64,000 nucleotides of DNA from Nitrospirota bacterium (GTDB lineage: Bacteria; Nitrospirota; Thermodesulfovibrionia; Thermodesulfovibrionales; UBA1546), in assembly GCA_009773185.1 (NCBI GenBank), contig WPIF01000003.1, positions 12,760 to 76,759 on the forward strand, written 5' to 3'. The notes under the pieces are model-generated. The model did not search any database. It was not told where the DNA came from and was given only the letters and a program-made list of their open reading frames with translations. Both the position numbers and the translations under genes were made by a program. Positions 1 to 64,000 of this stretch are shown here, piece after piece. Positions within the stretch are counted from its first letter, which is position 1. Every line of letters starts with the position of its first letter.

Positions 1-48
1 GTATGAAATTACAAGCTTAGAGAGCAGCCTCAGCTTCTAAAGGTAACA

Positions 49-801
49 ATGGCAAAAGTATTAGGTGAAAGTGGAAGATATGTGACTGAACAATCTATAA
101 AGAAATATCAAAAACAATTTCTTGTTATTTTTTTGGTTTTTTGGGCTTTAACATTTGTAGATGGTTACTTATACGGAGTAAGAAACATCCCACTTGCACT
201 TATTCTCACTGGTTTTTTTAGTGCAAGTGCGCTGCTGAGTCTGAAATGGACAAATAAGCAAATAAAAGCATTAGAAATAGAGAGGATCAATTTCCGAAAA
301 GGTGCGGTTGGAGAAGCAGTTGTCGGCTATGTCCTTGAAAGCTTCCCAGACGATTACCAAGTCATTAATGACCTCTCAACGCCATTCGGGAATATTGACC
401 ACGTTGTTGTCGGCCCGACAGGTATTTATGTTCTTGACACTAAAAATTGGCGGGGAATTATAACTGCGGCTGACAATGGAGAAATCCTTGTGAATGGAAA
501 GCCTACAGATAAACCTGCGGTTAAAATTCTAACAGGTAGACTTATGAGCATTAAAGAAAAAATTAAAGTTCTTTGTGGAGCAGATTCTTATGTTCAAGGC
601 ATTTTAGTATTTCCATCGGCACATGTTGACGCAAAGTGGGGAACAACCGGCTATGTTCATTGCATGACAGATGATACTCTTTATAAGTACATTGTTGAGA
701 ACAAAAAAAACAATAAGTTGAGTAAAAAAGAAATAGATTCCATTTCTCACGCCTTTCTTGCCCTCGCCCGCATGGACACCGGATTCGAAGATAAAAAATA
801 A
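49..801 (+). CDS. Membrane-anchored NERD (nuclease-related domain) protein
   Basis: Two N-terminal hydrophobic helices, then NERD-type motifs G..GE..V, INDL, NIDHVVVGPTGIYVLDTKNW. Confidence 0.8.
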   Translation: MAKVLGESGRYVTEQSIKKYQKQFLVIFLVFWALTFVDGYLYGVRNIPLALILTGFFSASALLSLKWTNKQIKALEIERINFRKGAVGEAVVGYVLESFPDDYQVINDLSTPFGNIDHVVVGPTGIYVLDTKNWRGIITAADNGEILVNGKPTDKPAVKILTGRLMSIKEKIKVLCGADSYVQGILVFPSAHVDAKWGTTGYVHCMTDDTLYKYIVENKKNNKLSKKEIDSISHAFLALARMDTGFEDKK

Positions 802-813
802 TTTAATCCTCCC

Positions 814-826
814 CCCTCCGCCCCCA
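814..826 (+). repeat. 13-bp direct repeat CCCTCCGCCCCCA, copy 1 (copy 2 at 1625-1637)
   Basis: Identical 13-mer on both sides of the vapBC pair, each followed by an octamer tract. Confidence 0.7.
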
Positions 827-844
827 ACCCAGCAACAGGAACGG

Positions 845-880
845 CAGTATCAAAGGGTCAAAGTATCAAAGTTCCATAGC
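845..880. repeat. Degenerate octamer tandem tract (AGTATCAA AGGGTCAA AGTATCAA AGTTCCAT AGC)
   Basis: 8-nt periodicity read directly. Confidence 0.65.
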
Positions 881-900
881 CATGACACCAGCACAAACAT

Positions 901-935
901 TTGACATAGGCCTTTTGTGGTGTATATAATATACA
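901..935 (+). promoter_or_regulatory. Sigma70 promoter of the vapBC operon with overlapping inverted-repeat operator
   Basis: TTGACA 901-906, 18 nt, TATAAT 925-930; IR TGTATA-N3-TATACA 921-935; SD GGAGG before ATG 951. Confidence 0.75.
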
Positions 936-950
936 TCATGGGAGGTAACT

Positions 951-1196
951 ATGCCGACACTTAAAAGGACCCAAATGTATTTCCCCGAAGATATGCTCAG
1001 GGAACTGAAAAGAAAGGCAGATGATGAACATACCACTGTTTCTGATATCGTGAGAAACGCAGTTTCAGGAGTTCTGGAAGAGAAGAAAGAAAAAAACTGG
1101 ATAGAAGACCCTTTGTGGAATATGATTGGTGCGAGCAGGTCAAAAGACAGAGACCTTTCTGTTAATCATGATAAGTATCTTTACGGGAAAAAATAA
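951..1196 (+). CDS. vapB: Ribbon-helix-helix (CopG-like) antitoxin, VapB type
   Basis: KRTQMYF beta strand then two helices (LKRKA...SDIVRNAV); directly upstream of a PIN gene. Confidence 0.8.
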   Translation: MPTLKRTQMYFPEDMLRELKRKADDEHTTVSDIVRNAVSGVLEEKKEKNWIEDPLWNMIGASRSKDRDLSVNHDKYLYGKK

Positions 1197-1598
1197 GTGA
1201 GGCTATTTGTTGATACCTCTGCATGGCTTGCACTGAATGATAAAAATGATCAGTATCATAACAGCGCAACGGCAAAGATTGCGGCAGTAAAAAAAGACAG
1301 GATTGAACTTATCACTTCTGAATATGTAATTGACGAAAGCATAACCCTGATAAGATACAGGATTTCACATCAGGCAGCAGTCACTTTTGGAGATTCTCTC
1401 TTTAACAGCAGCATAGTCAATGTCCTGGATATAACGCAGGAAGACAGACTTAAGGCTTGGGAGGTATTCAAGAGGTATGGAGACAAAGAGTTAAGTTTTA
1501 CAGACTGCACGAGTTTTATATTAATGAGAAATCTGAAGATTCATAAGGCTTTTACATTTGACGAGCATTTCAAACAGATAGGGCTTGAAATATTCTGA
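1197..1598 (+). CDS. vapC: PIN-domain ribonuclease toxin, VapC type
   Basis: FVDTSAW, VIDE, SFTDC, FTFDEHF acidic PIN motifs; GTG start abutting the antitoxin stop. Confidence 0.9.
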   Translation: MRLFVDTSAWLALNDKNDQYHNSATAKIAAVKKDRIELITSEYVIDESITLIRYRISHQAAVTFGDSLFNSSIVNVLDITQEDRLKAWEVFKRYGDKELSFTDCTSFILMRNLKIHKAFTFDEHFKQIGLEIF

Positions 1599-1624
1599 TT
1601 AAATCTTTTTAGCGATTCAGCCCA

Positions 1625-1637
1625 CCCTCCGCCCCCA
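1625..1637 (+). repeat. 13-bp direct repeat CCCTCCGCCCCCA, copy 2
   Basis: Identical to 814-826. Confidence 0.7.
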
Positions 1638-1650
1638 CCAAGAAAGCGCG

Positions 1651-1720
1651 ATAGTACATAGTGCCATAGCAAAAGACTGTAGAACTGAGGTACTACGGAA
1701 CTATGGGACTGAGGAACTAA
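1651..1720. repeat. Paired octamer arms: left ATAGTACATAGTGCCATAGC, right AGAACTGA GGTACTAC GGAACTAT GGGACTGA GGAACTAA
   Basis: 8-nt periodicity; same unit types as the in-frame kdsB insert (39401-39480). Confidence 0.75.
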
Positions 1721-1744
1721 GACAAGTGCAGAAGTCATAAGTGC

Positions 1745-1790
1745 AGTCGCCCCGGTCCGCACTCAGGCGGATTCGCCGGGGAGAACGACT
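1745..1790. repeat. GC-rich hairpin element, related copy at 18990-19018
   Basis: Shared core GTCCGC-loop-GCGGATTC(G/T)CCGGGG(A/C)GAA. Confidence 0.55.
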
Positions 1791-1840
1791 CTTCGCTGAA
1801 GCCGGGAAAAGTCAGAAGCAGAGAAGTCAATAATGGTATA

Positions 1841-2278
1841 ATGTTTTATATGAAATGGTTAATGGTTCTGATTTTATTCCCAACCCTGGTATTTGCAGGC
1901 GAGACCTGCCCGCAGGTCGGCGGGCAATGCCGGGAAGCCTGTGCACCGGATGAAGCAGCAGAGAAGGGTGAATTTCTTGATTGCACCGAAAAGCAGCAGT
2001 GCTGCATACCAAGGGAAGCTTCAAAGATTTTATCCATTGTGGTTCTTATAGACCAATTTGCTTTTTCGCCTGATGTGATAAGGATAAAGGCAGGGACAGA
2101 GGTAGTATGGAAAAACAAAGACTCCTCCGGCCACACTGTATCTGCTGAAGACGGCAGTTTCAATTCCGGCACAATCACTCAGGGCGGAGAATTTAAGATG
2201 AAGTTTACCAGGCCCGGGACATATACTTATACCTGCGATATGCACTCTTTTATGTCAGGCAGGGTAGTGGTTGAGTAA
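1841..2278 (+). CDS. Secreted cupredoxin (plastocyanin/amicyanin-like) with an N-terminal six-Cys domain
   Basis: Signal peptide (likely ATG 1850); type-1 Cu ligands SGHTV and C-x2-H-x2-M (CDMHSFM); six-Cys module at 1907-2005. Confidence 0.8.
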   Translation: MFYMKWLMVLILFPTLVFAGETCPQVGGQCREACAPDEAAEKGEFLDCTEKQQCCIPREASKILSIVVLIDQFAFSPDVIRIKAGTEVVWKNKDSSGHTVSAEDGSFNSGTITQGGEFKMKFTRPGTYTYTCDMHSFMSGRVVVE

Positions 2279-2397
2279 TGCCCTCAGCAGCCCATCTTGC
2301 TTTTCCTTTGGCCAATCAATATAATCTATACCTCCGTGTTGAAATTATTCAGGGGAGATTTTAATATTTAGAGAGATTTTTGGATTAGCTTTATGAC

Positions 2398-3438
2398 ATG
2401 CATTTTATGAAACTCAACTTTACAAGAAATAACGGTCCGATGGACGACTCAATTGACAGAATGATTGAGCTTGCCGGCGGTATCAATAATACTGAAATCA
2501 TCCGTGAGATGATTCTGACTGCACTCAAGGCAGGCCAGGAGAATTATGAAAAGGCCGACCTCAAGCTCATGAACTCCACATTAAAGGAGATGCGGTTTAC
2601 CTCGAAGATATTCGGGCCTTACCGCAACAAGAGGAAGGTTACTGTTTTCGGTTCTGCAAGGACCCAACCCGGCGAACCGGTTTATAAGATGGCCCAGCTT
2701 TTTGGCCAGAAGCTTGTTGAGGCCGGCTACATGGTCATTACAGGCGGCGGCGGCGGCATAATGCAGGCTGTTAATGAAGGCGCAGGCCCTGAGCATTCCT
2801 TTGGAGTTAATATCCAGCTGCCCTTTGAACAGCACCCGAATCCAACAGTGGAGGGAAATCCCCGCCTTATTACCTATAAATATTTTTTCAACCGCAAGGT
2901 TGCATTCCTCAAGGAGGCAAGCGCAGTTGCTCTTTTCCCCGGAGGATTTGGCACTCTTGATGAGGCGATGGAAACCCTCACGCTCATTCAGACAGGAAAG
3001 CACAACCCCCTGCCCCTGGTGCTTTTAGATGAACCGGGAGGGACTTACTGGGCCCGCTGGATAAAATTTTTCCATGAGGAACTGCTGGCAGAGGGTTATA
3101 TCAATGCTTCTGACTTTTATGTTTTTGAACGGGTTGATTCAGTAGGCTCTGCAGTAGAAAGAATCAACCGTTTCTATAAGCGTTACCACAGCCTGCGGTT
3201 TGTAGACAAAAAACTTGTAATCAGGCTCTCTTCTTCAATCAGCGAGCAGGCTGTCCATGAACTCAATGAAGGGTTCCGCGATATACTCCTGCCGCAGGGC
3301 CGGATATGCCTGTCGTGTCCTTTTCCTGCCGAGGAAGATGAGCCGGAACTTGCCGGTTTCCCGAGGCTTGTCATTGATTTCAACCGTAAAGACTTTGGTA
3401 TACTCCGGAAACTCATTGACGCCATTAATGAATACTGA
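2398..3438 (+). CDS. LOG-family (TIGR00730-like) nucleotide phosphoribohydrolase, long form
   Basis: VTVFGSART, ITGGGGGIMQA, RKVAF, PGGFGTLDE signature. Confidence 0.85.
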   Translation: MHFMKLNFTRNNGPMDDSIDRMIELAGGINNTEIIREMILTALKAGQENYEKADLKLMNSTLKEMRFTSKIFGPYRNKRKVTVFGSARTQPGEPVYKMAQLFGQKLVEAGYMVITGGGGGIMQAVNEGAGPEHSFGVNIQLPFEQHPNPTVEGNPRLITYKYFFNRKVAFLKEASAVALFPGGFGTLDEAMETLTLIQTGKHNPLPLVLLDEPGGTYWARWIKFFHEELLAEGYINASDFYVFERVDSVGSAVERINRFYKRYHSLRFVDKKLVIRLSSSISEQAVHELNEGFRDILLPQGRICLSCPFPAEEDEPELAGFPRLVIDFNRKDFGILRKLIDAINEY

Positions 3439-3525
3439 CGCAGAAAAGTTAAATAAATCAAAAAAGTTTTTTATTTATGTATTTTGTGCTATAGTTATAA
3501 AAAATAAGAGAGGAGGAATATAAAC

Positions 3526-3618
3526 ATGGCAAAATGTGCAGCAAAAACAAAAGCAGGCAAGAAATGCAAAAATACCGCAACCGGGAAATCGAAATTCTGC
3601 GCCTCACATAAGAAATAA
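3526..3618 (+). CDS. Unannotated 30-aa basic CCCH zinc-finger mini-protein (MAKCAAKTKAGKKCKNTATGKSKFCASHKK)
   Basis: SD GAGGAGG upstream; C-x9-C-x10-C-x2-H spacing; 10 Lys; below the ORF-track size cut-off. Confidence 0.7.
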   Translation: MAKCAAKTKAGKKCKNTATGKSKFCASHKK

Positions 3619-3678
3619 TAACCTTTGCATAAATAACAAGGGCCCTGTAAGCGAGCAAGCTGCTTTTGGCTTGATATC

Positions 3679-4995
3679 CTAGAGGATATTTGCTGCCAGA
3701 GAGGCGAGCTCGCTTCTTTCGCTTTTTGTCAGTGTAATATGCCCGAAGATGTTCTGTCCCTTCATGCGCTCAACCACATAACTAAGGCCATTGCTGCTTG
3801 CGTCAAGATAGGGGCTGTCAATCTGATAAGGGTCGCCCGCAAGAATTACTTTAGTTCCCTCGCCGGCCCGGCTGATAATAGTTTTTACTTCATGAGGTGT
3901 AAGGTTCTGGGCCTCATCAACAATCATATATTGTTTTGGGATGGACCTGCCCCTTATATAGGTAAGGGCCTCTATCTCTATGGTCCTGCCGCCCCTGGAC
4001 TGCATTAAGTGGTCAACTTTTCCCTCAACATCTTCCCCGTTTGGGCCTGTGAGGAGGCGGAGATTGTCATAGATGGGCTGCATCCAGTTCCTCAACTTGT
4101 CTTCCTTATCTCCGGGGAGATAACCGATATCCCTTCCAAACGGGATAATAGGCCGCGAAACCAGGAGCTTTGTATAGGCCCGTTCCTCTATGACCTTTTT
4201 GATTCCTGTTGCAAGGGCAAGCAGGGTTTTGCCGGTGCCTGCCGCACCCATAAGGGTAACCAGCCTGATCTCGTCGCATAAAAGCAACTCCATGGCAAAA
4301 AGCTGTTCCATATTGCGGGCCTTGATACCCTTGGGCTGCACCTTCTGATGAAAGAGAGGGACTATTTGTCTTGTAGCGGTCAGATATTTGCCGATTGCAG
4401 TGTGCTTCGGATTTGCCTCATTTTCCAGGATAACAAACTCATTAGGATAGAGGTCCATGTTGTCTGGCAGGGACATAGAACCCGATGCATAGAAATTATC
4501 TATGATTCCGGCTGAAACAGAAATGCTGCGCCTGCCTGTATATATCTCATCAAAATTCACATTCTGCTTTTCATAGTCCATAACAGCAAGGCCGATGGCA
4601 TCTGCCTTTATTCTGGCATTAATGTCTTTGGAAACAAAGATTACCTTTTTATTTCCATTCCTGCTCAGGAAATAGGCAGCGCGCAGGATCAGGTTGTCCA
4701 TGACATTTGTTGCAAGCCCTTCCAGTTTTTCATCCGAAGTATTCTGGACCAGCACCTGCAACCTTCCGCCGTTTTCGAGTGTAACGCCGTCTCCAAGCGA
4801 GCCCTTTGTGCGAAGTTCATCCAGGGCCCTGATTATCTGCCTGGCATTGCGCCCCTTTTCATCAGCATCCCTCTTGAAGCGGTCCAGTTCCTCGATGACC
4901 TCAATAGGCAGAATCACATCATTGTCTTCGAAATCAAAAAGGCTGGTTGAGTTGTGCAGGAGCACGTTGGTGTCAAGAACAAACTGTTTTTTCAT
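3679..4995 (-). CDS. PIN-PhoH (PhoH2/YlaK-type) ATPase
   Basis: N-terminal PIN (VLDTNVLL), Walker A GAAGTGKT, IVDEAQN, GDPYQID. Confidence 0.9.
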   Translation of the reverse strand: MKKQFVLDTNVLLHNSTSLFDFEDNDVILPIEVIEELDRFKRDADEKGRNARQIIRALDELRTKGSLGDGVTLENGGRLQVLVQNTSDEKLEGLATNVMDNLILRAAYFLSRNGNKKVIFVSKDINARIKADAIGLAVMDYEKQNVNFDEIYTGRRSISVSAGIIDNFYASGSMSLPDNMDLYPNEFVILENEANPKHTAIGKYLTATRQIVPLFHQKVQPKGIKARNMEQLFAMELLLCDEIRLVTLMGAAGTGKTLLALATGIKKVIEERAYTKLLVSRPIIPFGRDIGYLPGDKEDKLRNWMQPIYDNLRLLTGPNGEDVEGKVDHLMQSRGGRTIEIEALTYIRGRSIPKQYMIVDEAQNLTPHEVKTIISRAGEGTKVILAGDPYQIDSPYLDASSNGLSYVVERMKGQNIFGHITLTKSERSELASLAANIL

Positions 4996-5129
4996 GCCTT
5001 GTCCCCCATTATGGAATCATAAATATATTTGGAAGGATAACAGGAAAATCAAAATAATTACAATATGCCGGACATAAAAAGAAATGAAGAGAATCTTGCT
5101 TTTCCTTCATCCTATACATATAATTTACC

Positions 5130-6662
5130 ATGCTCTCAAAAATCCTCAGTGCGAGTGTAATAGGCATTGATGCGCATCCTGTTGATGTTGAAGTCGACAT
5201 TGCAGCCAGAGGGCTTCCTCATTTTTCTATGGTCGGGCTTCCTGATGCAGCTGTTAAGGAAAGCCGTGACAGGGTAAGGGCTGCGCTCAAAAATATCGGT
5301 TTCAATTTTCCCCTTAAACAGATAACAGTGAATCTTGCTCCGGCTGACCTGAAAAAAGAAGGTTCGTCATTTGACCTTCCTGTTGCAATCGGGATAATAG
5401 CAGCAGAAGGAGTTGTTGAGACGGGTTCTGTTCAGGGTTATCTTTTCACCGGAGAGCTTTCGCTTGATGGAAAGATAAAACCTGTCCGCGGCGCATTATC
5501 AATGGCCATCACTGCAAAAAATCTTGGATTAAAAGGAATAATACTTCCAGAGGAAAACGCCTCTGAGGCAGCAGTCGTAAAAGGCGTGTCTGTATTCGGA
5601 ATCAGCAACCTTCCTGAGGTCATAGCTTTTTTAAAGAACGGCTCTTCTCAAAAAGTATTTGTTACAGACGTTAAGAAGGTTATTGAAGAGAATTCCATTT
5701 ATGAGGATGATTTCTCAGAGGTAAAAGGACAGGAGCATGCAAAAAGGGCATTGGAGGTTGCTGCCTCAGGAGGGCACAATGTGCTTATGATTGGCCCGCC
5801 GGGTTCCGGAAAAACAATGCTTTCAAAAAGATTGCCTACAATACTTCCCAAAATGACTTTTGATGAGGCCCTTGAAACTACTAAAATACACAGCGTTGCC
5901 GGTTTGTTGAAAACAGGGCAGCCCCTGCTTGCTACCCGGGCTTTCAGGTCTCCGCATCATACTATCTCGGATGTTGCCTTAATCGGCGGCGGCCAGCTAC
6001 CAAAGCCGGGAGAGGTGAGCCTTTCGCATAACGGGGTTTTGTTCCTTGATGAACTCCCGGAATTCAAAAGGAACGTGCTTGAGGTCCTGAGGCAGCCGCT
6101 TGAAAACGGAGAGGTGACTGTATCAAGGGCCGTGGCCTCAATAACGTATCCTGCCAATTTCATGCTTGTTGCCGCAATGAACCCCTGTCCCTGCGGCTAT
6201 CTCGGGGATTCAAGGCACCAGTGCACATGCACAACAGGCCAGATACACCGTTACAGGCACAAGGTTTCAGGCCCTTTGCTTGACAGGATTGACATACATA
6301 TCGAAGTTCCTGCAGTGGCCTACAAGGAACTCTCAACAGAATATTCAGGAGAAAAATCATCCGACATAATGCATAGGGTTATCGCTGCAAGGGATATACA
6401 GCTTGAGAGGTTTAAAGGCGATAAAATTTATTCAAATGGGCAGATGAAGACAAGGCATATCAAAAAATACTGCAAATTAAAACCTGATGCACAGGCGCTT
6501 CTGGAAAACGCCATGCAGAAGCTCGGGCTTTCTGCAAGGGCCTACGCAAGGATTTTGAAGCTCTCAAGGACAATCGCTGATTTGGAAACTTCAGATGAAA
6601 TTCACTCCCACCATATCTCGGAGGCAATTCAGTACAGGACCCTGGACAGGGGAGTGTTTTAA
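5130..6662 (+). CDS. comM: YifB/ComM Mg-chelatase-like AAA+ ATPase
   Basis: Lon-like N domain (NLAPADLKKEGSSFDLP), GPPGSGKT, PHHT, LFLDE, NPCPCG, GPLLDRID. Confidence 0.95.
   Translation: MLSKILSASVIGIDAHPVDVEVDIAARGLPHFSMVGLPDAAVKESRDRVRAALKNIGFNFPLKQITVNLAPADLKKEGSSFDLPVAIGIIAAEGVVETGSVQGYLFTGELSLDGKIKPVRGALSMAITAKNLGLKGIILPEENASEAAVVKGVSVFGISNLPEVIAFLKNGSSQKVFVTDVKKVIEENSIYEDDFSEVKGQEHAKRALEVAASGGHNVLMIGPPGSGKTMLSKRLPTILPKMTFDEALETTKIHSVAGLLKTGQPLLATRAFRSPHHTISDVALIGGGQLPKPGEVSLSHNGVLFLDELPEFKRNVLEVLRQPLENGEVTVSRAVASITYPANFMLVAAMNPCPCGYLGDSRHQCTCTTGQIHRYRHKVSGPLLDRIDIHIEVPAVAYKELSTEYSGEKSSDIMHRVIAARDIQLERFKGDKIYSNGQMKTRHIKKYCKLKPDAQALLENAMQKLGLSARAYARILKLSRTIADLETSDEIHSHHISEAIQYRTLDRGVF
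6570..6662 (+). repeat. 93-bp perfect direct repeat, left copy (last 93 nt of comM)
   Basis: Identical to 14109-14201. Confidence 0.95.
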
Positions 6663-6682
6663 TAATTAGAGCATGACATCGC

Positions 6683-7369
6683 TTAGGAAGTTGCGTCAGG
6701 CTCAAACTTGTATCCAACACCATAGACCGAATGGATGAGCATCGCTTCAGGGTCAACGGCCTCGATCTTCCTTCGCAATTTTTTGATATGGCTGTCAACG
6801 GTACGGTCGCTGACGCTACGCTCATCCGGATATATCCTGTTCATAAGTTGTTGGCGACCATAGATACGTCCCGGATTGGCGACCAAGAACTGCAATAGTT
6901 TGAACTCTACTGCGGTGAGTTCCAGGTTATGGCTATGAAGTGTAGCCCGATAACGGTGTTCGTCAAGAACAAGCCCTTTGGCCTGAATCGTATGACCGTC
7001 GTGCGTGCGACGTAGGACAGCCTTGACCCGCGCCACCACTTCGCGGGGACTGAACGGCTTGCAAATGTAATCATCTGCGCCGAGTTCAAGTCCCAGCAGA
7101 CGATCGATCTCTTCGATTCGCGCGGTTACCATTATTATAGGCACATGAGAGAATGCGCGGATGTCCTTGCAGACTTCCATACCGTCGCGTCCTGGCAGCA
7201 TCAGATCAAGAAGAATAAGGTCAGGCTTGTGCTCGCGAAACCATGGTACAACCTCAGCACCGTTTGAAAGACAAAATGGCTCGAATCCAGACGCTCTCAG
7301 GTAATCAGAGAGCAGACTTGCCAGTTTCGGCTCATCTTCAACAATAAGAATATTCCCGTTCATGAGCAT
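6683..7369 (-). CDS. baeR: OmpR-family response regulator, BaeR-like
   Basis: ILIVEDEPKL, LLDLMLPG, EEIDRLLGLE.GADDYICKP, winged-helix C terminus; very like E. coli BaeR. Confidence 0.9.
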   Translation of the reverse strand: MLMNGNILIVEDEPKLASLLSDYLRASGFEPFCLSNGAEVVPWFREHKPDLILLDLMLPGRDGMEVCKDIRAFSHVPIIMVTARIEEIDRLLGLELGADDYICKPFSPREVVARVKAVLRRTHDGHTIQAKGLVLDEHRYRATLHSHNLELTAVEFKLLQFLVANPGRIYGRQQLMNRIYPDERSVSDRTVDSHIKKLRRKIEAVDPEAMLIHSVYGVGYKFEPDATS

Positions 7370-8787
7370 ACACCGGCAACTGGTATAGTAACCCTGATCA
7401 GAACTCCGCCCAACAGCGAAGGATGAGCAAATATTGTCCCTGCATGGGCCTCGACGATATTTCTACAGATTGCCAGGCCAAGCCCGGCACCGCCAGTTGC
7501 CCGGCTTCGGGAAGCCTCCACCCGATAGAGGCGGTCGAAAAGTTTGTCCAGTTCCTCTGCCGGAACTCCGGGCGCAGTGTCTTCAAAATCAATCACTGCC
7601 TGATTATTCCGGCATGTTAGACGCATGACAAGCTCTCCTCCCGTATCGGTGTATTTCAGGGAGTTGTCGATGAGATTGGCGAAGAGCTGGTACATCCGCT
7701 CTTCGTCAGCGAAGACGATGAAATTTGATCCCGGTGGAATGTCTTTTGTAAGCGAGATGTGCTTACGAGCGAGATCCTCAAAATAAGGTTCTATGGAATT
7801 ATCGAGAACCTCAACAAGGTCAATGTCCTCCTTGCGATAAGTCAATGTGCCGAGATCGGAGAGGGAAAGCTGGTAAAGATCATCAACCAGACGATGCAGC
7901 CGAAGCGCCTCTGCATGAAGCGAACGAATGCTTTCCGGGGTGGTGTTCCGAATCCCCTCCAAGAGAGCTTCAATCTCGCCCAGCAGCACTGATAGAGGGG
8001 TCCGCAATTCGTGAGAGATATCGGCAACCCACTGACGGCGCGCATTCTCATTCTTTTCAAGTGTCAAAGCCATTGTATTGAAGTCGCGGGCGAGTTGTCC
8101 CAACTCGTCTGACGAGTAGACGGGGACCCGAACGGAGTACCTCCCGGAGGCAAGATCGTGGGTTCCTGAAGCCATGGCCTTAATCGGCCTTACCATGCGG
8201 CTAGATAACGGAAGGGATAATATCGCCGCAACCAATATCATGCCAATAACAGACAGAATCAGGGCCGATTTCTGCCGCTTCAAAAATTCCTGCTGGAGAG
8301 GACCAAGAAAATGTTTTGGTGACATGAGCCCTATATAGCCGACAGTTTTGCCCCCATGGACAATCGGTCTGAAATTCGCCTCCTCGGCGTCCGCAGGGTT
8401 GCCAACTATAGGGTTTCGGTCTGCATCAGTAACAATAAAGGGTAGCCTTGGTCGGTGAGGCCCCGGAGGAGGAAAAGGAGAAGGAGAAGCATCTATTCCC
8501 TGATTGAGATCCTTCTGTCGTTCTGCCGTAGCGGCATCACCGGACTGCTCAGCCATGATATAAAAGAGCCTCGGGTTCTCCCGTAGAAAATCCCAGCTTC
8601 CATTCTCGGCATACGCTTGTTCCAGCTTTCCAGCTAACAGCTCCAACCTACCCTGCTCGAAAGAGTTGAGATATTGGAGAAATTCTCGGTTAATGCTCCA
8701 TTGCATGATGATGAACATGCACAGGAGTGCCAGACTGGTAGCGGCGAGAATTGAGAGAAACATCCTATGCGTAATGCCTATCTTCAT
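7360..8787 (-). CDS. baeS: Sensor histidine kinase, BaeS-like
   Basis: Two TM helices, HAMP, H-box DISHELRTP, N/G boxes (NSLKYT, GGAGLGLAI). Confidence 0.9.
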   Translation of the reverse strand: MKIGITHRMFLSILAATSLALLCMFIIMQWSINREFLQYLNSFEQGRLELLAGKLEQAYAENGSWDFLRENPRLFYIMAEQSGDAATAERQKDLNQGIDASPSPFPPPGPHRPRLPFIVTDADRNPIVGNPADAEEANFRPIVHGGKTVGYIGLMSPKHFLGPLQQEFLKRQKSALILSVIGMILVAAILSLPLSSRMVRPIKAMASGTHDLASGRYSVRVPVYSSDELGQLARDFNTMALTLEKNENARRQWVADISHELRTPLSVLLGEIEALLEGIRNTTPESIRSLHAEALRLHRLVDDLYQLSLSDLGTLTYRKEDIDLVEVLDNSIEPYFEDLARKHISLTKDIPPGSNFIVFADEERMYQLFANLIDNSLKYTDTGGELVMRLTCRNNQAVIDFEDTAPGVPAEELDKLFDRLYRVEASRSRATGGAGLGLAICRNIVEAHAGTIFAHPSLLGGVLIRVTIPVAGVCS

Positions 8788-8854
8788 TTTTCTATTTTAC
8801 ATCGCGATGACAAAGAATGTGCATTATCATTTAAGCTCTTCGCAAGTTTCCTTA

Positions 8855-8868
8855 TTTCTTCCATAATT
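8855..8868 (+). promoter_or_regulatory. Possible BaeR box upstream of the efflux operon
   Basis: TTTCTTCCATAATT resembles the enterobacterial BaeR site (TTCTCCATDATT-like, from memory); lies between divergent baeS and the efflux genes. Confidence 0.3.
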
Positions 8869-8914
8869 CTGCTACAATCGTTTGTTATTCTGAATTCATA
8901 AAGACGGCAGTCCC

Positions 8915-9349
8915 TTGGGACGCCGGAATCACGAAATGAAAGGAGATGACATGAAAAAGAACATAATGGGAACAATGGTAGGACTGCTCTTGCTAATCCT
9001 GAGCGTCTCCGCTTCAGTTTGGGCAATGGATGGACTGCCAAACCGCGGAGGCAGAATGGGATCGCCTCCAGAAGCAATTGAGGCATGCAAAGACAAGACT
9101 GAAGGGGATGCCGTGGAGTTTGTTACCCCTCGCGGAGACAAGGTCAAAGCAACGTGCCGTATAATGGCGCTGCCCGAAACCTTCGCAGGTGATGATGAAC
9201 GCAAGGGTCCCAAGGGATCTATAGGTAAGGCAATTGAGGCATGCAAAGACAAGACTGAAGGGGATGCCGTGGAGTTTGTTACCCCTCACGGAGACAAGGT
9301 CAAAGCAACGTGCCGTATAATGGCGCTGCCCGAAAACTTTGTCAGGTGA
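8915..9349 (+). CDS. Secreted protein with a duplicated ~36-aa Cys-pair domain (likely start ATG 8951)
   Basis: SD AGGAGA at 8941; signal peptide; AIEACKDKTEGDAVEFVTP.GDKVKATC twice, DNA period 156 nt. Confidence 0.75.
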   Translation: MGRRNHEMKGDDMKKNIMGTMVGLLLLILSVSASVWAMDGLPNRGGRMGSPPEAIEACKDKTEGDAVEFVTPRGDKVKATCRIMALPETFAGDDERKGPKGSIGKAIEACKDKTEGDAVEFVTPHGDKVKATCRIMALPENFVR

Positions 9350-9376
9350 TGATGGAACTGGCAAAAGGAAGTCGCC

Positions 9377-10861
9377 ATGATCGCTTTATGTGACATAAGC
9401 AAAACAGGGTTTATCTCATCTATTATTCGCCGCGTAGCAGGGGGTCTTGCTATAAGTGCATCTATACTGGCAGCAGGTTGCGCCACGGTCGGGCCGGATT
9501 ATGTCAGGCCTGACACATCATTATCCACGACATGGCACAGCGATTTAAAAGGCAGGCTCACTGCCGGGGAGATGGATCCGCGGACTCTGGCATCTTGGTG
9601 GATCACTCTCAATGATTCGGGACTCTCAAACCTGATTGACCGCGCAGTAGCGGGCAACCTCTACCTAAAGAAGGCACTGGCGCGGGTTCGTGAATCTCGC
9701 GCCCGCCGAGGCATAGCCAAGGCCGGTCTATTTCCGACCTTCGATGCCGTAGGCTCTGCAACTTGGACTGAAAGCAGTAAAGATACTGGGACTAATAGGA
9801 CCAACGAAACAAGTGACCTTTATACTGCAAGCTTTGACGCAGGTTGGGAAATTGACATCTTCGGCGGTGTTCGCCGCTCAGTAGAGGCTGCTGAGGCAGA
9901 TGTCGGAACCAGTCAGGAGGAACTACACGATGTGCTCGTCTCCCTGCTCGCAGAAGTAGCTGTAAACTACATTGATCTGAGAACGTTTCAGTCACGATTG
10001 GCCATAGCGGAAGGTAACCTGGAATCACAAAACGAAACCTATCAGTTGACCGTATGGCGATATCAGGCAGGGCTGAGTGATGAACTATCAGTACAGCAGG
10101 CACGCTATAATCTTGAGAATACCAGATCCCAGTTGCCAACCTTGCGCACCGGAAAAGAAGAGGCATTGAACCGTATTGCTGTTTTACTGGGAGAACAACC
10201 TGGAAAGATCCATAGTTTGCTGGAGCAGCAAGCGTCAATACCGGTTATCCCCCTTAAGCTCGCTATAGGCGTACCTGCCGATGTTCTTAGAAACCGTCCG
10301 GATGTGCGAAAAGCTGAGCGCGAATTGGCTGCTCAATCAGCGAGGATCGGCGTGGCCACAGCAGACCTCTACCCCAAGTTGACCTTAAGTGGATCCATTG
10401 GAATCGAAACACTGAAGATAAGTTCACAGCCCGCCACGCAAACATGGTCATCGAGCTTTGGACCCGGAATCACGTGGGCGATCTTTAAGGCTGGTGCCAT
10501 TCGTCAAAACATAGAGGTGCAGTCAGCACTTCATGAGCAGGCATTGATTAACTATGAAGCTACCATTCTCAGTGCACTGGAAAATGTGGAAAACGCTCTC
10601 GTGGCTTATGCTGAAGAGCAAGGCAGAAGAGATGCTCTTAGCGTAGCAGAAGAGGCGGCCCAAAAGTCGGCTGATCTTGCAAAATACAAGTATCAGAGTG
10701 GGCTGACTGATTTTAACAATGTCTTGGAAGCGCAGCGCTCTTTACTCACCTTTCAGGATCAACTGGCCCAGAGCAATGGGATCGTAGCCTCTAACCTGGT
10801 CCGCTTGTACAAGGCTCTTGGAGGCGGATGGATATCAATAGATCCCGCTGAAAAGAAATAG
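9377..10861 (+). CDS. Outer-membrane efflux lipoprotein, TolC/NodT family
   Basis: Lipobox LAAGC, WEIDIFGG, P..VL.NRPDV, LYKALGGGW. Confidence 0.92.
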   Translation: MIALCDISKTGFISSIIRRVAGGLAISASILAAGCATVGPDYVRPDTSLSTTWHSDLKGRLTAGEMDPRTLASWWITLNDSGLSNLIDRAVAGNLYLKKALARVRESRARRGIAKAGLFPTFDAVGSATWTESSKDTGTNRTNETSDLYTASFDAGWEIDIFGGVRRSVEAAEADVGTSQEELHDVLVSLLAEVAVNYIDLRTFQSRLAIAEGNLESQNETYQLTVWRYQAGLSDELSVQQARYNLENTRSQLPTLRTGKEEALNRIAVLLGEQPGKIHSLLEQQASIPVIPLKLAIGVPADVLRNRPDVRKAERELAAQSARIGVATADLYPKLTLSGSIGIETLKISSQPATQTWSSSFGPGITWAIFKAGAIRQNIEVQSALHEQALINYEATILSALENVENALVAYAEEQGRRDALSVAEEAAQKSADLAKYKYQSGLTDFNNVLEAQRSLLTFQDQLAQSNGIVASNLVRLYKALGGGWISIDPAEKK

Positions 10862-10864
10862 CTT

Positions 10865-12163
10865 TTGAAATGGAGAAGAGAAATGAAATCTAAGATTGAG
10901 CCGAAACCAGATATTACAGAGACACTGAGAATGCAACACTCCCCTATGTTCAGCAAACGGCTGAAGCGATATCTTATTGTTGCTTTAGTTGTAATTCTGG
11001 CAGTGGCGGTAGTGATTATCTGGAAAATGGCAGGAAAGACAACCGCATCACAGTACAAAACAGAGCAGGTCCAGCGCGGAGAACTTACGGTTATCGTAAC
11101 CGCTACCGGCACCTTACAGCCGACGAACACGATTAGCGTAGGCAGCGAATTATCTGGTATAACTAAAAGCGTTGAGGTCAACTACAACGACAGAGTAAAA
11201 ATCGGCCAGGTTCTGGCTAGGCTGGACACCCTAAAACTCGAAGCACAAATAACCCAATCCAAAGCGGTACTGGAATCTGCAAAGGCGAAGGTCCTGCAAA
11301 CTCAGGCGACCGTTTCGGAAACACAGGCCAAACTCGGCCAGTTTCAAAAAGTAAGGGAACTGAGCAACGGTAAAGTCCCTTCACAGTCAGAGATGGATGC
11401 TGCAGAAGCGGCCTTTGAACGGGCAAAGGCTGATGCAGCCAGCTCCTTAGCCACAGTTACCGAGGCCCAAGCCACTCTTCAGGCCAATGAGACAAACCTG
11501 TCTAAATCGGTCATAAGATCCCCTATTAACGGCGTTGTTCTCACCCGTAGCATAGAGCCGGGGCAAACCGTGGCCGCGTCCTTTCAAGCTCCTGTGTTGT
11601 TCACTCTTGCCAAAGACCTGATGCAAATGGAACTGCACGTAAATGTAGATGAAGCTGATGTGGGCAAAGTGCAAGAAGGCCAGAAAGCAACTTTCAGTGT
11701 TTCTGCCTATCCTAATCGTACTTTCGAAGCGCGGATTACTCAGGCCCGCTATGCTTCAACAACGACGTCAGGGGTCGTGACCTACGAGACTGTGCTGAAA
11801 GTCAACAACACGGATTTGTCCCTTCGGCCGGGAATGACGGCTACTGCGGACATAACAGTAAAAAAAGTCTTAAATGCCATCCTGGTACCCAGCGCCGCAC
11901 TTCGTTTTAGTCCACCTGTTCAGCAGGAAGAAAAGTCCTCCACTGGTTTGGTCGGCAGCCTCCTACCGCGTCCACCAAGTGGAACCCAACAACCCACGAC
12001 TACAAACGGAAAACAGCAGAGGGTCTGGATATTAAAAAATAGTCAACTTTCACCTGTCTCTATCACAACAGGGTCAACGAGCGGAGGCTTAACAGAAGTT
12101 CTTGTCGGCAACCTTCAACCAGATATGGAGGTAGTAGTTGATGTTATTACGGGTGCTAAATGA
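10865..12163 (+). CDS. Efflux periplasmic adaptor (MacA/HlyD-like), likely start 10883
   Basis: TM anchor, lipoyl halves, SPINGVV, V.EAD, LRPGMTA. Confidence 0.9.
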   Translation: MKWRREMKSKIEPKPDITETLRMQHSPMFSKRLKRYLIVALVVILAVAVVIIWKMAGKTTASQYKTEQVQRGELTVIVTATGTLQPTNTISVGSELSGITKSVEVNYNDRVKIGQVLARLDTLKLEAQITQSKAVLESAKAKVLQTQATVSETQAKLGQFQKVRELSNGKVPSQSEMDAAEAAFERAKADAASSLATVTEAQATLQANETNLSKSVIRSPINGVVLTRSIEPGQTVAASFQAPVLFTLAKDLMQMELHVNVDEADVGKVQEGQKATFSVSAYPNRTFEARITQARYASTTTSGVVTYETVLKVNNTDLSLRPGMTATADITVKKVLNAILVPSAALRFSPPVQQEEKSSTGLVGSLLPRPPSGTQQPTTTNGKQQRVWILKNSQLSPVSITTGSTSGGLTEVLVGNLQPDMEVVVDVITGAK

Positions 12164-12867
12164 ATACAGGACAACACCTTATAGAATTCAGGGGAGTAAC
12201 CAAAGTCTACGGTGAAAGGCATGCATCGATGCAGGCCCTTCGGGGCATAGATCTTCACATCGTCGAAGGCGAGTTTGTGGCAATAATGGGGCCGAGCGGA
12301 TCCGGAAAATCTACTTGCATGAACATCCTCGGATGCCTCGACACACCAACCTCCGGGACTTATCTGTTCAGGGATGTTGATGTAGGCCAACTGACCCGCA
12401 ATCAGCGTGCCCTGCTCCGGCGTTATTATCAGGGGTTCGTATTTCAGGGTTATAACCTCCTTAACCGTACGTCAGCGATTGAGAACGTAGAGCTTCCTTT
12501 GATCTATCGGGGCGCTCCGGCACACGAGAGGCACGAGCAGGCACTTAGAGCCCTAAATACTGTGGGACTCAAGGGATGGGAATCTCATACACCCGGTGAG
12601 CTTTCAGGAGGACAGCAACAGCGGGTCGCTATTGCTCGTGCCATTGTCACAGAACCGGCTGTGCTATTGGCAGACGAGCCTACAGGCAATCTGGATACGG
12701 CTCGGAGCCGTGAGATCATGGAACTGCTGAATTCGTTGAATATCAAAGAGGGGATTACCATCATCATGATCACTCACGAGCCGGATATGGCAGCCTATGC
12801 AAAGCGGATCATCCATTTCAGGGACGGTCTGGTCGAGACAGATGAGCAAAACGGGAGGACCAAATAA
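12160..12867 (+). CDS. ABC transporter ATP-binding subunit (MacB/LolD-like)
   Basis: [28 protein letters not shown]. Confidence 0.95.
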
Positions 12868-14072
12868 TGTTGTGGAAAACAATATTGATAGCTTTACGGG
12901 AAATCAGGCGCAATGTCCTGCGATCATTTCTTACTGTACTTGGTATTGTCATAGGCGTAGCAGCAGTAATTACGATGGTGACTATAGGTGGAGGAGCTAC
13001 GGTACAGGTCCGGCAGCAGATCGCAAGTATGGGCAACAACCTGCTGATGATGAGTCCCGGAAAGAGACTGGGACCCGGTCAGTCTACCGGCAGCATTCCA
13101 TTTAAAGAGAACGATGCTGATGCTATTGCAAAGGAAATCAGTTCAATCGCTGCTGTGGCACCGGTATCGTCGCAGTCAATTATGGCTATATTCGGCAACC
13201 AGAATTGGACAACGCAAGTGACCGGGACCGATAATCATTTCTTGAAGGCCACAAACAGGTCTGTAAAAGCGGGAAGGCAGTTCAGCGACAGTGAATTGCG
13301 GAGCGGAGCGGCGGTCTGTATTATTGGTGAGACAGTCCGCAAAAAACTATTCGGCGGTCAAGGCACACTGGGGGAAAAGATTCGTCTGCAAAAACTTTCG
13401 TGCGATGTTATAGGTCTGTTGGAGGAAAAAGGCCAGAGCACCATGGGTATGGATCAGGACGATCTTGTAGTGATTCCCTTGAGTACCTTTCATCGGCGTA
13501 TCTCAGGCAATCAGGATGTCGGTCTTATTCAGATTTCTGTCCAGCAAGGCTCATCAACTGAAAAAGCCCAGAGTGATATTAGAAGATTAATGCGGGAGAG
13601 GCGTCATCTTTCAGCGAGCGATGATGATAACTTCAATGTGATGGACATGAAGGAGATCACAAAAATGCTTACCGGCACCACTCAATTGCTTACGGCATTG
13701 TTAAGTGCGGTTGCTGCAGTCAGCCTCCTTGTCGGCGGTATCGGCATTATGAATATTATGCTTGTATCGGTAACAGAGAGAACCCGTGAGATCGGTGTTC
13801 GACTAGCCATCGGCGCTCTTGAAAATGATGTGCTCACGCAATTCCTCGTGGAAGCTGTGGTGCTCTCATCGCTGGGTGGATTGGTCGGTATCGCTTTGGC
13901 CACAGCAGCTTCGTTTGTCGTAGCTCGACTCATGCAGGTTCCTTATATCTTTAATCCCGGAATCAACCTGCTTTCTTTTATCTTTTCCGCTGCGATCGGA
14001 GTGATATTCGGATTCTTTCCGGCAAGACGTGCAGCCAGGCTCGACCCCATTGATGCGTTGCGGCATGAATAA
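12867..14072 (+). CDS. ABC transporter permease (MacB/FtsX family)
   Basis: RSFLTVLGIVIGVAAV, GGIGIMNIMLVSVTERTREIG, P.DALRHE. Confidence 0.95.
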   Translation: MLWKTILIALREIRRNVLRSFLTVLGIVIGVAAVITMVTIGGGATVQVRQQIASMGNNLLMMSPGKRLGPGQSTGSIPFKENDADAIAKEISSIAAVAPVSSQSIMAIFGNQNWTTQVTGTDNHFLKATNRSVKAGRQFSDSELRSGAAVCIIGETVRKKLFGGQGTLGEKIRLQKLSCDVIGLLEEKGQSTMGMDQDDLVVIPLSTFHRRISGNQDVGLIQISVQQGSSTEKAQSDIRRLMRERRHLSASDDDNFNVMDMKEITKMLTGTTQLLTALLSAVAAVSLLVGGIGIMNIMLVSVTERTREIGVRLAIGALENDVLTQFLVEAVVLSSLGGLVGIALATAASFVVARLMQVPYIFNPGINLLSFIFSAAIGVIFGFFPARRAARLDPIDALRHE

Positions 14073-14108
14073 TGACAGAATTTTTATCAGATCAAGATAC
14101 GGCCCTGC

Positions 14109-14201
14109 ACAATCGCTGATTTGGAAACTTCAGATGAAATTCACTCCCACCATATCTCGGAGGCAATTCAGTACAGGACCCTGGACAGGGGAGTGTTTTA
14201 A
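14109..14201 (+). repeat. 93-bp perfect direct repeat, right copy (orphan comM 3' fragment)
   Basis: Identical to 6570-6662. Confidence 0.95.
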
Positions 14202-14206
14202 CCCGG

Positions 14207-14494
14207 TCAGCCTTCTTTTGTGAGCGTTGCAAAGAGGTGGGCAATCATTACAAGGAAGATTCCGCCTATGAGGGCCCCGAAGGCGCCGATAATCCCTATT
14301 ACAAATATAACGCCTGCAATCACTATAAAATGGTCTTGTGGCAGGTGAGAGCCAAACAGATGATTCATGTCATTGGCCACTGCCTCGCTCCAGCCGCCGC
14401 CAAGACTTTTTCCGAGCAGGATGTCCATACTGAGGGCAACTGCAATGCCCAGGATGCAGCCTAAAACAAGCCCGATATAAAACGCCTTCTTCAC
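14207..14494 (-). CDS. Small integral membrane protein
   Basis: Two long hydrophobic segments; ATGA overlap with the upstream regulator. Confidence 0.7.
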   Translation of the reverse strand: MKKAFYIGLVLGCILGIAVALSMDILLGKSLGGGWSEAVANDMNHLFGSHLPQDHFIVIAGVIFVIGIIGAFGALIGGIFLVMIAHLFATLTKEG

Positions 14495-15855
14495 TCTGTC
14501 TCGATGCCGTATTTTTTGAATTTCCTGTAAAGGGTTGCGAGGTCTATACCAAGTGCCTTTGCGGTTTCCTCTTTATCTTTGTTATGTGCATTGTATATCT
14601 TCATAAGCAGATTTTTTTCATAATCGCCGAGATATGTTTTAAGCGACGAAGATGCCCCTGACGGCTCTTTTTCAGTGCCTGTATTCTTTATTTTATCCGG
14701 GAGGTCTTTCGGGGTTATATAATTGCCCCCGGTAAGCACTACGGACCTTTCGATTACATTCCGCAATTCCCTTACATTGCCGGGCCAGGGGTATTCAATC
14801 AGTAGCGAGAGCGCCTGTTTGTCAATGCCTTTTATATCCTTTTTGTGTTCTTCCGTGTATGTATTCATGAAATGCGTTGCCAGCATCTCTATGTCGTCTT
14901 TTCTCTCCCGGAGCGGCGGTATTTTTATCTCTATTACATTTAATCTCCAGTAGAGGTCTTCCCTGAACCTTCCGTTCTTCAGCCTGTTTTCTATGTCTAC
15001 ATTGGTTGCAGATATTATTCTTACATCAACGATTCTTGGTTTTGTGTCTCCAAGGGGATAAACCTCTCCTGTCTCCAGCACCTTTAACAGCTTGGCCTGA
15101 AGGTTGGGGGGCATGTCGCCTATCTCATCCAGAAACAGCGTGCCCTGATGGGCCAGCGGGATAAGCCCCAACTTATCAGATACCGCTCCTGTAAAAGCGC
15201 CTTTCTTATAACCGAACAATTCGGATTCCAAAAGTCCTTCCGGGATTGCAGAGCAGTTTATGGAGATAAACGGCCTGTCCCTGCGCGGGCTGTTGCAATG
15301 GATAAGTTCTGCTATAAGCCCCTTGCCTGTTCCGCTTTCCCCAAGGATGATGATATTGCTTTTTGTCGGCACTATCTTTTCAATAGTCTCGGTTATCTTC
15401 AGCATGGACTCGGAGTTTGCAACAAAGTCCATACAGGCCTCAATGCGCTGGCTGACCTGATGTTTTAAGGCAATGTTTTCAATAAGTAATTTCTTTTGCT
15501 CCAGAATCTTTCGTATGGTGAGCCTTATCTCTTCGTTAAGAAAGGGCTTGACAATATAATCAACAGCGCCCCTTTTCATTGCATCTACCGCAGACTCTAT
15601 TGAGGCAAAGGCCGTCATGATTATTACCGCTGTGTCAGGGCTCAGCTCCTTTGCCTTTTCAAGCACTGTCATGCCGTCAACCCTGCCCATCTTGAGATCA
15701 GTAATCACAACATCAAAACTCTCTTGCTGGATTTTTTTTATTGCGTCTTCACCGCTGTTGACGGAGCTTACGGCATAATCCTCTCTCTTAAGCAGGAATT
15801 CCAGCGCCTTGCAAATATCCCGCTCGTCATCAACAGTTAATATTTTTGGTTTCAT
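14491..15855 (-). CDS. Sigma54-dependent response regulator (NtrC/AtoC family)
   Basis: Receiver domain, GESGTGK, GAFTGA, LFLDE, WPGNVREL, Fis-type HTH. Confidence 0.95.
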   Translation of the reverse strand: MKPKILTVDDERDICKALEFLLKREDYAVSSVNSGEDAIKKIQQESFDVVITDLKMGRVDGMTVLEKAKELSPDTAVIIMTAFASIESAVDAMKRGAVDYIVKPFLNEEIRLTIRKILEQKKLLIENIALKHQVSQRIEACMDFVANSESMLKITETIEKIVPTKSNIIILGESGTGKGLIAELIHCNSPRRDRPFISINCSAIPEGLLESELFGYKKGAFTGAVSDKLGLIPLAHQGTLFLDEIGDMPPNLQAKLLKVLETGEVYPLGDTKPRIVDVRIISATNVDIENRLKNGRFREDLYWRLNVIEIKIPPLRERKDDIEMLATHFMNTYTEEHKKDIKGIDKQALSLLIEYPWPGNVRELRNVIERSVVLTGGNYITPKDLPDKIKNTGTEKEPSGASSSLKTYLGDYEKNLLMKIYNAHNKDKEETAKALGIDLATLYRKFKKYGIETE

Positions 15856-15879
15856 ATTTTTTATATTTTAAGTTTTACT

Positions 15880-15907
15880 GATGGCTGTTAGCTGATAGTT
15901 GTCAGCT
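15880..15907. repeat. Degenerate heptamer tract GATGGCT GTTAGCT GATAGTT GTCAGCT over the kinase stop codon
   Basis: 7-nt periodicity. Confidence 0.5.
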
Positions 15908-17938
15908 TCCGGCTGGTATTGTTATCGTGAATACGCTCCCCTTGCCGGCTTCGCTTTCAACGGTTAAGGTCCCGTTCATCTTCTTGATTATATCATAACT
16001 CACGGCAAGCCCTAAGCCCGTGCCTTTTTCCTTGGTTGTATAAAACGGGTCGAATATTCTTTTCACATCTTCTTTTGAAATGCCCATGCCTGTATCCTCG
16101 AACTGAATGACGATACCTTCTTCCTTTATAAGGCTTTTGACTGTAAGGGTCCCCACGTCAGGCATTGCATCTATGGCATTCAATGTAAGATTTACAAATA
16201 CCTGTGAGAGCATGTTGCCGTCACATGCTACCTCAGGCAGCGATGCTGAAAGCTCTTTTACGATGGAAATATTCTTTGCCTTTTTGTCGTATTGGATAAG
16301 GTTTATAGACGTCTCTATAATCTCATTTATCTGACATTTCTTCAGCTCTCCTGCGGGCATCCTGGAAAAACCTGAAAGCTGCTTTAATATCTCGGAAATC
16401 CTGTTTATATGGAAGTAGATGGTCTCAAGGCTCTCCTTTTTGAAGTCATCCTGTTCCATCTCCCTGAGTATCTGGACAAAAGAGAATATGGATGTGAGAG
16501 GATTCCCGATCTCATGGGCAATACCTGCTGCAAGCCTGCCGATGGAGGCGAGTTTTTCTGAATGGATTATCTGTTCTTCCATGTTTTTCATCTCTGTTAC
16601 ATCCTGCACAAGCCTTATATATCCGTGTATTTCACCATCCTCGCCTTTTACAGGCGCTGTAGTAACCTGGAAATATTTATCTTTCTGCCCGAAGAGGTTG
16701 GACAATATTACCGTATCAATATTGCCCTTTGCGTATGATTCAGAGATAGCGCAGTCAGGGCAGACCTCCTCACAGGGCTTCCCTATGAGCTCCGTACCGG
16801 CCATGTATTTTATCATCTGATTGGCCCACTGAATTTCCCCTTTTTTATCTATAAGGATAATCCCTCCGCCTATAGCGCTTACAATGGTATCCAGTTTTTC
16901 CTTTTCGCTTGCAAGTTCTGTTGTCCTCTCGCTTACCTTGTTTTCCAGTTCAACCGCATATTTTTCCAGCTCCTGTTTTCTTTTTGCCACCTCTTCTGCC
17001 TGTATTCTTTTTTTGTTAAATACAATTAACAGCGCCGAAACAACGCTTGTTGTTATGAAAATGGAAATAATCAGCCAGGAATAAAGCTTCATGCTCTGCC
17101 TTGTGGCATATGTTACCTCTGAATACGGCGATGACACAGCTATTACCCATGAAATGCTTCCGCCGATATCGGCGGTGGAGAAAGCAATAATCTTGTCTTC
17201 TCCAGAAGCAGCAATGTATCTGCCGTACTTATCCGCCTTACCCTCGACTATTCTTTTTTCAAGGTCGAAGCTTATATGACATTTAAAGCATGTGGCGTCA
17301 GCCTTGTACAGGTTTCTCCCTACCATTTCAGGCTGGGTCGGATGATAGAGCAGGTTGCCGTCCTTGTCCATCATCCACGCATACCCCTTTGTGCCTGACT
17401 TAAGGTCCTTGAAAAATTGATTTGCAATGTCCTGAATTTCTGATGAGAAAAGCACTATGCAGGCCAGCTGGTTATTTTTATATACAGGGGCTATAACAGT
17501 AATCATCGGCTGCGTTTCCACTATCTTTGCATCCAGCGATTTTATATTGCCGGCCTCCTTTATTGCCTGAGGCACCAATTGCTTTATTAAAGCTCTATCC
17601 CCTCTGTAAAAAAGGATATTTCCCCCGGCATCGAGTATCCCAACATTTGTTTTTATCAGCCTCTTATGTTTCAATTCGTTGGCTATTAATACGTCAAAAG
17701 CGGTTTCATTTTCAATGCCTTTTTCCGGCAGTTCCCTGGCAAGTTCCACAATCTCTTCTTTAAGGAAGTAAAAGTATGATTTTATGTTGTTTGCCGTGGA
17801 TGTGGAGAGCAGGAGCTGGTGCTTGTTGAATTGTTCTGCTACCTCCATCTGCAGGGATTGCTGAAAAAAGATGTTAAGGGTAATGAGGGCAGAGATTATT
17901 ACTATAAGGGTGCCGATTATCAGCAAATAACCTTTCAC
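15902..17938 (-). CDS. Sensor histidine kinase with a periplasmic Cache domain carrying a CxxCH motif
   Basis: TM1, Cache-like YAWMMDKDGNLLYHP, CFKCH, TM2, PAS-like, AGIAHEIGNPL, KGTGLGL. Confidence 0.9.
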   Translation of the reverse strand: MKGYLLIIGTLIVIISALITLNIFFQQSLQMEVAEQFNKHQLLLSTSTANNIKSYFYFLKEEIVELARELPEKGIENETAFDVLIANELKHKRLIKTNVGILDAGGNILFYRGDRALIKQLVPQAIKEAGNIKSLDAKIVETQPMITVIAPVYKNNQLACIVLFSSEIQDIANQFFKDLKSGTKGYAWMMDKDGNLLYHPTQPEMVGRNLYKADATCFKCHISFDLEKRIVEGKADKYGRYIAASGEDKIIAFSTADIGGSISWVIAVSSPYSEVTYATRQSMKLYSWLIISIFITTSVVSALLIVFNKKRIQAEEVAKRKQELEKYAVELENKVSERTTELASEKEKLDTIVSAIGGGIILIDKKGEIQWANQMIKYMAGTELIGKPCEEVCPDCAISESYAKGNIDTVILSNLFGQKDKYFQVTTAPVKGEDGEIHGYIRLVQDVTEMKNMEEQIIHSEKLASIGRLAAGIAHEIGNPLTSIFSFVQILREMEQDDFKKESLETIYFHINRISEILKQLSGFSRMPAGELKKCQINEIIETSINLIQYDKKAKNISIVKELSASLPEVACDGNMLSQVFVNLTLNAIDAMPDVGTLTVKSLIKEEGIVIQFEDTGMGISKEDVKRIFDPFYTTKEKGTGLGLAVSYDIIKKMNGTLTVESEAGKGSVFTITIPAGS

Positions 17939-17981
17939 TCTTAAATATAACAGAAAACAGAAGGTTTGATAAACTATGACT

Positions 17982-18108
17982 TAAAGGCGGTGCATAATAT
18001 TCTCGCTCATTCTCGACCCGATGACTCGGGTCTCCGAGGTTTTGCCTGTCCATGCATTCTGCATAGAGGCAGGCAAAAAAACCGCTCGAATACCATACAC
18101 CACCTTTA
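17982..18108 (-). other. ~127-nt structured intergenic element, copy 1 (copy 2 at 42724-42855)
   Basis: Long terminal stem, inner stems and three conserved blocks shared with copy 2; stem mismatches become G-T on the minus strand. Confidence 0.75.
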
Positions 18109-18117
18109 TATTAGGAA

Positions 18118-18522
18118 TTATTTTGCCTGAATCAGCTTGGAGTAAGCCTCGGCAATAACAGAACCATCACTTTGCATTAAAAGGCGGGCAGCTGCTTCAA
18201 TTAGCCTGGAACCTCTTTTTGTTATTTCTGCTTCCACAATCACCTTTTCATCAACCAGCAGCGGTTTTTTGAATCTGACGTTTATCTCTGCTGTAACAGG
18301 GTTCAGTCCCTCTGCTATTGCAGCCTGTATCATTGCCTCGTCAAGTATGGTTGTTATTATTCCGCCGTGAGTTATGTCCTTATAGCCCTGATGAATCTTT
18401 GAAGGCGTAAATTCAGAAGTAAGCCTGCCCCCGGAATAATTAAAGGACAGTTTTAACCCGCAGGGATTTTCCTTGCCGCAGGCAAAACAATATTTATCGT
18501 CTTCAAGCTTTAACTGGTCCAT
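18118..18522 (-). CDS. PaaI-family hotdog thioesterase
   Basis: CFACGKENPCGL, HQGY..ITHGGIITTILDE. Confidence 0.9.
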   Translation of the reverse strand: MDQLKLEDDKYCFACGKENPCGLKLSFNYSGGRLTSEFTPSKIHQGYKDITHGGIITTILDEAMIQAAIAEGLNPVTAEINVRFKKPLLVDEKVIVEAEITKRGSRLIEAAARLLMQSDGSVIAEAYSKLIQAK

Positions 18523-18627
18523 AGTAAACAGAATATATCATTACACTGATTTATAAGGCAAGCCCGTGCACTTTATGGCAAATTCAGTTTGGTGTTATAA
18601 TTACTCAAAAATAATCCGGAGGTTTTT

Positions 18628-18969
18628 ATGGGGTGCATTTTTTGCAATATTATAGAGAAGAAAATACCTGCCAGGATAATTTACGAAGACGGCCTTGTTT
18701 TGGCCTTTGAGGATGTTAATCCGCAGGCGCCTGTGCATGCCCTTGTGATTCCAAGAAAGCATATATCAACAAACCTTGATATTAAAAAGGAAGACCATGA
18801 ACTTATCGGGCACATGTTTCAGACAGCAAACAATATCGCAGAAGATAAAGGTATAGCAGGGCGGGGTTTCAGGCTTGTGATGAACTGCAACCCTGAATCA
18901 GGGCAGACTGTTTTTCATATTCACCTTCATATCCTCGGCGGCCGCCATATGCACTGGCCTCCGGGCTGA
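18628..18969 (+). CDS. HIT-family nucleotide hydrolase (HinT-like)
   Basis: CIFC, PQAPVH, GQTVFHIHLHILGG. Confidence 0.95.
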   Translation: MGCIFCNIIEKKIPARIIYEDGLVLAFEDVNPQAPVHALVIPRKHISTNLDIKKEDHELIGHMFQTANNIAEDKGIAGRGFRLVMNCNPESGQTVFHIHLHILGGRHMHWPPG

Positions 18970-18989
18970 TTGATACAAAGGGTTCAAGT

Positions 18990-19018
18990 GTCCGCCCCAG
19001 CGGATTCTCCGGGGCGAA
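18990..19018. repeat. Hairpin element related to 1745-1790, between convergent HIT and polX
   Basis: GTCCGCCCCAGCGGATTCTCCGGGGCGAA. Confidence 0.5.
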
Positions 19019-19025
19019 GAGGTTT

Positions 19026-20744
19026 TTACCTCTTCGTTTTTAGCGCCTTCATAAGCTGCTCATATTTCAGCGTATTAAGCACATCCTTTTTCTCAAGCCA
19101 CCCTCTTCTTGCGATTGAAACACCATAGTGCATGAAATCAAACTGCGTTATGACATGCGTGTCTGTGCTGATTGCAAATTTAACACCGAGTTCCTTTGCC
19201 TGTTTAACATAAACATCACTCAGGTCAAGTCTCAAAGGATATGCATTTATCTCAAGCGCAGTTCCTGTCTTACTCGCCATAGTAAGAACCTGCTCCATGT
19301 CAATCTCATACGCATCTCTTTCTCCTATGAGCCTTCCTGTCGGATGAGCGATTATCGAGACATAAGGATTTTTCATTGCAGAGACGATTCTTTTTGTAAG
19401 CTGCTCTTCAGGCTGCCTGAAACCTGAATGTATCGAGGCAACGACAATATCCATCTTTGAAAGGATATCATCATCAAAATCCATCCTGCCGTCACTTTTT
19501 ATATCAACCTCAATCCCCATGAGGAGCTTGAACCCCCTGAGTTTTTTATTCAGGCTATCCACCTCTTTTTTTTCTTCCATCAGCCTTTCTTCACTCAGGC
19601 CCCTTGCAATTCCAAGCCCTTTTGAGTGGTCAGTGATTGCAATATATTCATATCCCCTTCCCCTTGCCGCGTCAATGAGTTCTTCAAGCGTATGGCTGCC
19701 GTCACTTTGCCTTGTATGCACATGAAGGTCTCCTTTTATATCACCAGGCTCAACCAGATGCGGAAGAGCATTTTTTTGGGCAGCCTCTATCTCTCCCCTG
19801 TCCTCTCTCAATTCAGGAAAGACATACTGAAGTCCGAGAATCCTGTATGTGTCCTCTTCATCCTTGCCGCCGAGTTTTTTATTGTCCTTCTCCCTGAATA
19901 TCCCGTATTCATTTATCTTAAGCCCTTTTTTTACAGCCATTTCCCTTAATCTGATATTGTGCTCCTTGCTCCCCGTGAAATAGGCCAGGGCAGCGCCATA
20001 AGATTCATCCTCAACTACCCTCAAATCAACCTGGAGCCCTTGTTTTATGACAATGCTGGATTTTGTAGGCCCGTGCATTAAAATCTCTTTTACATGCGGA
20101 AGATGTACAAATGCCTTCATTACATCATGCGGATTTTTTGATGTTGCAAGGATATCAATATCCTTTACCGTATCCTTCATTCTTCTCAGGCTTCCTGCAA
20201 TATTTATTTTTTCAACGTGAGTGGCTTTTCCCAGTTGCTCGACAATTTCAGATGCTATCGGCAGGACCCTTCCCAATGGCTGTCTCTCTTTGCCCCTTTT
20301 TAGCATTTCAATGCCGCGGAGAATATTTTCTTCTGTCTTTTCTTTTATTCCGGGAAGGCCGCTTACTTTATGCTCTCTTGCAAGTTTCTCAAGTTCATCC
20401 ACATTTTTGATTTTTAATTTTTCATAGAGAAGCTTGGCTGTCTTCGGCCCAAGGCCCGGGACAGAAAGAAGCGCTGCAAGACCTCCAGGGACTTCTTCTT
20501 TGATATCCTCGAGGCTTTTAATCCTGCCTGTTTTTATATATTCCTGAATCTTCTCTGCAAGGTCATGCCCTATTCCCGGTATATCGAGGAGTTCATCTCC
20601 GGAAAGCGCGGTAACATCCTTTGCAAGCGCCTCAATGTTCTGGCCGGCCCTTCTGTAGGCCCTGATGCGGAAAGGGTTTTCGCCTTTTATTTCCAACAGG
20701 TCAGCTATCTCATTGAAGATATCCGCTATCTCCTGGTTTTTCAT
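19026..20744 (-). CDS. polX: DNA polymerase X / PHP 3'-5' exonuclease
   Basis: GENPFRIRAY, GSLRR...DIDIL, YFTGS..HN, PHP motifs HVHT..SDG, TDHS, AHP, TDTH. Confidence 0.95.
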   Translation of the reverse strand: MKNQEIADIFNEIADLLEIKGENPFRIRAYRRAGQNIEALAKDVTALSGDELLDIPGIGHDLAEKIQEYIKTGRIKSLEDIKEEVPGGLAALLSVPGLGPKTAKLLYEKLKIKNVDELEKLAREHKVSGLPGIKEKTEENILRGIEMLKRGKERQPLGRVLPIASEIVEQLGKATHVEKINIAGSLRRMKDTVKDIDILATSKNPHDVMKAFVHLPHVKEILMHGPTKSSIVIKQGLQVDLRVVEDESYGAALAYFTGSKEHNIRLREMAVKKGLKINEYGIFREKDNKKLGGKDEEDTYRILGLQYVFPELREDRGEIEAAQKNALPHLVEPGDIKGDLHVHTRQSDGSHTLEELIDAARGRGYEYIAITDHSKGLGIARGLSEERLMEEKKEVDSLNKKLRGFKLLMGIEVDIKSDGRMDFDDDILSKMDIVVASIHSGFRQPEEQLTKRIVSAMKNPYVSIIAHPTGRLIGERDAYEIDMEQVLTMASKTGTALEINAYPLRLDLSDVYVKQAKELGVKFAISTDTHVITQFDFMHYGVSIARRGWLEKKDVLNTLKYEQLMKALKTKR

Positions 20745-20781
20745 AAGTAAAGCATATCAAACCATGCAAAAATCAGGTTGG

Positions 20782-21402
20782 TTACATTGTTTTTCTTGTT
20801 GCATCAAACAGTAAATCCGAAGCGTCTTGCAGAGGCCCCAGAGGGTTTTTAGTCTCCTTGCTTTCATCTATTGCAGGCTTGCCTCCCCAGAGTTTATAGA
20901 CAACGGTATCATGAACTATGACAATGAGCGCTTCAAACTCCCATCCTGACTGGTGAGTTTTTCTGCTAAAGTTAAAAAGATCCAGCAGCACACTCCCGTA
21001 TCGTTGGCTCGCAATAAATTTTGGCTGAACCTCGTAAGCGCTGCAATTACTTTTTGCATCAATACAGGTCTGCAGCCCGTTATCAAGATCCTCTTTTTTT
21101 ATAGAGGGATTAGCCATAAAGCGCTGAATAATATCCAGATAGGTTATGATTTTTATATTAGGCGTTGAAAAAGGGGAGAAACCAAGCCGCTGCAGCTCTT
21201 CAGTTGATGTTTTGTAAAGGATTATCTTATCAAAGGCATTTTTAGCCTCATCAAAGGTTTCCCATGGCGACCTGGTTGTCTGCTTTACGCTTGGGAGCAG
21301 CGAGCCGCAGCCTGCCGAAGCCAAAACAAGGGCAAGAAAGGCCAAGGGCAGCAGTAATCCGGCAATCTCACGGAAAATTTCTGACATCTTCCGGCTCTTC
21401 AT
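20782..21402 (-). CDS. Conserved hypothetical lipoprotein
   Basis: Lipobox LASAGC after a hydrophobic stretch; fills the gap between polX and PBP1A. Confidence 0.75.
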   Translation of the reverse strand: MKSRKMSEIFREIAGLLLPLAFLALVLASAGCGSLLPSVKQTTRSPWETFDEAKNAFDKIILYKTSTEELQRLGFSPFSTPNIKIITYLDIIQRFMANPSIKKEDLDNGLQTCIDAKSNCSAYEVQPKFIASQRYGSVLLDLFNFSRKTHQSGWEFEALIVIVHDTVVYKLWGGKPAIDESKETKNPLGPLQDASDLLFDATRKTM

Positions 21403-21442
21403 ACTAAAATTATATCAAGCGGCCATTATGGAATCAACATCT

Positions 21443-21472
21443 TTGACAGGACTTTCAACTCAGGGGTATAAT
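21443..21472 (+). promoter_or_regulatory. Sigma70 promoter for PBP1A (very short leader)
   Basis: TTGACA 21443, 18 nt, TATAAT 21467; ATG 11 nt later with no SD. Confidence 0.6.
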
Positions 21473-21483
21473 ACTTTTCTAAA

Positions 21484-23793
21484 ATGAAATCAAGGGTTGT
21501 TATCTCTCTCATAATCATATCCATTGTTACCGGTGTATCTGTCGGAAGCTATCTTGCCATTGCAAGGGGAATTCCATCTATTGCTGAACTCAAGCAGTAC
21601 AAGCCCACCACCGGCACAAAGATATATGCAGACGATGACGTGCTTATCGGGGAACTCAAGGTTGAAAAAGGCATATTTGTGCCTCTGGACAGAATGCCGC
21701 AGCATCTTATAGATGCAGTGATCGCTACCGAAGATTCAAGGTTCTGGAAACATAAGGGGATAGATTATGTTGCGATCGGCAGGGCTGTCCTCAAGGATAT
21801 TATCCATATAGAACTTAAAGAGGGCGCCAGCACAATAACCCAGCAGCTTGCAAAGGTCGTGTTTCTTACGCCGGAAAAGACCCTTAAGAGAAAGATCAGG
21901 GAGGCATCGCTTGCAATAAAAATAGAAAAGAACCTTGATAAGAAAGAGATACTGGAGCTTTATTTGAATAAGATATATTTTGGCCACGGCGCATACGGAG
22001 TGGAGATGGCGTCCCGCGTATATTTCGGCAAGTCCGTAAGAGACATAACACTGCCTGAGGCAGCCATGATAGCAGCCCTTATAAAGGCCCCTTCGACATA
22101 TTCCCCATATAACAACCTTACAAAGGCAAAGGAAAGGCAGGATACGGTTCTTTTCCGGATGGAGGAAGAAGGATGCATTAAAAAATCAGAGAGAGAAAAA
22201 GCAGCAAAACAACCGCTATATTTATCGAGCCTTAGAAGAGGCATGGAGGCAAATAACTATTTTGTTGAATACATAAGGAAATATCTCGAAAGCACCTACG
22301 GCGAAGAAACTGTATATAAAGGCGGGTTAAAGGTCTATACAACGCTTGACAGGAGAATGCAGCTATCTGCCCAGAAGGCATTGCAGGAAGGGCTGAGAGA
22401 GCTTGACAAAAGGCGCGGCTGGAGGGGGCCGCTGGAACACAAGGAAATAGCTATTAAAAAAGAGCTGGAAAGCAAAGATGTATATAATTCCGTTATCACG
22501 GACGGAAGCGAGATAACGTCAGGCCTGGTGCTCAAGGCCGGTGAAAAAGATGCTGTTATCAAGACAAGAGGAATTATCGGGAGACTGTCTATAGAAGATG
22601 CCCAGTGGGCCGGCATTGCCGTAGACAAAAAAACAAAGAAGCCGGTTGCAGTTAAAGGCTTTAATCTTACGAAGATACTGGCCCCCGGTGATATGATTAA
22701 GGTGAAAATTAAAGGGGCAAAGGGCAAAGATATCAGCCTCTCTCTTGAACAGGAACCCGAGGTAGAAGGCGCTGTTGTTGCAATCGAACAGGGCACAGGG
22801 TTTATCAGGGCCCTTGTGGGAGGTTACGACTTTACAAAGAGTGAATTTAACAGGGCCATTTATGCAAAACGCCAGCCGGGCTCTGCATTCAAGCCAATAA
22901 TATACGCTGCTGCGATGGACAATGGGTTCACGCCGGCAAGCATAATAGTTGACGAACCGGTTACTTATACGGGCGGCCCAAAAGGCGACTGGAAACCGGA
23001 AAATTATGACCACAAACACTATGGCCCTACGCGGCTGAGGGATGCACTGGCATATTCCAGAAATGTTGTTACAGTAAAGCTTGTGGATGCAATGGGCGTT
23101 GGCAAGGTTATTGACTTTGCAAGGAGCATCGGCCTTGAAGGTGACATTCCGCATAATTTAAGCATAGCCCTTGGCAGCTTAAGCGTAACACCGCTGGAAC
23201 TTGCTTCAGGATACAGCGTCTTTGCCAACAGCGGGAATAAGATGAATCCAACGGCCATTAAATATATCACAGATTCAAAGGGCAGCATAGTTGCGAGCAA
23301 TGAGCCCGGGAGCACCCAGGCAATAAGCCAGCAGACAGCGTTTCTTATAACGTCCATGATGCAGGACGTTATAAATTACGGGACAGGCTGGAGGATAAAG
23401 GCGCTGGGCAGGCCTGCCGCAGGAAAGACAGGCACGACAAATGATTACAGGGATGCGTGGTTCGTGGGGTACACAACAGGCCTCACTGCCTGTGTATGGG
23501 TTGGGTTTGACGATATAAGGCCCCTCGGGTCCCAGGAAACAGGCGCAAAGGCAGCATCGCCAATATGGCTTAATTTTATGAGGTCTGCATCTGGTAGCGA
23601 AGAGCCTCTTGATTTCTCTGTGCCTGAAGGGATTGTACGGTATGCGATAGACCCGGCCACAGGGCTTTTGGCAAAAGAAGAAATCCCCGGTGTTCTGAAG
23701 GAATATTTTAAGGAAGGCACCCAGCCGACACAATTTGCAAGCTCGCCGATAATACCCGAGAAAAAAGATGCGGTGAATTTAGATTTTGATTAG
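21484..23793 (+). CDS. mrcA: Penicillin-binding protein 1A (class A)
   Basis: EDSRF, GASTITQQL, RK..E glycosyltransferase motifs; SAFK, SRN, KTG transpeptidase motifs. Confidence 0.95.
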   Translation: MKSRVVISLIIISIVTGVSVGSYLAIARGIPSIAELKQYKPTTGTKIYADDDVLIGELKVEKGIFVPLDRMPQHLIDAVIATEDSRFWKHKGIDYVAIGRAVLKDIIHIELKEGASTITQQLAKVVFLTPEKTLKRKIREASLAIKIEKNLDKKEILELYLNKIYFGHGAYGVEMASRVYFGKSVRDITLPEAAMIAALIKAPSTYSPYNNLTKAKERQDTVLFRMEEEGCIKKSEREKAAKQPLYLSSLRRGMEANNYFVEYIRKYLESTYGEETVYKGGLKVYTTLDRRMQLSAQKALQEGLRELDKRRGWRGPLEHKEIAIKKELESKDVYNSVITDGSEITSGLVLKAGEKDAVIKTRGIIGRLSIEDAQWAGIAVDKKTKKPVAVKGFNLTKILAPGDMIKVKIKGAKGKDISLSLEQEPEVEGAVVAIEQGTGFIRALVGGYDFTKSEFNRAIYAKRQPGSAFKPIIYAAAMDNGFTPASIIVDEPVTYTGGPKGDWKPENYDHKHYGPTRLRDALAYSRNVVTVKLVDAMGVGKVIDFARSIGLEGDIPHNLSIALGSLSVTPLELASGYSVFANSGNKMNPTAIKYITDSKGSIVASNEPGSTQAISQQTAFLITSMMQDVINYGTGWRIKALGRPAAGKTGTTNDYRDAWFVGYTTGLTACVWVGFDDIRPLGSQETGAKAASPIWLNFMRSASGSEEPLDFSVPEGIVRYAIDPATGLLAKEEIPGVLKEYFKEGTQPTQFASSPIIPEKKDAVNLDFD

Positions 23794-23800
23794 ATTGCAG

Positions 23801-24223
23801 TTATTTTTTCTTGGTCTTTTTTGAGATATACACAATGCAGTCTTCGCATATCTTGCCGCTTTCCTTGTTGCATATCATCCTGTTGAGCTCCCAGCAGGGC
23901 TTTGTCTTGTCTATATAAGCAGAGCATTTATTCTTCCTCTCTTCAGAACATACTGTTATCTCCCAGCAGGGAGCATATTCGAGGAGTTTCTTTATGCCTT
24001 CAATGCTTATTTTTTTGGTATGGATAAGCTCCCTTAAACATCTCAGCCACTTGATATCGTTTTCTGAATAAAATCTGTTTTTATTCCTGCGGGCAGGTTT
24101 CAGCAGCCCATGTTTTTCATAAAGCCTTAGGGTCTGGTCTGTTGTGCCTATTAATTCAGCCACTATGCCGATTGGGTACAGCGGCGCCTCTTTTTTTTCG
24201 TCTTCTGTCAGTTCCTTCTTCAT
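23801..24223 (-). CDS. MerR/HspR-like regulator with a Cys-rich (two CW) C terminus
   Basis: YPIGIVAEL...QTLRLYE..GL..P.R...RFYS; C terminus PCWE..C..C..PCWE..C..C..C. Confidence 0.85.
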   Translation of the reverse strand: MKKELTEDEKKEAPLYPIGIVAELIGTTDQTLRLYEKHGLLKPARRNKNRFYSENDIKWLRCLRELIHTKKISIEGIKKLLEYAPCWEITVCSEERKNKCSAYIDKTKPCWELNRMICNKESGKICEDCIVYISKKTKKK

Positions 24224-24335
24224 ATAACCTTTCTTCAGCTCTTTATCGCAAATTATAGCATATCGTTAAGACATTTATTAATCCCAGTTATTAAATATCA
24301 TTTGAATTAAAAATGCAAGGAATTTATTGTATGCC

Positions 24336-25712
24336 TTATATAAAAATCTTTCCGGGGTTCAGCAGGCCTTTAGGGTCAAAAATATTTTTTATGCCTTTCA
24401 TCAAATCAAGCTCGTGCTTTTTAATCTCCATGCCGATATAGGAGGCCTTTGTGATTCCCACACCGTGTTCCCCTGAAATGGTCCCCCCAAAACCCAGAGT
24501 CATGGTAAATATTTCCTTTACCAGCGCCTCTGCCTGCCGGTATCTTTCCGCATCATTCCTGTCAACCATGATATTTACATGGATATTGCCGTCCCCTGCA
24601 TGCCCGAAGTTTACTATCTTTATGCCGCTTTCTTCAGAGAGTCTTTTAAGATACTTAAGCATATCAGGTATCTTGTCCCTCGGCACAACAATGTCCTCAT
24701 TTATCTTTGTAGGGTTCAGGTTATAAAGCGCAGGCGATACTGACCGCCTTGCCTCCCACAACTTGCCCCTTGCAGCAGCATCTTCTGCCATCTTCACCTC
24801 GGCATTAAGCGAGGTGCAGATATCCGCTATTTTTGCCGCCTCTTTTGTTATGGCCGCAGGGTGGCCGTCGAGCTCGATGAGCAGTAGCGCCTCAACCCCT
24901 TTTGGAATACCAACGGGCTTGAAGCTTTCAACTGCTGCGATTGTTTCTGCATCCATGAACTCAAGTGTCCTTGGTATTACCCTGGATGCTATTATTTTTG
25001 AAACCGCAGTGCCTGAGGCCTCAAGGTTATCAAACATAACAAGCAGCGTAATAACCTCTTCCGGTAAAGGAAGTATCCTGAGGCGGATCTTTGTTATCAC
25101 TGCAAGGGTTCCTTCTGAACCCGTAAGCAGCCTTGTCAGGTCATACCCGACAACCCCTTTAGGGGTCCTTACACCTGTAGTTATAATCTCGCCATTGGGC
25201 AGGACTGCCTCAAGCTCCATCACATAATCTTTAGTGACGCCGTATTTCAGTGCCCTTGGCCCGCCGGCATTTTCTGCAACATTCCCTCCGATTGTGCAGA
25301 AGTTCATGCTTGCCGGGTCAGGAGGATAAAAGAATCCAAGGTATTCAAGCTCGCGCTGAAGCCTGCCGTTTATCAGCCCTGGTTCCACTATGACATTAAG
25401 ATTTTCAGTGTCAAGCGCTATGAGCCTGTTCATTTTTTCAAAGCTCAGTACAATAGATCCCTTCAATGGTATTGAGCCGCCTGTCATGCCGGTGCCTGCG
25501 CCTCTTGGCGTAACAGGGATTTCATTCTGCCAGGCATATCTCATTATCCTGACAACTTCCTCTGTGTTTTTTGGCCAGGCTACTGCGGAGGGAACTCCTT
25601 CAAGCCCTGAGGCATCAAAGCCGTAACAGACCAGGTCTTCAGGTTCTGTTGATATCTTTATATCGGGCAGTATATCAGTGATTCTGCTTATAGTGCGGCC
25701 CGGTGTCATCAT
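24336..25712 (-). CDS. FAD-linked oxidase, GlcD-like
   Basis: PRGAGTG, FYPPDPAS, GGNVAENAGG, GHAGDGNIH, GEHGVG, NPGKI. Confidence 0.92.
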   Translation of the reverse strand: MMTPGRTISRITDILPDIKISTEPEDLVCYGFDASGLEGVPSAVAWPKNTEEVVRIMRYAWQNEIPVTPRGAGTGMTGGSIPLKGSIVLSFEKMNRLIALDTENLNVIVEPGLINGRLQRELEYLGFFYPPDPASMNFCTIGGNVAENAGGPRALKYGVTKDYVMELEAVLPNGEIITTGVRTPKGVVGYDLTRLLTGSEGTLAVITKIRLRILPLPEEVITLLVMFDNLEASGTAVSKIIASRVIPRTLEFMDAETIAAVESFKPVGIPKGVEALLLIELDGHPAAITKEAAKIADICTSLNAEVKMAEDAAARGKLWEARRSVSPALYNLNPTKINEDIVVPRDKIPDMLKYLKRLSEESGIKIVNFGHAGDGNIHVNIMVDRNDAERYRQAEALVKEIFTMTLGFGGTISGEHGVGITKASYIGMEIKKHELDLMKGIKNIFDPKGLLNPGKIFI

Positions 25713-26332
25713 GTAATTCGCAGGGTATTTGTGTGGCAGAGGGCCAGGGCCAGGGCATCTGCACTATCCGCAGACAATTTGACTTTTAAATTCAGCACCA
25801 TTGCAACCATCTCCTGAACCTGATGTTTTTCAGCCCTGCCATACCCTACAACTGCTTTTTTCACCTCAAGGGCGCTGTACTCATAAACAGGAATCCCGCG
25901 GGAAGCTGCTGCCACAAGCGCCGCGCCCCTTGCCTGCCCGAGCGTCAGAGCCGCCTTTATGCTCTTTGCGAAAAAAACCTTTTCAATTGCAACCTCATCA
26001 GGAGAATATTCTTTTATGATCTCTGAAAGGCCGTTATAAATTTCCCTGAGCCTTGCATCGAGAGGCTGTTTGGAAGAAAGCATTATCCTCCCGGATGCGA
26101 CATAGGCTGGATTCAGCGCAAAAGTCCTGTTGGTTGCGACTCGATTCTCCGAGAAGTTCGAAGTGCCGGCCTTAAGGCCTTCCGTGCTTATGCGCCTTGT
26201 CGCTTCAGCGCTTATAATTCCATAACCACAGACAATACTTCCGGGGTCTATGCCGAGTATGAGCTTTGGCCTATTTTTTTCGTGGTGCCTCAAACAGTAT
26301 CTCCTCCACCATCTGGCAGAGGACATGGCCAA
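25709..26332 (-). CDS. ruvC: Holliday junction resolvase RuvC with a ~30-aa insertion; true start probably near 26290 (TTG) or later
   Basis: ILGIDPG, VAIEKVF, LGQARG, KKAVVGYGRAEK.QV, D.ADALA. Confidence 0.9.
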   Translation of the reverse strand: MAMSSARWWRRYCLRHHEKNRPKLILGIDPGSIVCGYGIISAEATRRISTEGLKAGTSNFSENRVATNRTFALNPAYVASGRIMLSSKQPLDARLREIYNGLSEIIKEYSPDEVAIEKVFFAKSIKAALTLGQARGAALVAAASRGIPVYEYSALEVKKAVVGYGRAEKHQVQEMVAMVLNLKVKLSADSADALALALCHTNTLRIT

Positions 26333-26855
26333 GCGTTATGTGGGTCTCCTGAATCCTCGGGGTATTATCAGACGGGACGATGAATGCATAGGTAGCCTTT
26401 GATGCAAACTTTTCTCCTTTAGCTCCGGTAAATGCTATTGACCTTAATTTCTTTTTCCTTGCCACGTCCATTGCCTTCAGAACATTAGCGGCGCTGCCGC
26501 TCGTGCTGATGGCAAGAACAATATCGCCTTCAGACCCGATTGCCTTCAGCTGTTTTGCAAAGATATCCGAATAGTCATAATCATTGGCAATAGCTGTGAT
26601 TATTGCCATGTCAGTGTTAAGTGCAATGGCAGGGAGGCTCGGCCTCTCTTTTTTGAATCTGTTGACAAATTCAGCGGCTATATGGGAAGCATCTGTTGCG
26701 CTCCCTCCGTTACCGAAAAGGATAAGTTTCTTGCCGTCGTTAAAAGTGTCAGCTATGACCTTTGATACTTCTACTATGGCATCAATGTTGTCTTTTACAA
26801 ACTTATCTTTAACGCTGATGCTTTCTTCAAATGCCTTTAATATTTTTTCTTTCAT
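26271..26855 (-). CDS. gmhA: Phosphoheptose isomerase
   Basis: GNGGSATDASH, ISTSGS, RIQETH; start set at MKEKI. Confidence 0.93.
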   Translation of the reverse strand: MKEKILKAFEESISVKDKFVKDNIDAIVEVSKVIADTFNDGKKLILFGNGGSATDASHIAAEFVNRFKKERPSLPAIALNTDMAIITAIANDYDYSDIFAKQLKAIGSEGDIVLAISTSGSAANVLKAMDVARKKKLRSIAFTGAKGEKFASKATYAFIVPSDNTPRIQETHITLGHVLCQMVEEILFEAPRKK

Positions 26856-26977
26856 GTCCAGGTTTTTTCCTTCGGGAAACAGAAGATTTATACAGATAGA
26901 GTAATTCAACCGGACTTTACATGTCAATTAAATTTTGGTTTAGTTTTTATCCGGAATAGAGCTAAAATAGAAATATA

Positions 26978-27409
26978 ATGATAAACATCCGTAAAAATGG
27001 CCAGACGCCTGATAATATGGAAAGGGCGTCAAGATTGCGGGAGGTCTTTGAAGCCCTCTGCGAAAGGAACAAGAACGTCCCTGTTATTGTAGAGGGCAAA
27101 AGGGATGCGGCTGCCCTCAGAGAACTTGGCCTTGATGGCGAGATAATAACACTTCACAGCGGGCAGAGCATTTATGATTTTTGCGAAGATATCTCTGAGA
27201 GATTCCACAGGGTAATAATACTCCTTGACTGGGATGAAAAAGGAGAAAGCCTGAGCAAGAGCCTGTGCAAACACCTGAACGGGCAGTGGGAGGAATTCTC
27301 AGCATTCCGGGAACTCCTGAAAATCCTCTGCCAGAAAGATATAAAGGACATCGAGGGGATACCAAAACTTCTGAGAAGGCTCGAGGCAGATGAAACTCCT
27401 TGGCAATAA
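26978..27409 (+). CDS. Small stand-alone TOPRIM-domain protein (likely start 27017)
   Basis: IVEGKRD (conserved E) and LLDWDEKG (DxD). Confidence 0.85.
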   Translation: MINIRKNGQTPDNMERASRLREVFEALCERNKNVPVIVEGKRDAAALRELGLDGEIITLHSGQSIYDFCEDISERFHRVIILLDWDEKGESLSKSLCKHLNGQWEEFSAFRELLKILCQKDIKDIEGIPKLLRRLEADETPWQ

Positions 27410-27737
27410 GGGTGAAGACCTTGCCGAGGGATTTTTAAAGAAAAAAGGATACAGGATAATCTCAAGGAACTACAAGACCCCCATAGGCGAGGTGGATATT
27501 ATTGCAGAAGATAAAGGCACAATCGTATTTGTTGAAGTCAAGACGCGGACAAATGATTCTTACGGCTATCCATTTGAAGCAGTTGATGCCAGAAAGCAGC
27601 GCAAGCTCAAAAACCTTGCCCTCTTTTACATGAAACAAAAGAAAAAGGAATTTGCCGTCAGATTCGATGTCCTGAGCATACACATCAGCAATGGCCAAAA
27701 AGAGGTAGAACATATTATGGATGCATTCGAGGTTTAA
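27390..27737 (+). CDS. yraN: YraN-family PD-(D/E)XK protein
   Basis: G..GE..A..FL, GEVDII, FVEVKTR, RFDV. Confidence 0.92.
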
Positions 27738-27820
27738 GGCTAATCACATTGCCCTGTATGATCGCGTATTCCGGTAACGTCCTTGAAATGATATTGATTT
27801 TTGTAATACTATATCAGAAT

Positions 27821-27906
27821 GCCGAAGTGGTGGAACTTGGTAGACACGCACGTTTGAGGGGCGTGTGGGGTAACCCATGCGGGTTCGAGTCCCGCCTTCG
27901 GCACCA
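27821..27906 (+). tRNA. tRNA-Leu (anticodon GAG), CCA encoded
   Basis: Acceptor GCCGAAG/CTTCGGC, anticodon stem CACGT/GCGTG with loop TTGAGGG, long variable arm, GGTTCGAGTCC T-arm. Confidence 0.97.
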
Positions 27907-27964
27907 TTTATCTCTCTTCTTTAGAAAAATAAATTTCAGCTAAAATAAAGTTGATATAGTCCAT

Positions 27965-28000
27965 AGTGCCACAGCACCTTTCCTTCCGCACTGTGGCACT
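27965..28000 (+). terminator. 10-bp perfect inverted repeat downstream of the tRNA (possible terminator, or repeat arm)
   Basis: AGTGCCACAG-N16-CTGTGGCACT; T-run only after a gap. Confidence 0.4.
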
Positions 28001-28113
28001 TAATTAGTGTTTTGGATAAGATGTCCCATAAATAAATATTTTACTATATACAAATTTTATGCTATTTTTGTAATATACGGTACTTTTGTAAATATAATAT
28101 AAGAAAAATAGCA

Positions 28114-29088
28114 ATGAAACCACTAACCGAAAATAGCTTTTTTAAAGAAGTCATTCAATCACCAGATTTTCAACGATTAAAAGGGATTTCTTTTTTAGGT
28201 ATTTTAGACTATTGCTTTGAAAGTAAAAGCTATTCTACGCGATATGATCATAGCCTTGCTGTTGCAAATCTCTGCTCAGAATACTTACTGAGAAAGAATA
28301 TTTCAGAAACAGAAAAAAAATATTTTGTCTTAGCTGGACTTCTTCATGATATTGGGCACTGTGGTTTTTCGCACAGCCTGGAGCCAGTTTTCGAAGAGAA
28401 GTTTTCGATTACTCATCATGATATCACAAAGGAGATAATAACAGATTCGCCTTATCTGGCAAAAACATGGGTTAAACACAATATTGATCCCTCTCGGATT
28501 ATCGATACAATTGAAGGACTCTCGAACTCCAGAGACAAGGTTATTGCACAAATGCCTATCAATTTTGATACGTTGGACGGCATTGCAAGAACTGAAAAAA
28601 GATTTTCCACTTCTAATCGTGCAAATCTTATTAGCGCTCAAACTTTTAATGTCCTCTGCGAGAAGGATGATTGGAGCAATCAATTACGACAATTTGATTC
28701 ATTTTGGGAACAGAAGGGAAGAATCTATGGCTCATTTATTTACAATGACAAAGCACAAACAATTGAATTGTGTTTTCAGAATTTATTCAGAAATGAAACG
28801 ACCCTCTACAAAGAAGATTTTCTGCTGACTGAGCCTGAGCTCTTTGAGAAATTTGCATGGTTAAGAACTTTTACCACGGGAATTAATAACAGAACAGATG
28901 AGTTTATAAGATCAAAATCAGAAGATAATCTTGACTGCACAATTAAAACAAGCATCAGAAATTTTTTTGTTAACTCAGATGGCGATTTTTCTCCCCATAA
29001 GAATGACAGATATTTAACCTCAATCGAAGAGAAGGGATACAGCTTCAAAGACAATTATGCCTTTGCTATATTTCGAAGAGTTCTGTAA
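28114..29088 (+). CDS. HD-domain phosphohydrolase, SAMHD1/dNTPase-like motif layout
   Basis: FQRLKGISFLG, TRYDHSL, LLHDIGHCGFSH, FDTLDGIAR. Confidence 0.85.
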   Translation: MKPLTENSFFKEVIQSPDFQRLKGISFLGILDYCFESKSYSTRYDHSLAVANLCSEYLLRKNISETEKKYFVLAGLLHDIGHCGFSHSLEPVFEEKFSITHHDITKEIITDSPYLAKTWVKHNIDPSRIIDTIEGLSNSRDKVIAQMPINFDTLDGIARTEKRFSTSNRANLISAQTFNVLCEKDDWSNQLRQFDSFWEQKGRIYGSFIYNDKAQTIELCFQNLFRNETTLYKEDFLLTEPELFEKFAWLRTFTTGINNRTDEFIRSKSEDNLDCTIKTSIRNFFVNSDGDFSPHKNDRYLTSIEEKGYSFKDNYAFAIFRRVL

Positions 29089-30067
29089 AGAAACAAAATT
29101 GCCCTCTGCCACATGCTCAATAATAGCGGATTCTTATAGATTCACGGCTGAAAAAATATCTCTTACAAAAAAGCTGTTACAAAAAGAATTAAAGGCTATC
29201 ACTTCTAAAGATAAATATTGTGTTGTGGCTGTAGGATCTTACGGCAGATATGAAGCATCACAAGAGTCAGATCTGGATGGTTATATCATCTATGAGAAAA
29301 ATCTTCCAACAAGGGTCCTCACAACAATAGATAGTAAAATCAAAAAAGTTGCTCGGGAAGGTAGCATAAGACTCAGCGAGGGGTTTAAACACATTTCACT
29401 TAATGATATGCATAAAAACATTGGCGGGGAGGATGATACAAATCCGTACATTACAAACAGAATTTTGTTTTTGCTCGAATCTGAATGCTTATATGGCCTG
29501 CCATTTTATTCTCTCGCTTACAAAAACATACTTAAGAAATACCTGAATGATGTCCTGAAATTCAAGAAACAGTCTCCTCGTTTTTTGTTGAGCGACATCA
29601 TCAGGTACTACCGCACAATTTGCGTAGATTACGAATTTAAGGTAACGGAAGAAAATAAAGACTGGGCGCTGAGAAATATTAAGCTCCGCTTTTCACGAAA
29701 GGGCTTATATTTTGGAGGCATAGCGATTCTTTTAAACAGCATGAATAAGAGAGATACAGATAAATATGCCTATATATACAAAAACTTAAGGTTGCCATTT
29801 GCCGACAAAATATCTCATATTTTACTTGAGCAACACAAGACCCATGAACATGCGAATATTTTGTCGCTATACGCTGATTTTTTGAAAGAGATTTCCGCGA
29901 AAAGAACTAGAGACCATCTCAAGAAACTGCATAAGTCGGATAGACGGAAAGATGAAAAATTTCTCAGCTTGGAGAAAAAGGCAAATAGTTTTAATGTGAG
30001 CCTTAGAAAACTGCTGGATAATGGAACTTGGGGAGACAAGAATTACATTGATCTCTTAGTGCTGTAA
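29057..30067 (+). CDS. Pol-beta-superfamily nucleotidyltransferase, GlnD/DUF294-like
   Basis: VAVGSYGR.EAS.ESDLD catalytic signature; helical C domain RFLLSDIIRYYRT, RNIKLRFSRK. Confidence 0.85.
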   Translation: MPLLYFEEFCKETKLPSATCSIIADSYRFTAEKISLTKKLLQKELKAITSKDKYCVVAVGSYGRYEASQESDLDGYIIYEKNLPTRVLTTIDSKIKKVAREGSIRLSEGFKHISLNDMHKNIGGEDDTNPYITNRILFLLESECLYGLPFYSLAYKNILKKYLNDVLKFKKQSPRFLLSDIIRYYRTICVDYEFKVTEENKDWALRNIKLRFSRKGLYFGGIAILLNSMNKRDTDKYAYIYKNLRLPFADKISHILLEQHKTHEHANILSLYADFLKEISAKRTRDHLKKLHKSDRRKDEKFLSLEKKANSFNVSLRKLLDNGTWGDKNYIDLLVL

Positions 30068-30111
30068 AGCACCTGACTATCTCGGTTAATAATATGTCAC
30101 GCCTTCCTCCC

Positions 30112-31860
30112 TCAAAACCGTATCCCCAAAAGTCCCCCATCATCTGTGGCATCAGTGAATGTCTGACGAATATAGTCACCGAATTTGAAGTCAGCACTGA
30201 AATCATTAGCGGGTATCGCATCGGAATTCATCGTGCATATATACTGAAAATTTAGTTTTGCTGATTCTTTGGCTGCCAGTTCAAGAGCTAAAGCCTTTTG
30301 CCTTTCATCAACATCAGCAAAGATTATGCTGTCATGGATTAGAAAGCCCGGCCTGAATTCTTTCTCCGCCCAAATCTGTGCAAACACAAGGTCATAACAG
30401 AATATCTTCATATTGCCAATGCCATGACTTCCGGAACGTTCAATGTTAACACCGAATTTAAGACCGGTCTTTGTAACATCAATTGAGAGTGTGCCAGGGG
30501 CTTCATAGAGCGCTTGAGAGTTCGAGTTAAAAAGAAGAATTGCTTTTTCCTTCTGCAATTTTCTTTCGGAAAGATCAGTGCTTAATTGCTGTTGAAGCAG
30601 TGCGATTTCTATGGCAAGCTCACTTTTCCCTTGCTCAAATCTTTTCAGGTTTTCTATCTTAATCGCCAAATCTTTCAGTTCAGAAACGGTTTTTTGGTTG
30701 TTATTCTGCAATTGTGTATATTCCTCAAGTGCACCGTGCTCTTTCAAAATAAGCATTAATTCAGCCCTTTTTGAGGATAGTGCCTGCTTCTGTTGTTCCC
30801 TTTGTGCTATGTTGGTTTTTATTCTTTCTATTTCTGTCTTTAGGAAGTCTTTTCTATTAGAAACAACCTGCTTGTGGAAGGACAAAACATCATCAATTCT
30901 TTTTGTCACCAGGGCTGATAAATGGAGACCTGCTTCCTCATAGATTTTAATAACAGATTCCGGCTTTGCGTCAACTTCTTCATTAAGGCTTGCCTCATAG
31001 TGCTCAAGCAGTCTCTTGTCATTGATGTTTTCGTTAATAAGTTCATGTATTTTTCTGGTTATGTCGTTTGCCTCTGACTCTATATTACTGTACTGTAGGT
31101 GCACTTTGAATTTTTTTAAATCCTTTTCTTCTTGCTTAGTCTGAGCTTCAAGCCTAACCTTAACCGCTTCAAGCTCTCCAAGCGTTCCCATTAAATTAGC
31201 AAGAATTTCTGATTGAGCTTCCTGCTTAATCTGAGCAAGAATTTTCTCTCTATCCTTCAATACCTGTAACCTAGAAACAAATTCCCAGCCAAGGCCAAGA
31301 AGATACGAATTATTCACCTGAATATCCCACGTAAGCTGTTGCTTGTACTGCTGAAATGGATTAAGAAAAGCTCCTCTCTGACCGTTACGCCTGACAATAT
31401 AAGAAATCAAACTTCTAAAAGTTGGTACGTATTTCATAGTGTCGTATGAGGGTTTAAGTCCAAACATCAATACTCCGAGTGTCTTATTCCAGTCATTTTT
31501 TGAAAGCACTTTAGTACCTGTCTCAAGGTCGGCATCTGGAGGAATCGGCCATCCAGAACAGTCCCCGTCTATGATGATTTTATTTTGTTTGGCAGTATTC
31601 CTAGTTACAGAATATTTTTTCCCTGCTATGTCAAGGTCTATGGTGAATGACCAGTCATCCAATTCTTTTTTGGAGAGGGTTTCACCTTTATTTGCGCCCA
31701 TACAAAAATGTATAATCTCAACAAGAGTAGACTTTCCAAGCCCATTTCGTGAATCTTTTTTTGTGGACTCTTTTGTCCTTTCCGCAAGAATTACATTGAA
31801 TCCAGGCTGAAACTTTATGGTTTTGAATGACGGCTTATCGCTCTTTACGGAATATATCAT
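30112..31860 (-). CDS. SMC/Rad50-like ABC ATPase (DUF2326, ABC-3C/LmuB-like)
   Basis: Walker A RNGLGKST, central coiled coil, signature-like GSHG, FLIHDS..ADVDERQ. Confidence 0.85.
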   Translation of the reverse strand: MIYSVKSDKPSFKTIKFQPGFNVILAERTKESTKKDSRNGLGKSTLVEIIHFCMGANKGETLSKKELDDWSFTIDLDIAGKKYSVTRNTAKQNKIIIDGDCSGWPIPPDADLETGTKVLSKNDWNKTLGVLMFGLKPSYDTMKYVPTFRSLISYIVRRNGQRGAFLNPFQQYKQQLTWDIQVNNSYLLGLGWEFVSRLQVLKDREKILAQIKQEAQSEILANLMGTLGELEAVKVRLEAQTKQEEKDLKKFKVHLQYSNIESEANDITRKIHELINENINDKRLLEHYEASLNEEVDAKPESVIKIYEEAGLHLSALVTKRIDDVLSFHKQVVSNRKDFLKTEIERIKTNIAQREQQKQALSSKRAELMLILKEHGALEEYTQLQNNNQKTVSELKDLAIKIENLKRFEQGKSELAIEIALLQQQLSTDLSERKLQKEKAILLFNSNSQALYEAPGTLSIDVTKTGLKFGVNIERSGSHGIGNMKIFCYDLVFAQIWAEKEFRPGFLIHDSIIFADVDERQKALALELAAKESAKLNFQYICTMNSDAIPANDFSADFKFGDYIRQTFTDATDDGGLLGIRF

Positions 31861-32084
31861 TTTTCAACCCTTCTCAAGAGACCGTCCTTAAAATCAACAG
31901 TGCCAATTATGAATAAGAAATCAAGCGCCAAGGTGAACCTCTCAAAGCTTTTGATTTCCGGCAAAGAATGCGTTCCAGCCCATAAAGAAGTTACTGTTCT
32001 GTCCGCGTCAAGATGTCTCAAGAGGATTGCCCCTACGCCAATTAGAGTGTTCGATAGTTTTAAGTGTTTTGTAGGAAGAATCAT
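31857..32084 (-). CDS. Small middle component of an ABC-3C/Lamassu-like system (LmuC-like)
   Basis: MILPTKH start, FTLALDFLFIIG; ATGA overlaps with both neighbours. Confidence 0.75.
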   Translation of the reverse strand: MILPTKHLKLSNTLIGVGAILLRHLDADRTVTSLWAGTHSLPEIKSFERFTLALDFLFIIGTVDFKDGLLRRVEK

Positions 32085-32887
32085 TTCTCAAACACCTCAC
32101 ATTTTTCAAACAAATAGACAAGCACTGTCAGCCCAGCAGCTCTCTGTTTAAAATCTGTAGCACCTGCACATGCGAAATCCAAAAGCCCATTAAATAGGTC
32201 GTCCCCACTCAGCATTTCAGTATTTTTCAGTTGTTCATACTCCATTACAAATCCTTGTGACAAATGCTCACCAAATTCTATATCAGGGCATCTATTAACA
32301 AAATCAGCTACCTGCTTTGCTTGTATCATTCCCATCATGATCAGTTGCTCAATGGTGTTAGAAAGGCCGTTCTTCTTAATTTTATCCTTGGGCGGAATTA
32401 GCGTTAATGAGTCATTTACGACTGCCTGACCAGACATGATATACCGTGTAACAACACTAAGCTCTGCAAAAGTCACCTCTACAACAGCTTGGCCAGTGAG
32501 CATATTTATCCAATCCTCATGGTCTCGTTTAATGTCGGATAGTTTTTCGACAGTATATGTATTTGGCTGATCATCAATTTGTTTATGGCAGGATGGGCAC
32601 ATAAAAATAAGGTTGGGGTGAGCATTTCGCTCTATGTCAGACATGTTGGCATCATAGCGAGCAGATCCTGGTTTTTCACCTTTGATGTGGGCCATCTCGG
32701 CAACGAGTGACGCAGGATCAGTTGCAGTACTGTCAACGACCAGAATTTTCCGACAATCAGGCATTGCACATCTATTGCCACTTTTAGTACATAGTATTTT
32801 CTGATCTTTTGGTTTTATTTCGCTCATGTTTTTAGTTTTGCAGTTGAGGTGTCCACGGATAACAATCTCCTTTCCGACAATTTTCAA
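32081..32887 (-). CDS. HNH endonuclease effector fused to an ABC-3C C-terminal domain (LmuA-like); likely start 32827
   Basis: SGNRCAMPDC, AHI.G....ARY, NLIFMCPSCHKQID; terminal VYLFEKCEVFE. Confidence 0.85.
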   Translation of the reverse strand: MKIVGKEIVIRGHLNCKTKNMSEIKPKDQKILCTKSGNRCAMPDCRKILVVDSTATDPASLVAEMAHIKGEKPGSARYDANMSDIERNAHPNLIFMCPSCHKQIDDQPNTYTVEKLSDIKRDHEDWINMLTGQAVVEVTFAELSVVTRYIMSGQAVVNDSLTLIPPKDKIKKNGLSNTIEQLIMMGMIQAKQVADFVNRCPDIEFGEHLSQGFVMEYEQLKNTEMLSGDDLFNGLLDFACAGATDFKQRAAGLTVLVYLFEKCEVFEK

Positions 32888-33004
32888 CCCAAAATCCCTT
32901 TCAATAATAGTTATTTTGAACGGTTTTTTGCAAGCATATGCCAGATGGTGAACAAAAGGTCTGAAACCCCGACTTGCTTATTTCTGTTCTATAGAACTTT
33001 GGAA

Positions 33005-33673
33005 CTATCTCAGCGACATCTTTGCATCAAGAACAATCGCGCCTTTGGGATAAAGCGAGACAGGATTTAAATCTATCTCTTCAACATCTCCTGATGAGAT
33101 TATCTCTGAGACAGCGAGGATTACCTTTATAAGGGCGTCCTTATCAACAGCAGGTTTTCCGCGAAAGCCTTCAATCAGTTTATACCCTTTTATCTGCTGA
33201 ATAAGCCAAAACGCGTCTTTCTCCTTCATCGGCGCTAAGGCAAATGCGACATCCTTGTATAATTCTACAAATACACCGCCAAGCCCGAACATCACAACAG
33301 GGCCGAACTGCTTGTCTATTATTCCTCCGACAATAACTTCAAGCCCCTCCGGAGCCATTTCCTCGACAAGCACTCCTTCTGCATTCTCTATCCCTGAAAG
33401 TTCATTAACAGCATTTTTTAATTCATCCTCATTTTTAATCCTGAGCCTTATCCCTTTTGCATCAGTCTTTGACGTTATCTTTGAAGAAGAGACCTTGGCA
33501 ACAAGGGGATATGAGAGAGCCGAGAGCTGAGAGCCGAGGGCTGAGAGCGGTGTTTCTTTAGGTATGAACACACCCATTGGCACAGAAAGCCCGATGCTTT
33601 TCAGAAACCCTTTGACTTCGTGTTCAAGGAAAGTTCTTTTGTCTTTATTCTTTTCGAAAAAAGCTTTTATCAT
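33005..33673 (-). CDS. Stand-alone ATP-grasp (beta) subunit of an ADP-forming acyl-CoA synthetase, with a heptamer insert
   Basis: YPLVAKV, HK-like SKTDA.G, VEEM, GPVVMFGLGGVFVE..KDV, EIDLNP, VLDAK. Confidence 0.88.
   Translation of the reverse strand: MIKAFFEKNKDKRTFLEHEVKGFLKSIGLSVPMGVFIPKETPLSALGSQLSALSYPLVAKVSSSKITSKTDAKGIRLRIKNEDELKNAVNELSGIENAEGVLVEEMAPEGLEVIVGGIIDKQFGPVVMFGLGGVFVELYKDVAFALAPMKEKDAFWLIQQIKGYKLIEGFRGKPAVDKDALIKVILAVSEIISSGDVEEIDLNPVSLYPKGAIVLDAKMSLR
33514..33548. repeat. In-frame heptamer tract (N-GAG(A/G)GC) x5
   Basis: AGAGAGC CGAGAGC TGAGAGC CGAGGGC TGAGAGC; encodes the LSALGSQLSALS segment. Confidence 0.85.
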
Positions 33674-33780
33674 TATGTATTAATTATAGCCTGATTTTTT
33701 GTTATTTCGAATAAATTATTACAGTACGGCAAAAAAACATAAATGCTTTAAGTTTCCAAGCCCATTATAATAAAGGCAGC

Positions 33781-34947
33781 ATGAAAAAGGATGTCATTAT
33801 TATCGGGGCAGGGGCAGCAGGCCTGATGTGCGCTATTGAATCAGGAAAACGCGGCCGCTCTGTTTTAATTCTTGACCATGCTAAAAAAATAGGGAGCAAG
33901 ATACGCATCTCAGGGGGCGGGCATTGTAATTTTACGAATATTAATGTTTCCCCTGACAAATATCTCTCTCACAACCCTCATTTCTGTAAATCAGCCCTCA
34001 GCCGTTTTACACCCCATGATTTTATTGCCATGCTTGAAAAACATGGCATCAAATATCATGAAAAAGAACTGGGCCAGCTATTCTGCAATGAAAGCGCTGC
34101 AGAGATTGTTAACATGCTTCACAAGGAATGTAAGGAAGCCGGCGTTGAAATACGCTTAAACTGCCATATTTCAGAGATAAAAAAACATGGTTCCTTTGTA
34201 ATTTCAACAAACCTTGGCGCGTTCCAATCAGAATCACTGGTCATTGCAACAGGCGGCCTGTCCTATCCTGAACTTGGGACAACAGGTTTTGGCCACACTA
34301 TAGCCAAAAAGTTAGGTATCAGGGTCACACCGGTAAAACCTGCGCTGGTCCCGCTTACATTCAGCAAAAAAGACCTTGGTATTTTCGGAGAATTGAGCGG
34401 TATCTCAATCAATGCAGCTGTCAGTTGTAACAATAAAGAATTCCGCGGGGATATTCTTTTCACTCACCGCGGGCTCAGCGGGCCTGCTGTCCTCCAAATC
34501 TCATCTTGCTGGAATCAGGGCGATACCCTCATCATCAATCTGTTGCCGGCAATAGATGCCTATGAGTTATTCCTGACAAAACAACAGAGCAAAATGGAGA
34601 TGAAAAATTTTCTGCCCCAATATCTGCCCAAGCGGTTTATCCAGAAATGGTGCGATTTATATATTCAGCAAAAACCAATCTGCCAATACACAGACAGGGA
34701 ACTTAATAAGATTGCCCGGCAGCTCCACAACTGGGAGATTAAGCCGGCAGGGACTGAAGGATATAAAAAAGCCGAAGTTACTCTTGGCGGAATTGACACG
34801 GATGAATTATCATCTAAGACAATGGAAGCTAAAAAGATTGCCGGGTTGTATTTTATAGGAGAGGCTGTGGATGTTACCGGGCAGCTTGGAGGGTACAACC
34901 TTCACTGGGCCTGGGCGTCAGGCCATGCTGCAGGGCAATATGCGTAA
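33781..34947 (+). CDS. HI0933/YhiN (BaiN-like) flavoprotein
   Basis: GAGAAG, ISGGGHCNFTN, LATGG-like, LFTHRGLSGP, VTLGG, GGYNL.WAWASG. Confidence 0.92.
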   Translation: MKKDVIIIGAGAAGLMCAIESGKRGRSVLILDHAKKIGSKIRISGGGHCNFTNINVSPDKYLSHNPHFCKSALSRFTPHDFIAMLEKHGIKYHEKELGQLFCNESAAEIVNMLHKECKEAGVEIRLNCHISEIKKHGSFVISTNLGAFQSESLVIATGGLSYPELGTTGFGHTIAKKLGIRVTPVKPALVPLTFSKKDLGIFGELSGISINAAVSCNNKEFRGDILFTHRGLSGPAVLQISSCWNQGDTLIINLLPAIDAYELFLTKQQSKMEMKNFLPQYLPKRFIQKWCDLYIQQKPICQYTDRELNKIARQLHNWEIKPAGTEGYKKAEVTLGGIDTDELSSKTMEAKKIAGLYFIGEAVDVTGQLGGYNLHWAWASGHAAGQYA

Positions 34948-35518
34948 AACAATAATTCTGGCCTCGGCATCTCCAAGGAGAAAAGAGCTGTTAAAACTAA
35001 CCGGCCTGAAATTCAGGGTTGATGCAAGTAACTATGAAGAAAACCTGAACCTGAAATTAAAGCCTCATAAACTCGCAAGGTTCCTGTCTAAACAAAAAGC
35101 AAAGACAGTTGCCGGAAAATATAAAGATGCGGTTATTATTGCAGCAGACACATTTATTGTCTTTAAAAACAGATTGCTCGGCAAACCGCACACCGCCGCA
35201 GAAGCAAGGAAAATGCTCAAAACACTTAACGGCAAATCGCACTCCGTGATTACAGGCTTTACTATCATGGATACCGGCAGCAATAAAACAACCTCAGGCT
35301 CAGTAGAGACAAAGGTCTACCTCAAAAAGCTTTCCTCAAAAGAGATAGATGCCTATGTCAGGACAAAAGAACCTCTGGACAAGGCAGGGGCCTATGCGAT
35401 TCAGGGACTGGGCTCTGTCATTATCAAAAAAATAGAGGGAGATTATTTTAATGTAATCGGCCTTCCCTTGAGTGCTTTAACGGAAAGCCTTAAGAAATTC
35501 GGCATTTTCGTGTTATGA
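34940..35518 (+). CDS. maf: Maf nucleotide pyrophosphatase
   Basis: ILASASPRR, AADT, KAGAYAIQG, NVIGLP; start set at MRKTI. Confidence 0.93.
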   Translation: MRKTIILASASPRRKELLKLTGLKFRVDASNYEENLNLKLKPHKLARFLSKQKAKTVAGKYKDAVIIAADTFIVFKNRLLGKPHTAAEARKMLKTLNGKSHSVITGFTIMDTGSNKTTSGSVETKVYLKKLSSKEIDAYVRTKEPLDKAGAYAIQGLGSVIIKKIEGDYFNVIGLPLSALTESLKKFGIFVL

Positions 35519-35868
35519 GCGGAAAAGATAATATCCTGGATAAACTGCTGTCTAATTATTGTTTTTGGAGCCTTGCTGCAATAGGCTCGTTCATCATACT
35601 TGTTTCCCTTTTTTTAGCTGCTGTTTTTATTCAGAGAATAAACTTCTTAATGCTCGTGATGGTCCTGTTGTTTGGTTTTCTCTGGATAGGCGCGACCTCG
35701 ATAAGCCGCCATTCCTTTGTCCTTCTTAAAAGGTATATCGGCAGGGAGGGAGAAATAAGTATTTTAGAGTTCCTTTCAACACAGCTTGTTGTCTTTCTGT
35801 TTCCCTTTGCTTACAGGAAGGTAAAAAAAGAAGCAGAGTTATACAGGAAGAAAAATTCAGCGGACTAA
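35515..35868 (+). CDS. Hypothetical membrane protein
   Basis: Three hydrophobic segments; ATGA coupling with maf. Confidence 0.65.
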   Translation: MSGKDNILDKLLSNYCFWSLAAIGSFIILVSLFLAAVFIQRINFLMLVMVLLFGFLWIGATSISRHSFVLLKRYIGREGEISILEFLSTQLVVFLFPFAYRKVKKEAELYRKKNSAD

Positions 35869-36840
35869 AACATCCTCTTTAGCCGCCTTTAGCTCATTAA
35901 TGGTTTCCATCATCTGATATTTTGTCTTTGCATGAAATGCCTTTTCTCTCAGCGGCTTAATATCCTTAAGCCCTTTTGTATACCACACAAAAAATTTACG
36001 GAAAAGCTTAATCCCTATCAGCTCACCGTGGTAATCACTGCATAAATTCAGGTGTGTGAGCATCGTGTTGACTATTTCATCCCTGCGGCGTCTCTGCGGT
36101 ATCGTGCCGTTTCTCATGAATTCCTCTGCATCCTTAAATATCCAGGGATTCCCCAGTGCGCCCCTTGCTATTACCACACCGTCACAGCCTGTCTCATCGA
36201 ACATTTTTTTAATCAATTGGGGGGAGAGCACATCTCCGCTGGCTATGACCGGTATCGCAAGCGCCTCTTTTACCTCTCTGATTACCTGATAATCCACCCC
36301 TCCTTTATACCCCTGCTCTCTTGTTCTTCCATGGATGAATAGCCCCTTTATTCCTGAATCCTGGGCATAAAGCGCCACGTCTCTGGCATTTACGCAGGCC
36401 TCATCCCACCCTGAACGTATCTTTACAGTGACAGTGACATTGGAATTTTCAACCAGCGCCTTAAGCAGTTCACTTAATCTGCGAGGCTCCTTAAGCAGGC
36501 TTGCTCCTTCGCCCCTGCTCGTTACCTTGCTTACAGGGCAGGCTGCATTAAAATCTATAATATCGAAAAGGTATTCTTTCAGCACTTCCAGCGCGCCGCG
36601 TATGGATTCAGTATCATTACCGAGCAATTGTATCCCCAGAGGCCTGTCAGAAGGAATCGTTGCAAGCATATCCAGTGTCTTTTTGTTCCGGCTGACAAGG
36701 GCGCGGCAGCTTATCATCTCTAAAAACGCAAATTTACACCCGAAAGAACGGTTAATCATACGAAACGGCAGATCGCTTATCCCTGACAGCGGGGCCAGAA
36801 TATACGGAGAAGGGAATGTTACGTTGCCGATCTTAAGCAC
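35857..36840 (-). CDS. dusB: tRNA-dihydrouridine synthase
   Basis: LAPLSGISD, N..CP..KV, TVKIR.GW, HGRT, ARGALGNPW. Confidence 0.92.
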   Translation of the reverse strand: MLKIGNVTFPSPYILAPLSGISDLPFRMINRSFGCKFAFLEMISCRALVSRNKKTLDMLATIPSDRPLGIQLLGNDTESIRGALEVLKEYLFDIIDFNAACPVSKVTSRGEGASLLKEPRRLSELLKALVENSNVTVTVKIRSGWDEACVNARDVALYAQDSGIKGLFIHGRTREQGYKGGVDYQVIREVKEALAIPVIASGDVLSPQLIKKMFDETGCDGVVIARGALGNPWIFKDAEEFMRNGTIPQRRRRDEIVNTMLTHLNLCSDYHGELIGIKLFRKFFVWYTKGLKDIKPLREKAFHAKTKYQMMETINELKAAKEDVLVR

Positions 36841-36903
36841 AGACGCTATTCTATATTTAAGCTTTGGGCTGCGTCAATCGTGCATAATAAATCAGATAAG
36901 CAA

Positions 36904-38844
36904 TCAGGGGTCAACAGCAATGCTTATTTTTAGATTCTTGCATCCCTCTGCAAGCTTTAAAAATTCTTTTGCGGAAGAATAAAGCTTTGTCTTTGATGTG
37001 GTTTTTATAAGCATTGAATGTTCCTTGCGGCCTTTTCTGCTCATTGAGGCCGAAGGCCCGAGAATCTCCAGTTCTTTATTATCTTGAACAAGCCTTTTTA
37101 TAACAGCTGCCACCCTGTTATCATCGTAATCACTGCCTTTAAAGGTAATAAGCGCAATTTTCGAATACGGAGGATATGACATTTCTTTTCTTTTTGAGAG
37201 TTCTTCCTCGCAAAATCCGGCATAATCATGGTTTCTGATAAATTTAAACAGATAGTTCCTGGGCATTCTTGTCTGGATAAACACCCTGCCCAGGGGCTTT
37301 ATCTTATCAGCTATGGCAGACAATTCCTGATAAGCCTTTTCTATTGCCCTGAAGTCAGGCAGGTTTATATATATATCAGCGTTCAGGACAGCTCCCATAT
37401 CAAATCCGTCTTGTGGCATCAGTCTCTTCGTCATAAGCTTTGTACCGAGAACTATGGTCTCGCCTTTTATTATCTCTGAAAGGCCGGCCTTTGCTGCCTT
37501 TTTTTCTATCCTGTCGCTGTCGAGCCTGACAGGGTCAATATTGAAAAGTTTTTTTATATTCTCTTCAACTCTCTGTATGCCTGTGCCACGGAGCTCAATT
37601 TTGAAGCTGCCGCATTTTTTGCACTTTTCAGGAGGCAGAGAGCTAAAACCGCAGTAATGGCACCTGAGAACCTTATCATTCTTATGGAAAATCAATGGAA
37701 TACCGCAACTGTTGCAGGTTTCTGTATTATCGCATTCTTTGCAGGTGAGCAATGAATACCCTTTCCTGTTAATGACAAACATAATTCGTTCATTTTTTTT
37801 GATAGCATATGATGCTGCATCAATTACGGTCTTTGATATGTTCTGGGCAGGCTGTTTTTCATTATACATATTCAATATTCTTATCTTTGGCCTCTGGACA
37901 GATGCCTCAGGCCTCAGGAATGCATACTTGTTCTGTTTTACATTGTAGATTGACTCAAGAGACGGGCATATTGAGGATAATACAACTGTTGCCTTTTCAA
38001 GATAACCCCTCATTACAGCAACATCCCTTGCATTATACCTCAATCCTTCTTCTGTTTTGTATGAACTGCTGTGTTCCTGCATCACTGCAATCAGAGATAC
38101 GTTCTTCATTGGAGCAAAGACAGCTGCCCTTGTTCCGAGCACTACGTCGCATTCCCCGGAAAGGACTTTTTCGATTGTAGCTGAACGCTGGCCGTGGCTC
38201 ATACCGCTGTGAAGTATGCAGAGCTTTTCCCCGGCAATCTCCCTTATAAAGGGTTCAAGGTGGCTTATGTGCGCAATCTCAGGGACAAGGATTATTGCGC
38301 TTCCCTGTTGGCGCGTTTGAAGGAGCCTCCTGATAAATGATATTTCATAAAAAGAGGCCGGTGCATGAAGAAGAAATGCTTTATATTCTTTTTTTACAAC
38401 AGACCTGTTAATTGCTGAAATTATATTTTCTTCAATTTCATTCAATGGCCTCTGCTCTCTGCCATCTGCCATCTGCCCTCTGGCCTGAGTTTCCCTTGCC
38501 TTTACTTTCCTGAATGCCTCCTTTGGAAGCATATTCTTTAACACGACGCCTTTGTTTGCAATGTAGTAATCCGACATCCAGTCAAGCAGTTTTAATAAAG
38601 GCGGTTCAAGCATTGGAGTTTCGCCATGGATGTCGCTTATATAGCGCAAAGCGTTCGGCGCAGAGCGTGCAGCATGTGAGGATTTACTTAAGATTATTCC
38701 CTTTGCAACCTGATTTTTCAAAGGCGCAGAAACGAGCATTCCAGGCAGGGCTTTATCAATAAGATTGTCAGGGCATTTATAGGTTAACGGGCCGAGATTT
38801 ATAGGGAAAAGCACATCAATAAATTCCATGTTGGATTTTAGCAC
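36904..38844 (-). CDS. priA: Primosomal protein PriA with degenerate helicase motifs
   Basis: 3'-DNA-binding N domain, VPEI, GTRA.VFAP, YNARD, eight-Cys Zn region, PDFRA.E; motifs I, II, III and VI altered. Confidence 0.88.
   Translation of the reverse strand: MLKSNMEFIDVLFPINLGPLTYKCPDNLIDKALPGMLVSAPLKNQVAKGIILSKSSHAARSAPNALRYISDIHGETPMLEPPLLKLLDWMSDYYIANKGVVLKNMLPKEAFRKVKARETQARGQMADGREQRPLNEIEENIISAINRSVVKKEYKAFLLHAPASFYEISFIRRLLQTRQQGSAIILVPEIAHISHLEPFIREIAGEKLCILHSGMSHGQRSATIEKVLSGECDVVLGTRAAVFAPMKNVSLIAVMQEHSSSYKTEEGLRYNARDVAVMRGYLEKATVVLSSICPSLESIYNVKQNKYAFLRPEASVQRPKIRILNMYNEKQPAQNISKTVIDAASYAIKKNERIMFVINRKGYSLLTCKECDNTETCNSCGIPLIFHKNDKVLRCHYCGFSSLPPEKCKKCGSFKIELRGTGIQRVEENIKKLFNIDPVRLDSDRIEKKAAKAGLSEIIKGETIVLGTKLMTKRLMPQDGFDMGAVLNADIYINLPDFRAIEKAYQELSAIADKIKPLGRVFIQTRMPRNYLFKFIRNHDYAGFCEEELSKRKEMSYPPYSKIALITFKGSDYDDNRVAAVIKRLVQDNKELEILGPSASMSRKGRKEHSMLIKTTSKTKLYSSAKEFLKLAEGCKNLKISIAVDP
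38447..38486. repeat. In-frame heptamer tract in priA (G(C/G)NNTCT) x5
   Basis: GGCCTCT GCTCTCT GCCATCT GCCATCT GCCCTCT GGCCT. Confidence 0.75.
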
Positions 38845-38905
38845 AGAAGGGATTTTAAGTTTTCATTTAATTTTCTTTTTAAATCATATATAATTATCCA
38901 AACGC

Positions 38906-41382
<2,477 letters not shown>

Positions 41383-41395
41383 CTATAGGATAACA

Positions 41396-42235
41396 ATGAC
41401 CAGAGAAATAAGCATAGCAGGCGCAAAGGTTGGGGGAAATAATCCTCCTTTAATCATGGCAGGCCCCTGTGTTATCGAGAACGAAGACATAACTTTTAAT
41501 ACAGCACGGGAACTTAAAGGGTTATGTTCAGCAGCAGGCCTTTCGTTTGTTTTCAAAAGTTCTTACGATAAGGCCAACAGGACATCAATAAAATCTTTCA
41601 GAGGGCCCGGCATGGAAAAAGGCTTAAGGGTTCTTGCAGACATTAAAAGCAGGCTGGATATCCCCGTAATCACTGATGTCCATTCTATTGAAGAGATAAA
41701 GCCTGCCTCAGAGGTCCTTGATGCAATTCAGATACCTGCCTTTTTATGCAGGCAAACGGACCTTATTCTTGCAGCAGCAAAAACAGGAAAGCCTGTTAAT
41801 ATCAAGAAAGGGCAGTTCCTTTCGCCATGGGACATTAAAAACATTATAGATAAATTTACATCAACCGGTAATCATAATCTTTCTATTACGGAACGGGGAA
41901 CATCTTTCGGCTATAACAACCTTGTCGTTGATTTCAGGGGATTCCCGATTATGCGCTCCTTTGGATATCCTGTGATTTTCGATGTAACACACAGCCTGCA
42001 GCTTCCCGGCGGACAGGGGACTTCTTCAGGAGGCCAGAGGGAATTTGCAGAGCCGTTTGCACGGGCAGCCGTAGCTGCAGGGGTTGATGGTTTATTCATG
42101 GAGGTTCATCCGGAGCCTTCAAAGGCATTGTGCGACGGGCCGAATATGATAAAGCTAGATGACGTCCAGGGCCTGCTGAATATAATAAAAGGTATTCATA
42201 GCCTGGTCTCAGGGCAAAAAGGAGGAAATAGTTGA
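41396..42235 (+). CDS. kdsA: KDO-8-phosphate synthase
   Basis: AGPCVIE, SYDKANRTS, QIPAFLCRQTD, KKGQF, ERG..FGYNNL; start set at MTREI. Confidence 0.95.
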   Translation: MTREISIAGAKVGGNNPPLIMAGPCVIENEDITFNTARELKGLCSAAGLSFVFKSSYDKANRTSIKSFRGPGMEKGLRVLADIKSRLDIPVITDVHSIEEIKPASEVLDAIQIPAFLCRQTDLILAAAKTGKPVNIKKGQFLSPWDIKNIIDKFTSTGNHNLSITERGTSFGYNNLVVDFRGFPIMRSFGYPVIFDVTHSLQLPGGQGTSSGGQREFAEPFARAAVAAGVDGLFMEVHPEPSKALCDGPNMIKLDDVQGLLNIIKGIHSLVSGQKGGNS

Positions 42236-42711
42236 AAATATCCTCAGGGTCTTTATTCATTTTACTGCTGGCCGTTTCTATTGCATTGTTTTCAGTGTCT
42301 GCTTTTGGAGAGGATAAAAAAGAAGCGCCTCTTTACACAAATCAGGATATTGAAAAATACAAGAAGCCTTCTGACAGCAAAGCTGCAACTGTAAGGACAG
42401 ATAAGACATCTGAAAAAAGCGGGAAATCACAAAAATTAAAAGAAGAACACGAGAAAGAATACTGGTGCAAAACAGCAACCTCTTATAAAAGGAAAATAGA
42501 AAAGGTAAGAGATGATATTGCAGAGGCTGAGAAGGAACTCTCGGGAGAAAGCAGCATGCATCTTTCCTATAAAAAGAAAAAGACAATTCAAAATAAAATA
42601 ACGAAATCAAAGAAGCAGCTAAGGTATGCTGAAAAAGATCTTGCTGAATTTGAGGGCGAAGCCCACAGAAAGGAAGTCCCTCCCGGATGGCTGAGGTGCC
42701 AGTTTGAATAA
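42232..42711 (+). CDS. Hypothetical exported coiled-coil protein
   Basis: Signal peptide, YTNQDIEKY motif, coiled coil, two Cys; TTG start overlapping the kdsA stop. Confidence 0.7.
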   Translation: MKISSGSLFILLLAVSIALFSVSAFGEDKKEAPLYTNQDIEKYKKPSDSKAATVRTDKTSEKSGKSQKLKEEHEKEYWCKTATSYKRKIEKVRDDIAEAEKELSGESSMHLSYKKKKTIQNKITKSKKQLRYAEKDLAEFEGEAHRKEVPPGWLRCQFE

Positions 42712-42723
42712 TAAATCAATAAA

Positions 42724-42855
42724 GCAGGGCCGGGACATAGCATTTTCGCTCATTCCCGGGCTTCGCCCTCCGAGGTTTTGCCCGCTTTTATATTTTGATT
42801 TTTACTGTGTGAATTGCGGGCAAAAAAACCGCTCAAATACTATGCCCCAGCCTGC
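42724..42855 (-). other. ~132-nt structured intergenic element, copy 2
   Basis: Shares TCGCTCATTC, CTCCGAGGTTTTGCC and GGCAAAAAAACCGCTC with 17982-18108; different but base-paired stems. Confidence 0.75.
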
Positions 42856-42871
42856 AAGAAAGCAGTTATAA

Positions 42872-43840
42872 ATGGAAAACATTCTTGACATAGCAAAAAG
42901 AGTTTTAAAGATAGAGGCTGATGCTATCCTTGCCCTTACAGATAAGCTCAACAGCAATTTTGAAAGAGCAGTTGAGGTTATCTATGGAAGCAAAGGCAGG
43001 GTTGTTGTTACAGGGATGGGAAAGTCGGGCCTTGTCGGGAAAAAAATAGCAGCCACACTTGCTTCTACCGGCACGCCGGCGTTCTTTCTGCACCCTGCCG
43101 AGGCGATACACGGGGACATCGGCATGGTAACAGCAGATGACGTGATAATCGCCATCTCAAACAGCGGGGAGACAGAAGAACTTATCGGAATAATCCCATT
43201 TTTAAAAAGATTTAACGTGAGCCTGATTTCAATGACAGGCAACCCAAATTCTACTCTCTCAAAGGCAGCAGATATTACCCTTGATGTGTCTGTAAAAGAA
43301 GAGGCATGTTCTCTGGGTATTGTGCCGACCGCATCAACAACTGCGACCCTGGCAATGGGCGATGCAATAGCAGTTGCGCTTTTAATGAAAAGGGGATATA
43401 AAGAAGAAGATTTTGCCTTTTTTCATCCAGGCGGCAGCCTCGGGAAAAAACTATTCATAAAGGTTAAGGATTTGATGCATACAGGAGATGCGCTTCCCCT
43501 GGTATCACCCCATAAATCCATGACTAAGGCTGTTATGGAAATATCATCTAAAAGGCTTGGGGTTGCAATTGTGGTGGATTCTGATAAAAAAATACTTGGG
43601 GTCATTACAGACGGCGACCTGAGGCGCGGGATAGAAAAATGGGGCAAGGCTGTCTTTGATATGAAGGCAGGAGAGGTAATGACAAAAAATCCAAAGACCA
43701 TATCAGAAGACGAGCTTGCAGCAAAGGCGTTATCCATCATGGAAAGCAAGTCCATAACATCGCTTGCAGTGCCTGATTCAGACGGAAAGGCAAAGGGCAT
43801 AATCCATCTTCATGATATATTGAGGAAGGGGATAGTGTGA
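42872..43840 (+). CDS. kdsD: Arabinose-5-phosphate isomerase (SIS + CBS)
   Basis: GMGKSG, HP.EAIHGD, P.ASTTA, HPGGSLG, CBS pair. Confidence 0.95.
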   Translation: MENILDIAKRVLKIEADAILALTDKLNSNFERAVEVIYGSKGRVVVTGMGKSGLVGKKIAATLASTGTPAFFLHPAEAIHGDIGMVTADDVIIAISNSGETEELIGIIPFLKRFNVSLISMTGNPNSTLSKAADITLDVSVKEEACSLGIVPTASTTATLAMGDAIAVALLMKRGYKEEDFAFFHPGGSLGKKLFIKVKDLMHTGDALPLVSPHKSMTKAVMEISSKRLGVAIVVDSDKKILGVITDGDLRRGIEKWGKAVFDMKAGEVMTKNPKTISEDELAAKALSIMESKSITSLAVPDSDGKAKGIIHLHDILRKGIV

Positions 43841-43937
43841 TAAGAAAAGTTTAAAGCCTGCCTTTTTTATAAGCCATCGGAACAGGAATTAAAGTATGGA
43901 AACAACGGAGGACTTTTAGGCATAAGATTTTAACAGC

Positions 43938-45155
43938 GTGAAACAACCTTTAAAAAAGCATACATATCCAAGCCTCATCACCGACCTTGCCTCCCTCATC
44001 GAACAGGGTCGCAAGACAGCGGTGCGGTATGTGAATACTGCGCTGGTGACGACATATTGGTTTATAGGCAGGAGGATTGTTGAATATGAGCAGGGGGGTA
44101 AAGAGAGAGCAGAGTATGGAGATGTGCTGCTTGAACGTTTAGCTAAAGACCTCAGCAAAAAATTTAGAAAAGGATTTGGACGAGAAAATCTTCGTTTAAT
44201 GCGTCAATTCTATCTTACCTACCAAAGCCCTAAAATTTCCCAGACACTGTCCGGGAAATTACCGGATAAAAAAGGGGAAGCAGCGTCAACTGAATTGCCA
44301 ACGATACTTCAGATACCGTCTGAAGAATCTACCTTGCCATTGAAATCCCAAACGGTGTCTGGGAAATCCCCCAAAGGCTATGCATTGTGTAGCCAATCCG
44401 AGATTTCGCACACACTGTCTGCGAAATTCCCTCTTTCATGGTCACACTACTGTCTTCTTATGCGTCTCGATGAGCCATTTAAGCGTGAATTCTATGACTC
44501 TGAATGTATCCGAAGCAACTGGTCGGTCAGGCAGCTCGACAGGCAAATCCAGTCAATGCTCTATGAGAGGACAGCTTTATCAAAGAAAAAATTGTCGGTT
44601 ATTTCCAAAGCCCACGCAAACCCTATTATTCTTAAGCCTGAAGACGAAATCAAAGACCCGTATATTCTGGAATTTCTTGGTTTGAAAGATGAGTATTCGG
44701 AATTACAGCTTGAAGAGGCTTTAATCAGGCATATCGAACATTTTCTTCTCGAATTGGGAAATGGCTTTACCTTTGTTGCCAGACAGAAAAGGATTACCCT
44801 TGAGGGGAGTCATTACCGCCTTGACCTTCTTCTTTATCATCGTATATTGAGGTGCCTTGTTGCAATTGATTTGAAAATAGGAGAGTTCACTCACGCCGAT
44901 GCAGGGCAGATGAACCTTTATGTGAATTACTTAAAAGATAAAGAAAAACTTCCCGATGAGAATGATCCCATAGGCATAATCCTCTGCACAGACAAAAAGA
45001 AGACCGTTGTTGAGTATGCTTTGGGCGGAATGAATAACAAAATATTTGCTTCAAAATATAGGCTGCAACTTCCAGATACAGATGTCTTAAAAGCAGAAGT
45101 AGAACATGAAAGGCAGAGACTTGTTGAGATGAAGATAGTTGAAAAAAAGCCTTAA
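43938..45155 (+). CDS. yhcG: YhcG/DUF1016 PD-(D/E)XK nuclease-like protein inserted in the kds operon
   Basis: YW.IG..IVE.EQ.G, LSWSHY, KDPY.LEFL, ELG.GF.FV.RQ.R, DLL.Y, IDLK, DAGQM..Y. Confidence 0.92.
   Translation: MKQPLKKHTYPSLITDLASLIEQGRKTAVRYVNTALVTTYWFIGRRIVEYEQGGKERAEYGDVLLERLAKDLSKKFRKGFGRENLRLMRQFYLTYQSPKISQTLSGKLPDKKGEAASTELPTILQIPSEESTLPLKSQTVSGKSPKGYALCSQSEISHTLSAKFPLSWSHYCLLMRLDEPFKREFYDSECIRSNWSVRQLDRQIQSMLYERTALSKKKLSVISKAHANPIILKPEDEIKDPYILEFLGLKDEYSELQLEEALIRHIEHFLLELGNGFTFVARQKRITLEGSHYRLDLLLYHRILRCLVAIDLKIGEFTHADAGQMNLYVNYLKDKEKLPDENDPIGIILCTDKKKTVVEYALGGMNNKIFASKYRLQLPDTDVLKAEVEHERQRLVEMKIVEKKP
44234..44428. repeat. Three in-frame 27-bp imperfect palindromes within yhcG (44234-44260, 44342-44368, 44402-44428)
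   Basis: Copy 1 AATTTCCCAGACACTGTCCGGGAAATT pairs at 12 of 13 positions; copy 3 shows a compensatory change. Confidence 0.8.
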
Positions 45156-45202
45156 TATCATTTTAATATTTGTCATCAATAAGTTATTATTTAAAGGTAA
45201 AG

Positions 45203-45742
45203 ATGAAAAAGACCAAAAAACAACTCGAAAAAATCGCTAAGAGCATCAAACTCCTCATCCTTGATGTTGACGGGGTGCTTACTGACGGGAGCATTATCCT
45301 TGATAATGAAGGAAATGAATTCAAGTCCTTCCATGTGCGTGACGGCCATGGGATAAAGATGCTCGTCAGGGCAGGTATTGTAATTGCAATAATTACGGGA
45401 AGGCAGTCAAAGGTTGTTGAAAGAAGAGCTCAGGAACTCGGTATCGCAGAGGTCTTTCAGAGATGCCATGACAAACGGGTTGCCTATAATCAACTCATTG
45501 AAAAATATTCGGTTAAAGATGACGAGATAGCCTATATCGGTGACGATATAGTGGATATATCCCTTCTGAAAAAAGCAGGCCTTTCAGTGGCTGTTGCAGA
45601 AGCTGAGAACGAAGTTAAAAACGCTGCCATGATGGCAACAAAAAACAGAGGCGGAAGGGGAGCGGTCAGGGAGGTATGTGATTTTCTTCTTAAGGCAAAG
45701 GGGCTCTGGAAGGGCATCATAGATGAGTACTCCAAGACTTAA
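45203..45742 (+). CDS. kdsC: KDO-8-phosphate phosphatase (HAD)
   Basis: LDVDGVLTDG, DG.GI, IITGR, GDDIVD, GG.GAVRE; start set at MKKTK. Confidence 0.93.
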   Translation: MKKTKKQLEKIAKSIKLLILDVDGVLTDGSIILDNEGNEFKSFHVRDGHGIKMLVRAGIVIAIITGRQSKVVERRAQELGIAEVFQRCHDKRVAYNQLIEKYSVKDDEIAYIGDDIVDISLLKKAGLSVAVAEAENEVKNAAMMATKNRGGRGAVREVCDFLLKAKGLWKGIIDEYSKT

Positions 45743-46265
45743 TCTTCCTACTTTGCTTACCTTAAGCAGGATTATCCTTATCCCTGTATTTATTGCTGTT
45801 GTTTACCAGCATCCGTTCTGGGGCGCAATAATATTCGGCATTGCTTCTATAACGGATTTTCTTGACGGCTACTTTGCAAGGCGTTCCGGCCAGGTAACAA
45901 AGTTCGGCATTATCCTTGATCCTCTGGCAGATAAATTTCTTGTTATTTCAGCCCTTGTGGTTTTGGTAGATATGGCAAGGCTGTCTGCCTGGATGGCGAT
46001 AGTTATCATTGTCAGGGAGTTTCTTATAACAGGCCTCCGGGTTGTTGCCCTTTCAAAAGATATAATCATCCCGGCTGAAATGGGCGGAAAATTAAAGATT
46101 GGCGCCCAGATAACTGCTATATTATGCCTCATACTGGTGGGCAGTTTTTTTGACAATCTCCCGCTGGACTTATACGATATCGGTATTGCCTTTGTCTGGG
46201 TTGCCCTTGTACTTTCTGTAATCTCAGGCATTCAATATACAGTCTCTTTCTGGAAAAAGATATGA
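45723..46265 (+). CDS. pgsA: CDP-diacylglycerol--glycerol-3-phosphate 3-phosphatidyltransferase
   Basis: TDFLDGYFAR...T.FG..LDP.ADK. Confidence 0.93.
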   Translation: MSTPRLNLPTLLTLSRIILIPVFIAVVYQHPFWGAIIFGIASITDFLDGYFARRSGQVTKFGIILDPLADKFLVISALVVLVDMARLSAWMAIVIIVREFLITGLRVVALSKDIIIPAEMGGKLKIGAQITAILCLILVGSFFDNLPLDLYDIGIAFVWVALVLSVISGIQYTVSFWKKI

Positions 46266-46852
46266 TAAAAATATCCCTGCTGATAATCTTTTCGTTTATC
46301 CTCGGCTCGGTTCCCTTTGGCGTTATAATCGCAAAGGCTAAAGGCATTGACCTGAAAAAGGTTGGAAGCGGGAACATAGGCGCAACCAATGTCCTTCGGG
46401 CCTTAGGCAAAGGCCCTGCTGTCATGACACTGCTGGGTGATATGTTAAAGGGCGCCGCTGCCGTAGCAATCGGGACTTACTTGTCTGTGGGAGCTGCTTA
46501 CGAAGGTATAATGGGGGTCTCCGCCATACTCGGCCACAATTTTTCTCTCTTCCTCGGCTTCAGGGGCGGGAAAGGCGTTGCCACAGGTATTGGCGTTTTG
46601 TTAATTTATTCTCCACAAATTGCTATGCTTACATTTATAATATGGCTGGTAGCAGTGCTTATGACAAAATATTCTTCTTTGGGGGCAATTATGTCATTTG
46701 GGCTTTTGCCGGTAAATGTCTGGTTGTTTGATTACTCAAAGGTGAAATTAATCACCTCGGCCGTAATTGCAATCTTGATATTATCAAGGCATATCGGGAA
46801 TATAGAGAGGCTCGTAAAAGGGACTGAAAAAAAGATTGGAGAGCGGGCTTGA
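46262..46852 (+). CDS. plsY: Glycerol-3-phosphate acyltransferase
   Basis: GSGNIGATN..R, D.LKG, GHNF, F.GGKGVAT, RH..NI.RL..GTE. Confidence 0.95.
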   Translation: MIKISLLIIFSFILGSVPFGVIIAKAKGIDLKKVGSGNIGATNVLRALGKGPAVMTLLGDMLKGAAAVAIGTYLSVGAAYEGIMGVSAILGHNFSLFLGFRGGKGVATGIGVLLIYSPQIAMLTFIIWLVAVLMTKYSSLGAIMSFGLLPVNVWLFDYSKVKLITSAVIAILILSRHIGNIERLVKGTEKKIGERA

Positions 46853-48576
46853 TAAAAAATAAGGTTATTTATTCGGGAGCTTTGCTTTTTGCATTTCTTT
46901 GGATATTATCTTTTCCTCTGCCCTCCTTTGCAGAAGTCGCAGACTCGCCTGTTGCGGCTCAACCTCACGAGACTCCGCAGGATATTTATAAGGCAAGGCT
47001 TGATAGCGGACTGAAAAACACCGAGCCATATTCTTATGCCTTAATTAAAAAAGCGCAGGCCGACACATCCAATGCAAAACGCCTTTTAACAGAGGCAATA
47101 AAATATTCTCCGGATCTTCCGGCTGCATATTTTGAAATGGCAAGGATAAGCTTTTCGCTTTCTCCTGAGGGCATATTTGAAGGCCTCAATTATATGATAG
47201 AAGGCATCAGGGCTTATGAAAGAAATTTCTGGTGGATGGCAAGCATCGCCGGGCTGGCATTTATCAGCCTTATATCTTCATTTATTCTTGCCCTTATAAT
47301 GGTTGCCGTTATGAGATTTTTTGCGGATTCACCACTCATATCCCATGAGATAAGAGAAGATAAAAAGAAGGCTTTAATTGTCCTGTCCCTTGTCCCCCTC
47401 TCTCTTGCAGGCCCTTTATTTTTTATCGCAGGCACGATATGTCTCCTGGGGCTGTATTTCAGCAGGGTGGATAAAACCGTTGTATATGCATCCGTATTAT
47501 TCCTTTTATTATCGCCCTTTTTGCTGCGCATAACAAACATTTTCCTTTCCGCAGCTTCCCCTGAACTCAGGGCCAGCGTTGCTGTAAATGAGAGCAGGGA
47601 TAACAAACATGCCCTCTCCGCCCTCAAGGGCAAAAATGATTTTGTCTCTCTTTTTTCCTACGGGCTTGCGCTTAAAAGAGAAGGGCATTATGAAGAGGCA
47701 ATAGCAGTTTATAAAAATATTTCACCATCATCTCCTGACCCGCGGGTTTATGTAAACCTCGGGAATTGTTATTACGCCATTAATGACATTGCTGCTGCTA
47801 CAGATTTTTATAAAAAATCCCTGGAGATTAAACCGTCGGCTGCGGCATATTATAATCTGAGCCAGATTTTCCGGGAAAAGTTTGATTTTGTAAAAGGAGA
47901 GGAGTATTTTATTGAAGCAACAAAACTAAACAGGGAAGCCGTATCAGGTTTTGCCGCAAATTCACAAAGAAACCCAAACCGTTTTCTTATGGACGAGACC
48001 CTTCCGTTATCCGTTTTATGGAAATACGCGGACAGCAGATCTCGGGAACTGATAAAAATCTCCTTATTAAACTCAGCCCTTACAGTTCTGATTGCGATAA
48101 GCTTAATCGTGCTGTTTTACCTGCTTGGCTCCAAAGCAAAAGACAGGGCGTACAGATGCAAGAGGTGCAACACAATACTTTGCGGCAAATGCGGGAAAGA
48201 ACTGCTCTGGGGACAGATGTGCGCCCAATGTTACAAATCCCTGGTTAAATTCGACGGGCTCGATTCAAGGGTGAGAGTAGCAAGATTGCTGGAGGTTCAG
48301 GAACTCCAGGCAAAAAAAAGAACTATAATAAAAATTCTTTCATTAACTCTCCCTGGAATAGCCCATATCTATGCCGGGAAAATCCTGGAGGGAAGCCTGT
48401 TCCTGTGGCCATTCCTGTTCCTGCTGATTTTAATATTACTAAACCCATTTTTTCATACAGGCCTTTCCTTTTTTTCTAACGATTGGCTAACCATTCCGTC
48501 ACTGGCCTTGATAGTTGTCTTATTCTTTATTTCCGGCATCGTTGTAAGGAGGAGGCTTAACAGAGGATGGCTTTAG
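46849..48576 (+). CDS. Multi-pass membrane protein with TPR repeats and a Cys-rich zinc-finger-like segment
   Basis: TPR pattern (VYVNLGNCYY, AAYYNLS); CKRC..CGKC..CAQC; several TM helices. Confidence 0.75.
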   Translation: MIKNKVIYSGALLFAFLWILSFPLPSFAEVADSPVAAQPHETPQDIYKARLDSGLKNTEPYSYALIKKAQADTSNAKRLLTEAIKYSPDLPAAYFEMARISFSLSPEGIFEGLNYMIEGIRAYERNFWWMASIAGLAFISLISSFILALIMVAVMRFFADSPLISHEIREDKKKALIVLSLVPLSLAGPLFFIAGTICLLGLYFSRVDKTVVYASVLFLLLSPFLLRITNIFLSAASPELRASVAVNESRDNKHALSALKGKNDFVSLFSYGLALKREGHYEEAIAVYKNISPSSPDPRVYVNLGNCYYAINDIAAATDFYKKSLEIKPSAAAYYNLSQIFREKFDFVKGEEYFIEATKLNREAVSGFAANSQRNPNRFLMDETLPLSVLWKYADSRSRELIKISLLNSALTVLIAISLIVLFYLLGSKAKDRAYRCKRCNTILCGKCGKELLWGQMCAQCYKSLVKFDGLDSRVRVARLLEVQELQAKKRTIIKILSLTLPGIAHIYAGKILEGSLFLWPFLFLLILILLNPFFHTGLSFFSNDWLTIPSLALIVVLFFISGIVVRRRLNRGWL

Positions 48577-49637
48577 AGGGGTCCTTAAAAGAGTTTGGTC
48601 TTGCAGACATATTACAGCTGATATATTTTCAGCGCAAGACAGGCATTCTTACGCTTGAAGGCAGGATGGACAAGGTCCGGCTCCTGTTTTACGAAGGCAA
48701 TATTGTGCTGGCAGACTCAAAAAGAAGGGTTGAGGCAAATCGTCTCGGCAAGGTGCTTGTAAAAAAAGGGATATTAAAAGAGGAAGACCTTCAAAAAGCC
48801 CTTGAGGAACAGCAGTCAACAGGCATAAAGATCGGCAATATCCTTATAAAAAACGGGCTCGTTGAAAAAGAACAGATACAGGCGATTATCACTTCTCAGA
48901 TAACCGAAACCGTGACCCAGCTTTTCGGGTGGAAAGAGGGGATGTACGAGTTTTCACCTCAGGGGGTCCCTGTTGACAGGGAAATACCTGTAACTCTTGA
49001 CACACAACATCTCCTGATGGAAGGGCTCCGCATAATTGACGAGTGGTCGCTGATAGAAGGCAAGCTGACCCTTGATACTGTATTTGAAAAGACAAGCAAG
49101 GCAGGCATTGAACTTACACTTGACGAAGAAGAGATCCTTGGATTTGTGGATGGGGAAAACGATGTAAGCGCAATAATCGAGAATAGCCAGATGGATAACT
49201 TTCAGGCATCCAAAGCCCTCGTATCTCTCATGGAAAAAGATGCAATAGAGCCAAAAGAAGCCATGCCCATAGCTCCGGTGAGCGCGCTGCCGGAAGCAGC
49301 AGCACCGGCAAAAAGAAAGCTGTCCCTTGCAAAAGCTGTTACAGCAACCACTTTTTTAATCAGTTTTTTTATATCATTGATTCCATTAAGCCCGCTTTTA
49401 CTCCGGGGAAACAACAGTATTGCTAAAATTAAAACATCGGAAGATATAGATGGCATCAGATTCAGGATTGAAAAATATAAATATGAGAACGGTTCTTATC
49501 CGCCAACAATAGAACAAATAACAAAGATGAGTGACGGGTGGGGAAGGCCATTTATCTTTAAAGCAGAAGACAATAATTTTGTCCTCCTCAGTATGGGCCC
49601 TGATGGTAAAGAAGGGACAGAAGACGACATCTATTAA
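48567..49637 (+). CDS. DUF4388 + MshEN-like domain + TM + GspG-like pseudopilin C domain
   Basis: L.GSLKEFGLADILQ; RLGKVLVKKGILKEEDLQKALEEQ; Y..ENG.YP, D.WG..F, S.GPDGKEGT.DDI. Confidence 0.8.
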   Translation: MALEGSLKEFGLADILQLIYFQRKTGILTLEGRMDKVRLLFYEGNIVLADSKRRVEANRLGKVLVKKGILKEEDLQKALEEQQSTGIKIGNILIKNGLVEKEQIQAIITSQITETVTQLFGWKEGMYEFSPQGVPVDREIPVTLDTQHLLMEGLRIIDEWSLIEGKLTLDTVFEKTSKAGIELTLDEEEILGFVDGENDVSAIIENSQMDNFQASKALVSLMEKDAIEPKEAMPIAPVSALPEAAAPAKRKLSLAKAVTATTFLISFFISLIPLSPLLLRGNNSIAKIKTSEDIDGIRFRIEKYKYENGSYPPTIEQITKMSDGWGRPFIFKAEDNNFVLLSMGPDGKEGTEDDIY

Positions 49638-49640
49638 AAA

Positions 49641-49741
49641 GATGCACGATACAGGTCGGAGCGACTCTCAGCGGAGACTCGCTTCGAGATGCAGGATGAA
49701 AATATCATGAATTGTGTATCGTGTATCGTGTGTCGAGCATC
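49641..49741. repeat. Intergenic element: heptamer arms (GATRCAS) and (GTGTATC) as inverted repeats around a hairpin
   Basis: GATGCAC GATACAG-hairpin-GATGCAG ... GTGTATC GTGTATC GTGTGTC GAGCATC. Confidence 0.8.
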
Positions 49742-49747
49742 ATTTTC

Positions 49748-50536
49748 ATGAAAAAAAAGGCTGTTATTTTATTAAGCGGCGGGGTTGACTCCTCGACCAC
49801 CCTTGCCATTGCAAAATCACGAGGCTATGAGTTATATGCGCTTAGCTTTGACTACAGCCAAAGGCATAAAATAGAACTTGACGCAGCAAAAAAAGTTGCC
49901 CTGGTGCTCGGTGTAAAAAAGCATCTGACAATAAAATTTGACCTGAGAGAGATTGGCGGCTCAGCCCTGACATCAGGGATGGAAGTGCCGAAATCTCAAA
50001 TCTCAAATCTTAAATCTCAAATCCCTGTCACCTACGTTCCTGCACGGAATACAATTTTCCTGTCTTTTGCCCTTTCATGGGCCGAGGTGCTTTCAGCGGA
50101 AAATATATTCATAGGCGCAAACGCAGTTGACTATAGCGGGTATCCGGACTGCAGGCCGGAATATCTTAAGGCCTTTGAGGCTATGGCCAATCTTGCAACA
50201 AAGGCATCTGTTGAAGGGCAGATGAAATTCAGAATCAACGCGCCTTTAATCAACATGACCAAGGCAGAGATTATTAAAAATGGGAAACGTCTCGGCCTTG
50301 ATTATTCGCTGACATGGAGTTGCTATGACCCGCAGCCCGTTAAAAAAGGGGTTAGGGGTCAGTCTCCTCAGGCGACCCGCCGAGGCGGGGGGTTAGGGGT
50401 TAGAAGAAAAGGCCAATCCCCAATCCCCAATCCCCAATTTCCATACCTGCCGTGCGGCAGATGTGACAGCTGCCTTTTCAGGGCAAAGGGTTTTAAAGAG
50501 GCAAAGATAAAAGATCCCCTACTATATAAAGGGTAG
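49748..50536 (+). CDS. queC: 7-cyano-7-deazaguanine synthase with two repeat-derived inserts
   Basis: [34 protein letters not shown]; start set at MKKKAV. Confidence 0.95.
49991..50025. repeat. In-frame heptamer tract (AAATCTC) x5 in queC
   Basis: AAATCTC AAATCTC AAATCTT AAATCTC AAATCCC. Confidence 0.9.
50348..50441. repeat. In-frame paired heptamer arms in queC: (GGGGTTA)-type x2, hairpin, x2, spacer, (CAATCCC)-type x4
   Basis: Read directly; lies between SCY and CGRCDSC. Confidence 0.9.
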
Positions 50537-50685
50537 CATTACTTTATCTGAGTGCAGTAAAATAAAAAATCCCTGATGCCTGCTGAATGTGTATAATAGA
50601 TATGTTCAAATGCGTACATATGATGTGATAAAGGAAAAACGCGGTGGTATTGAACTTTCGATGTAATTATATAGCATGACAGCTT

Positions 50686-51519
50686 ATGAAAAATAAGACA
50701 GGCGCATATACAATATCGCTATTAATCTTTTTGTTGGCATGGCTTGTAAACACGCCCGAGGCATATTCTGCACAGCTCATAGGGAGCGGATGTTCTGTAA
50801 GCAATGTGGGTTATCTGACAGAGCTTGCCAAGGAATATGAAAGACGGACAGGCGTCAAGGTATTTGTCCGCGGGGGAGGCACTGTCATAGGCATAGAGGA
50901 CCTGCGGAACGGCAAGGTTGACTTTGCGGCATCATGCAGAACCAGGGAGGAAGGCGACCCCGAAGATATTGAGTTCATACAGGTTGCATGGGATGCGCTG
51001 GTATTCATCGTTCATAAAACAAATCCTGCCAGCAATATTTCTATAGAAGATGTCAGAGCCATATACGCAGGCAAGATAACCAACTGGAAACAACTCAAAG
51101 GTAAAGATGCGCCAATAAAACTTTTTATATCAAGGCCCAGAAAAGGCCTTAGCGGTGTTGAGGCCTCAACAAAGGCGCTGGTCTTAAAGGGGCTCGACCC
51201 TGTTGAAACTCCGAATACCATGTCTCTTGCCTCATCAGGCATAGTTGAGCAGATGGTAGAGGAGACAGCCGAGGGCTTTGCAACAACCGGTTTTACCAGC
51301 GCGAGGAAAAGGGATGTCAAGATGCTGAAAATTAAGGGCGTCTATCCTACAAGCAAGAATATTATAAATAAGAATTACCCGCTGAAAAGGCCGCTGTTTA
51401 TTTTAATGCCTAAAAAACCCAGGCCGGAGGCAAAAAAATTTGTTGATTTTGTATTAAGCAGGGATGGGCAGAACTTTATCAGAACACAGGGTGTTGTAGC
51501 GCTTTCAGATGTAAAATGA
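50686..51519 (+). CDS. PstS-like periplasmic binding protein (PBP_like_2)
   Basis: Signal peptide, GGGT..G, DF.ASCR, DALVFIVH..NP, YPL.RPLF. Confidence 0.85.
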   Translation: MKNKTGAYTISLLIFLLAWLVNTPEAYSAQLIGSGCSVSNVGYLTELAKEYERRTGVKVFVRGGGTVIGIEDLRNGKVDFAASCRTREEGDPEDIEFIQVAWDALVFIVHKTNPASNISIEDVRAIYAGKITNWKQLKGKDAPIKLFISRPRKGLSGVEASTKALVLKGLDPVETPNTMSLASSGIVEQMVEETAEGFATTGFTSARKRDVKMLKIKGVYPTSKNIINKNYPLKRPLFILMPKKPRPEAKKFVDFVLSRDGQNFIRTQGVVALSDVK

Positions 51520-53729
51520 GGGTATCCTTACAAACAAAGGTATCTGTATTTATAGCGCTCATTATAATTCTTATCAGCGCTGTAAGCACATACCTCTTTA
51601 CAACAGCCCACACCCGCAGCAAAGAGCAGGGCCGGATACTGAGAGGCACGGCGCTTTCCTATTCACTCTCCAAGGCAGCAGAGGAAGGGCTTATCAATGA
51701 AGACCTTGACCTCATTAAAAAGGCTTCATATATTATTAAGTCGCCGGATGTAACCCTTGCGCAGGTCTATTCAGATATATGGGAGGCTGTTGACGCCTAT
51801 CCCTTTGAAAGATTAAAAGACCCTCCAAGCCCTGAAGCAGTCATGCATTTTAAGGGTGAATCATCGCCTTTTCAGGTAAAGCTCAGCGATGGCTATGACT
51901 TTTACAGCCCCATATTTTTCAGGACATCCGAAGATGCACCTCCCGTAATTATAGGGTTTGTAAGAATCATCCTGTCCTCGGCGGCCATACAAAAAGAACT
52001 CAGAGGAATAATTATTGCCAATATCGTTGTATCAGCAATCATAACTCTCCTTGCAATTATATCTATCAATATACTTATAGGACGGCTCGTGATTAAGCCG
52101 GTGATGTCGCTTCACAGGGCTGCATCGCAGTTCAAAGACGGAATAATGCCTGATATACTTCCGCAGCGCTCTGCAGATGAGATAGGAGAACTTTCTTTGG
52201 AATTTAACAGAATGAGCCATGCAATTAAGGACAGGACCGATAAGCTGATCGAATCCGAGAAAAGAATAAAATCTATTTTTGAACGGGTTGAGCATGCTAT
52301 TTTCAGGCTCGGCAAGGATGGCTCCGTAATAGAGGCCAACAGCAGATTTAAAGAAATGTTTGGAGAAGTAACAGGCCTTTGCGATATCCTTATTGGGGAA
52401 AAAACAGCCCCTGACTGCCTTAGAAAAGCGCTTGCTGAAAAAGGTTTTCATCTTGAAGACATGGCCATCGGGAAAAAAGGAGATGAGATTATCATATCGC
52501 TCTCTTTATATCCTGAAACAGACAGCAGCGGCAGCATAACAGGCTTTGACGGGTATCTTATAAATATAACGGAAAAAAAGAGGATGGAAGAAAGATTAAT
52601 CAGGGCGCAGAAGATGGAGGCAGTTGGTACGCTTGCAGGAGGAATGGCGCATGATTTTAACAATCTTCTGACTGCCATTCTGGGATATGCCGAAATTATT
52701 TTATCAATGACACAGGAAGGAGATCCTTTTCACAAGCCCGCTACAATAATCCACGATGCTGCAAAAAGAGGAGCAGACTTCGGCAAAAAGATACTTACTA
52801 TATCCCGTAAAGAGAAGATGGAAGTAAAATCCGTAGATATAAATGATATAGTTAAAAATTCCCTGGAACTGCTTCGAAGAAGCATACCTAAAAACATAGA
52901 AATAGTTACAAACCTTAAGGAGGGTATCCCGCATACAAAGGCAGACCCGTCCCAGTTACAGCAGGTTATTATTAACCTTGCGGTAAACGCCAGGGATGCA
53001 ATGCCTGATGGCGGAAGGTTATTAATAGAAACAGCAACAGTTGGCATAGAAAATGGCGCTCCCGGCAATATGCGTGCAGGGAAGAGCGGCTTTATAAAAT
53101 TGTCTGTTTCAGATACAGGAGCAGGCATTGACAGGGTAACACAGAGAAAAATATTTGACCCGTTTTTTACGACAAAGGAAATAGGCAAGGGGACAGGGCT
53201 TGGACTCTATATAGTACATTCGATAATAAATAATCATGGCGGATACATTAACCTTTACAGCGAAGCGCTCAAGGGGACCCAGTTCAATATATATCTGCCT
53301 GTTACAAAGGAGACTGATATTGAAGAAGCGCCTCAGGACGCCCAGGATATCAGGGGCTCGGGGCTAATCCTTGTCATAGATGATGAATCTGATGTCAGAG
53401 AATTATGCAGGGACATGCTGGAGCCGCTCGGCTACACGGTCCTGCTTGCAGAAAGCGGAGGCGCCGGTATAAATATCTTCAGGCAGATGCAGGACAAGAT
53501 ATCAATTGTCATAATGGACATGATTATGCCGAAGATGGGGGGCACCGAGGTGTTCCGTGCGCTAAAGACAATTGCCCCTGGAGTCAAGGTATTGCTTTGT
53601 TCGGGGTACAGTCAAAATGGTTTTGCAGGCATAGACGAGCTTTTAAAGCAAGGCGCAATCGGCTCCATTCAAAAACCCTTCTCGCGCCGGGAAATTGCAA
53701 CTGCCATAAAAAAAGCGCTATCGGAATAA
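51516..53729 (+). CDS. Hybrid sensor kinase (TM-HAMP-PAS-HisKA-HATPase-REC)
   Basis: AGGMAHDFNNLL, VNARDAM, KGTGLGL, C-terminal receiver (DDE, D, KP). Confidence 0.93.
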   Translation: MRVSLQTKVSVFIALIIILISAVSTYLFTTAHTRSKEQGRILRGTALSYSLSKAAEEGLINEDLDLIKKASYIIKSPDVTLAQVYSDIWEAVDAYPFERLKDPPSPEAVMHFKGESSPFQVKLSDGYDFYSPIFFRTSEDAPPVIIGFVRIILSSAAIQKELRGIIIANIVVSAIITLLAIISINILIGRLVIKPVMSLHRAASQFKDGIMPDILPQRSADEIGELSLEFNRMSHAIKDRTDKLIESEKRIKSIFERVEHAIFRLGKDGSVIEANSRFKEMFGEVTGLCDILIGEKTAPDCLRKALAEKGFHLEDMAIGKKGDEIIISLSLYPETDSSGSITGFDGYLINITEKKRMEERLIRAQKMEAVGTLAGGMAHDFNNLLTAILGYAEIILSMTQEGDPFHKPATIIHDAAKRGADFGKKILTISRKEKMEVKSVDINDIVKNSLELLRRSIPKNIEIVTNLKEGIPHTKADPSQLQQVIINLAVNARDAMPDGGRLLIETATVGIENGAPGNMRAGKSGFIKLSVSDTGAGIDRVTQRKIFDPFFTTKEIGKGTGLGLYIVHSIINNHGGYINLYSEALKGTQFNIYLPVTKETDIEEAPQDAQDIRGSGLILVIDDESDVRELCRDMLEPLGYTVLLAESGGAGINIFRQMQDKISIVIMDMIMPKMGGTEVFRALKTIAPGVKVLLCSGYSQNGFAGIDELLKQGAIGSIQKPFSRREIATAIKKALSE

Positions 53730-53816
53730 AATGGCCTGATGCATAATGAAAATATCAGGAGCCGTTGCAAATAACCATGTTGACAAAGACTCCCCGAACC
53801 AATATATTAAATAGCA

Positions 53817-54524
53817 ATGGACTCAAAGATAAATGAATTGTATGAGTTTGGCATGTCGCTGTTTCAGAATGGCAAATACTCTGAGGCAGAACCCATATTC
53901 AGGGACATCCTTAAAATAAATCCTAACTATGCAGATGTATTAAACAAGCTTGGCATTATAACGCACCTGAAAGGCAACACCAAAGAGGCGTCAGAGTATT
54001 TTGAAAGGGCCCTTGAACTGAACCCGAAATACACAGAGGCTTCCCTTAACCTTGCCATAGCATACAATGATATGGGCGAATTCAAGAAGGCGCAGGAGGT
54101 ATTTTCAAAGGCAGCGCAGATAGCCCGTCCAACCCCTACATCTCTGGACCCGTTCGCAGCAGGGAAGCTGGCAAACGAACATTATAAGATAGGCAATATC
54201 TACTTTGATTTCGCGATGTATGATGACGCCATAGAAGAATACTCCAAAGCCCTGAAGCTTCATCCATTGCTTGCTGATGTGCGCACAAAACTCGGCATGG
54301 CACTGAGAAGCAAGGGGCTCTATGAAGAAGCAATAGTACATTTTACAAAGGCCAAGGAAATAAATCCCGGTTATGGACAGGCATGGGTGCAGCTGGGCCT
54401 GACCTATTATATGAAGGGCCTTGCAGGCCTTGCCTTTGAGGAGTGGGAAAGCGCCCTGAAGCAAAATCCCAGCCTGAAAGAAGCAAAGACGTATATCCAA
54501 CTCCTTAAAAAAAAGGAACAGTAG
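53817..54524 (+). CDS. TPR-repeat protein
   Basis: About six TPR motifs (NPNYADVLNKLG, NPKYTEASLNLA, AWVQLG). Confidence 0.9.
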   Translation: MDSKINELYEFGMSLFQNGKYSEAEPIFRDILKINPNYADVLNKLGIITHLKGNTKEASEYFERALELNPKYTEASLNLAIAYNDMGEFKKAQEVFSKAAQIARPTPTSLDPFAAGKLANEHYKIGNIYFDFAMYDDAIEEYSKALKLHPLLADVRTKLGMALRSKGLYEEAIVHFTKAKEINPGYGQAWVQLGLTYYMKGLAGLAFEEWESALKQNPSLKEAKTYIQLLKKKEQ

Positions 54525-54530
54525 CCAGCA

Positions 54531-55499
54531 GTGTCCCTTCTTGAAATAAGGGATCTTAACGTCTCATTCAGGACTAAGGCAAGTCCGACAAAAGTGGTCA
54601 GCAATCTTTCCCTGGATATTAAAGAGTCCGAGGTATTCGGGCTTGTCGGCGAAAGCGGTTGCGGCAAGAGCCTTACAGCGCTTTCTATAATGGGCATCCT
54701 CCCTCCTAATGCTTACGCCGAAGGCTTAATAAATTTTAACGGCAAAGACCTGCTCATGCTTGACAGGGAATCCCTGCGCCGCCTCAGAGGCAGGGAAATA
54801 GCGATGATATTTCAGGAGCCAATGACATCCCTGAACCCGGTCCTGACCATTGGCTATCAGATATCTGAAGTTATGACTACACACCTTGGCCTTTCAAAAA
54901 AAGATGCCTTTGATAGGGCAGTGGATTTGCTTAGAGATGTAAAGATACCTTCTCCTGAGATAAGGGTAAAGGAGTATCCGCATCAAATGTCAGGAGGCAT
55001 GAGGCAGAGAGTGATGATAGCAATGGCAGTTGCATGCAATCCTTCTCTCCTTATTGCCGATGAACCAACAACAGCGCTCGATGTGACTATACAGTCGCAA
55101 ATACTTGAACTTCTCCAGAAACTCAGGGAAGAAAGAAAGATGTCAATTCTCCTCATAACTCACGACCTTGGCATTATCGCAGAAAATGCCAAAAAGGCCG
55201 CGATAATGTATGCAGGAAGGATTGTAGAACTTGCAGAGGCAGGAGAATTATTTAATAATCCAGGGCATCCTTATACAATGGGACTGCTTGATTCTTTGCC
55301 AAAGGAAAAAGGGAAACCATTGAAACCGATTCCCGGGACGGTCCCGCGCCCTGATAAGCTTCCTCAGGGATGCAAGTTTTCTGACAGATGCAGGTTTGTG
55401 GTGCCGCCCTGCCGGACTGAAGAACCGGAACTAAAAGAAGTTGACGGCCGGCATCCTGTGCGGTGCATAAGGGCTGCGGAGATAAAATGGCCCTACTGA
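54531..55499 (+). CDS. Peptide ABC transporter ATP-binding subunit (OppD/DppD-like)
   Basis: GESGCGKS, YPHQMSGGMRQR, DEPTTALD, GCKFSDRC. Confidence 0.95.
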   Translation: MSLLEIRDLNVSFRTKASPTKVVSNLSLDIKESEVFGLVGESGCGKSLTALSIMGILPPNAYAEGLINFNGKDLLMLDRESLRRLRGREIAMIFQEPMTSLNPVLTIGYQISEVMTTHLGLSKKDAFDRAVDLLRDVKIPSPEIRVKEYPHQMSGGMRQRVMIAMAVACNPSLLIADEPTTALDVTIQSQILELLQKLREERKMSILLITHDLGIIAENAKKAAIMYAGRIVELAEAGELFNNPGHPYTMGLLDSLPKEKGKPLKPIPGTVPRPDKLPQGCKFSDRCRFVVPPCRTEEPELKEVDGRHPVRCIRAAEIKWPY

Positions 55500-56497
55500 A
55501 GGTTCAATCTCTCAAAAAACATTTTCCTGTTAAAAAAGCCTTTGGTGAAACAGCTCAATGGTTAAAGGCTGTTGACGGCATTGACTTTTCAGTTGATGAA
55601 AATAAGGTCTTTGTGCTTGTTGGTGAAAGCGGATGCGGCAAATCAACGGTTGCCAGGCTTGTCCTCAGGCTTATAACTCCTACGTCAGGGAGAGTCCTTT
55701 TTGACGGCAAAGACATATTCGGACTTGACGGTGATTCTTTAAAGGCATTCAGGAAATCCGTGCAGATTGTATTTCAGGACCCTTTTGCTTCGCTGAACCC
55801 GAGAAAGACTGTCTTTGATACAATATCAGAGCCCTTAAAGATACACAGGATTACAGAGAAGAAGAACATGAAGGATGCGTGCGCAGAACTTTTAAAAAAG
55901 GTAGGGCTCGGTACTGATATCATGAACCGCTATCCGCACGAATTCAGCGGTGGACAGCGACAGAGGATATGCATTGCAAGGGCGCTTGCAGTAAATCCAA
56001 AAATAATAGTTGCCGATGAACCGCTCTCAGCGCTTGATGTCTCGATACAGGCGCAGATAATCAACCTTCTGCAGGACCTCAGAAAGGAAACAAAAATAGC
56101 ATTTCTATTCATAAGCCATGACCTTAAGGTAGTCCATTATTTTAGCGATACGGTTGCGGTTATGTATCTGGGTAAAATTTTAGAACATGCAAAAACAGAA
56201 GATCTCTTCATGGAGCCGTTACATCCATACACTATTTTGTTGCTCTCATCAGCGCCAAAGGTAAAAACTGAAGCGTTCAGCGTTCAGCGTTCAGCGTTCA
56301 GCGACAAAAAACTCCAAACTCCAAACTCCGAACGCCAGCCTGATATCGGCGAGGTCCCAAGCCCCATACATATTCCTTCCGGATGTCCATTCCATCCGAG
56401 GTGTCCAAAAAGATTTGAGCCATGCGATAAGATTATTCCTGAACTGAAAGAAGCAAAGGGAAGGCTTATATCATGCCATCTGTGGAATCCGTATTAG
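55487..56497 (+). CDS. Peptide ABC transporter ATP-binding subunit (OppF/DppF-like) with a heptamer insert
   Basis: GESGCGKST, YPHEFSGGQRQR, GCPFHPRC; start set at MALLKV. Confidence 0.95.
   Translation: MALLKVQSLKKHFPVKKAFGETAQWLKAVDGIDFSVDENKVFVLVGESGCGKSTVARLVLRLITPTSGRVLFDGKDIFGLDGDSLKAFRKSVQIVFQDPFASLNPRKTVFDTISEPLKIHRITEKKNMKDACAELLKKVGLGTDIMNRYPHEFSGGQRQRICIARALAVNPKIIVADEPLSALDVSIQAQIINLLQDLRKETKIAFLFISHDLKVVHYFSDTVAVMYLGKILEHAKTEDLFMEPLHPYTILLLSSAPKVKTEAFSVQRSAFSDKKLQTPNSERQPDIGEVPSPIHIPSGCPFHPRCPKRFEPCDKIIPELKEAKGRLISCHLWNPY
56272..56337. repeat. In-frame paired heptamer arms: (AGCGTTC)x4, spacer, (AACTCCA)-type x4
   Basis: Read directly; encodes AFSVQRSAFSDKKLQTPNSERQ. Confidence 0.9.
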
Positions 56498-56575
56498 TCT
56501 TGCCACTTGTTTCGGAAGGGAACAACCCGTTCTCTCAAAGGGGATTGAAAATGATATTGCAAGGCCTTCTGCCTG

Positions 56576-57808
56576 TTAGTATGCTGCCCTTCTCTTCTTC
56601 TGCCCGCGCTCAACAGCCACGCCTGGCCTGAAGGGCGCTCTTGCACGAGGCGGACGTACAAACTCACGGTCCCGCGCAGGCGCAGGCTTCTTATAATCGA
56701 AACCTTCCATAAACCGGCGTTCTATTTTTTCACTCAGGACGCGCTCGATGCTGCGCACTGTTTCTCCGTCCTCATGTGTAATGAAGGTAAATGCATCTCC
56801 TGTTTTTGCAGCACGGCCGGTTCTGCCGATACGATGCGTATAGGCATCTACAGTGGCAGGTATATCGTAGTTGATAACATGAGATATGTTAGAGACATCT
56901 ATGCCCCTGGCAGCAATATCAGTGGCAACGAGCACCTGGTACTTGCCGTCACGGAAACCATCGAGTGCAGCCTGCCGCTTATTCTGAGACAGATTTCCCT
57001 GTAATGATGATGCTCTGTAACCGGCCTTCTGCAGTTGCTCTCCAACGCGCTTGGCCCGGTGCTTGGTGCGGGTGAAGACCAGTACTGATTCTGTATCTGT
57101 ATGGCGCAGCAGTTCCATAAGAAGCGCGGTCTTCAGGTGCTGTTCTATTGGATATAAGGCATGAGATACAGTGTCTGCCGGAGCAGTATGCCCTATCTGA
57201 ACCAAGACCGGATCGCTCAGCACATCTTTGGCAAGGCGGCGTATCTCTTCAGGCATTGTGGCTGAAAAAAGCAGGGTCTGACGTTTCTTTGGGAGATGCT
57301 TAAGTATTTTTCGTATGTCCGGCAGAAAACCCATATCAAACATATGGTCTGCCTCGTCAAGAACCAGAACCTCTGTCTGTGACAGGTCTATTGTGCCCTG
57401 ACCCATATGGTCGAGCAGCCTGCCCGGGCATGCCACTATTATCTCTACACCTCTGCGCAGTTTTTCAAATTGTGGATTTATGTTTACGCCGCCATAAATG
57501 GTGACGCTTCGGAGGCCGGTCTTGCTGCCAAGTCCGGTGATATGTTTGTGTATCTGTTCTGCCAGTTCCCGTGTCGGGGCAATAACAAGGGCGCGCACCT
57601 TCCGGCGTGTGCCCTGCATCAACCGGTGCAGGATAGGCAGCGCAAAGACAGCGGTCTTTCCTGTTCCTGTCTGCGCAAGGCCCATAACATCACGGCCCTG
57701 CATAACTGACGGGATTGCCTGCACCTGTATCGGTGTCGGCTCGTTATAACCAGCGGCCTTTACCCCGGCCGCAACAAGAGGGTGAAACTGAAAATCTTTA
57801 AATTCCAT
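56576..57808 (-). CDS. DEAD-box RNA helicase (RhlE-like)
   Basis: Q motif, AQTGTGKT, PTRELA, DEAD, SAT, ARGID, HRIGRTGR. Confidence 0.95.
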   Translation of the reverse strand: MEFKDFQFHPLVAAGVKAAGYNEPTPIQVQAIPSVMQGRDVMGLAQTGTGKTAVFALPILHRLMQGTRRKVRALVIAPTRELAEQIHKHITGLGSKTGLRSVTIYGGVNINPQFEKLRRGVEIIVACPGRLLDHMGQGTIDLSQTEVLVLDEADHMFDMGFLPDIRKILKHLPKKRQTLLFSATMPEEIRRLAKDVLSDPVLVQIGHTAPADTVSHALYPIEQHLKTALLMELLRHTDTESVLVFTRTKHRAKRVGEQLQKAGYRASSLQGNLSQNKRQAALDGFRDGKYQVLVATDIAARGIDVSNISHVINYDIPATVDAYTHRIGRTGRAAKTGDAFTFITHEDGETVRSIERVLSEKIERRFMEGFDYKKPAPARDREFVRPPRARAPFRPGVAVERGQKKRRAAY

Positions 57809-58036
57809 GAGACTCCTTTTTTCTGTTCGGGGAAAAAACGTGGTGCAGTGGGGTACTACAAAGACGCAGTTTTCGTCCGGGTACAGTTAATATTGTTATG
57901 TTTAACAGTAACAGCTATCACGAAGGCCTGTCAAGGCGATATTGCCTGATTGTCATTATTTACTAAACCTTTTATACTGGATAGTCCCGGGCTGCCCGGG
58001 ATAAAAATGGGGCGCCAATACGCTGAGGTGACACAC

Positions 58037-58219
58037 ATGGCAATTGAAACAAAAATAGAAGGGAACAAACTCATTATCACCTGCGACCTGGAGAAGCCTA
58101 CGCCAAGCGCATCAGGGAAAACACTTGTAGTCGTCAGCACAAGAGGCAATATTAAAACATCCTGCATGGTAGACGGGAAACCATTAACAATCGGCCTGAA
58201 CGCCTATATCGCCAAATAG
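58037..58219 (+). CDS. 60-aa conserved-looking hypothetical protein (PSASGKTLVV motif)
   Basis: SD GAGGTG before ATG 58037; beta-rich pattern; I recall similar small proteins but cannot name a family. Confidence 0.7.
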   Translation: MAIETKIEGNKLIITCDLEKPTPSASGKTLVVVSTRGNIKTSCMVDGKPLTIGLNAYIAK

Positions 58220-58254
58220 TGAGAACTTTTAAAGAGGAAATATTAGTTGCTATT

Positions 58255-58285
58255 TGACGTATAATTTTATAAAATATATACGTCA
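58255..58285. promoter_or_regulatory. Inverted-repeat operator upstream of the antitoxin
   Basis: TGACGTATA-N13-TATACGTCA overlapping TTGACG. Confidence 0.65.
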
Positions 58286-58297
58286 GGGAGGTGCCGG

Positions 58298-58546
58298 ATG
58301 AGTACAAAATTAACTTTGCGGCTCGATGAGAAATTAATCACCAAAACAAAAAGCACAGCCAGAGCAAAAGGTGTGAGCCTGTCAAAAATGGTATCCGATT
58401 ACTTTCGCTCGGTCTCCGCGCAGCAGAAGAAAGAAACGCCTGTGTCCCCCATATTATCTGAAGTGACAGGTATTTTGTCTCTTAGGACAGATAACAGGCA
58501 GCTTTTAAAAACCCATAAGAAGCATATCGAGAAAAAGTATCTTTGA
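58298..58546 (+). CDS. RHH-type antitoxin (DUF6364-like)
   Basis: TKLTLRLDE.LI...K..A...G.SLS.MV..YF. Confidence 0.85.
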   Translation: MSTKLTLRLDEKLITKTKSTARAKGVSLSKMVSDYFRSVSAQQKKETPVSPILSEVTGILSLRTDNRQLLKTHKKHIEKKYL

Positions 58547-58959
58547 AAAAAGTCCTCTGCGATATTAATTTTATACTCGATATCTTTTTAAAACGGGAAC
58601 CTTTTTATCGTTCCGCGGCAGAGGTGTTCAGGAAAATAGAAGAACGCGAATTAAAGGGATATCTGTGCTCATTGAGTTTTCCCACTCTTTTTTATCTTTT
58701 GACAAAAGAATTAAACAGAGAAAAGGCGCTAAAGACACTTGAAAAAATCAGGATTGTCTTTAGTGTTGCACCAGTGGATGAAAAGGTAATAGATATGTCG
58801 CTGGTATCGGACTTCAGGGATTTTGAAGACGCCGTTCAATATTATTCAGCAATACATGCAAAAGCGGATTGTGTTATTACAAGGAACAAGGCTGATTACA
58901 GAGATAACCGGATTCCCGTCTTAGCGCCTGATGAGTTTCTTGCTCTGTTAGAGGAATAG
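58543..58959 (+). CDS. PIN-domain toxin
   Basis: CDINFILD, DFEDAVQY, ITRN..DY; TTGA overlap with the antitoxin. Confidence 0.88.
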   Translation: MKKVLCDINFILDIFLKREPFYRSAAEVFRKIEERELKGYLCSLSFPTLFYLLTKELNREKALKTLEKIRIVFSVAPVDEKVIDMSLVSDFRDFEDAVQYYSAIHAKADCVITRNKADYRDNRIPVLAPDEFLALLEE

Positions 58960-58974
58960 ATTTCTTTACTGAAC

Positions 58975-59001
58975 GTATGCGCATAAAAAATAATGTTAGA
59001 G
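58975..59001 (+). other. attI-like recombination core GTTAGAG preceding the FRG cassette
   Basis: GTTAGAG (58995-59001) is the exact complement of CTCTAAC at the gene end. Confidence 0.65.
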
Positions 59002-59008
59002 CTATACT

Positions 59009-59836
59009 ATGCAAAATATCGATTTAGATAACTGGGAAAAGTTCGAGGAGCAACTTAAGATACTCGAAAACGAGCGTCTTCAACACAAATATCAATCTCG
59101 CTTCATTTATCGAGGACAAGAAAATTTAAACCTATTGACCACTCTTGAGAGAAATGGACAGGAGATGCTGACATTAAAGGAATACTACCATTTGATTTCG
59201 GTGGTAAAACCTCAGATCGAGTCTTTTACCGGCATCAATTGGAACATATTGTCATATCCAAATGGCATTGATAAATGGCTTAACGAGAACAGTAGTATTA
59301 TCCCGCATGCATTTGGTTGCTCCCCTGATTTTCAAGAAATATATAGCTATATGATTTATCTTCGTCATCATGGTTTCCCTTCACCAATGATTGACTGGAC
59401 AATCTCACCATATGTTGCAGCATTCTTTGCATTCAGACGTGAATTGCAAGATGTGCGGAATGTATCAATTTACGTTTACTTAGAGTCTAAAAGTGAAATT
59501 GGATTAAAAGGTGGAGGTTGTAGCGAACCATATATTTACCAGCTTGGGCCTTACGTTAGGACAGATCGACGGCATTTTATTCAGCAGAGCCGTTATACAA
59601 TCTGCATTGTTTATGACGATGAGTGGCGATATGCACCTCACGAAAAGGCTTTCAGCCGCTGTGAGCCAGAACAGGACGCTCTATGGAAGTTCAATATACC
59701 CTATTCTGAGAGGTTGAAGGTTTTGAGGCTACTGGAGCGTTATAACATAAATGCCTTATCGCTTTTTGGGTCGGAGGAGAGCCTCATGGAAACTATGGCA
59801 TTACGTGAGATTCACCTTAGAGAAAGGAAGCTCTAA
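59009..59836 (+). CDS. FRG-domain protein (integron gene cassette)
   Basis: FIYRGQ, RHHGFPSPMIDWT.SPYVAAFFA, QQSRYT, L..YNINALSLF. Confidence 0.88.
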   Translation: MQNIDLDNWEKFEEQLKILENERLQHKYQSRFIYRGQENLNLLTTLERNGQEMLTLKEYYHLISVVKPQIESFTGINWNILSYPNGIDKWLNENSSIIPHAFGCSPDFQEIYSYMIYLRHHGFPSPMIDWTISPYVAAFFAFRRELQDVRNVSIYVYLESKSEIGLKGGGCSEPYIYQLGPYVRTDRRHFIQQSRYTICIVYDDEWRYAPHEKAFSRCEPEQDALWKFNIPYSERLKVLRLLERYNINALSLFGSEESLMETMALREIHLRERKL

Positions 59837-59963
59837 CAACGCGTTGCAATGAAATCGAACCACACGGCGCTGTTTGGGCAGGTTAGAGGTTGAGGTTTGC
59901 GAATTGGTTTATTTTCTCGGTGAAGTCATTCAGTGGTTCGATTCACTGAGCGCAGCGTTCAGC
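59831..59963 (+). mobile_element. Integron attC site (133 bp)
   Basis: CTCTAAC overlapping the stop; arms TGAAATCGAACCAC / GTGGTTCGATTCA with one extra-helical base; ends ...GCGCAGC-GTTCAGC. Confidence 0.8.
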
Positions 59964-60099
59964 GTAAGGTATAAAAAGCCCTATGGTTTTTAAGGACAGG
60001 TCTTGCGGCAAAGCATCAGGTTTCATTGGACTCCTTATAAATTTTCCTGTATCTCACCCCTTTAGAAAGTTTCTTTGCGGGACAATGCCGATAACTGGA

Positions 60100-60128
60100 T
60101 TGACATAATATGTTTGTACAATTATACT
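60100..60128 (+). promoter_or_regulatory. Sigma70 promoter with a TTGTACAA palindrome (Phd-type operator)
   Basis: TTGACA 60100, 17 nt, TATACT 60123. Confidence 0.75.
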
Positions 60129-60151
60129 AACATTAAAGGGAGGTGGATAAT

Positions 60152-60403
60152 ATGAAGTTCGTTAATGTAAGGGAATTCAGTTCAACCGCTACAAAGCTCC
60201 TCAGAGACGATGTGGAAAAGGGCAACAAAGTGATCATCACCAAACATGGCAAACCAGTTGGCCTCATTATCCCGTTTACTGACAAGATAGCGGTCGCCGA
60301 GGCGCTGCTTGAGGAAGCTGAGTCTTTATTGAAAGAAAGCGGGACCACGGAGTCCGATGTCCTTAAAGCCCTTGCAAAAGCCAGGAAAAAGGTTTATGCC
60401 TAA
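60152..60403 (+). CDS. Phd/YefM-family antitoxin
   Basis: VNVREF, KVIITKHGKPV; SD GGAGG before ATG 60152. Confidence 0.9.
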   Translation: MKFVNVREFSSTATKLLRDDVEKGNKVIITKHGKPVGLIIPFTDKIAVAEALLEEAESLLKESGTTESDVLKALAKARKKVYA

Positions 60404-60818
60404 GGTTGTGATAGACGCAAACGTTATTGTTTCTTCCCTGTTCGGAGGCACGCCGAGAAAGGCCTTCCTCAAAGCATTGAAAACCTGTGATGTTTACATC
60501 TCACCAGAAATCAGACAGGAGTTATCAGGACTGCTTGATGAGCTTGAGGGCAAGCTCGGCAGCGCAGGAATCAGGCGGCTGCGTTCTATAATCATGCGAC
60601 TGGCTTCTTATGCGACAGAGGTAACACCTTCCAAAAAGATTGACCTTTCGAGGGACAAGAAGGACAATGCCTACCTTAATCTTTGTCTTGCAGTAAGAGC
60701 GGATTTCCTGCTGACAGGAGATAAAGACCTGCTCGAAATCCCTATCAGGGAACTGAAATCTTTTGGTTTGAACAGGCTTAACATAGTCTCTCCCAAAACA
60801 TTTCTCTCCTCAGCATAA
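60396..60818 (+). CDS. PIN-family toxin (TIGR00305-like)
   Basis: VVIDANVIVS, RD.KDNAYL, LLTGDKDLL. Confidence 0.9.
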   Translation: MPKVVIDANVIVSSLFGGTPRKAFLKALKTCDVYISPEIRQELSGLLDELEGKLGSAGIRRLRSIIMRLASYATEVTPSKKIDLSRDKKDNAYLNLCLAVRADFLLTGDKDLLEIPIRELKSFGLNRLNIVSPKTFLSSA

Positions 60819-60855
60819 GACGACATTCGCTGACGCTGCGAGAAAAGCGGAACTG

Positions 60856-61006
60856 TTACCCCAGCCTGATACTCAACTTCTTCCCAAGCACAAGCGCGGC
60901 CTTCTCCAGCGTATTCAAAGTGACCGAGATATTTTTCGGGTCCAGCAGACGATCCACGGCAGTCCGGCTTGTCCGCATCCGGGTTTGCCATCTCAACTTT
61001 GGTCAA
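60856..61006 (-). pseudogene. Frameshifted, 5'-truncated XRE/HTH antitoxin remnant
   Basis: TKVEMA then, after a 1-nt shift, RMRTSRTAVDRLLDPKNISVTLNTLEKAALVLGKKLSIRLG*. Confidence 0.75.
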
Positions 61007-61102
61007 TCCTTTACAGGCATTAGACAGTTATTGTCACACATGCTAAAATGTGCAATATGGCAGAGAACCTGTATAATCTTTTACGAATAAAGGAGGCATC
61101 CA

Positions 61103-61201
61103 ATGAGTAAAGAAAAAAGCAAGAAAAAAGCAAGTGAAAAGAAAAAACCACAGCACACACTTAAAGAGAAAAGACAATTGAAAAAAGAAAAAACGTCTTA
61201 G
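61103..61201 (+). CDS. Unannotated 32-aa Lys-rich protein (MSKEKSKKKASEKKKPQHTLKEKRQLKKEKTS)
   Basis: SD AAGGAGG; TATAAT about 25 nt upstream; K.P..TLKEKR..KK pattern. Confidence 0.65.
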   Translation: MSKEKSKKKASEKKKPQHTLKEKRQLKKEKTS

Positions 61202-61232
61202 TAACGCACTAATAAAACGCAGCAGCGAGGAG

Positions 61233-63173
61233 TCAGGCCGGTTTCCCGTTGAGTTTTTCTTCAAACTCTCTGGTCTTGTCCTCAAGTTCGATATGCAGAG
61301 GTTCCAGTTCAGAGAAGAGGGAATCTATTTTTGCCTGTGAAGCGTGTAGCGCCTTTGACAGTTTATTGATTGCTGTACCATCGCCTTTAACAGAAGCATC
61401 CACAATATCTTTATTGCTCTGTTCAACCATAGCTTCAAGGCTTACTATCTCGCGTTCAATTTCAAGAATCCGTTTCTGCAACGCCCCGAGGGTCTTTGAT
61501 TTCTCATTGACCAGCTCAGCGCGGAGGCGGCGGAGGAGTTTCCTGTCTGCGGTTTTGCCCCCGTTTACTTTAGTGTCACGCTGCTTAGGGGGGATTTCAT
61601 TTTCCCATCCTACTCTGTCAAGGAAGTCCTGATACGTGCCTTCAAAAAGGGTTGCCTTTCCGCCATCAAAGACAATAAGCCTTGTCGCGATGGCATGGAG
61701 TATCATTTCGCTGTGGGTAACGATAACTACGCCGCCGCTGAAAGCATCTATCGCTTCAAGCAGGGACTCCGTAGACTCCATGTCAAGGTGGTTCGTAGGC
61801 TCATCCAGCATCAGCATATTGGCAGGGCTGACGAGCAGTTTGCCAAGCAGGACCCGGCTCTTCTCACCGCCGGAAAGGACGCTGATTTTTTTTAATGCAT
61901 CATCTCCCGGAAACATCATGACTCCGCATATCTTGCGCGCCGCGCCCCTGCTATGGTCAGGGTGTGCTTCCATTATCTCTTCTTCCACTGTCTTCTGCAG
62001 GTTAAGCCGGTTTACATTTGTCTGTCCGAAATACGCAAGCTTCAGGTCATTGTGATGGCGGACCTCGCCGCTCAAAGGATTCAATTCCCCGGCCAGAAGG
62101 TTCAGTAGCGTTGTCTTGCCCTTGCCGTTTTTACCTATTATCGCGATGCGGTCCTTCTTGCCTGCATAAAAGCTCAACCCGTCAATTAACGGCGCGCCGG
62201 GATCAAATCCAAAAGAGAGTCCTTTTACTTCCATAGGCTGTTTGCCGTTAAAGGCTGATGAGTTAAAGGTAAAGTCAAGATTCCTTGTGTCAGACAATTT
62301 TTCGAGCCGTTCCTTTTTATGCAATGCCTTGACCCTCGACTGAACCGCCTTTGCCTTTGTTGCCTTGGCCCTGAAGCGGTTTATGAACTGCTCTATCTCA
62401 TTCCGCTTTTTCTCGTCGTTTACCCGTGTCTTTTCATGTATCTCTTCTTCAAGCAGTAATTGCTGATACACATTTTGCGTAGGCCCGGCTATCTTTCTTA
62501 TCCCGCAGCGATGAATTGCCATTGTATGCGTGGTAACGCTGTCCATAAATGAGCGGTCATGCGTGATGATGATGAGCTCTTTTTTCCATGCGCGCAGGAA
62601 CCGGGCTAACCAGCGGAGCGACACGATATCGAGATAGTTTGTGGGTTCGTCAAGGAGGAGAAGGTTTGGATTGGAGACAAGTACCTTTGCCAGGGTCAGC
62701 CTCACCTGAAACCCTCCGGATAACTGCGCGGGATTGAGGACGAGGTCGTCAGCGGAAAATCCAAGGCCCATCAGGATGGCTTCTGCCTTGTAACTTTCGT
62801 CCCTGTGGTCTTCGCGAAGCGGCAGGCTCAGACATGCTTCTTTTAATACGCTCTCCTCAATAAACCGGATGTGCTGGGAGAGATGCCCGATCCTGTAGCC
62901 TGCAGGGATGCTGATAGTCCCTGAGTCCTGATGCTCCTGTCCTAATATCAGCCTGAACAGAGTGGTCTTGCCGTGGCCGTTTCTGCCCACGAGCCCAACG
63001 CGCTCTTCGGGGTTGATCGTGAAACCTGCCTTGTCGAAGAGCACCTGGCGTCCGTATGATTTTTCTAAATTATTTACCTGTATCATTCTGTTATTCTGGC
63101 CTGCTGCCTTGTCATGCTGCCGGTTAGCAGTTTCTCTGAAGCGGGATTTTTGTGCGTAGTTCTTGTTAAGCAA
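61233..63173 (-). CDS. ABC-F family ATPase (Uup/YheS-like); likely start 63086
   Basis: Two ABC domains (GRNGHGKT, LSGG, DEPTN; GKNGKGKT, LSGGEK), no TM, C-terminal coiled coil. Confidence 0.95.
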   Translation of the reverse strand: MLNKNYAQKSRFRETANRQHDKAAGQNNRMIQVNNLEKSYGRQVLFDKAGFTINPEERVGLVGRNGHGKTTLFRLILGQEHQDSGTISIPAGYRIGHLSQHIRFIEESVLKEACLSLPLREDHRDESYKAEAILMGLGFSADDLVLNPAQLSGGFQVRLTLAKVLVSNPNLLLLDEPTNYLDIVSLRWLARFLRAWKKELIIITHDRSFMDSVTTHTMAIHRCGIRKIAGPTQNVYQQLLLEEEIHEKTRVNDEKKRNEIEQFINRFRAKATKAKAVQSRVKALHKKERLEKLSDTRNLDFTFNSSAFNGKQPMEVKGLSFGFDPGAPLIDGLSFYAGKKDRIAIIGKNGKGKTTLLNLLAGELNPLSGEVRHHNDLKLAYFGQTNVNRLNLQKTVEEEIMEAHPDHSRGAARKICGVMMFPGDDALKKISVLSGGEKSRVLLGKLLVSPANMLMLDEPTNHLDMESTESLLEAIDAFSGGVVIVTHSEMILHAIATRLIVFDGGKATLFEGTYQDFLDRVGWENEIPPKQRDTKVNGGKTADRKLLRRLRAELVNEKSKTLGALQKRILEIEREIVSLEAMVEQSNKDIVDASVKGDGTAINKLSKALHASQAKIDSLFSELEPLHIELEDKTREFEEKLNGKPA

Positions 63174-63275
63174 AAAAACAGTCCGCAGTTAGTATTATAT
63201 GATTTATGACGGAGTTAATTCAATATCTCTGAACTCTCCAAAGAAAGCTGCAACATCTGAGCGCTTTTGTTCAGG

Positions 63276-63956
63276 TCATGAACCGCGTACAGCGATCCAT
63301 ATCGTATGCCGTCCTCCGCCACGTGAACCGCGGGCGTATGCACTGACCTCCTTTACCTCAAACCCTGCCTGTTTCAGACGCCGGGTAAAAGAACGATCGG
63401 AACTGACTGACCATACTGCCAGCACGCCCTTAGTCCGCAGCGCTGCGAAGGCTGCTTCCAGTCCTTCCTTTGCATAGAGCCAGTCATTGCCTTTGCGGGT
63501 CAGGCCCTCAGGGCCGTTATCTATATCAAGCAGGATTACGTCGTAGTCACAACGTTTCTCTTTCAGCACCTGGGCAACGTCGGCCTCGCGAATAGTAACC
63601 CGTTTATCCTGAAGGGGATGACCGGCCAGGCCTGCAAGGAGTTTCCTGTTCCACTCTATCACTGCCGGTACCAGTTCGGCCACTACAACACTTGCATTGG
63701 GGCCGAGCCTGTTCAGGGCTGCTGCCAGTGTATACCCCATGCCCAGCCCGCCTATCAAAACCCTGGGATTGGGACGGCCTGCTACCACCTTTGCACAGGC
63801 CAGTTCAGCCAGAGCGTCCTCTGACCCATGCACAGAACTGTTCATGAGTTCACAATTGTTTACCCTGATAGAGAACTCCCTGCCTCGCTTGTAGAGGCAA
63901 AGCTCTCCATTGTTTCCGGGTACCTGAACGCTGTCGAGTAATTCCCATGGAATCAT
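63276..63956 (-). CDS. Spermidine-synthase-like SAM-dependent methyltransferase fold protein
   Basis: LMNS..HGSE..LA, VLIGGLGMGYT, ILLDIDNGP. Confidence 0.85.
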   Translation of the reverse strand: MIPWELLDSVQVPGNNGELCLYKRGREFSIRVNNCELMNSSVHGSEDALAELACAKVVAGRPNPRVLIGGLGMGYTLAAALNRLGPNASVVVAELVPAVIEWNRKLLAGLAGHPLQDKRVTIREADVAQVLKEKRCDYDVILLDIDNGPEGLTRKGNDWLYAKEGLEAAFAALRTKGVLAVWSVSSDRSFTRRLKQAGFEVKEVSAYARGSRGGGRHTIWIAVRGS

Positions 63957-64000
63957 GGCTGTCTCATGCGTTGTTCCCTATAATATTTATAGCGGCCTTT

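Follow-up and report, generated by a model that had tools for sequence, protein, structure and literature searches.

Short tandem arrays with units of 7 or 8 bases in a groundwater Nitrospirota genome of 2.79 Mb share their arm architecture with cassettes of PF05635/TIGR02436 genes, which encode the four-helix-bundle "23S rRNA intervening-sequence protein" (S23p). Paired heptamer arrays are not new as a phenomenon; the main new result is this PF05635/TIGR02436 link, and genes of the family lie between such arms in members of five phyla. Since PF05635 cassettes end in arms built the same way, the pairs in the window (the whole stretch of 64,000 nt analysed here) are read as gene-less cassette members. 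The tracts are of the STRR-like class of bacterial tandem repeats; that the window pairs are gene-less (miniature or decayed) IVS-type hairpin cassettes has in our judgement an even chance of being right.

Tandem tracts in the window

The period-7/8 tracts listed in the first-pass annotation were all recovered at the positions given there (TRF, sequence), those at 15878, 27956 and 32993 as weak members. Strong tracts are the ones in kdsB, queC and the OppF-like, ATP-grasp_5 and priA genes, the 49641/49703 pair, and the octamers at 846 and 1651. The identities of the host genes were confirmed by Pfam.

The tracts outside these genes carry no strand assignment. Intergenic octamers are represented by an array of AGTATCAA x3.4 at 846..872 (TRF and sequence) and by a pair at 1651..1721 (TRF), composed of left arm ATAGTACATAGTGCCATAGCA, a 10-nt spacer and a right arm of GAACTAAG type x5. 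A GC-rich hairpin element, to which there is a related family, is seen in the sequence between AAGTCAG-type heptamer units at 1746..1807. The weak, imperfect AGCTGAT-type heptamer array at 15878..15907 occupies a 46-nt intergenic gap (TRF). Two further weak members sit at the ends of a 5.1-kb island: a two-unit left-arm-like octamer word (27956..27976), 48 nt inside its left end, and a two-unit right-arm-like word of GGAACTAT type (32993..33010) at its right end. The stretch 27956-27976 matches 1651-1671 at 19/21 bases, which indicates true homology despite only about two units. The proposal that arms flank accessory DNA as a rule was not borne out: the left border of this island is a tRNA 3' end and not an arm, and complementary arms 81 nt to 20 kb apart show no genome-wide excess. 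The intergenic pair upstream of queC consists of left arm GATGCAC GATACAG G (49641..49655, sequence), a B-type GC hairpin mini-element TCGGAGCGACTCTCAGCGGAGACTCGCTTCGA at that arm's inner end (49656..49687, sequence), and right arm TATCGTG x4.7 (49703..49735, TRF), the reverse complement of the GATRCAN family.

Two in-frame tracts are on the minus strand (TRF, Pfam), namely GAGAGCC x4.9 at 33515..33548 in the ATP-grasp_5 gene (33005-33673) and CCTCTGC x5.4 at 38449..38486 in priA (36904-38844), between the 3'BD and helicase domains. The others are on the plus strand. The kdsB loop holds an in-frame octamer pair (39401..39478; TRF, orthologues) of AGTGCCAA x4.2 (39401-39434), spacer ATAGTAC and AACTACGG x4.6 (39442-39478). 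Loop 1 of queC carries AAATCTC x4.7 in frame (49991..50023; TRF, orthologues). The strong GGGGTTA and CCAATCC tracts of queC loop 2 (50348-50403 and 50413-50438; TRF) comprise an outer left-arm part GGGGTTA GGGGTCA G (50348..50362, sequence), an A-type 26-nt GC hairpin mini-element (50363..50388; net +27 nt, in frame), and, at 50389..50438 (TRF), the inner left arm GGGGTTA x2, spacer AGAAGAAAAGG and right arm CCAATCC x3.7. In the OppF-like ABC ATPase gene, AGCGTTC x4.6 (56272-56303), spacer ACAAA and AAACTCC x4.1 (56309-56337) form an in-frame heptamer pair (56272..56337; TRF, Pfam).

GC hairpins of 26-32 nt thus sit inside heptamer arrays, inserted after ...CAG/...G without duplication, and the A-type hairpin of the queC loop-2 left arm is missing from the orthologous array of the relative L001. 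For these GC hairpins alone, a class for comparison is that of REP/REPIN-RAYT or IS200/IS605-derived hairpins, defined by a cognate Y1 (HUH) transposase and by duplication-free insertion beside a fixed short word. The SDR hairpin modules of Nostoc (21-27 nt), as far as the citing papers describe them, likewise enter a different short repeat at a precise point, as SDR5 does in HIP1 (Elhai et al. 2008 as cited in PMC4390886, PMC3116915); on the same account they differ in sequence and host from the hairpins here, whose target is heptamer arrays after ...CAG/...G.

Genome-wide load and arm pairing

The genome contains ~440 short tandem 7-/8-base arrays, amounting to ~0.5% of its length, with 348 period-7 and 90 period-8 arms at a copy number of at least 2.8. 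Among arrays of at least three copies, 334 have period 7, compared to 45 with period 6 and 58 with period 9. A strict detector returned 103 arrays in the real genome and 0 in Markov-5 simulated genomes, which puts the tracts above chance. Dispersed tandem 7-nt units, with period 7 in excess of other periods and of simulations, place the arrays in the heptamer repeat class; the nearest relatives of the host genome are Nitrospirota/Thermodesulfovibrionales MAGs, hence non-cyanobacterial, and the arrays are therefore not STRR proper. The ~134 canonical unit types form a single network joined by one-base substitutions. Arm length peaks at 30-33 nt, a peak that periods 6 and 9 lack. Based on a purpose-made simple gene caller, 235 of 372 array loci (63%) lie inside ORFs, their hosts being unrelated housekeeping genes, with intergenic DNA and the 5' ends of genes enriched for arrays. 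Contingency loci combine a unit length that is not a multiple of 3, in or near gene 5' ends, with copy changes between strains that switch the frame; the arrays show the former, relatives differ at array sites through in-frame alleles only, and no ORFs split at arrays were found in the genome's gene calls.

About a third of the arrays are paired into imperfect hairpins. Adjacent arm pairs (gap up to 80 nt) number 67 against ~5.5 expected, beside ~305 solo arrays, most of them with no detectable partner. The period is always equal within a pair (60 pairs 7/7, 7 pairs 8/8, mixed 0); the order of arms is purine-rich to pyrimidine-rich 41 times and opposite 4 times, with CAG confined to left and CTG to right arms. 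Complementarity of arms is 4.72 of 7 positions as compared to 3.82 +/- 0.12 for permuted partners (0/2000 permutations), and true pairs fold at -0.254 kcal/nt, swapped partners at -0.180 (p = 1e-5). The shared, non-random architecture proposed earlier is thus upheld, with pairing, equal period, orientation and complementarity all above controls; the proposed complementarity of arms stands genome-wide and falters in the AGCGTTC/AAACTCC pair of the OppF-like gene, complementary at just 4/7 positions. The typical pair has a purine-rich arm of ~31 nt, a short A/T-rich spacer and a pyrimidine-rich arm complementary at 5-6/7 positions, therefore building a long imperfect hairpin that reads alike on both strands. 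With ~31-nt arms in terminal inverted repeats, tandem heptamers and a fold that beats swapped partners, the pairs resemble IVS cassettes. Spacers vary among copies of one arm family, and comparison with L001 revealed no target-site duplication at insertion; non-conserved spacers and absent duplication together rule out a classical MITE.

Many pairs are preceded by A-runs and trailed by T-runs. Within genes, pairing is weaker on the sense than on the antisense strand, which suggests avoidance rather than use. Eighteen of 39 in-gene pairs lie at most 120 nt from the gene start, and arms form signal or leader peptides in TolB-, LptE-, PilQ- and CbiM-like proteins and in prepilins.

PF05635/TIGR02436 cassettes

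Two PF05635/TIGR02436 genes are present in the genome (C34 114231-114611 and C15 54395-54778), just two beside its 67 pairs, ~305 solo arrays and ~134 unit types. One is located between (GATGCAA)x6.3 and (ATCGTGA)x5.1, the other between period-9 arrays. The arms around PF05635 genes share equal period, a length of ~30 nt and about one mismatch per unit. No PF05635 ORF was found in the window, and in this its pairs depart from IVS cassettes.

At metagenomic PF05635 loci, arrays occur within ~160 nt in 66/70 cases, compared to a background of 0.30 per kb. Periods are equal at 47/48 two-sided loci, arm complementarity is 0.87 (0.62 when permuted), and arm length has its mode at 29-31 nt; the purine-then-pyrimidine order is laxer around these genes (22 vs 12). 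Homologues 59-83% identical retain arms of GATRCAN type in 35 context groups among 47 flanks, and the arm family co-varies with the PF05635 protein lineage through changing genomic surroundings. L166 represents a deletion derivative that, at the orthologous PilY1-pilin junction, has lost the gene and one arm and kept an arm remnant. On plasmids, arrays adjoin the gene in 12/12 loci (Nostoc, Calothrix, Anabaena, Riemerella, Azospirillum, Gemmatirosa); the Azospirillum copy lies inside 23S rRNA as a classic IVS, the only one there to do so, whereas the window elements are found in protein genes and intergenic DNA. The spacers of gene-less GATRCAN pairs hold no general PF05635 remnant (mean z 0.44, other pairs 0.28), apart from a single clear case. 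The earlier idea of a non-autonomous element gains support from arms that bracket PF05635 genes in many contexts and co-vary with their lineage. Alternatively, hairpins already in place could simply be favoured landing sites for PF05635 genes.

Allele turnover and the origin of the arrays

Orthologues of QueC and KdsB include empty sites where the window genes carry arrays, as the orthologue alignments suggested by the first-pass annotation brought out. In 244-aa orthologues the kdsB array loop has no insert, and in close relatives it holds unrelated alleles. In queC loop 1, L001 and L002 have a GGGGTTA/CCAATCC pair between the borders that flank AAATCTC here. Genomes 92-97% identical thus carry unrelated arm families in the same loops with identical borders, so that in-situ slippage alone is insufficient, as had been argued. 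Like allele types reappear in distant lineages although close relatives differ. Loops empty in other orthologues, together with arms in cleaved signal and leader peptides, also agree with the proposed selection for tolerated inserts.

On the cassette reading, solo arrays would represent either half-remnants or offshoots of slippage, and replication slippage would lengthen and homogenise arrays. Spread or action of the element in hairpin form would keep the arms complementary. Copies may persist only where tolerated, whether between genes, in loops on the protein surface or in signal and leader peptides that are cleaved off, and pairing would be weakened in mRNA sense strands.

A purely local origin appears doubtful to us. 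It supposes that seeds or short inverted repeats grow by slippage favouring 7 nt, that template switching at quasi-palindromes makes and maintains the opposite arm, that nothing moves, and that PF05635 genes insert into or survive in the hairpins. The one-substitution network of unit types, the variable spacers with no target duplication seen, the majority of solo arrays, and a kdsB octamer allele kept in lineages merely 70% identical, compatible with vertical descent, all fit such a process; heptamer excess has been ascribed to polymerase slippage, by the account in a later paper (Mrazek 2007 as cited in PMC4692102). However, local growth is at odds with unrelated families between identical borders, with allele types shared by distant lineages and differing among close ones, and with arm families that track the PF05635 lineage across unrelated contexts, and slippage does not predict the narrow ~31 nt arm mode or the strict orientation.

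Selection by the host for a function of the arrays, as RNase III sites, bidirectional terminators or binding arrays for a global regulator or OB-fold protein, is improbable. The flanking A- and T-runs and the enrichment between genes and at their 5' ends are consistent with it, and precedents exist in IVS stems cut by RNase III (PMC4990558), in similar Geobacter paired sites annotated as global-regulator sites (PMC2700814) and in the translational regulation that MacGregor proposed for TAACTGA repeats (PMC4679880). Against it, ~134 different units speak against one binding protein, 63% of loci are in ORFs of unrelated housekeeping genes, many orthologues are empty at the sites with rapid turnover, and sense pairing falls below antisense in genes.

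A repeat-adding enzyme that writes the arrays (telomerase-like, RT-based, or by break healing at both 3' ends and joining) is very improbable. If a break were extended at its two 3' ends, the product would be [U]n-spacer-revcomp[U']n, equal in period and purine-rich in the 5' half of either strand, and PF05635 proteins are, as a weak bAvd match indicates, distantly related to Avd, the accessory protein of DGRs. Yet many unit types speak against one template, independent tailing does not predict arm complementarity beyond chance, and the sole reverse-transcriptase signature found is one retron-like gene; this analysis revealed no sign of the repeat-templating enzyme envisaged earlier. An assembly or binning artefact, conceivable for a metagenome-assembled draft of 44 contigs, is effectively refuted by arrays in frame inside intact genes and by the recurrence of arrays at these sites in relatives assembled independently (NCBI, ENA, JGI, Logan).

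Relation to known repeats

The cyanobacterial STRR, which Mazel and colleagues are said to have described in 1990, are reportedly dispersed tandem heptamers of several unit types. The CCCCAAT of the window presumably fits STRR1, CCCCART. To our knowledge, inverted-arm pairing is not emphasised for STRR. The Nitrospirota arrays differ from STRR in phylum, in their far greater number of unit types, in including octamers and in their heavy intragenic load.

The GGGAATC repeats of Xanthomonas and the G-rich heptamers of Nostoc PCC 7120 mostly have about four units per array and vary in length and sequence among close species; in Xanthomonas, one unit dominates, 89-93% of arrays are intergenic, and 70-75 cases per genome of close opposite-strand arrays are able to form stem-loops (Rehm et al. 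2015, PMC4692102). The 67 opposite-strand pairs here (arm mode 30-33 nt) are of this Xanthomonas type, but come with ~134 unit types plus octamers, 63% of loci in ORFs, a strict purine-then-pyrimidine rule, and translation into loops and signal peptides. Geobacter metallireducens has paired opposite-strand sites of 3-5 tandem 7-9-nt repeats each at variable distance, as well as 49 four-heptamer elements within and between genes (Aklujkar et al. 2009, PMC2700814); in contrast to our arrays, those sites are read as regulator-binding, fall into few unit classes and were not linked to PF05635 or translation. The TAACTGA repeats of Beggiatoaceae, cyanobacteria and Bacteroidetes, two to six units near start codons and patchy across phyla (MacGregor 2015, PMC4679880), differ in having a single unit, 169 direct sets against one indirect, and a location mostly upstream of ORFs.

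The IVS of Coxiella burnetii has GACAGAT heptamers of strain-variable copy number just upstream of its ORF, and terminal inverted repeats forming a ~28-bp stem cleaved by RNase III; it is viewed as selfish, with mobility yet to be established, and an IVS of this kind is also reported there for Leptospira (Warrier et al. 2016, PMC4990558). Similar arms surround the two resident PF05635 genes and the 66/70 and 12/12 loci elsewhere, whereas the window elements have no ORF and lie outside rRNA, where an IVS proper sits in helix 25 or 45 of the 23S molecule; they occupy intergenic DNA, leader peptides and loops encoded within protein genes.

As a tentative extension, possible though on balance not probable, PF05635 cassettes with equal-period inverted heptamer arms may be one cross-phylum class of selfish hairpins, of which STRR, the Xanthomonas GGGAATC pairs, the Geobacter paired sites, the Beggiatoa repeats and the Nitrospirota arms would be gene-less or half-decayed derivatives. 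The Avd-like pentameric protein would then bind specifically to the arms of its own cassette and promote homing from hairpin to hairpin, and the purine-then-pyrimidine arms of Nitrospirota would have been repeatedly co-opted as n- and h-regions of signal peptides. The arms that bracket PF05635 genes provide a testable lead on the origin of bacterial heptamer repeats.

Results

Tandem Repeats Finder recovered every 7- or 8-nt tract listed in the first-pass annotation of the window (contig C20:12760-76759 of a 2.79-Mb draft genome in 44 contigs, whose closest relatives are uncultivated groundwater Nitrospirota/Thermodesulfovibrionales), and all were read directly in the sequence. Three of them are weak, namely the imperfect 15878-15907 and the tracts of ∼2 units at 27956-27976 and 32993-33010; the tract at 27956-27976 shares 19 of 21 bases with 1651-1671. 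The reported occurrence within housekeeping genes was borne out by Pfam, which identified the hosts as ATP-grasp_5, PriA, KdsB, QueC and an OppF-like ABC ATPase. Counting arrays with three or more copies across the genome gives 334 for period 7, as compared to 45, 77 and 58 for periods 6, 8 and 9, respectively; under a strict detector there are 103 period-7 arrays, and two Markov-5 simulated genomes yield none. The arrays use ∼134 canonical heptamers, linked into one network by single substitutions, and cover 0.5% of the genome. An Rfam scan of the window gave nothing but one tRNA.

Among 438 arms (each a single tandem array), 67 neighbouring pairs with a gap of at most 80 nt were found where ∼5.5 are expected. 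The period is identical within every pair (60 pairs 7/7, 7 pairs 8/8, none mixed), 41 pairs begin with the purine-rich arm and 4 with the pyrimidine-rich arm (9 versus 1 for intergenic pairs only), and 22 of 60 left arms contain CAG and none CTG, with the mirror image in right arms. The partial inverted complementarity noticed earlier in a few arms extends to the genome: comparing the left unit with the reverse-complemented right unit gives 4.72 matches over 7 positions, versus 3.82 ± 0.12 for permuted partners (0/2000), with perfect complementarity in 2 of 60 pairs. The pairs also fold more stably than partner-swapped constructs (−0.254 versus −0.180 kcal/nt, p = 1e-5). Arms are most often 30-33 nt long, a mode absent for periods 6 and 9. 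The majority of arrays (∼305) are solo, with no clear partner, and when hidden partners were searched for, the expected side had just a small surplus, not enough to retain that idea. Growth polarity was also rejected, since unit divergence shows no trend along the arms and the array ends are biased by TRF borders.

Gene calls from our own caller (2684 genes, 90% coding) place 235 of 372 array loci within ORFs, 94 in intergenic sequence and 43 at gene edges. When translated, the purine-rich arm gives a polar, K/R/N/Q-rich peptide and the pyrimidine-rich arm a hydrophobic one, and a pair supplies the n- and h-regions of Sec/lipoprotein signal peptides, or prepilin leaders. Pairs cluster in the 5′ regions of genes (of 39 in-gene pairs, 18 are at most 120 nt from the start) because the translated arms form such signal or leader peptides, which are present in proteins resembling TolB, LptE, PilQ, CbiM and M16 peptidases. 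Away from gene starts, the arrays are in-frame loop inserts. Phase variation was considered and rejected, the 12 frameshift-like candidates resembling ordinary gene borders. Arms of one family (TAGCGTG/CTACACG; AGCGTAT/TACACGC) are repeated at intervals of 4.6-5.2 kb on contigs C15 (51-66 kb) and C34 (106-116 kb), where they lie at the starts of adjacent genes, including prepilin-like genes with arm-built leader peptides. Period-7/8 arrays, some of them inverted pairs, also lie near queC in Desulfobacteraceae, Planctomycetaceae and Pirellulales MAGs (loci L022, L023, L053, L054, L061 and L067); none were found in the sampled alpha-/gammaproteobacterial and archaeal queC loci.

Comparison with orthologues defines empty sites for these inserts. 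The QueC loops after EVPK and after SCYDPQ are short in distant orthologues, and Nitrospirota relatives carry inserts of varied length and sequence at exactly those two loops. Loop 1 of the window is occupied by (AAATCTC)x4.7, and that of the relatives L001 and L002 by a GGGGTTA/CCAATCC pair within identical borders; loop 2 of L002 has a hexamer pair. Upstream of queC there is a GATRCAN pair in the window, a GGGGTTA pair in L002 and a two-unit remnant in L001. The KdsB loop is empty in 244-aa orthologues, and proteins 93-96.5% identical outside it have at least four unrelated loop alleles, with the window's octamer allele found also in a lineage merely 70% identical. Alignments with relatives of 92-97% identity, covering ∼25 kb, contain few indels of at least 5 nt, of which a large share falls in repeat arms or consists of small hairpin elements and the remainder are short in-frame inserts. 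Turnover at fixed sites is fast relative to point substitution. Single length differences were also seen elsewhere: a 24-nt in-frame insert GCCTGTTGCGGCTCAACCTCACGA in a TPR-like gene (46947-46970) that L081 and L002 do not have, and a 42-nt C/G-rich hairpin CCCCACCTTATTCCTCCCCTTGCCAAGGGGAGGACAGGAGGG placed in frame in the arm-pair spacer of the kdsB loop in L084 (∼3770-3900). A 37-nt perfect hairpin AAACCCCGTTAGAAGACATTCGCCCTTCTAACGGGGT past the priA stop in L081, L082 and L083 is missing at 36887-36890 of the window, a further small hairpin insertion polymorphism.

Two families of GC-rich hairpins insert into arrays, A (25-26 nt, ∼26 loci, consensus TCKCCYCAGGCGACYCGCCGAGGMG) and B (∼32 nt, 9 loci), and ∼40% of the copies lie inside or adjoining arrays, though these make up so little of the genome. 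Within arrays they usually follow ...CAG or ...G, and the interrupted unit resumes beyond the hairpin. L001 lacks the copy in queC loop 2 (50363-50388), its four-unit array otherwise matching that of the window, and the net difference is +27 nt with no unit duplicated. A target-duplication ratchet, in which hairpin insertion and excision leave 7-bp duplications, was therefore rejected as the array source, both left arms having four units. The SDR repeats of Nostoc reportedly lie in heptamer arrays, a point not counted as evidence here. The window also holds two copies of a ∼130-nt structured element (17982-18108 and 42724-42855) with the common blocks TTCTCGCTCATTC...CCGAGGTTTTGCC...GGCAAAAAAACCGCTC, for which there was no Rfam match at the gathering threshold.

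The earlier suggestion that arms flank accessory DNA fails as a general rule. Complementary purine..pyrimidine arms 81 nt-20 kb apart number 15 genome-wide against 26 in pyrimidine..purine order, hence no excess. The 5.1-kb island at 27909-33013 (HD-hydrolase, nucleotidyltransferase and SMC-like genes), directly after the tRNA at 27821-27903, has its empty site in L081, whose flanks are 97% identical and which has 53 unrelated bases instead; the left border by this comparison is the tRNA 3′ end, and just within each end of the island there is an arm-like word. On these two grounds the idea that arms bound kb-scale cargo was rejected as a rule, though it may hold for this island. A slot in the kds operon is variable as well, since the window (43938-45155) has a single 405-aa gene between the SIS/CBS and HAD hydrolase genes and L081 (15020-18161) has an OLD-family AAA/TOPRIM gene with DUF6978 and DUF1828 genes.

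A tblastn search of the genome with a consensus query found two genes for the 23S rRNA intervening-sequence (IVS) protein, both confirmed as PF05635/TIGR02436 by Pfam and NCBIfam; among solved structures the nearest is XCC0516 from Xanthomonas campestris, a pentamer (2GSC). The gene on C34 (114231-114611) is flanked by (GATGCAA)x6.3 and (ATCGTGA)x5.1 in the order purine arm, gene, pyrimidine arm, all of the GATRCAN family that is commonest among gene-less pairs; the gene on C15 is flanked by period-9 arrays. A metagenome scan gave 80 homologous loci, 70 of them with both flanks, and in 66 of these 70 arrays of period 7-9 lie at most ∼160 nt from the gene (both sides 40, upstream only 17, downstream only 9), against a background of 0.30 per kb further out. 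The period is equal in 47 of 48 two-sided loci, arm length is mostly 29-31 nt, and 38 unique arm pairs have 87% of unit positions complementary versus 62 ± 2% when permuted. Homologues of the C34 protein (59-83% identical) retain GATRCAN-type arms, and their 47 flanks represent 35 unrelated contexts, so the gene moves with its arms. A close relative (L166) has lost the PF05635 gene and nearly all of one arm at the orthologous PilY1-pilin junction, where the purine arm is left along with the initial seven bases of the ORF; more distant relatives have two other small genes there. Among 72,556 plasmids, 25 carry a PF05635 homologue (mostly cyanobacterial, plus Riemerella, Azospirillum and Gemmatirosa), and all 12 loci inspected have 7- or 8-nt arrays adjoining the gene. 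The one from Azospirillum lies within 23S rRNA as a classic IVS, with arms (GAGGACG)x4 / (GTCYTCT)x4. On the Pseudanabaena and Anabaena sp. 90 plasmids (L172, L179), the PF05635 gene, which encodes a four-helix bundle, and its heptamer arrays lie between cas6 and cas4, a CRISPR-Cas locus in two different cyanobacteria.

Discussion

That the pairs are gene-less IVS-type hairpin cassettes is a reading to which we give even chances. It has to contend with a genome of merely two PF05635 genes, with spacers that are not conserved, with the solo state of most arrays and with the yield of just one case when spacers of gene-less GATRCAN pairs were searched for remnants of the resident PF05635 ORF. Alternatively, local slippage and quasi-palindrome template switching could generate the pairs, PF05635 genes merely settling in the hairpins; we regard this main rival as possible, if rather doubtful. 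The first-pass view that simple slippage hardly explains the tracts holds for slippage in place alone, which is difficult to square with the turnover at fixed sites.

The remaining explanations are less likely than that rival. Selection for pairing at the mRNA level was rejected on a trend in the opposite direction (the antisense folds better), and a selected regulatory or processing function appears improbable. A repeat-writing enzyme is most improbable: the scan of the genome for reverse transcriptase signatures gave nothing DGR-like and one retron-like gene, an ORF on the minus strand of C27 at ∼134.7-135.8 kb (NIDLKDFFPSV ... LPQGSPCSP ... YADD). Assembly artefact is excluded in practice.

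Heptamer repeats have been cyanobacterial fingerprinting targets since 1990, and we know of no explanation for their origin or for their pairing into inverted arrays. Paired heptamer repeats are themselves already known, and the variant of this genome is many-unit, heavily intragenic and translated. Each Xanthomonas genome contains 70-75 convergent pairs of GGGAATC arrays, most with four units (PMC4692102, which also cites a 2007 note of heptamer over-representation in many bacteria). In Geobacter metallireducens, tandem-repeat sites are paired across opposite strands, and there are also four-heptamer elements within genes (PMC2700814). TAACTGA repeats are common to Beggiatoaceae, cyanobacteria and Bacteroidetes (PMC4679880). 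The Coxiella IVS combines GACAGAT heptamers of strain-variable copy number upstream of the S23p ORF with a terminal stem of 28 bp that RNase III cleaves (PMC4990558). The limited literature searched contained no paper generalising the PF05635-heptamer link and none on such repeats in Nitrospirota, which leaves their absence unproven.

Three results make the question of origin testable: quantitative architecture rules (equal period, arms of ∼31 nt, purine-then-pyrimidine order, ∼1 mismatch per unit), fast turnover, and the bracketing of PF05635 by the same arms in lineages ranging from Nitrospirota to Nostoc, as well as in a classic rRNA IVS. If the PF05635 link is true, one class of selfish element would explain rRNA fragmentation and STRRs, together with a large proportion of small indels in these genomes. 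Arm-built starts and loops call for care when gene starts and domains are annotated in MAGs of this kind, and arms serving as working signal or leader peptides and as loops of essential enzymes represent a route from non-triplet repeats to protein innovation.

Follow-up and report, generated by a model that had tools for sequence, protein, structure and literature searches.

We read two structured sites in the window (the whole stretch of DNA analysed, 64,000 nt, C20:12760-76759 of the Nitrospirota genome G000) as members of an uncatalogued multi-copy family of intergenic elements that work as a single folded strand, the minus strand of the window, and we give this reading a probability of about 0.5. 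The data firmly establish as new a widespread, strand-specific three-way-junction family whose junction is invariant and whose stems covary freely, and which is multi-copy in the Thermodesulfovibrionales. The best reading of this family is that of a structure-selected repeat with a REP/ERIC-like lifestyle, acting as one folded strand, probably RNA.

An earlier note on this DNA had described two copies of an element of ~130 nt, of a family that it did not recognize. A covariance model of the element family, built from 64 copies, placed both copies at these sites on the minus strand (Table 1), and Rfam holds no matching model. The shared blocks of 10, 15 and 16 nt that had been reported are all exact in both copies; the outer stems, also as described, differ in sequence and still pair, with four minus-strand G-T pairs in copy 1 and three, plus a one-base bulge, in copy 2. 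The folding energy of copy 1 was -69.0 kcal/mol for the minus versus -51.8 kcal/mol for the plus strand, with a z-score of -10.0 versus dinucleotide shuffles; the values for copy 2 were -59.9 versus -49.3 kcal/mol, with a z-score of -5.3. On the minus strand, both copies form a long closing stem around two hairpins. Both are intergenic and their neighbours are as the note had it, with two minus-strand ORFs flanking copy 1 and two plus-strand ORFs flanking copy 2. The short ORFs overlapping the copies (e.g. 17874-18053 and 42704-42871) are mechanical ORFs within the repeat, without support as genes.

Table 1. Coordinates of the two window copies and their parts (window positions), and of related features in other sequences (contig or locus positions).
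Feature	Coordinates	Strand	Remarks
Copy 1, whole element	17982-18108	minus	covariance-model match 93.6 bits; G000:C20:30741-30867
Copy 1, P1 5′ arm, sense AAAGGTGGTGTATGGTATTC	18088-18107	minus	16 Watson-Crick and 4 G-U pairs with 17983-18002
Copy 1, junction block GAGCGG	18082-18087	minus	exact in 104/112 copies
Copy 1, P2 hairpin GGUUUUUUUGCCUGCC...GGACAGGCAAAACC	18040-18081	minus	minority 'UUUUUUUGCC' subtype
Copy 1, junction block CCUCGGAG	18032-18039	minus	P2 end, P3 base, 3-nt GGA bulge
Copy 1, P3 hairpin ACCCGAGUCAUCGGGU	18016-18031	minus	
Copy 1, junction block CGAGAAUGAGCGA	18003-18015	minus	
Copy 1, P1 3′ arm, sense GAATATTATGCACCGCCTTT	17983-18002	minus	
Copy 2, whole element	42725-42855	minus	104.2 bits; G000:C20:55484-55614; upstream of and antisense to kdsD
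Copy 2, P1 5′ arm, sense GCAGGCTGGGGCATAGTATTT	42835-42855	minus	
Copy 2, junction block GAGCGG	42829-42834	minus	
Copy 2, P2 hairpin	42776-42828	minus	long A/U-rich loop
Copy 2, junction block CCUCGGAG	42768-42775	minus	
Copy 2, P3 hairpin GGCGAAGCC	42759-42767	minus	
Copy 2, junction block CGGGAAUGAGCGA	42746-42758	minus	one change off consensus; G001 has CGAGAAUGAGCGA
Copy 2, P1 3′ arm, sense AAATGCTATGTCCCGGCCCTGC	42724-42745	minus	3 G-U pairs and a one-base bulge
Shared block TCGCTCATTC	18003-18012 (copy 1); 42746-42755 (copy 2)		
Shared block CTCCGAGGTTTTGCC	18032-18046 (copy 1); 42768-42782 (copy 2)		
Shared block GGCAAAAAAACCGCTC	18072-18087 (copy 1); 42819-42834 (copy 2)		
Nested-hairpin copies, G000 examples	C8:31991-32149, C27:77186-77344, C9:20943-21099, C19:62271-62432, C15:146053-146196		
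Adjacent inverted pairs, G319	C1:266709/266879, 517117/517299, 732672/732843, 831292/831427, 1378090/1378283; C3:148322/148577, 471813/471999		
Repeat of ~170 nt	G000 C22:31399-31556, C20:118206-118379, C24:8168-8335, C33:17115-17271; L190:242-415		

The element folds as 5′-[P1]-GA-GC-GG(RUU)-[P2]-CC-UC(GGA)-[P3]-GAG-AAUGA-GC-GA-[P1′]-3′, a three-way junction of the closing stem P1 (17-26 bp, free in sequence) with the hairpins P2, free in both sequence and length, and P3, which has 3-9 bp above a CUC/GAG base and its 3-nt GGA bulge. The junction is made of the near-invariant strands GAGCGG, CCUCGGAG and CGAGAAUGAGCGA, and a direct repeat, UGAGCG, lies on both sides of the core. In copy 1, GAGCGG begins with the tandem G-A (the GA dinucleotides beside P1 are opposed in the model and could pair in this way), continues with a G-C and a C-G pair with the 3′ GAGCGA and ends in the start of P2. 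In the G000 genome, GAGCGG is exact in 104 of the 112 copies, CCTCGGAG in 93, plus 11 with one change, and CGAGAATGAGCGA in 84, plus 21 with one change, so that, depending on the block, 104-112 of the 112 copies have at most one change; CCUCGGAG was invariant in all of 29 cross-phylum sequences. Sequence is fixed at the junction nucleotides only; the stems are maintained by compensatory change within the genome, between orthologues of different genera and across phyla. The P2 and P3 loops of copies outside the focal family are frequently CAGGAUG or CAGGGAUGG. About 12 copies of G000 bear a nested hairpin, CCACCCCTCTTAAATTCCCCCCTTACCAAGGGGGGAAC...GGGGGGTGAGG (CCCCCC...GGGGGG), in the P2 loop, as a module within the module, suggesting that secondary insertions are tolerated in P2 or attracted to it.

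The covariance-model scan of genome and relatives that the earlier note had proposed found 112 copies in G000 (2.79 Mb in 44 contigs, judged 100% complete), including the two of the window, and more in its relatives. The copies are 93-190 nt long, with a median of 132, and together make up 0.54% of the genome. The 10-mer GAATGAGCGA occurs 95 times in G000, versus ~5 expected, nearly always within the same architecture. The window copies are of a minority subtype with GGUUUUUUUGCC in P2, the majority of copies having GGUUUUAUUUUGCCGAUA...AAGAGGCAAAAUACC. The comparison with Rfam by Infernal, likewise proposed in the note, matched the element to none of its families. With the whole window and gathering thresholds, Rfam 15, which includes the hammerhead, twister, twister-sister, hatchet, pistol, hairpin, HDV-like, TwoAYGGAY and IS605-orfB motifs, recovered one tRNA only; both copies at E <= 10 gave chance-level matches, of 9-21 bits against cut-offs of 80-688, and eight cross-phylum loci showed no match to the element at E <= 1. 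A full-text literature search with the invariant junction strings and for Nitrospirae/Thermodesulfovibrio repeats found nothing relevant.

All 20 sampled genomes of the same family carry the element, in 2 to >81 copies, and other families of the order have a patchy 0-15 copies; among the 301 genomes sampled from the phylum, 38 are carriers, 34 of which belong to this order. A scan for the exact pattern, with one public genome per species, gave at least 117 loci among the matches listed, most from Nitrospirota/Thermodesulfovibrionia MAGs; the other labels among the matches listed were Planctomycetota, Latescibacterota, Gemmatimonadota, Desulfobacterota, CPR (Parcubacteria and Saccharibacteria), Elusimicrobia and Nitrospinota MAGs. 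By MAG label, the element thus extends to at least seven phyla beyond Nitrospirota, although some bin labels may be wrong. Several distant MAGs have multiple copies, with a stem G+C (up to 75%) that matches the host genome; the stems of distant copies are unrelated in sequence to those of the window and the junction blocks are identical. The 2.9 million viral contigs of IMG/VR yielded only two matches, and there was none in PLSDB plasmids or in INPHARED phages.

Base pairing is strongly maintained. Among 104 copies from other genomes, 94.2% of the pair cells hold standard pairs, versus 39-49% when partners are slid by 1-3 columns, and 803 cells have both sides changed, with a covariation score of 0.69 versus 0.12-0.14; none of 500 shuffles attained the observed pairing or covariation values. 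Since this alignment was fitted to the model, the test was repeated on a plain MAFFT alignment of 29 cross-phylum sequences with 48% mean identity, for which RNAalifold predicted 36 pairs, 31 of them kept through double changes. Orthologues of copy 1 in G000 and G009, which belong to different genera and have 71% identical flanks, differ by three double compensatory changes in P1.

The fold is also specific to one strand. The sense strand was the more stable in 109 of the 112 copies of G000, by a mean of 7.9 kcal/mol, and in 26 of 27 distant copies. Mismatches in P1 (18 inner pairs in 103 cleanly parsed copies) are one-sided, with 198 G-U versus 21 A-C and 34 U-U versus 4 A-A; in other genomes, the G-U:A-C ratio was 178:49. 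This excess holds whether the copies are antisense (113:14), sense (36:4) or in a mixed gene context (49:3), and whether the regional strand is G-rich (54:3) or C-rich (144:18). A mutation bias linked to transcription or replication would flip with orientation; as no flip is seen and the excess follows element polarity in all classes of orientation and skew, we attribute the asymmetry to the element itself and discard mutation bias as its source. The view of the earlier note that folding is selected on one strand whatever the host transcription is therefore borne out, and the further copies display both the covariation and the strand bias whose absence it had named as evidence against it. Differences between G000 and G001 orthologues in resident antisense copies (15:5:10 for G-U:A-C:other) point weakly to selection that may be acting within these copies.

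Copies occupy short spacers, at a median of 10.5 nt from the neighbouring stop codon and 22 nt from the next start codon. According to longest-ORF gene maps, which are crude and in high-GC phyla too unreliable for an orientation bias to be read, 68 of the 85 G000 copies between co-directional genes are antisense and 17 sense (4:1, p = 2e-8); the figures for other Nitrospirota are 38 and 11. The antisense excess appears for genes on the G-rich strand (50 versus 5) as well as on the C-rich strand (12 versus 6), which makes gene direction the main correlate, with the sense strand being the C-rich strand in 80 of the 112 copies. Sense and antisense copies appear to fold equally well. No recurrent neighbouring gene was found in ~100 loci, and we recognized no promoter or terminator signals for the element, a sigma-70-like site at a fixed position, outward or internal, being present in just 8 of the 112 copies and absent from copy 2. 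Many of the copies in G319, a long-read MAG labelled Nitrospiraceae, are arranged as adjacent inverted pairs, mostly divergent and with starts 135-255 nt apart (Table 1); pairs of this type were not seen in the focal genome.

We lean towards reading the fold as RNA, because of the tolerance of G-U and U-U on one strand only, the tandem G-A flanking the junction and an invariance confined to the junction. Two observations weigh against RNA: 80% of the copies are antisense to their operon, with so few sigma-70-like sites, and G-T pairs and the junction fold are possible in single-stranded DNA too.

A rather unlikely alternative is that the element acts as single-stranded DNA, its exposed sense strand folding and being recognized by an HUH/Y1 transposase, a tyrosine recombinase or a host replication or repair factor, and its orientation keeping the folding strand off the most exposed strand (the non-template strand or the lagging-strand template). 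It would account for a strand-specific fold that is independent of host transcription, for multiple dispersed copies lacking target duplications and conserved termini, for the UGAGCG direct repeat flanking the core, and for a sense strand that is mostly the template and the C-rich strand, a siting similar to that of attC bottom strands in chromosomal integrons. Nevertheless, U-U mismatches and tandem G-A by an invariant junction are more typical of RNA, the ~100 loci have no neighbour gene in common, and replication-driven orientation was discarded because gene direction explains the data better than regional GC skew and because the 30 copies on a 1.57-Mb contig of a long-read MAG are in mixed orientations throughout, with no replichore-wide polarity.

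The transposase version of this alternative, which the earlier note had advanced as an HUH substrate of the REPIN/IS200 kind, finds no backing. The core is asymmetric, unlike the REP doublet, no Y1 gene is linked to a copy, and Y1 is absent from two complete genomes that carry the element, G006 (10 copies) and G010 (2), and occurs in genomes devoid of it. The search for a linked TnpA/RAYT gene that the note had advised turned up three Y1-transposase-like genes in G000, none of them flanked by copies. One is a 222-aa RAYT-like Y1 gene (C41:79707-80375) with its own 37-nt inverted repeat (79647-79683/80375-80410), which occurs nowhere else in the genome; similar Y1-like genes, of ~227 aa, are found in most relatives. 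G000 has a canonical 142-aa IS200-type TnpA at one end of contig C5 (C5:71857-72285). Its downstream 100 nt are found again, with 99-100% identity, at the ends of contigs C33, C38, C23, C11, C7 and C12, so this IS probably causes assembly breaks. No partner protein for the element was identified among the gene links examined.

It is quite improbable, in our estimate, that the copies are dispersed, independently active small RNAs, catalytic or acting as protein sponges (e.g. a new class of self-cleaving ribozyme carried on a repeat), with the junction as active site and the copy number as a relic of past mobility. In alignments, the free-sequence stems, invariant junction, GGA bulge, tandem G-A and cross-phylum spread do resemble small ribozymes and orphan ncRNAs, and the CAGGAUG and CAGGGAUGG loops in P2 and P3 outside the focal family also speak for this reading. 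On the other hand, no Rfam ribozyme or other model matched even at E <= 1-10, promoter and terminator signals were not recognized, and the 4:1 placement of copies antisense to genes strains the idea of an independently transcribed ncRNA. The variant in which the element is a CsrA sponge, an idea taken from the GGAUG loops in other phyla, fails, because CsrA (PF02599) is absent from all 20 focal-family genomes; moreover, loops of the focal family have no GGA, and G024 has GGAUG loops but no CsrA.

The copies appear to be old. Among those of G000 there are no near-identical full-length pairs; mean identity between copies is 70% for the cores and 59% for the arms, without correlation between core and arm identity (r = 0.10). 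The clearest case of what looks like core exchange without the arms, probably by gene conversion, is a pair of inverted copies lying 1.4 kb apart, C15:22519-22643 (+) and C15:23949-24073 (-), with 83-nt cores that are 100% identical and arms that are 58% identical; copy pairs with arms of 92-97% identity have, conversely, cores that are only 50-86% identical. We read these patterns as old, individually constrained copies whose modules would be exchanged at the conserved blocks. Gene conversion could homogenize the blocks within a genome but cannot account for their identity across phyla.

Individual sites turn over rapidly. When G000 is compared with G001, with flanks 85-98% identical, the arms are unrelated in 9 of 28 positional orthologues, and at the copy 1 locus the element of G001 points the other way and has a different core, laden with insertions. 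At the element, near-identical genomes were seen to differ by inversions, deletions and allele replacement. G000 also contains ~20 solo arms and truncated copies elsewhere and one arm-GAGCGA-arm hairpin, best read as a deletion between two UGAGCG repeats; insertion of the core into ready-made arm-GAGCG-arm hairpins was discarded, as this single hairpin is the only one in the genome. Two further repeats were noticed. A second, unrelated repeat (...GTCATTCCGGCTTGTCCGGAATC... / ...ATTCCCGACAAGCGGGAATGAC...) lies inside or replaces the element at the copy 1 locus of G001 (L131:2202-2400) and the copy 2 locus of G007 (L144:1341-1501), and looks like another small palindromic mobile repeat aiming at the same spacers. 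The other, of ~170 nt, has 83-85% identity between copies, is unrelated to the junction element and adjoins one element copy in G001 (Table 1).

One site is conserved in position. The locus upstream of kdsD, that of copy 2, is occupied in G001, G009 and G036, which amounts to positional conservation across two families. The kdsD copies of G009 (L141) and G036 have common arms (GGAGGAAGGCAT.TTGTTT) and P3 (GGTCGGAACGACC); that of G036, from another family, is the only copy in its genome (L121:1501-1632) and is decaying, with disabling changes. Single-copy genomes have no common context save this site. As the earlier note had advised, empty sites were compared. G003 lacks both window copies, and its spacers (e.g. 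the 11 nt from the stop codon to the kdsD start) show no duplication or footprint, and the seven sites filled in G001 and empty in G000 all look like deletions or replaced spacers, several of them keeping a 3′-arm remnant. Target duplication was therefore not seen at these two G003 and seven G000/G001 sites, but none of them is a clean young insertion, most of the 'empty' alleles being deletion remnants or diverged spacers. Nothing in these data requires ongoing transposition in G000, and the element does not appear to spread by a classical cut-and-paste mechanism of the kind that involves terminal repeats and a target duplication.

That the element is an ordinary MITE, derived by deletion from a DDE insertion sequence, with P1 as terminal inverted repeats and covariation reflecting subfamilies from different master copies, is very improbable: size, copy number, intergenic location, long inverted ends and the inner arms common to some subfamilies (e.g. 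GGAGGGAATTGTCTTT) would fit, but the ends are unconserved (the outer 5-10 bp of P1 are copy-specific and have no consensus) whereas the interior junction does not vary between phyla, the arms of a copy do not predict its core, near-identity over the full length is seen in no pair of copies, the filled/empty comparisons above show no target duplication, the genome has only truncated remnants and no longer element with the same arms, and a double-stranded protein-binding site would not yield one-sided mismatches. Mobilization by a reverse transcriptase (retron, group II intron or SINE-like) was also discarded, RVT_1 being absent from G001 (at least 81 copies), G003 (60 copies) and G007 (at least 81 copies).

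In the favoured reading, the invariant junction would be a docking or active site for a factor encoded away from the element, and the copies would be long-lived residents, rather than the product of a recent burst, each under purifying selection for its junction. Recombination at the conserved blocks would swap arms and cores from copy to copy, and deletion would remove copies. The 4:1 antisense placement would arise because sense insertions are purged from operon mRNAs, inside which the strongly folding sense strand would be harmful; the complement, with its A-C mismatches and a fold ~8 kcal/mol weaker, would be tolerated. This plausible counter-selection account of the orientation bias argues from the precedent of Correia and ERIC elements, and the apparently equal folding of sense and antisense copies is a point against it.

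A bolder proposal, which we hold to be unlikely, is that the junction (GAGCGG / CCUCGGAG / CGAGAAUGAGCGA, closed by a 20-bp stem of free sequence) forms the core, for catalysis or recognition, of a cross-phylum class not described before. This class would be either a new small ribozyme that cleaves or ligates itself and is carried on a repeat, or a folded-strand module, mobile or genome-organizing, that a ubiquitous host enzyme reads purely by its fold and that itself lacks a transposase, terminal repeats and target duplication. Conservation limited to the junction is what one normally expects of ribozymes, protein-docking RNAs or sites of single-strand recombination. If the main reading is right, half a percent of this genome is a structured module found in no database, with a 27-nucleotide junction as its sole fixed part, and many uncultivated Nitrospirota, along with scattered members of at least seven other phyla, are in the same position. 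The identity of the partner would add either a new class of RNA or a new way in which DNA that lacks an enzyme of its own can spread. The annotation of intergenic DNA in MAGs from groundwater and sediment gains a strong marker in the element, which is also a source of assembly breaks and rearrangements, and its 4:1 antisense placement is a natural experiment on the tolerance of strongly folded RNA in operons.

Several known systems share part of these properties. The ERIC/IRU sequences of Enterobacteria and Vibrio are imperfect palindromes of ~127 bp, and are similar to the element in size, in being intergenic within transcription units, in their dozens to hundreds of copies, in the long closing stem and in the maintenance of structure over sequence. 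ERIC is, however, a near-symmetric palindrome, reported with TA target duplication, whereas the element has an asymmetric three-way-junction core invariant across phyla, a strong G-U bias on one strand and a 4:1 antisense placement, and no blastn match in E. coli (20,395 records from 5,426 genomes). REP/REPIN sequences are likewise high-copy intergenic hairpin repeats that show compensatory changes and lack target duplication, and their active form is presumably a folded single strand. Nevertheless, REPINs are symmetric doublets of one REP and flank their RAYT (Y1 HUH) gene, unlike the element, in which P2 differs from P3, GAGCGG, CCUCGGAG and CGAGAAUGAGCGA are not mutual reverse complements, and the presence of Y1 does not track copy number.

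PATEs of the IS200/IS605 type have subterminal left and right hairpins, TnpA cleavage tetranucleotides and a lagging-strand-template orientation, in contrast to a single junction closed by both ends, with a sense sequence that 80 of 112 copies have on the C-rich strand and with no replichore polarity. The attC sites are also defined by structure and poor in conserved sequence, with one productive folding strand, a non-random chromosomal orientation and a variable, possibly branched centre; but they have R''/R' core sites (RYYYAAC / GTTRRRY) in an R''/L''-L'/R' arrangement, occur in cassette arrays and need IntI, whereas the element has no GTTRRRY/RYYYAAC ends and is found as single copies between unrelated housekeeping genes. 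Many of the non-focal copies resemble what is presumably the TwoAYGGAY RNA motif (RF01731), with two hairpins and AYGGAY-like loops (AUGGAU, ACGGAU or CAGGAU), although the Rfam model of this motif matches no copy at E <= 1, the motif lacks the junction blocks and the focal Nitrospirota family lacks such loops.

Finally, the Correia elements (NEMIS/CREE) of Neisseria and BOX/RUP of pneumococci are small structured repeats that are co-transcribed with genes and whose hairpins affect mRNA processing. Correia elements have conserved terminal inverted repeats and TA duplications, and BOX/RUP consist of modular boxes confined to a single genus; we know of none among them with a junction conserved across phyla. 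Both groups are, nevertheless, a precedent for orientation-dependent fitness effects.
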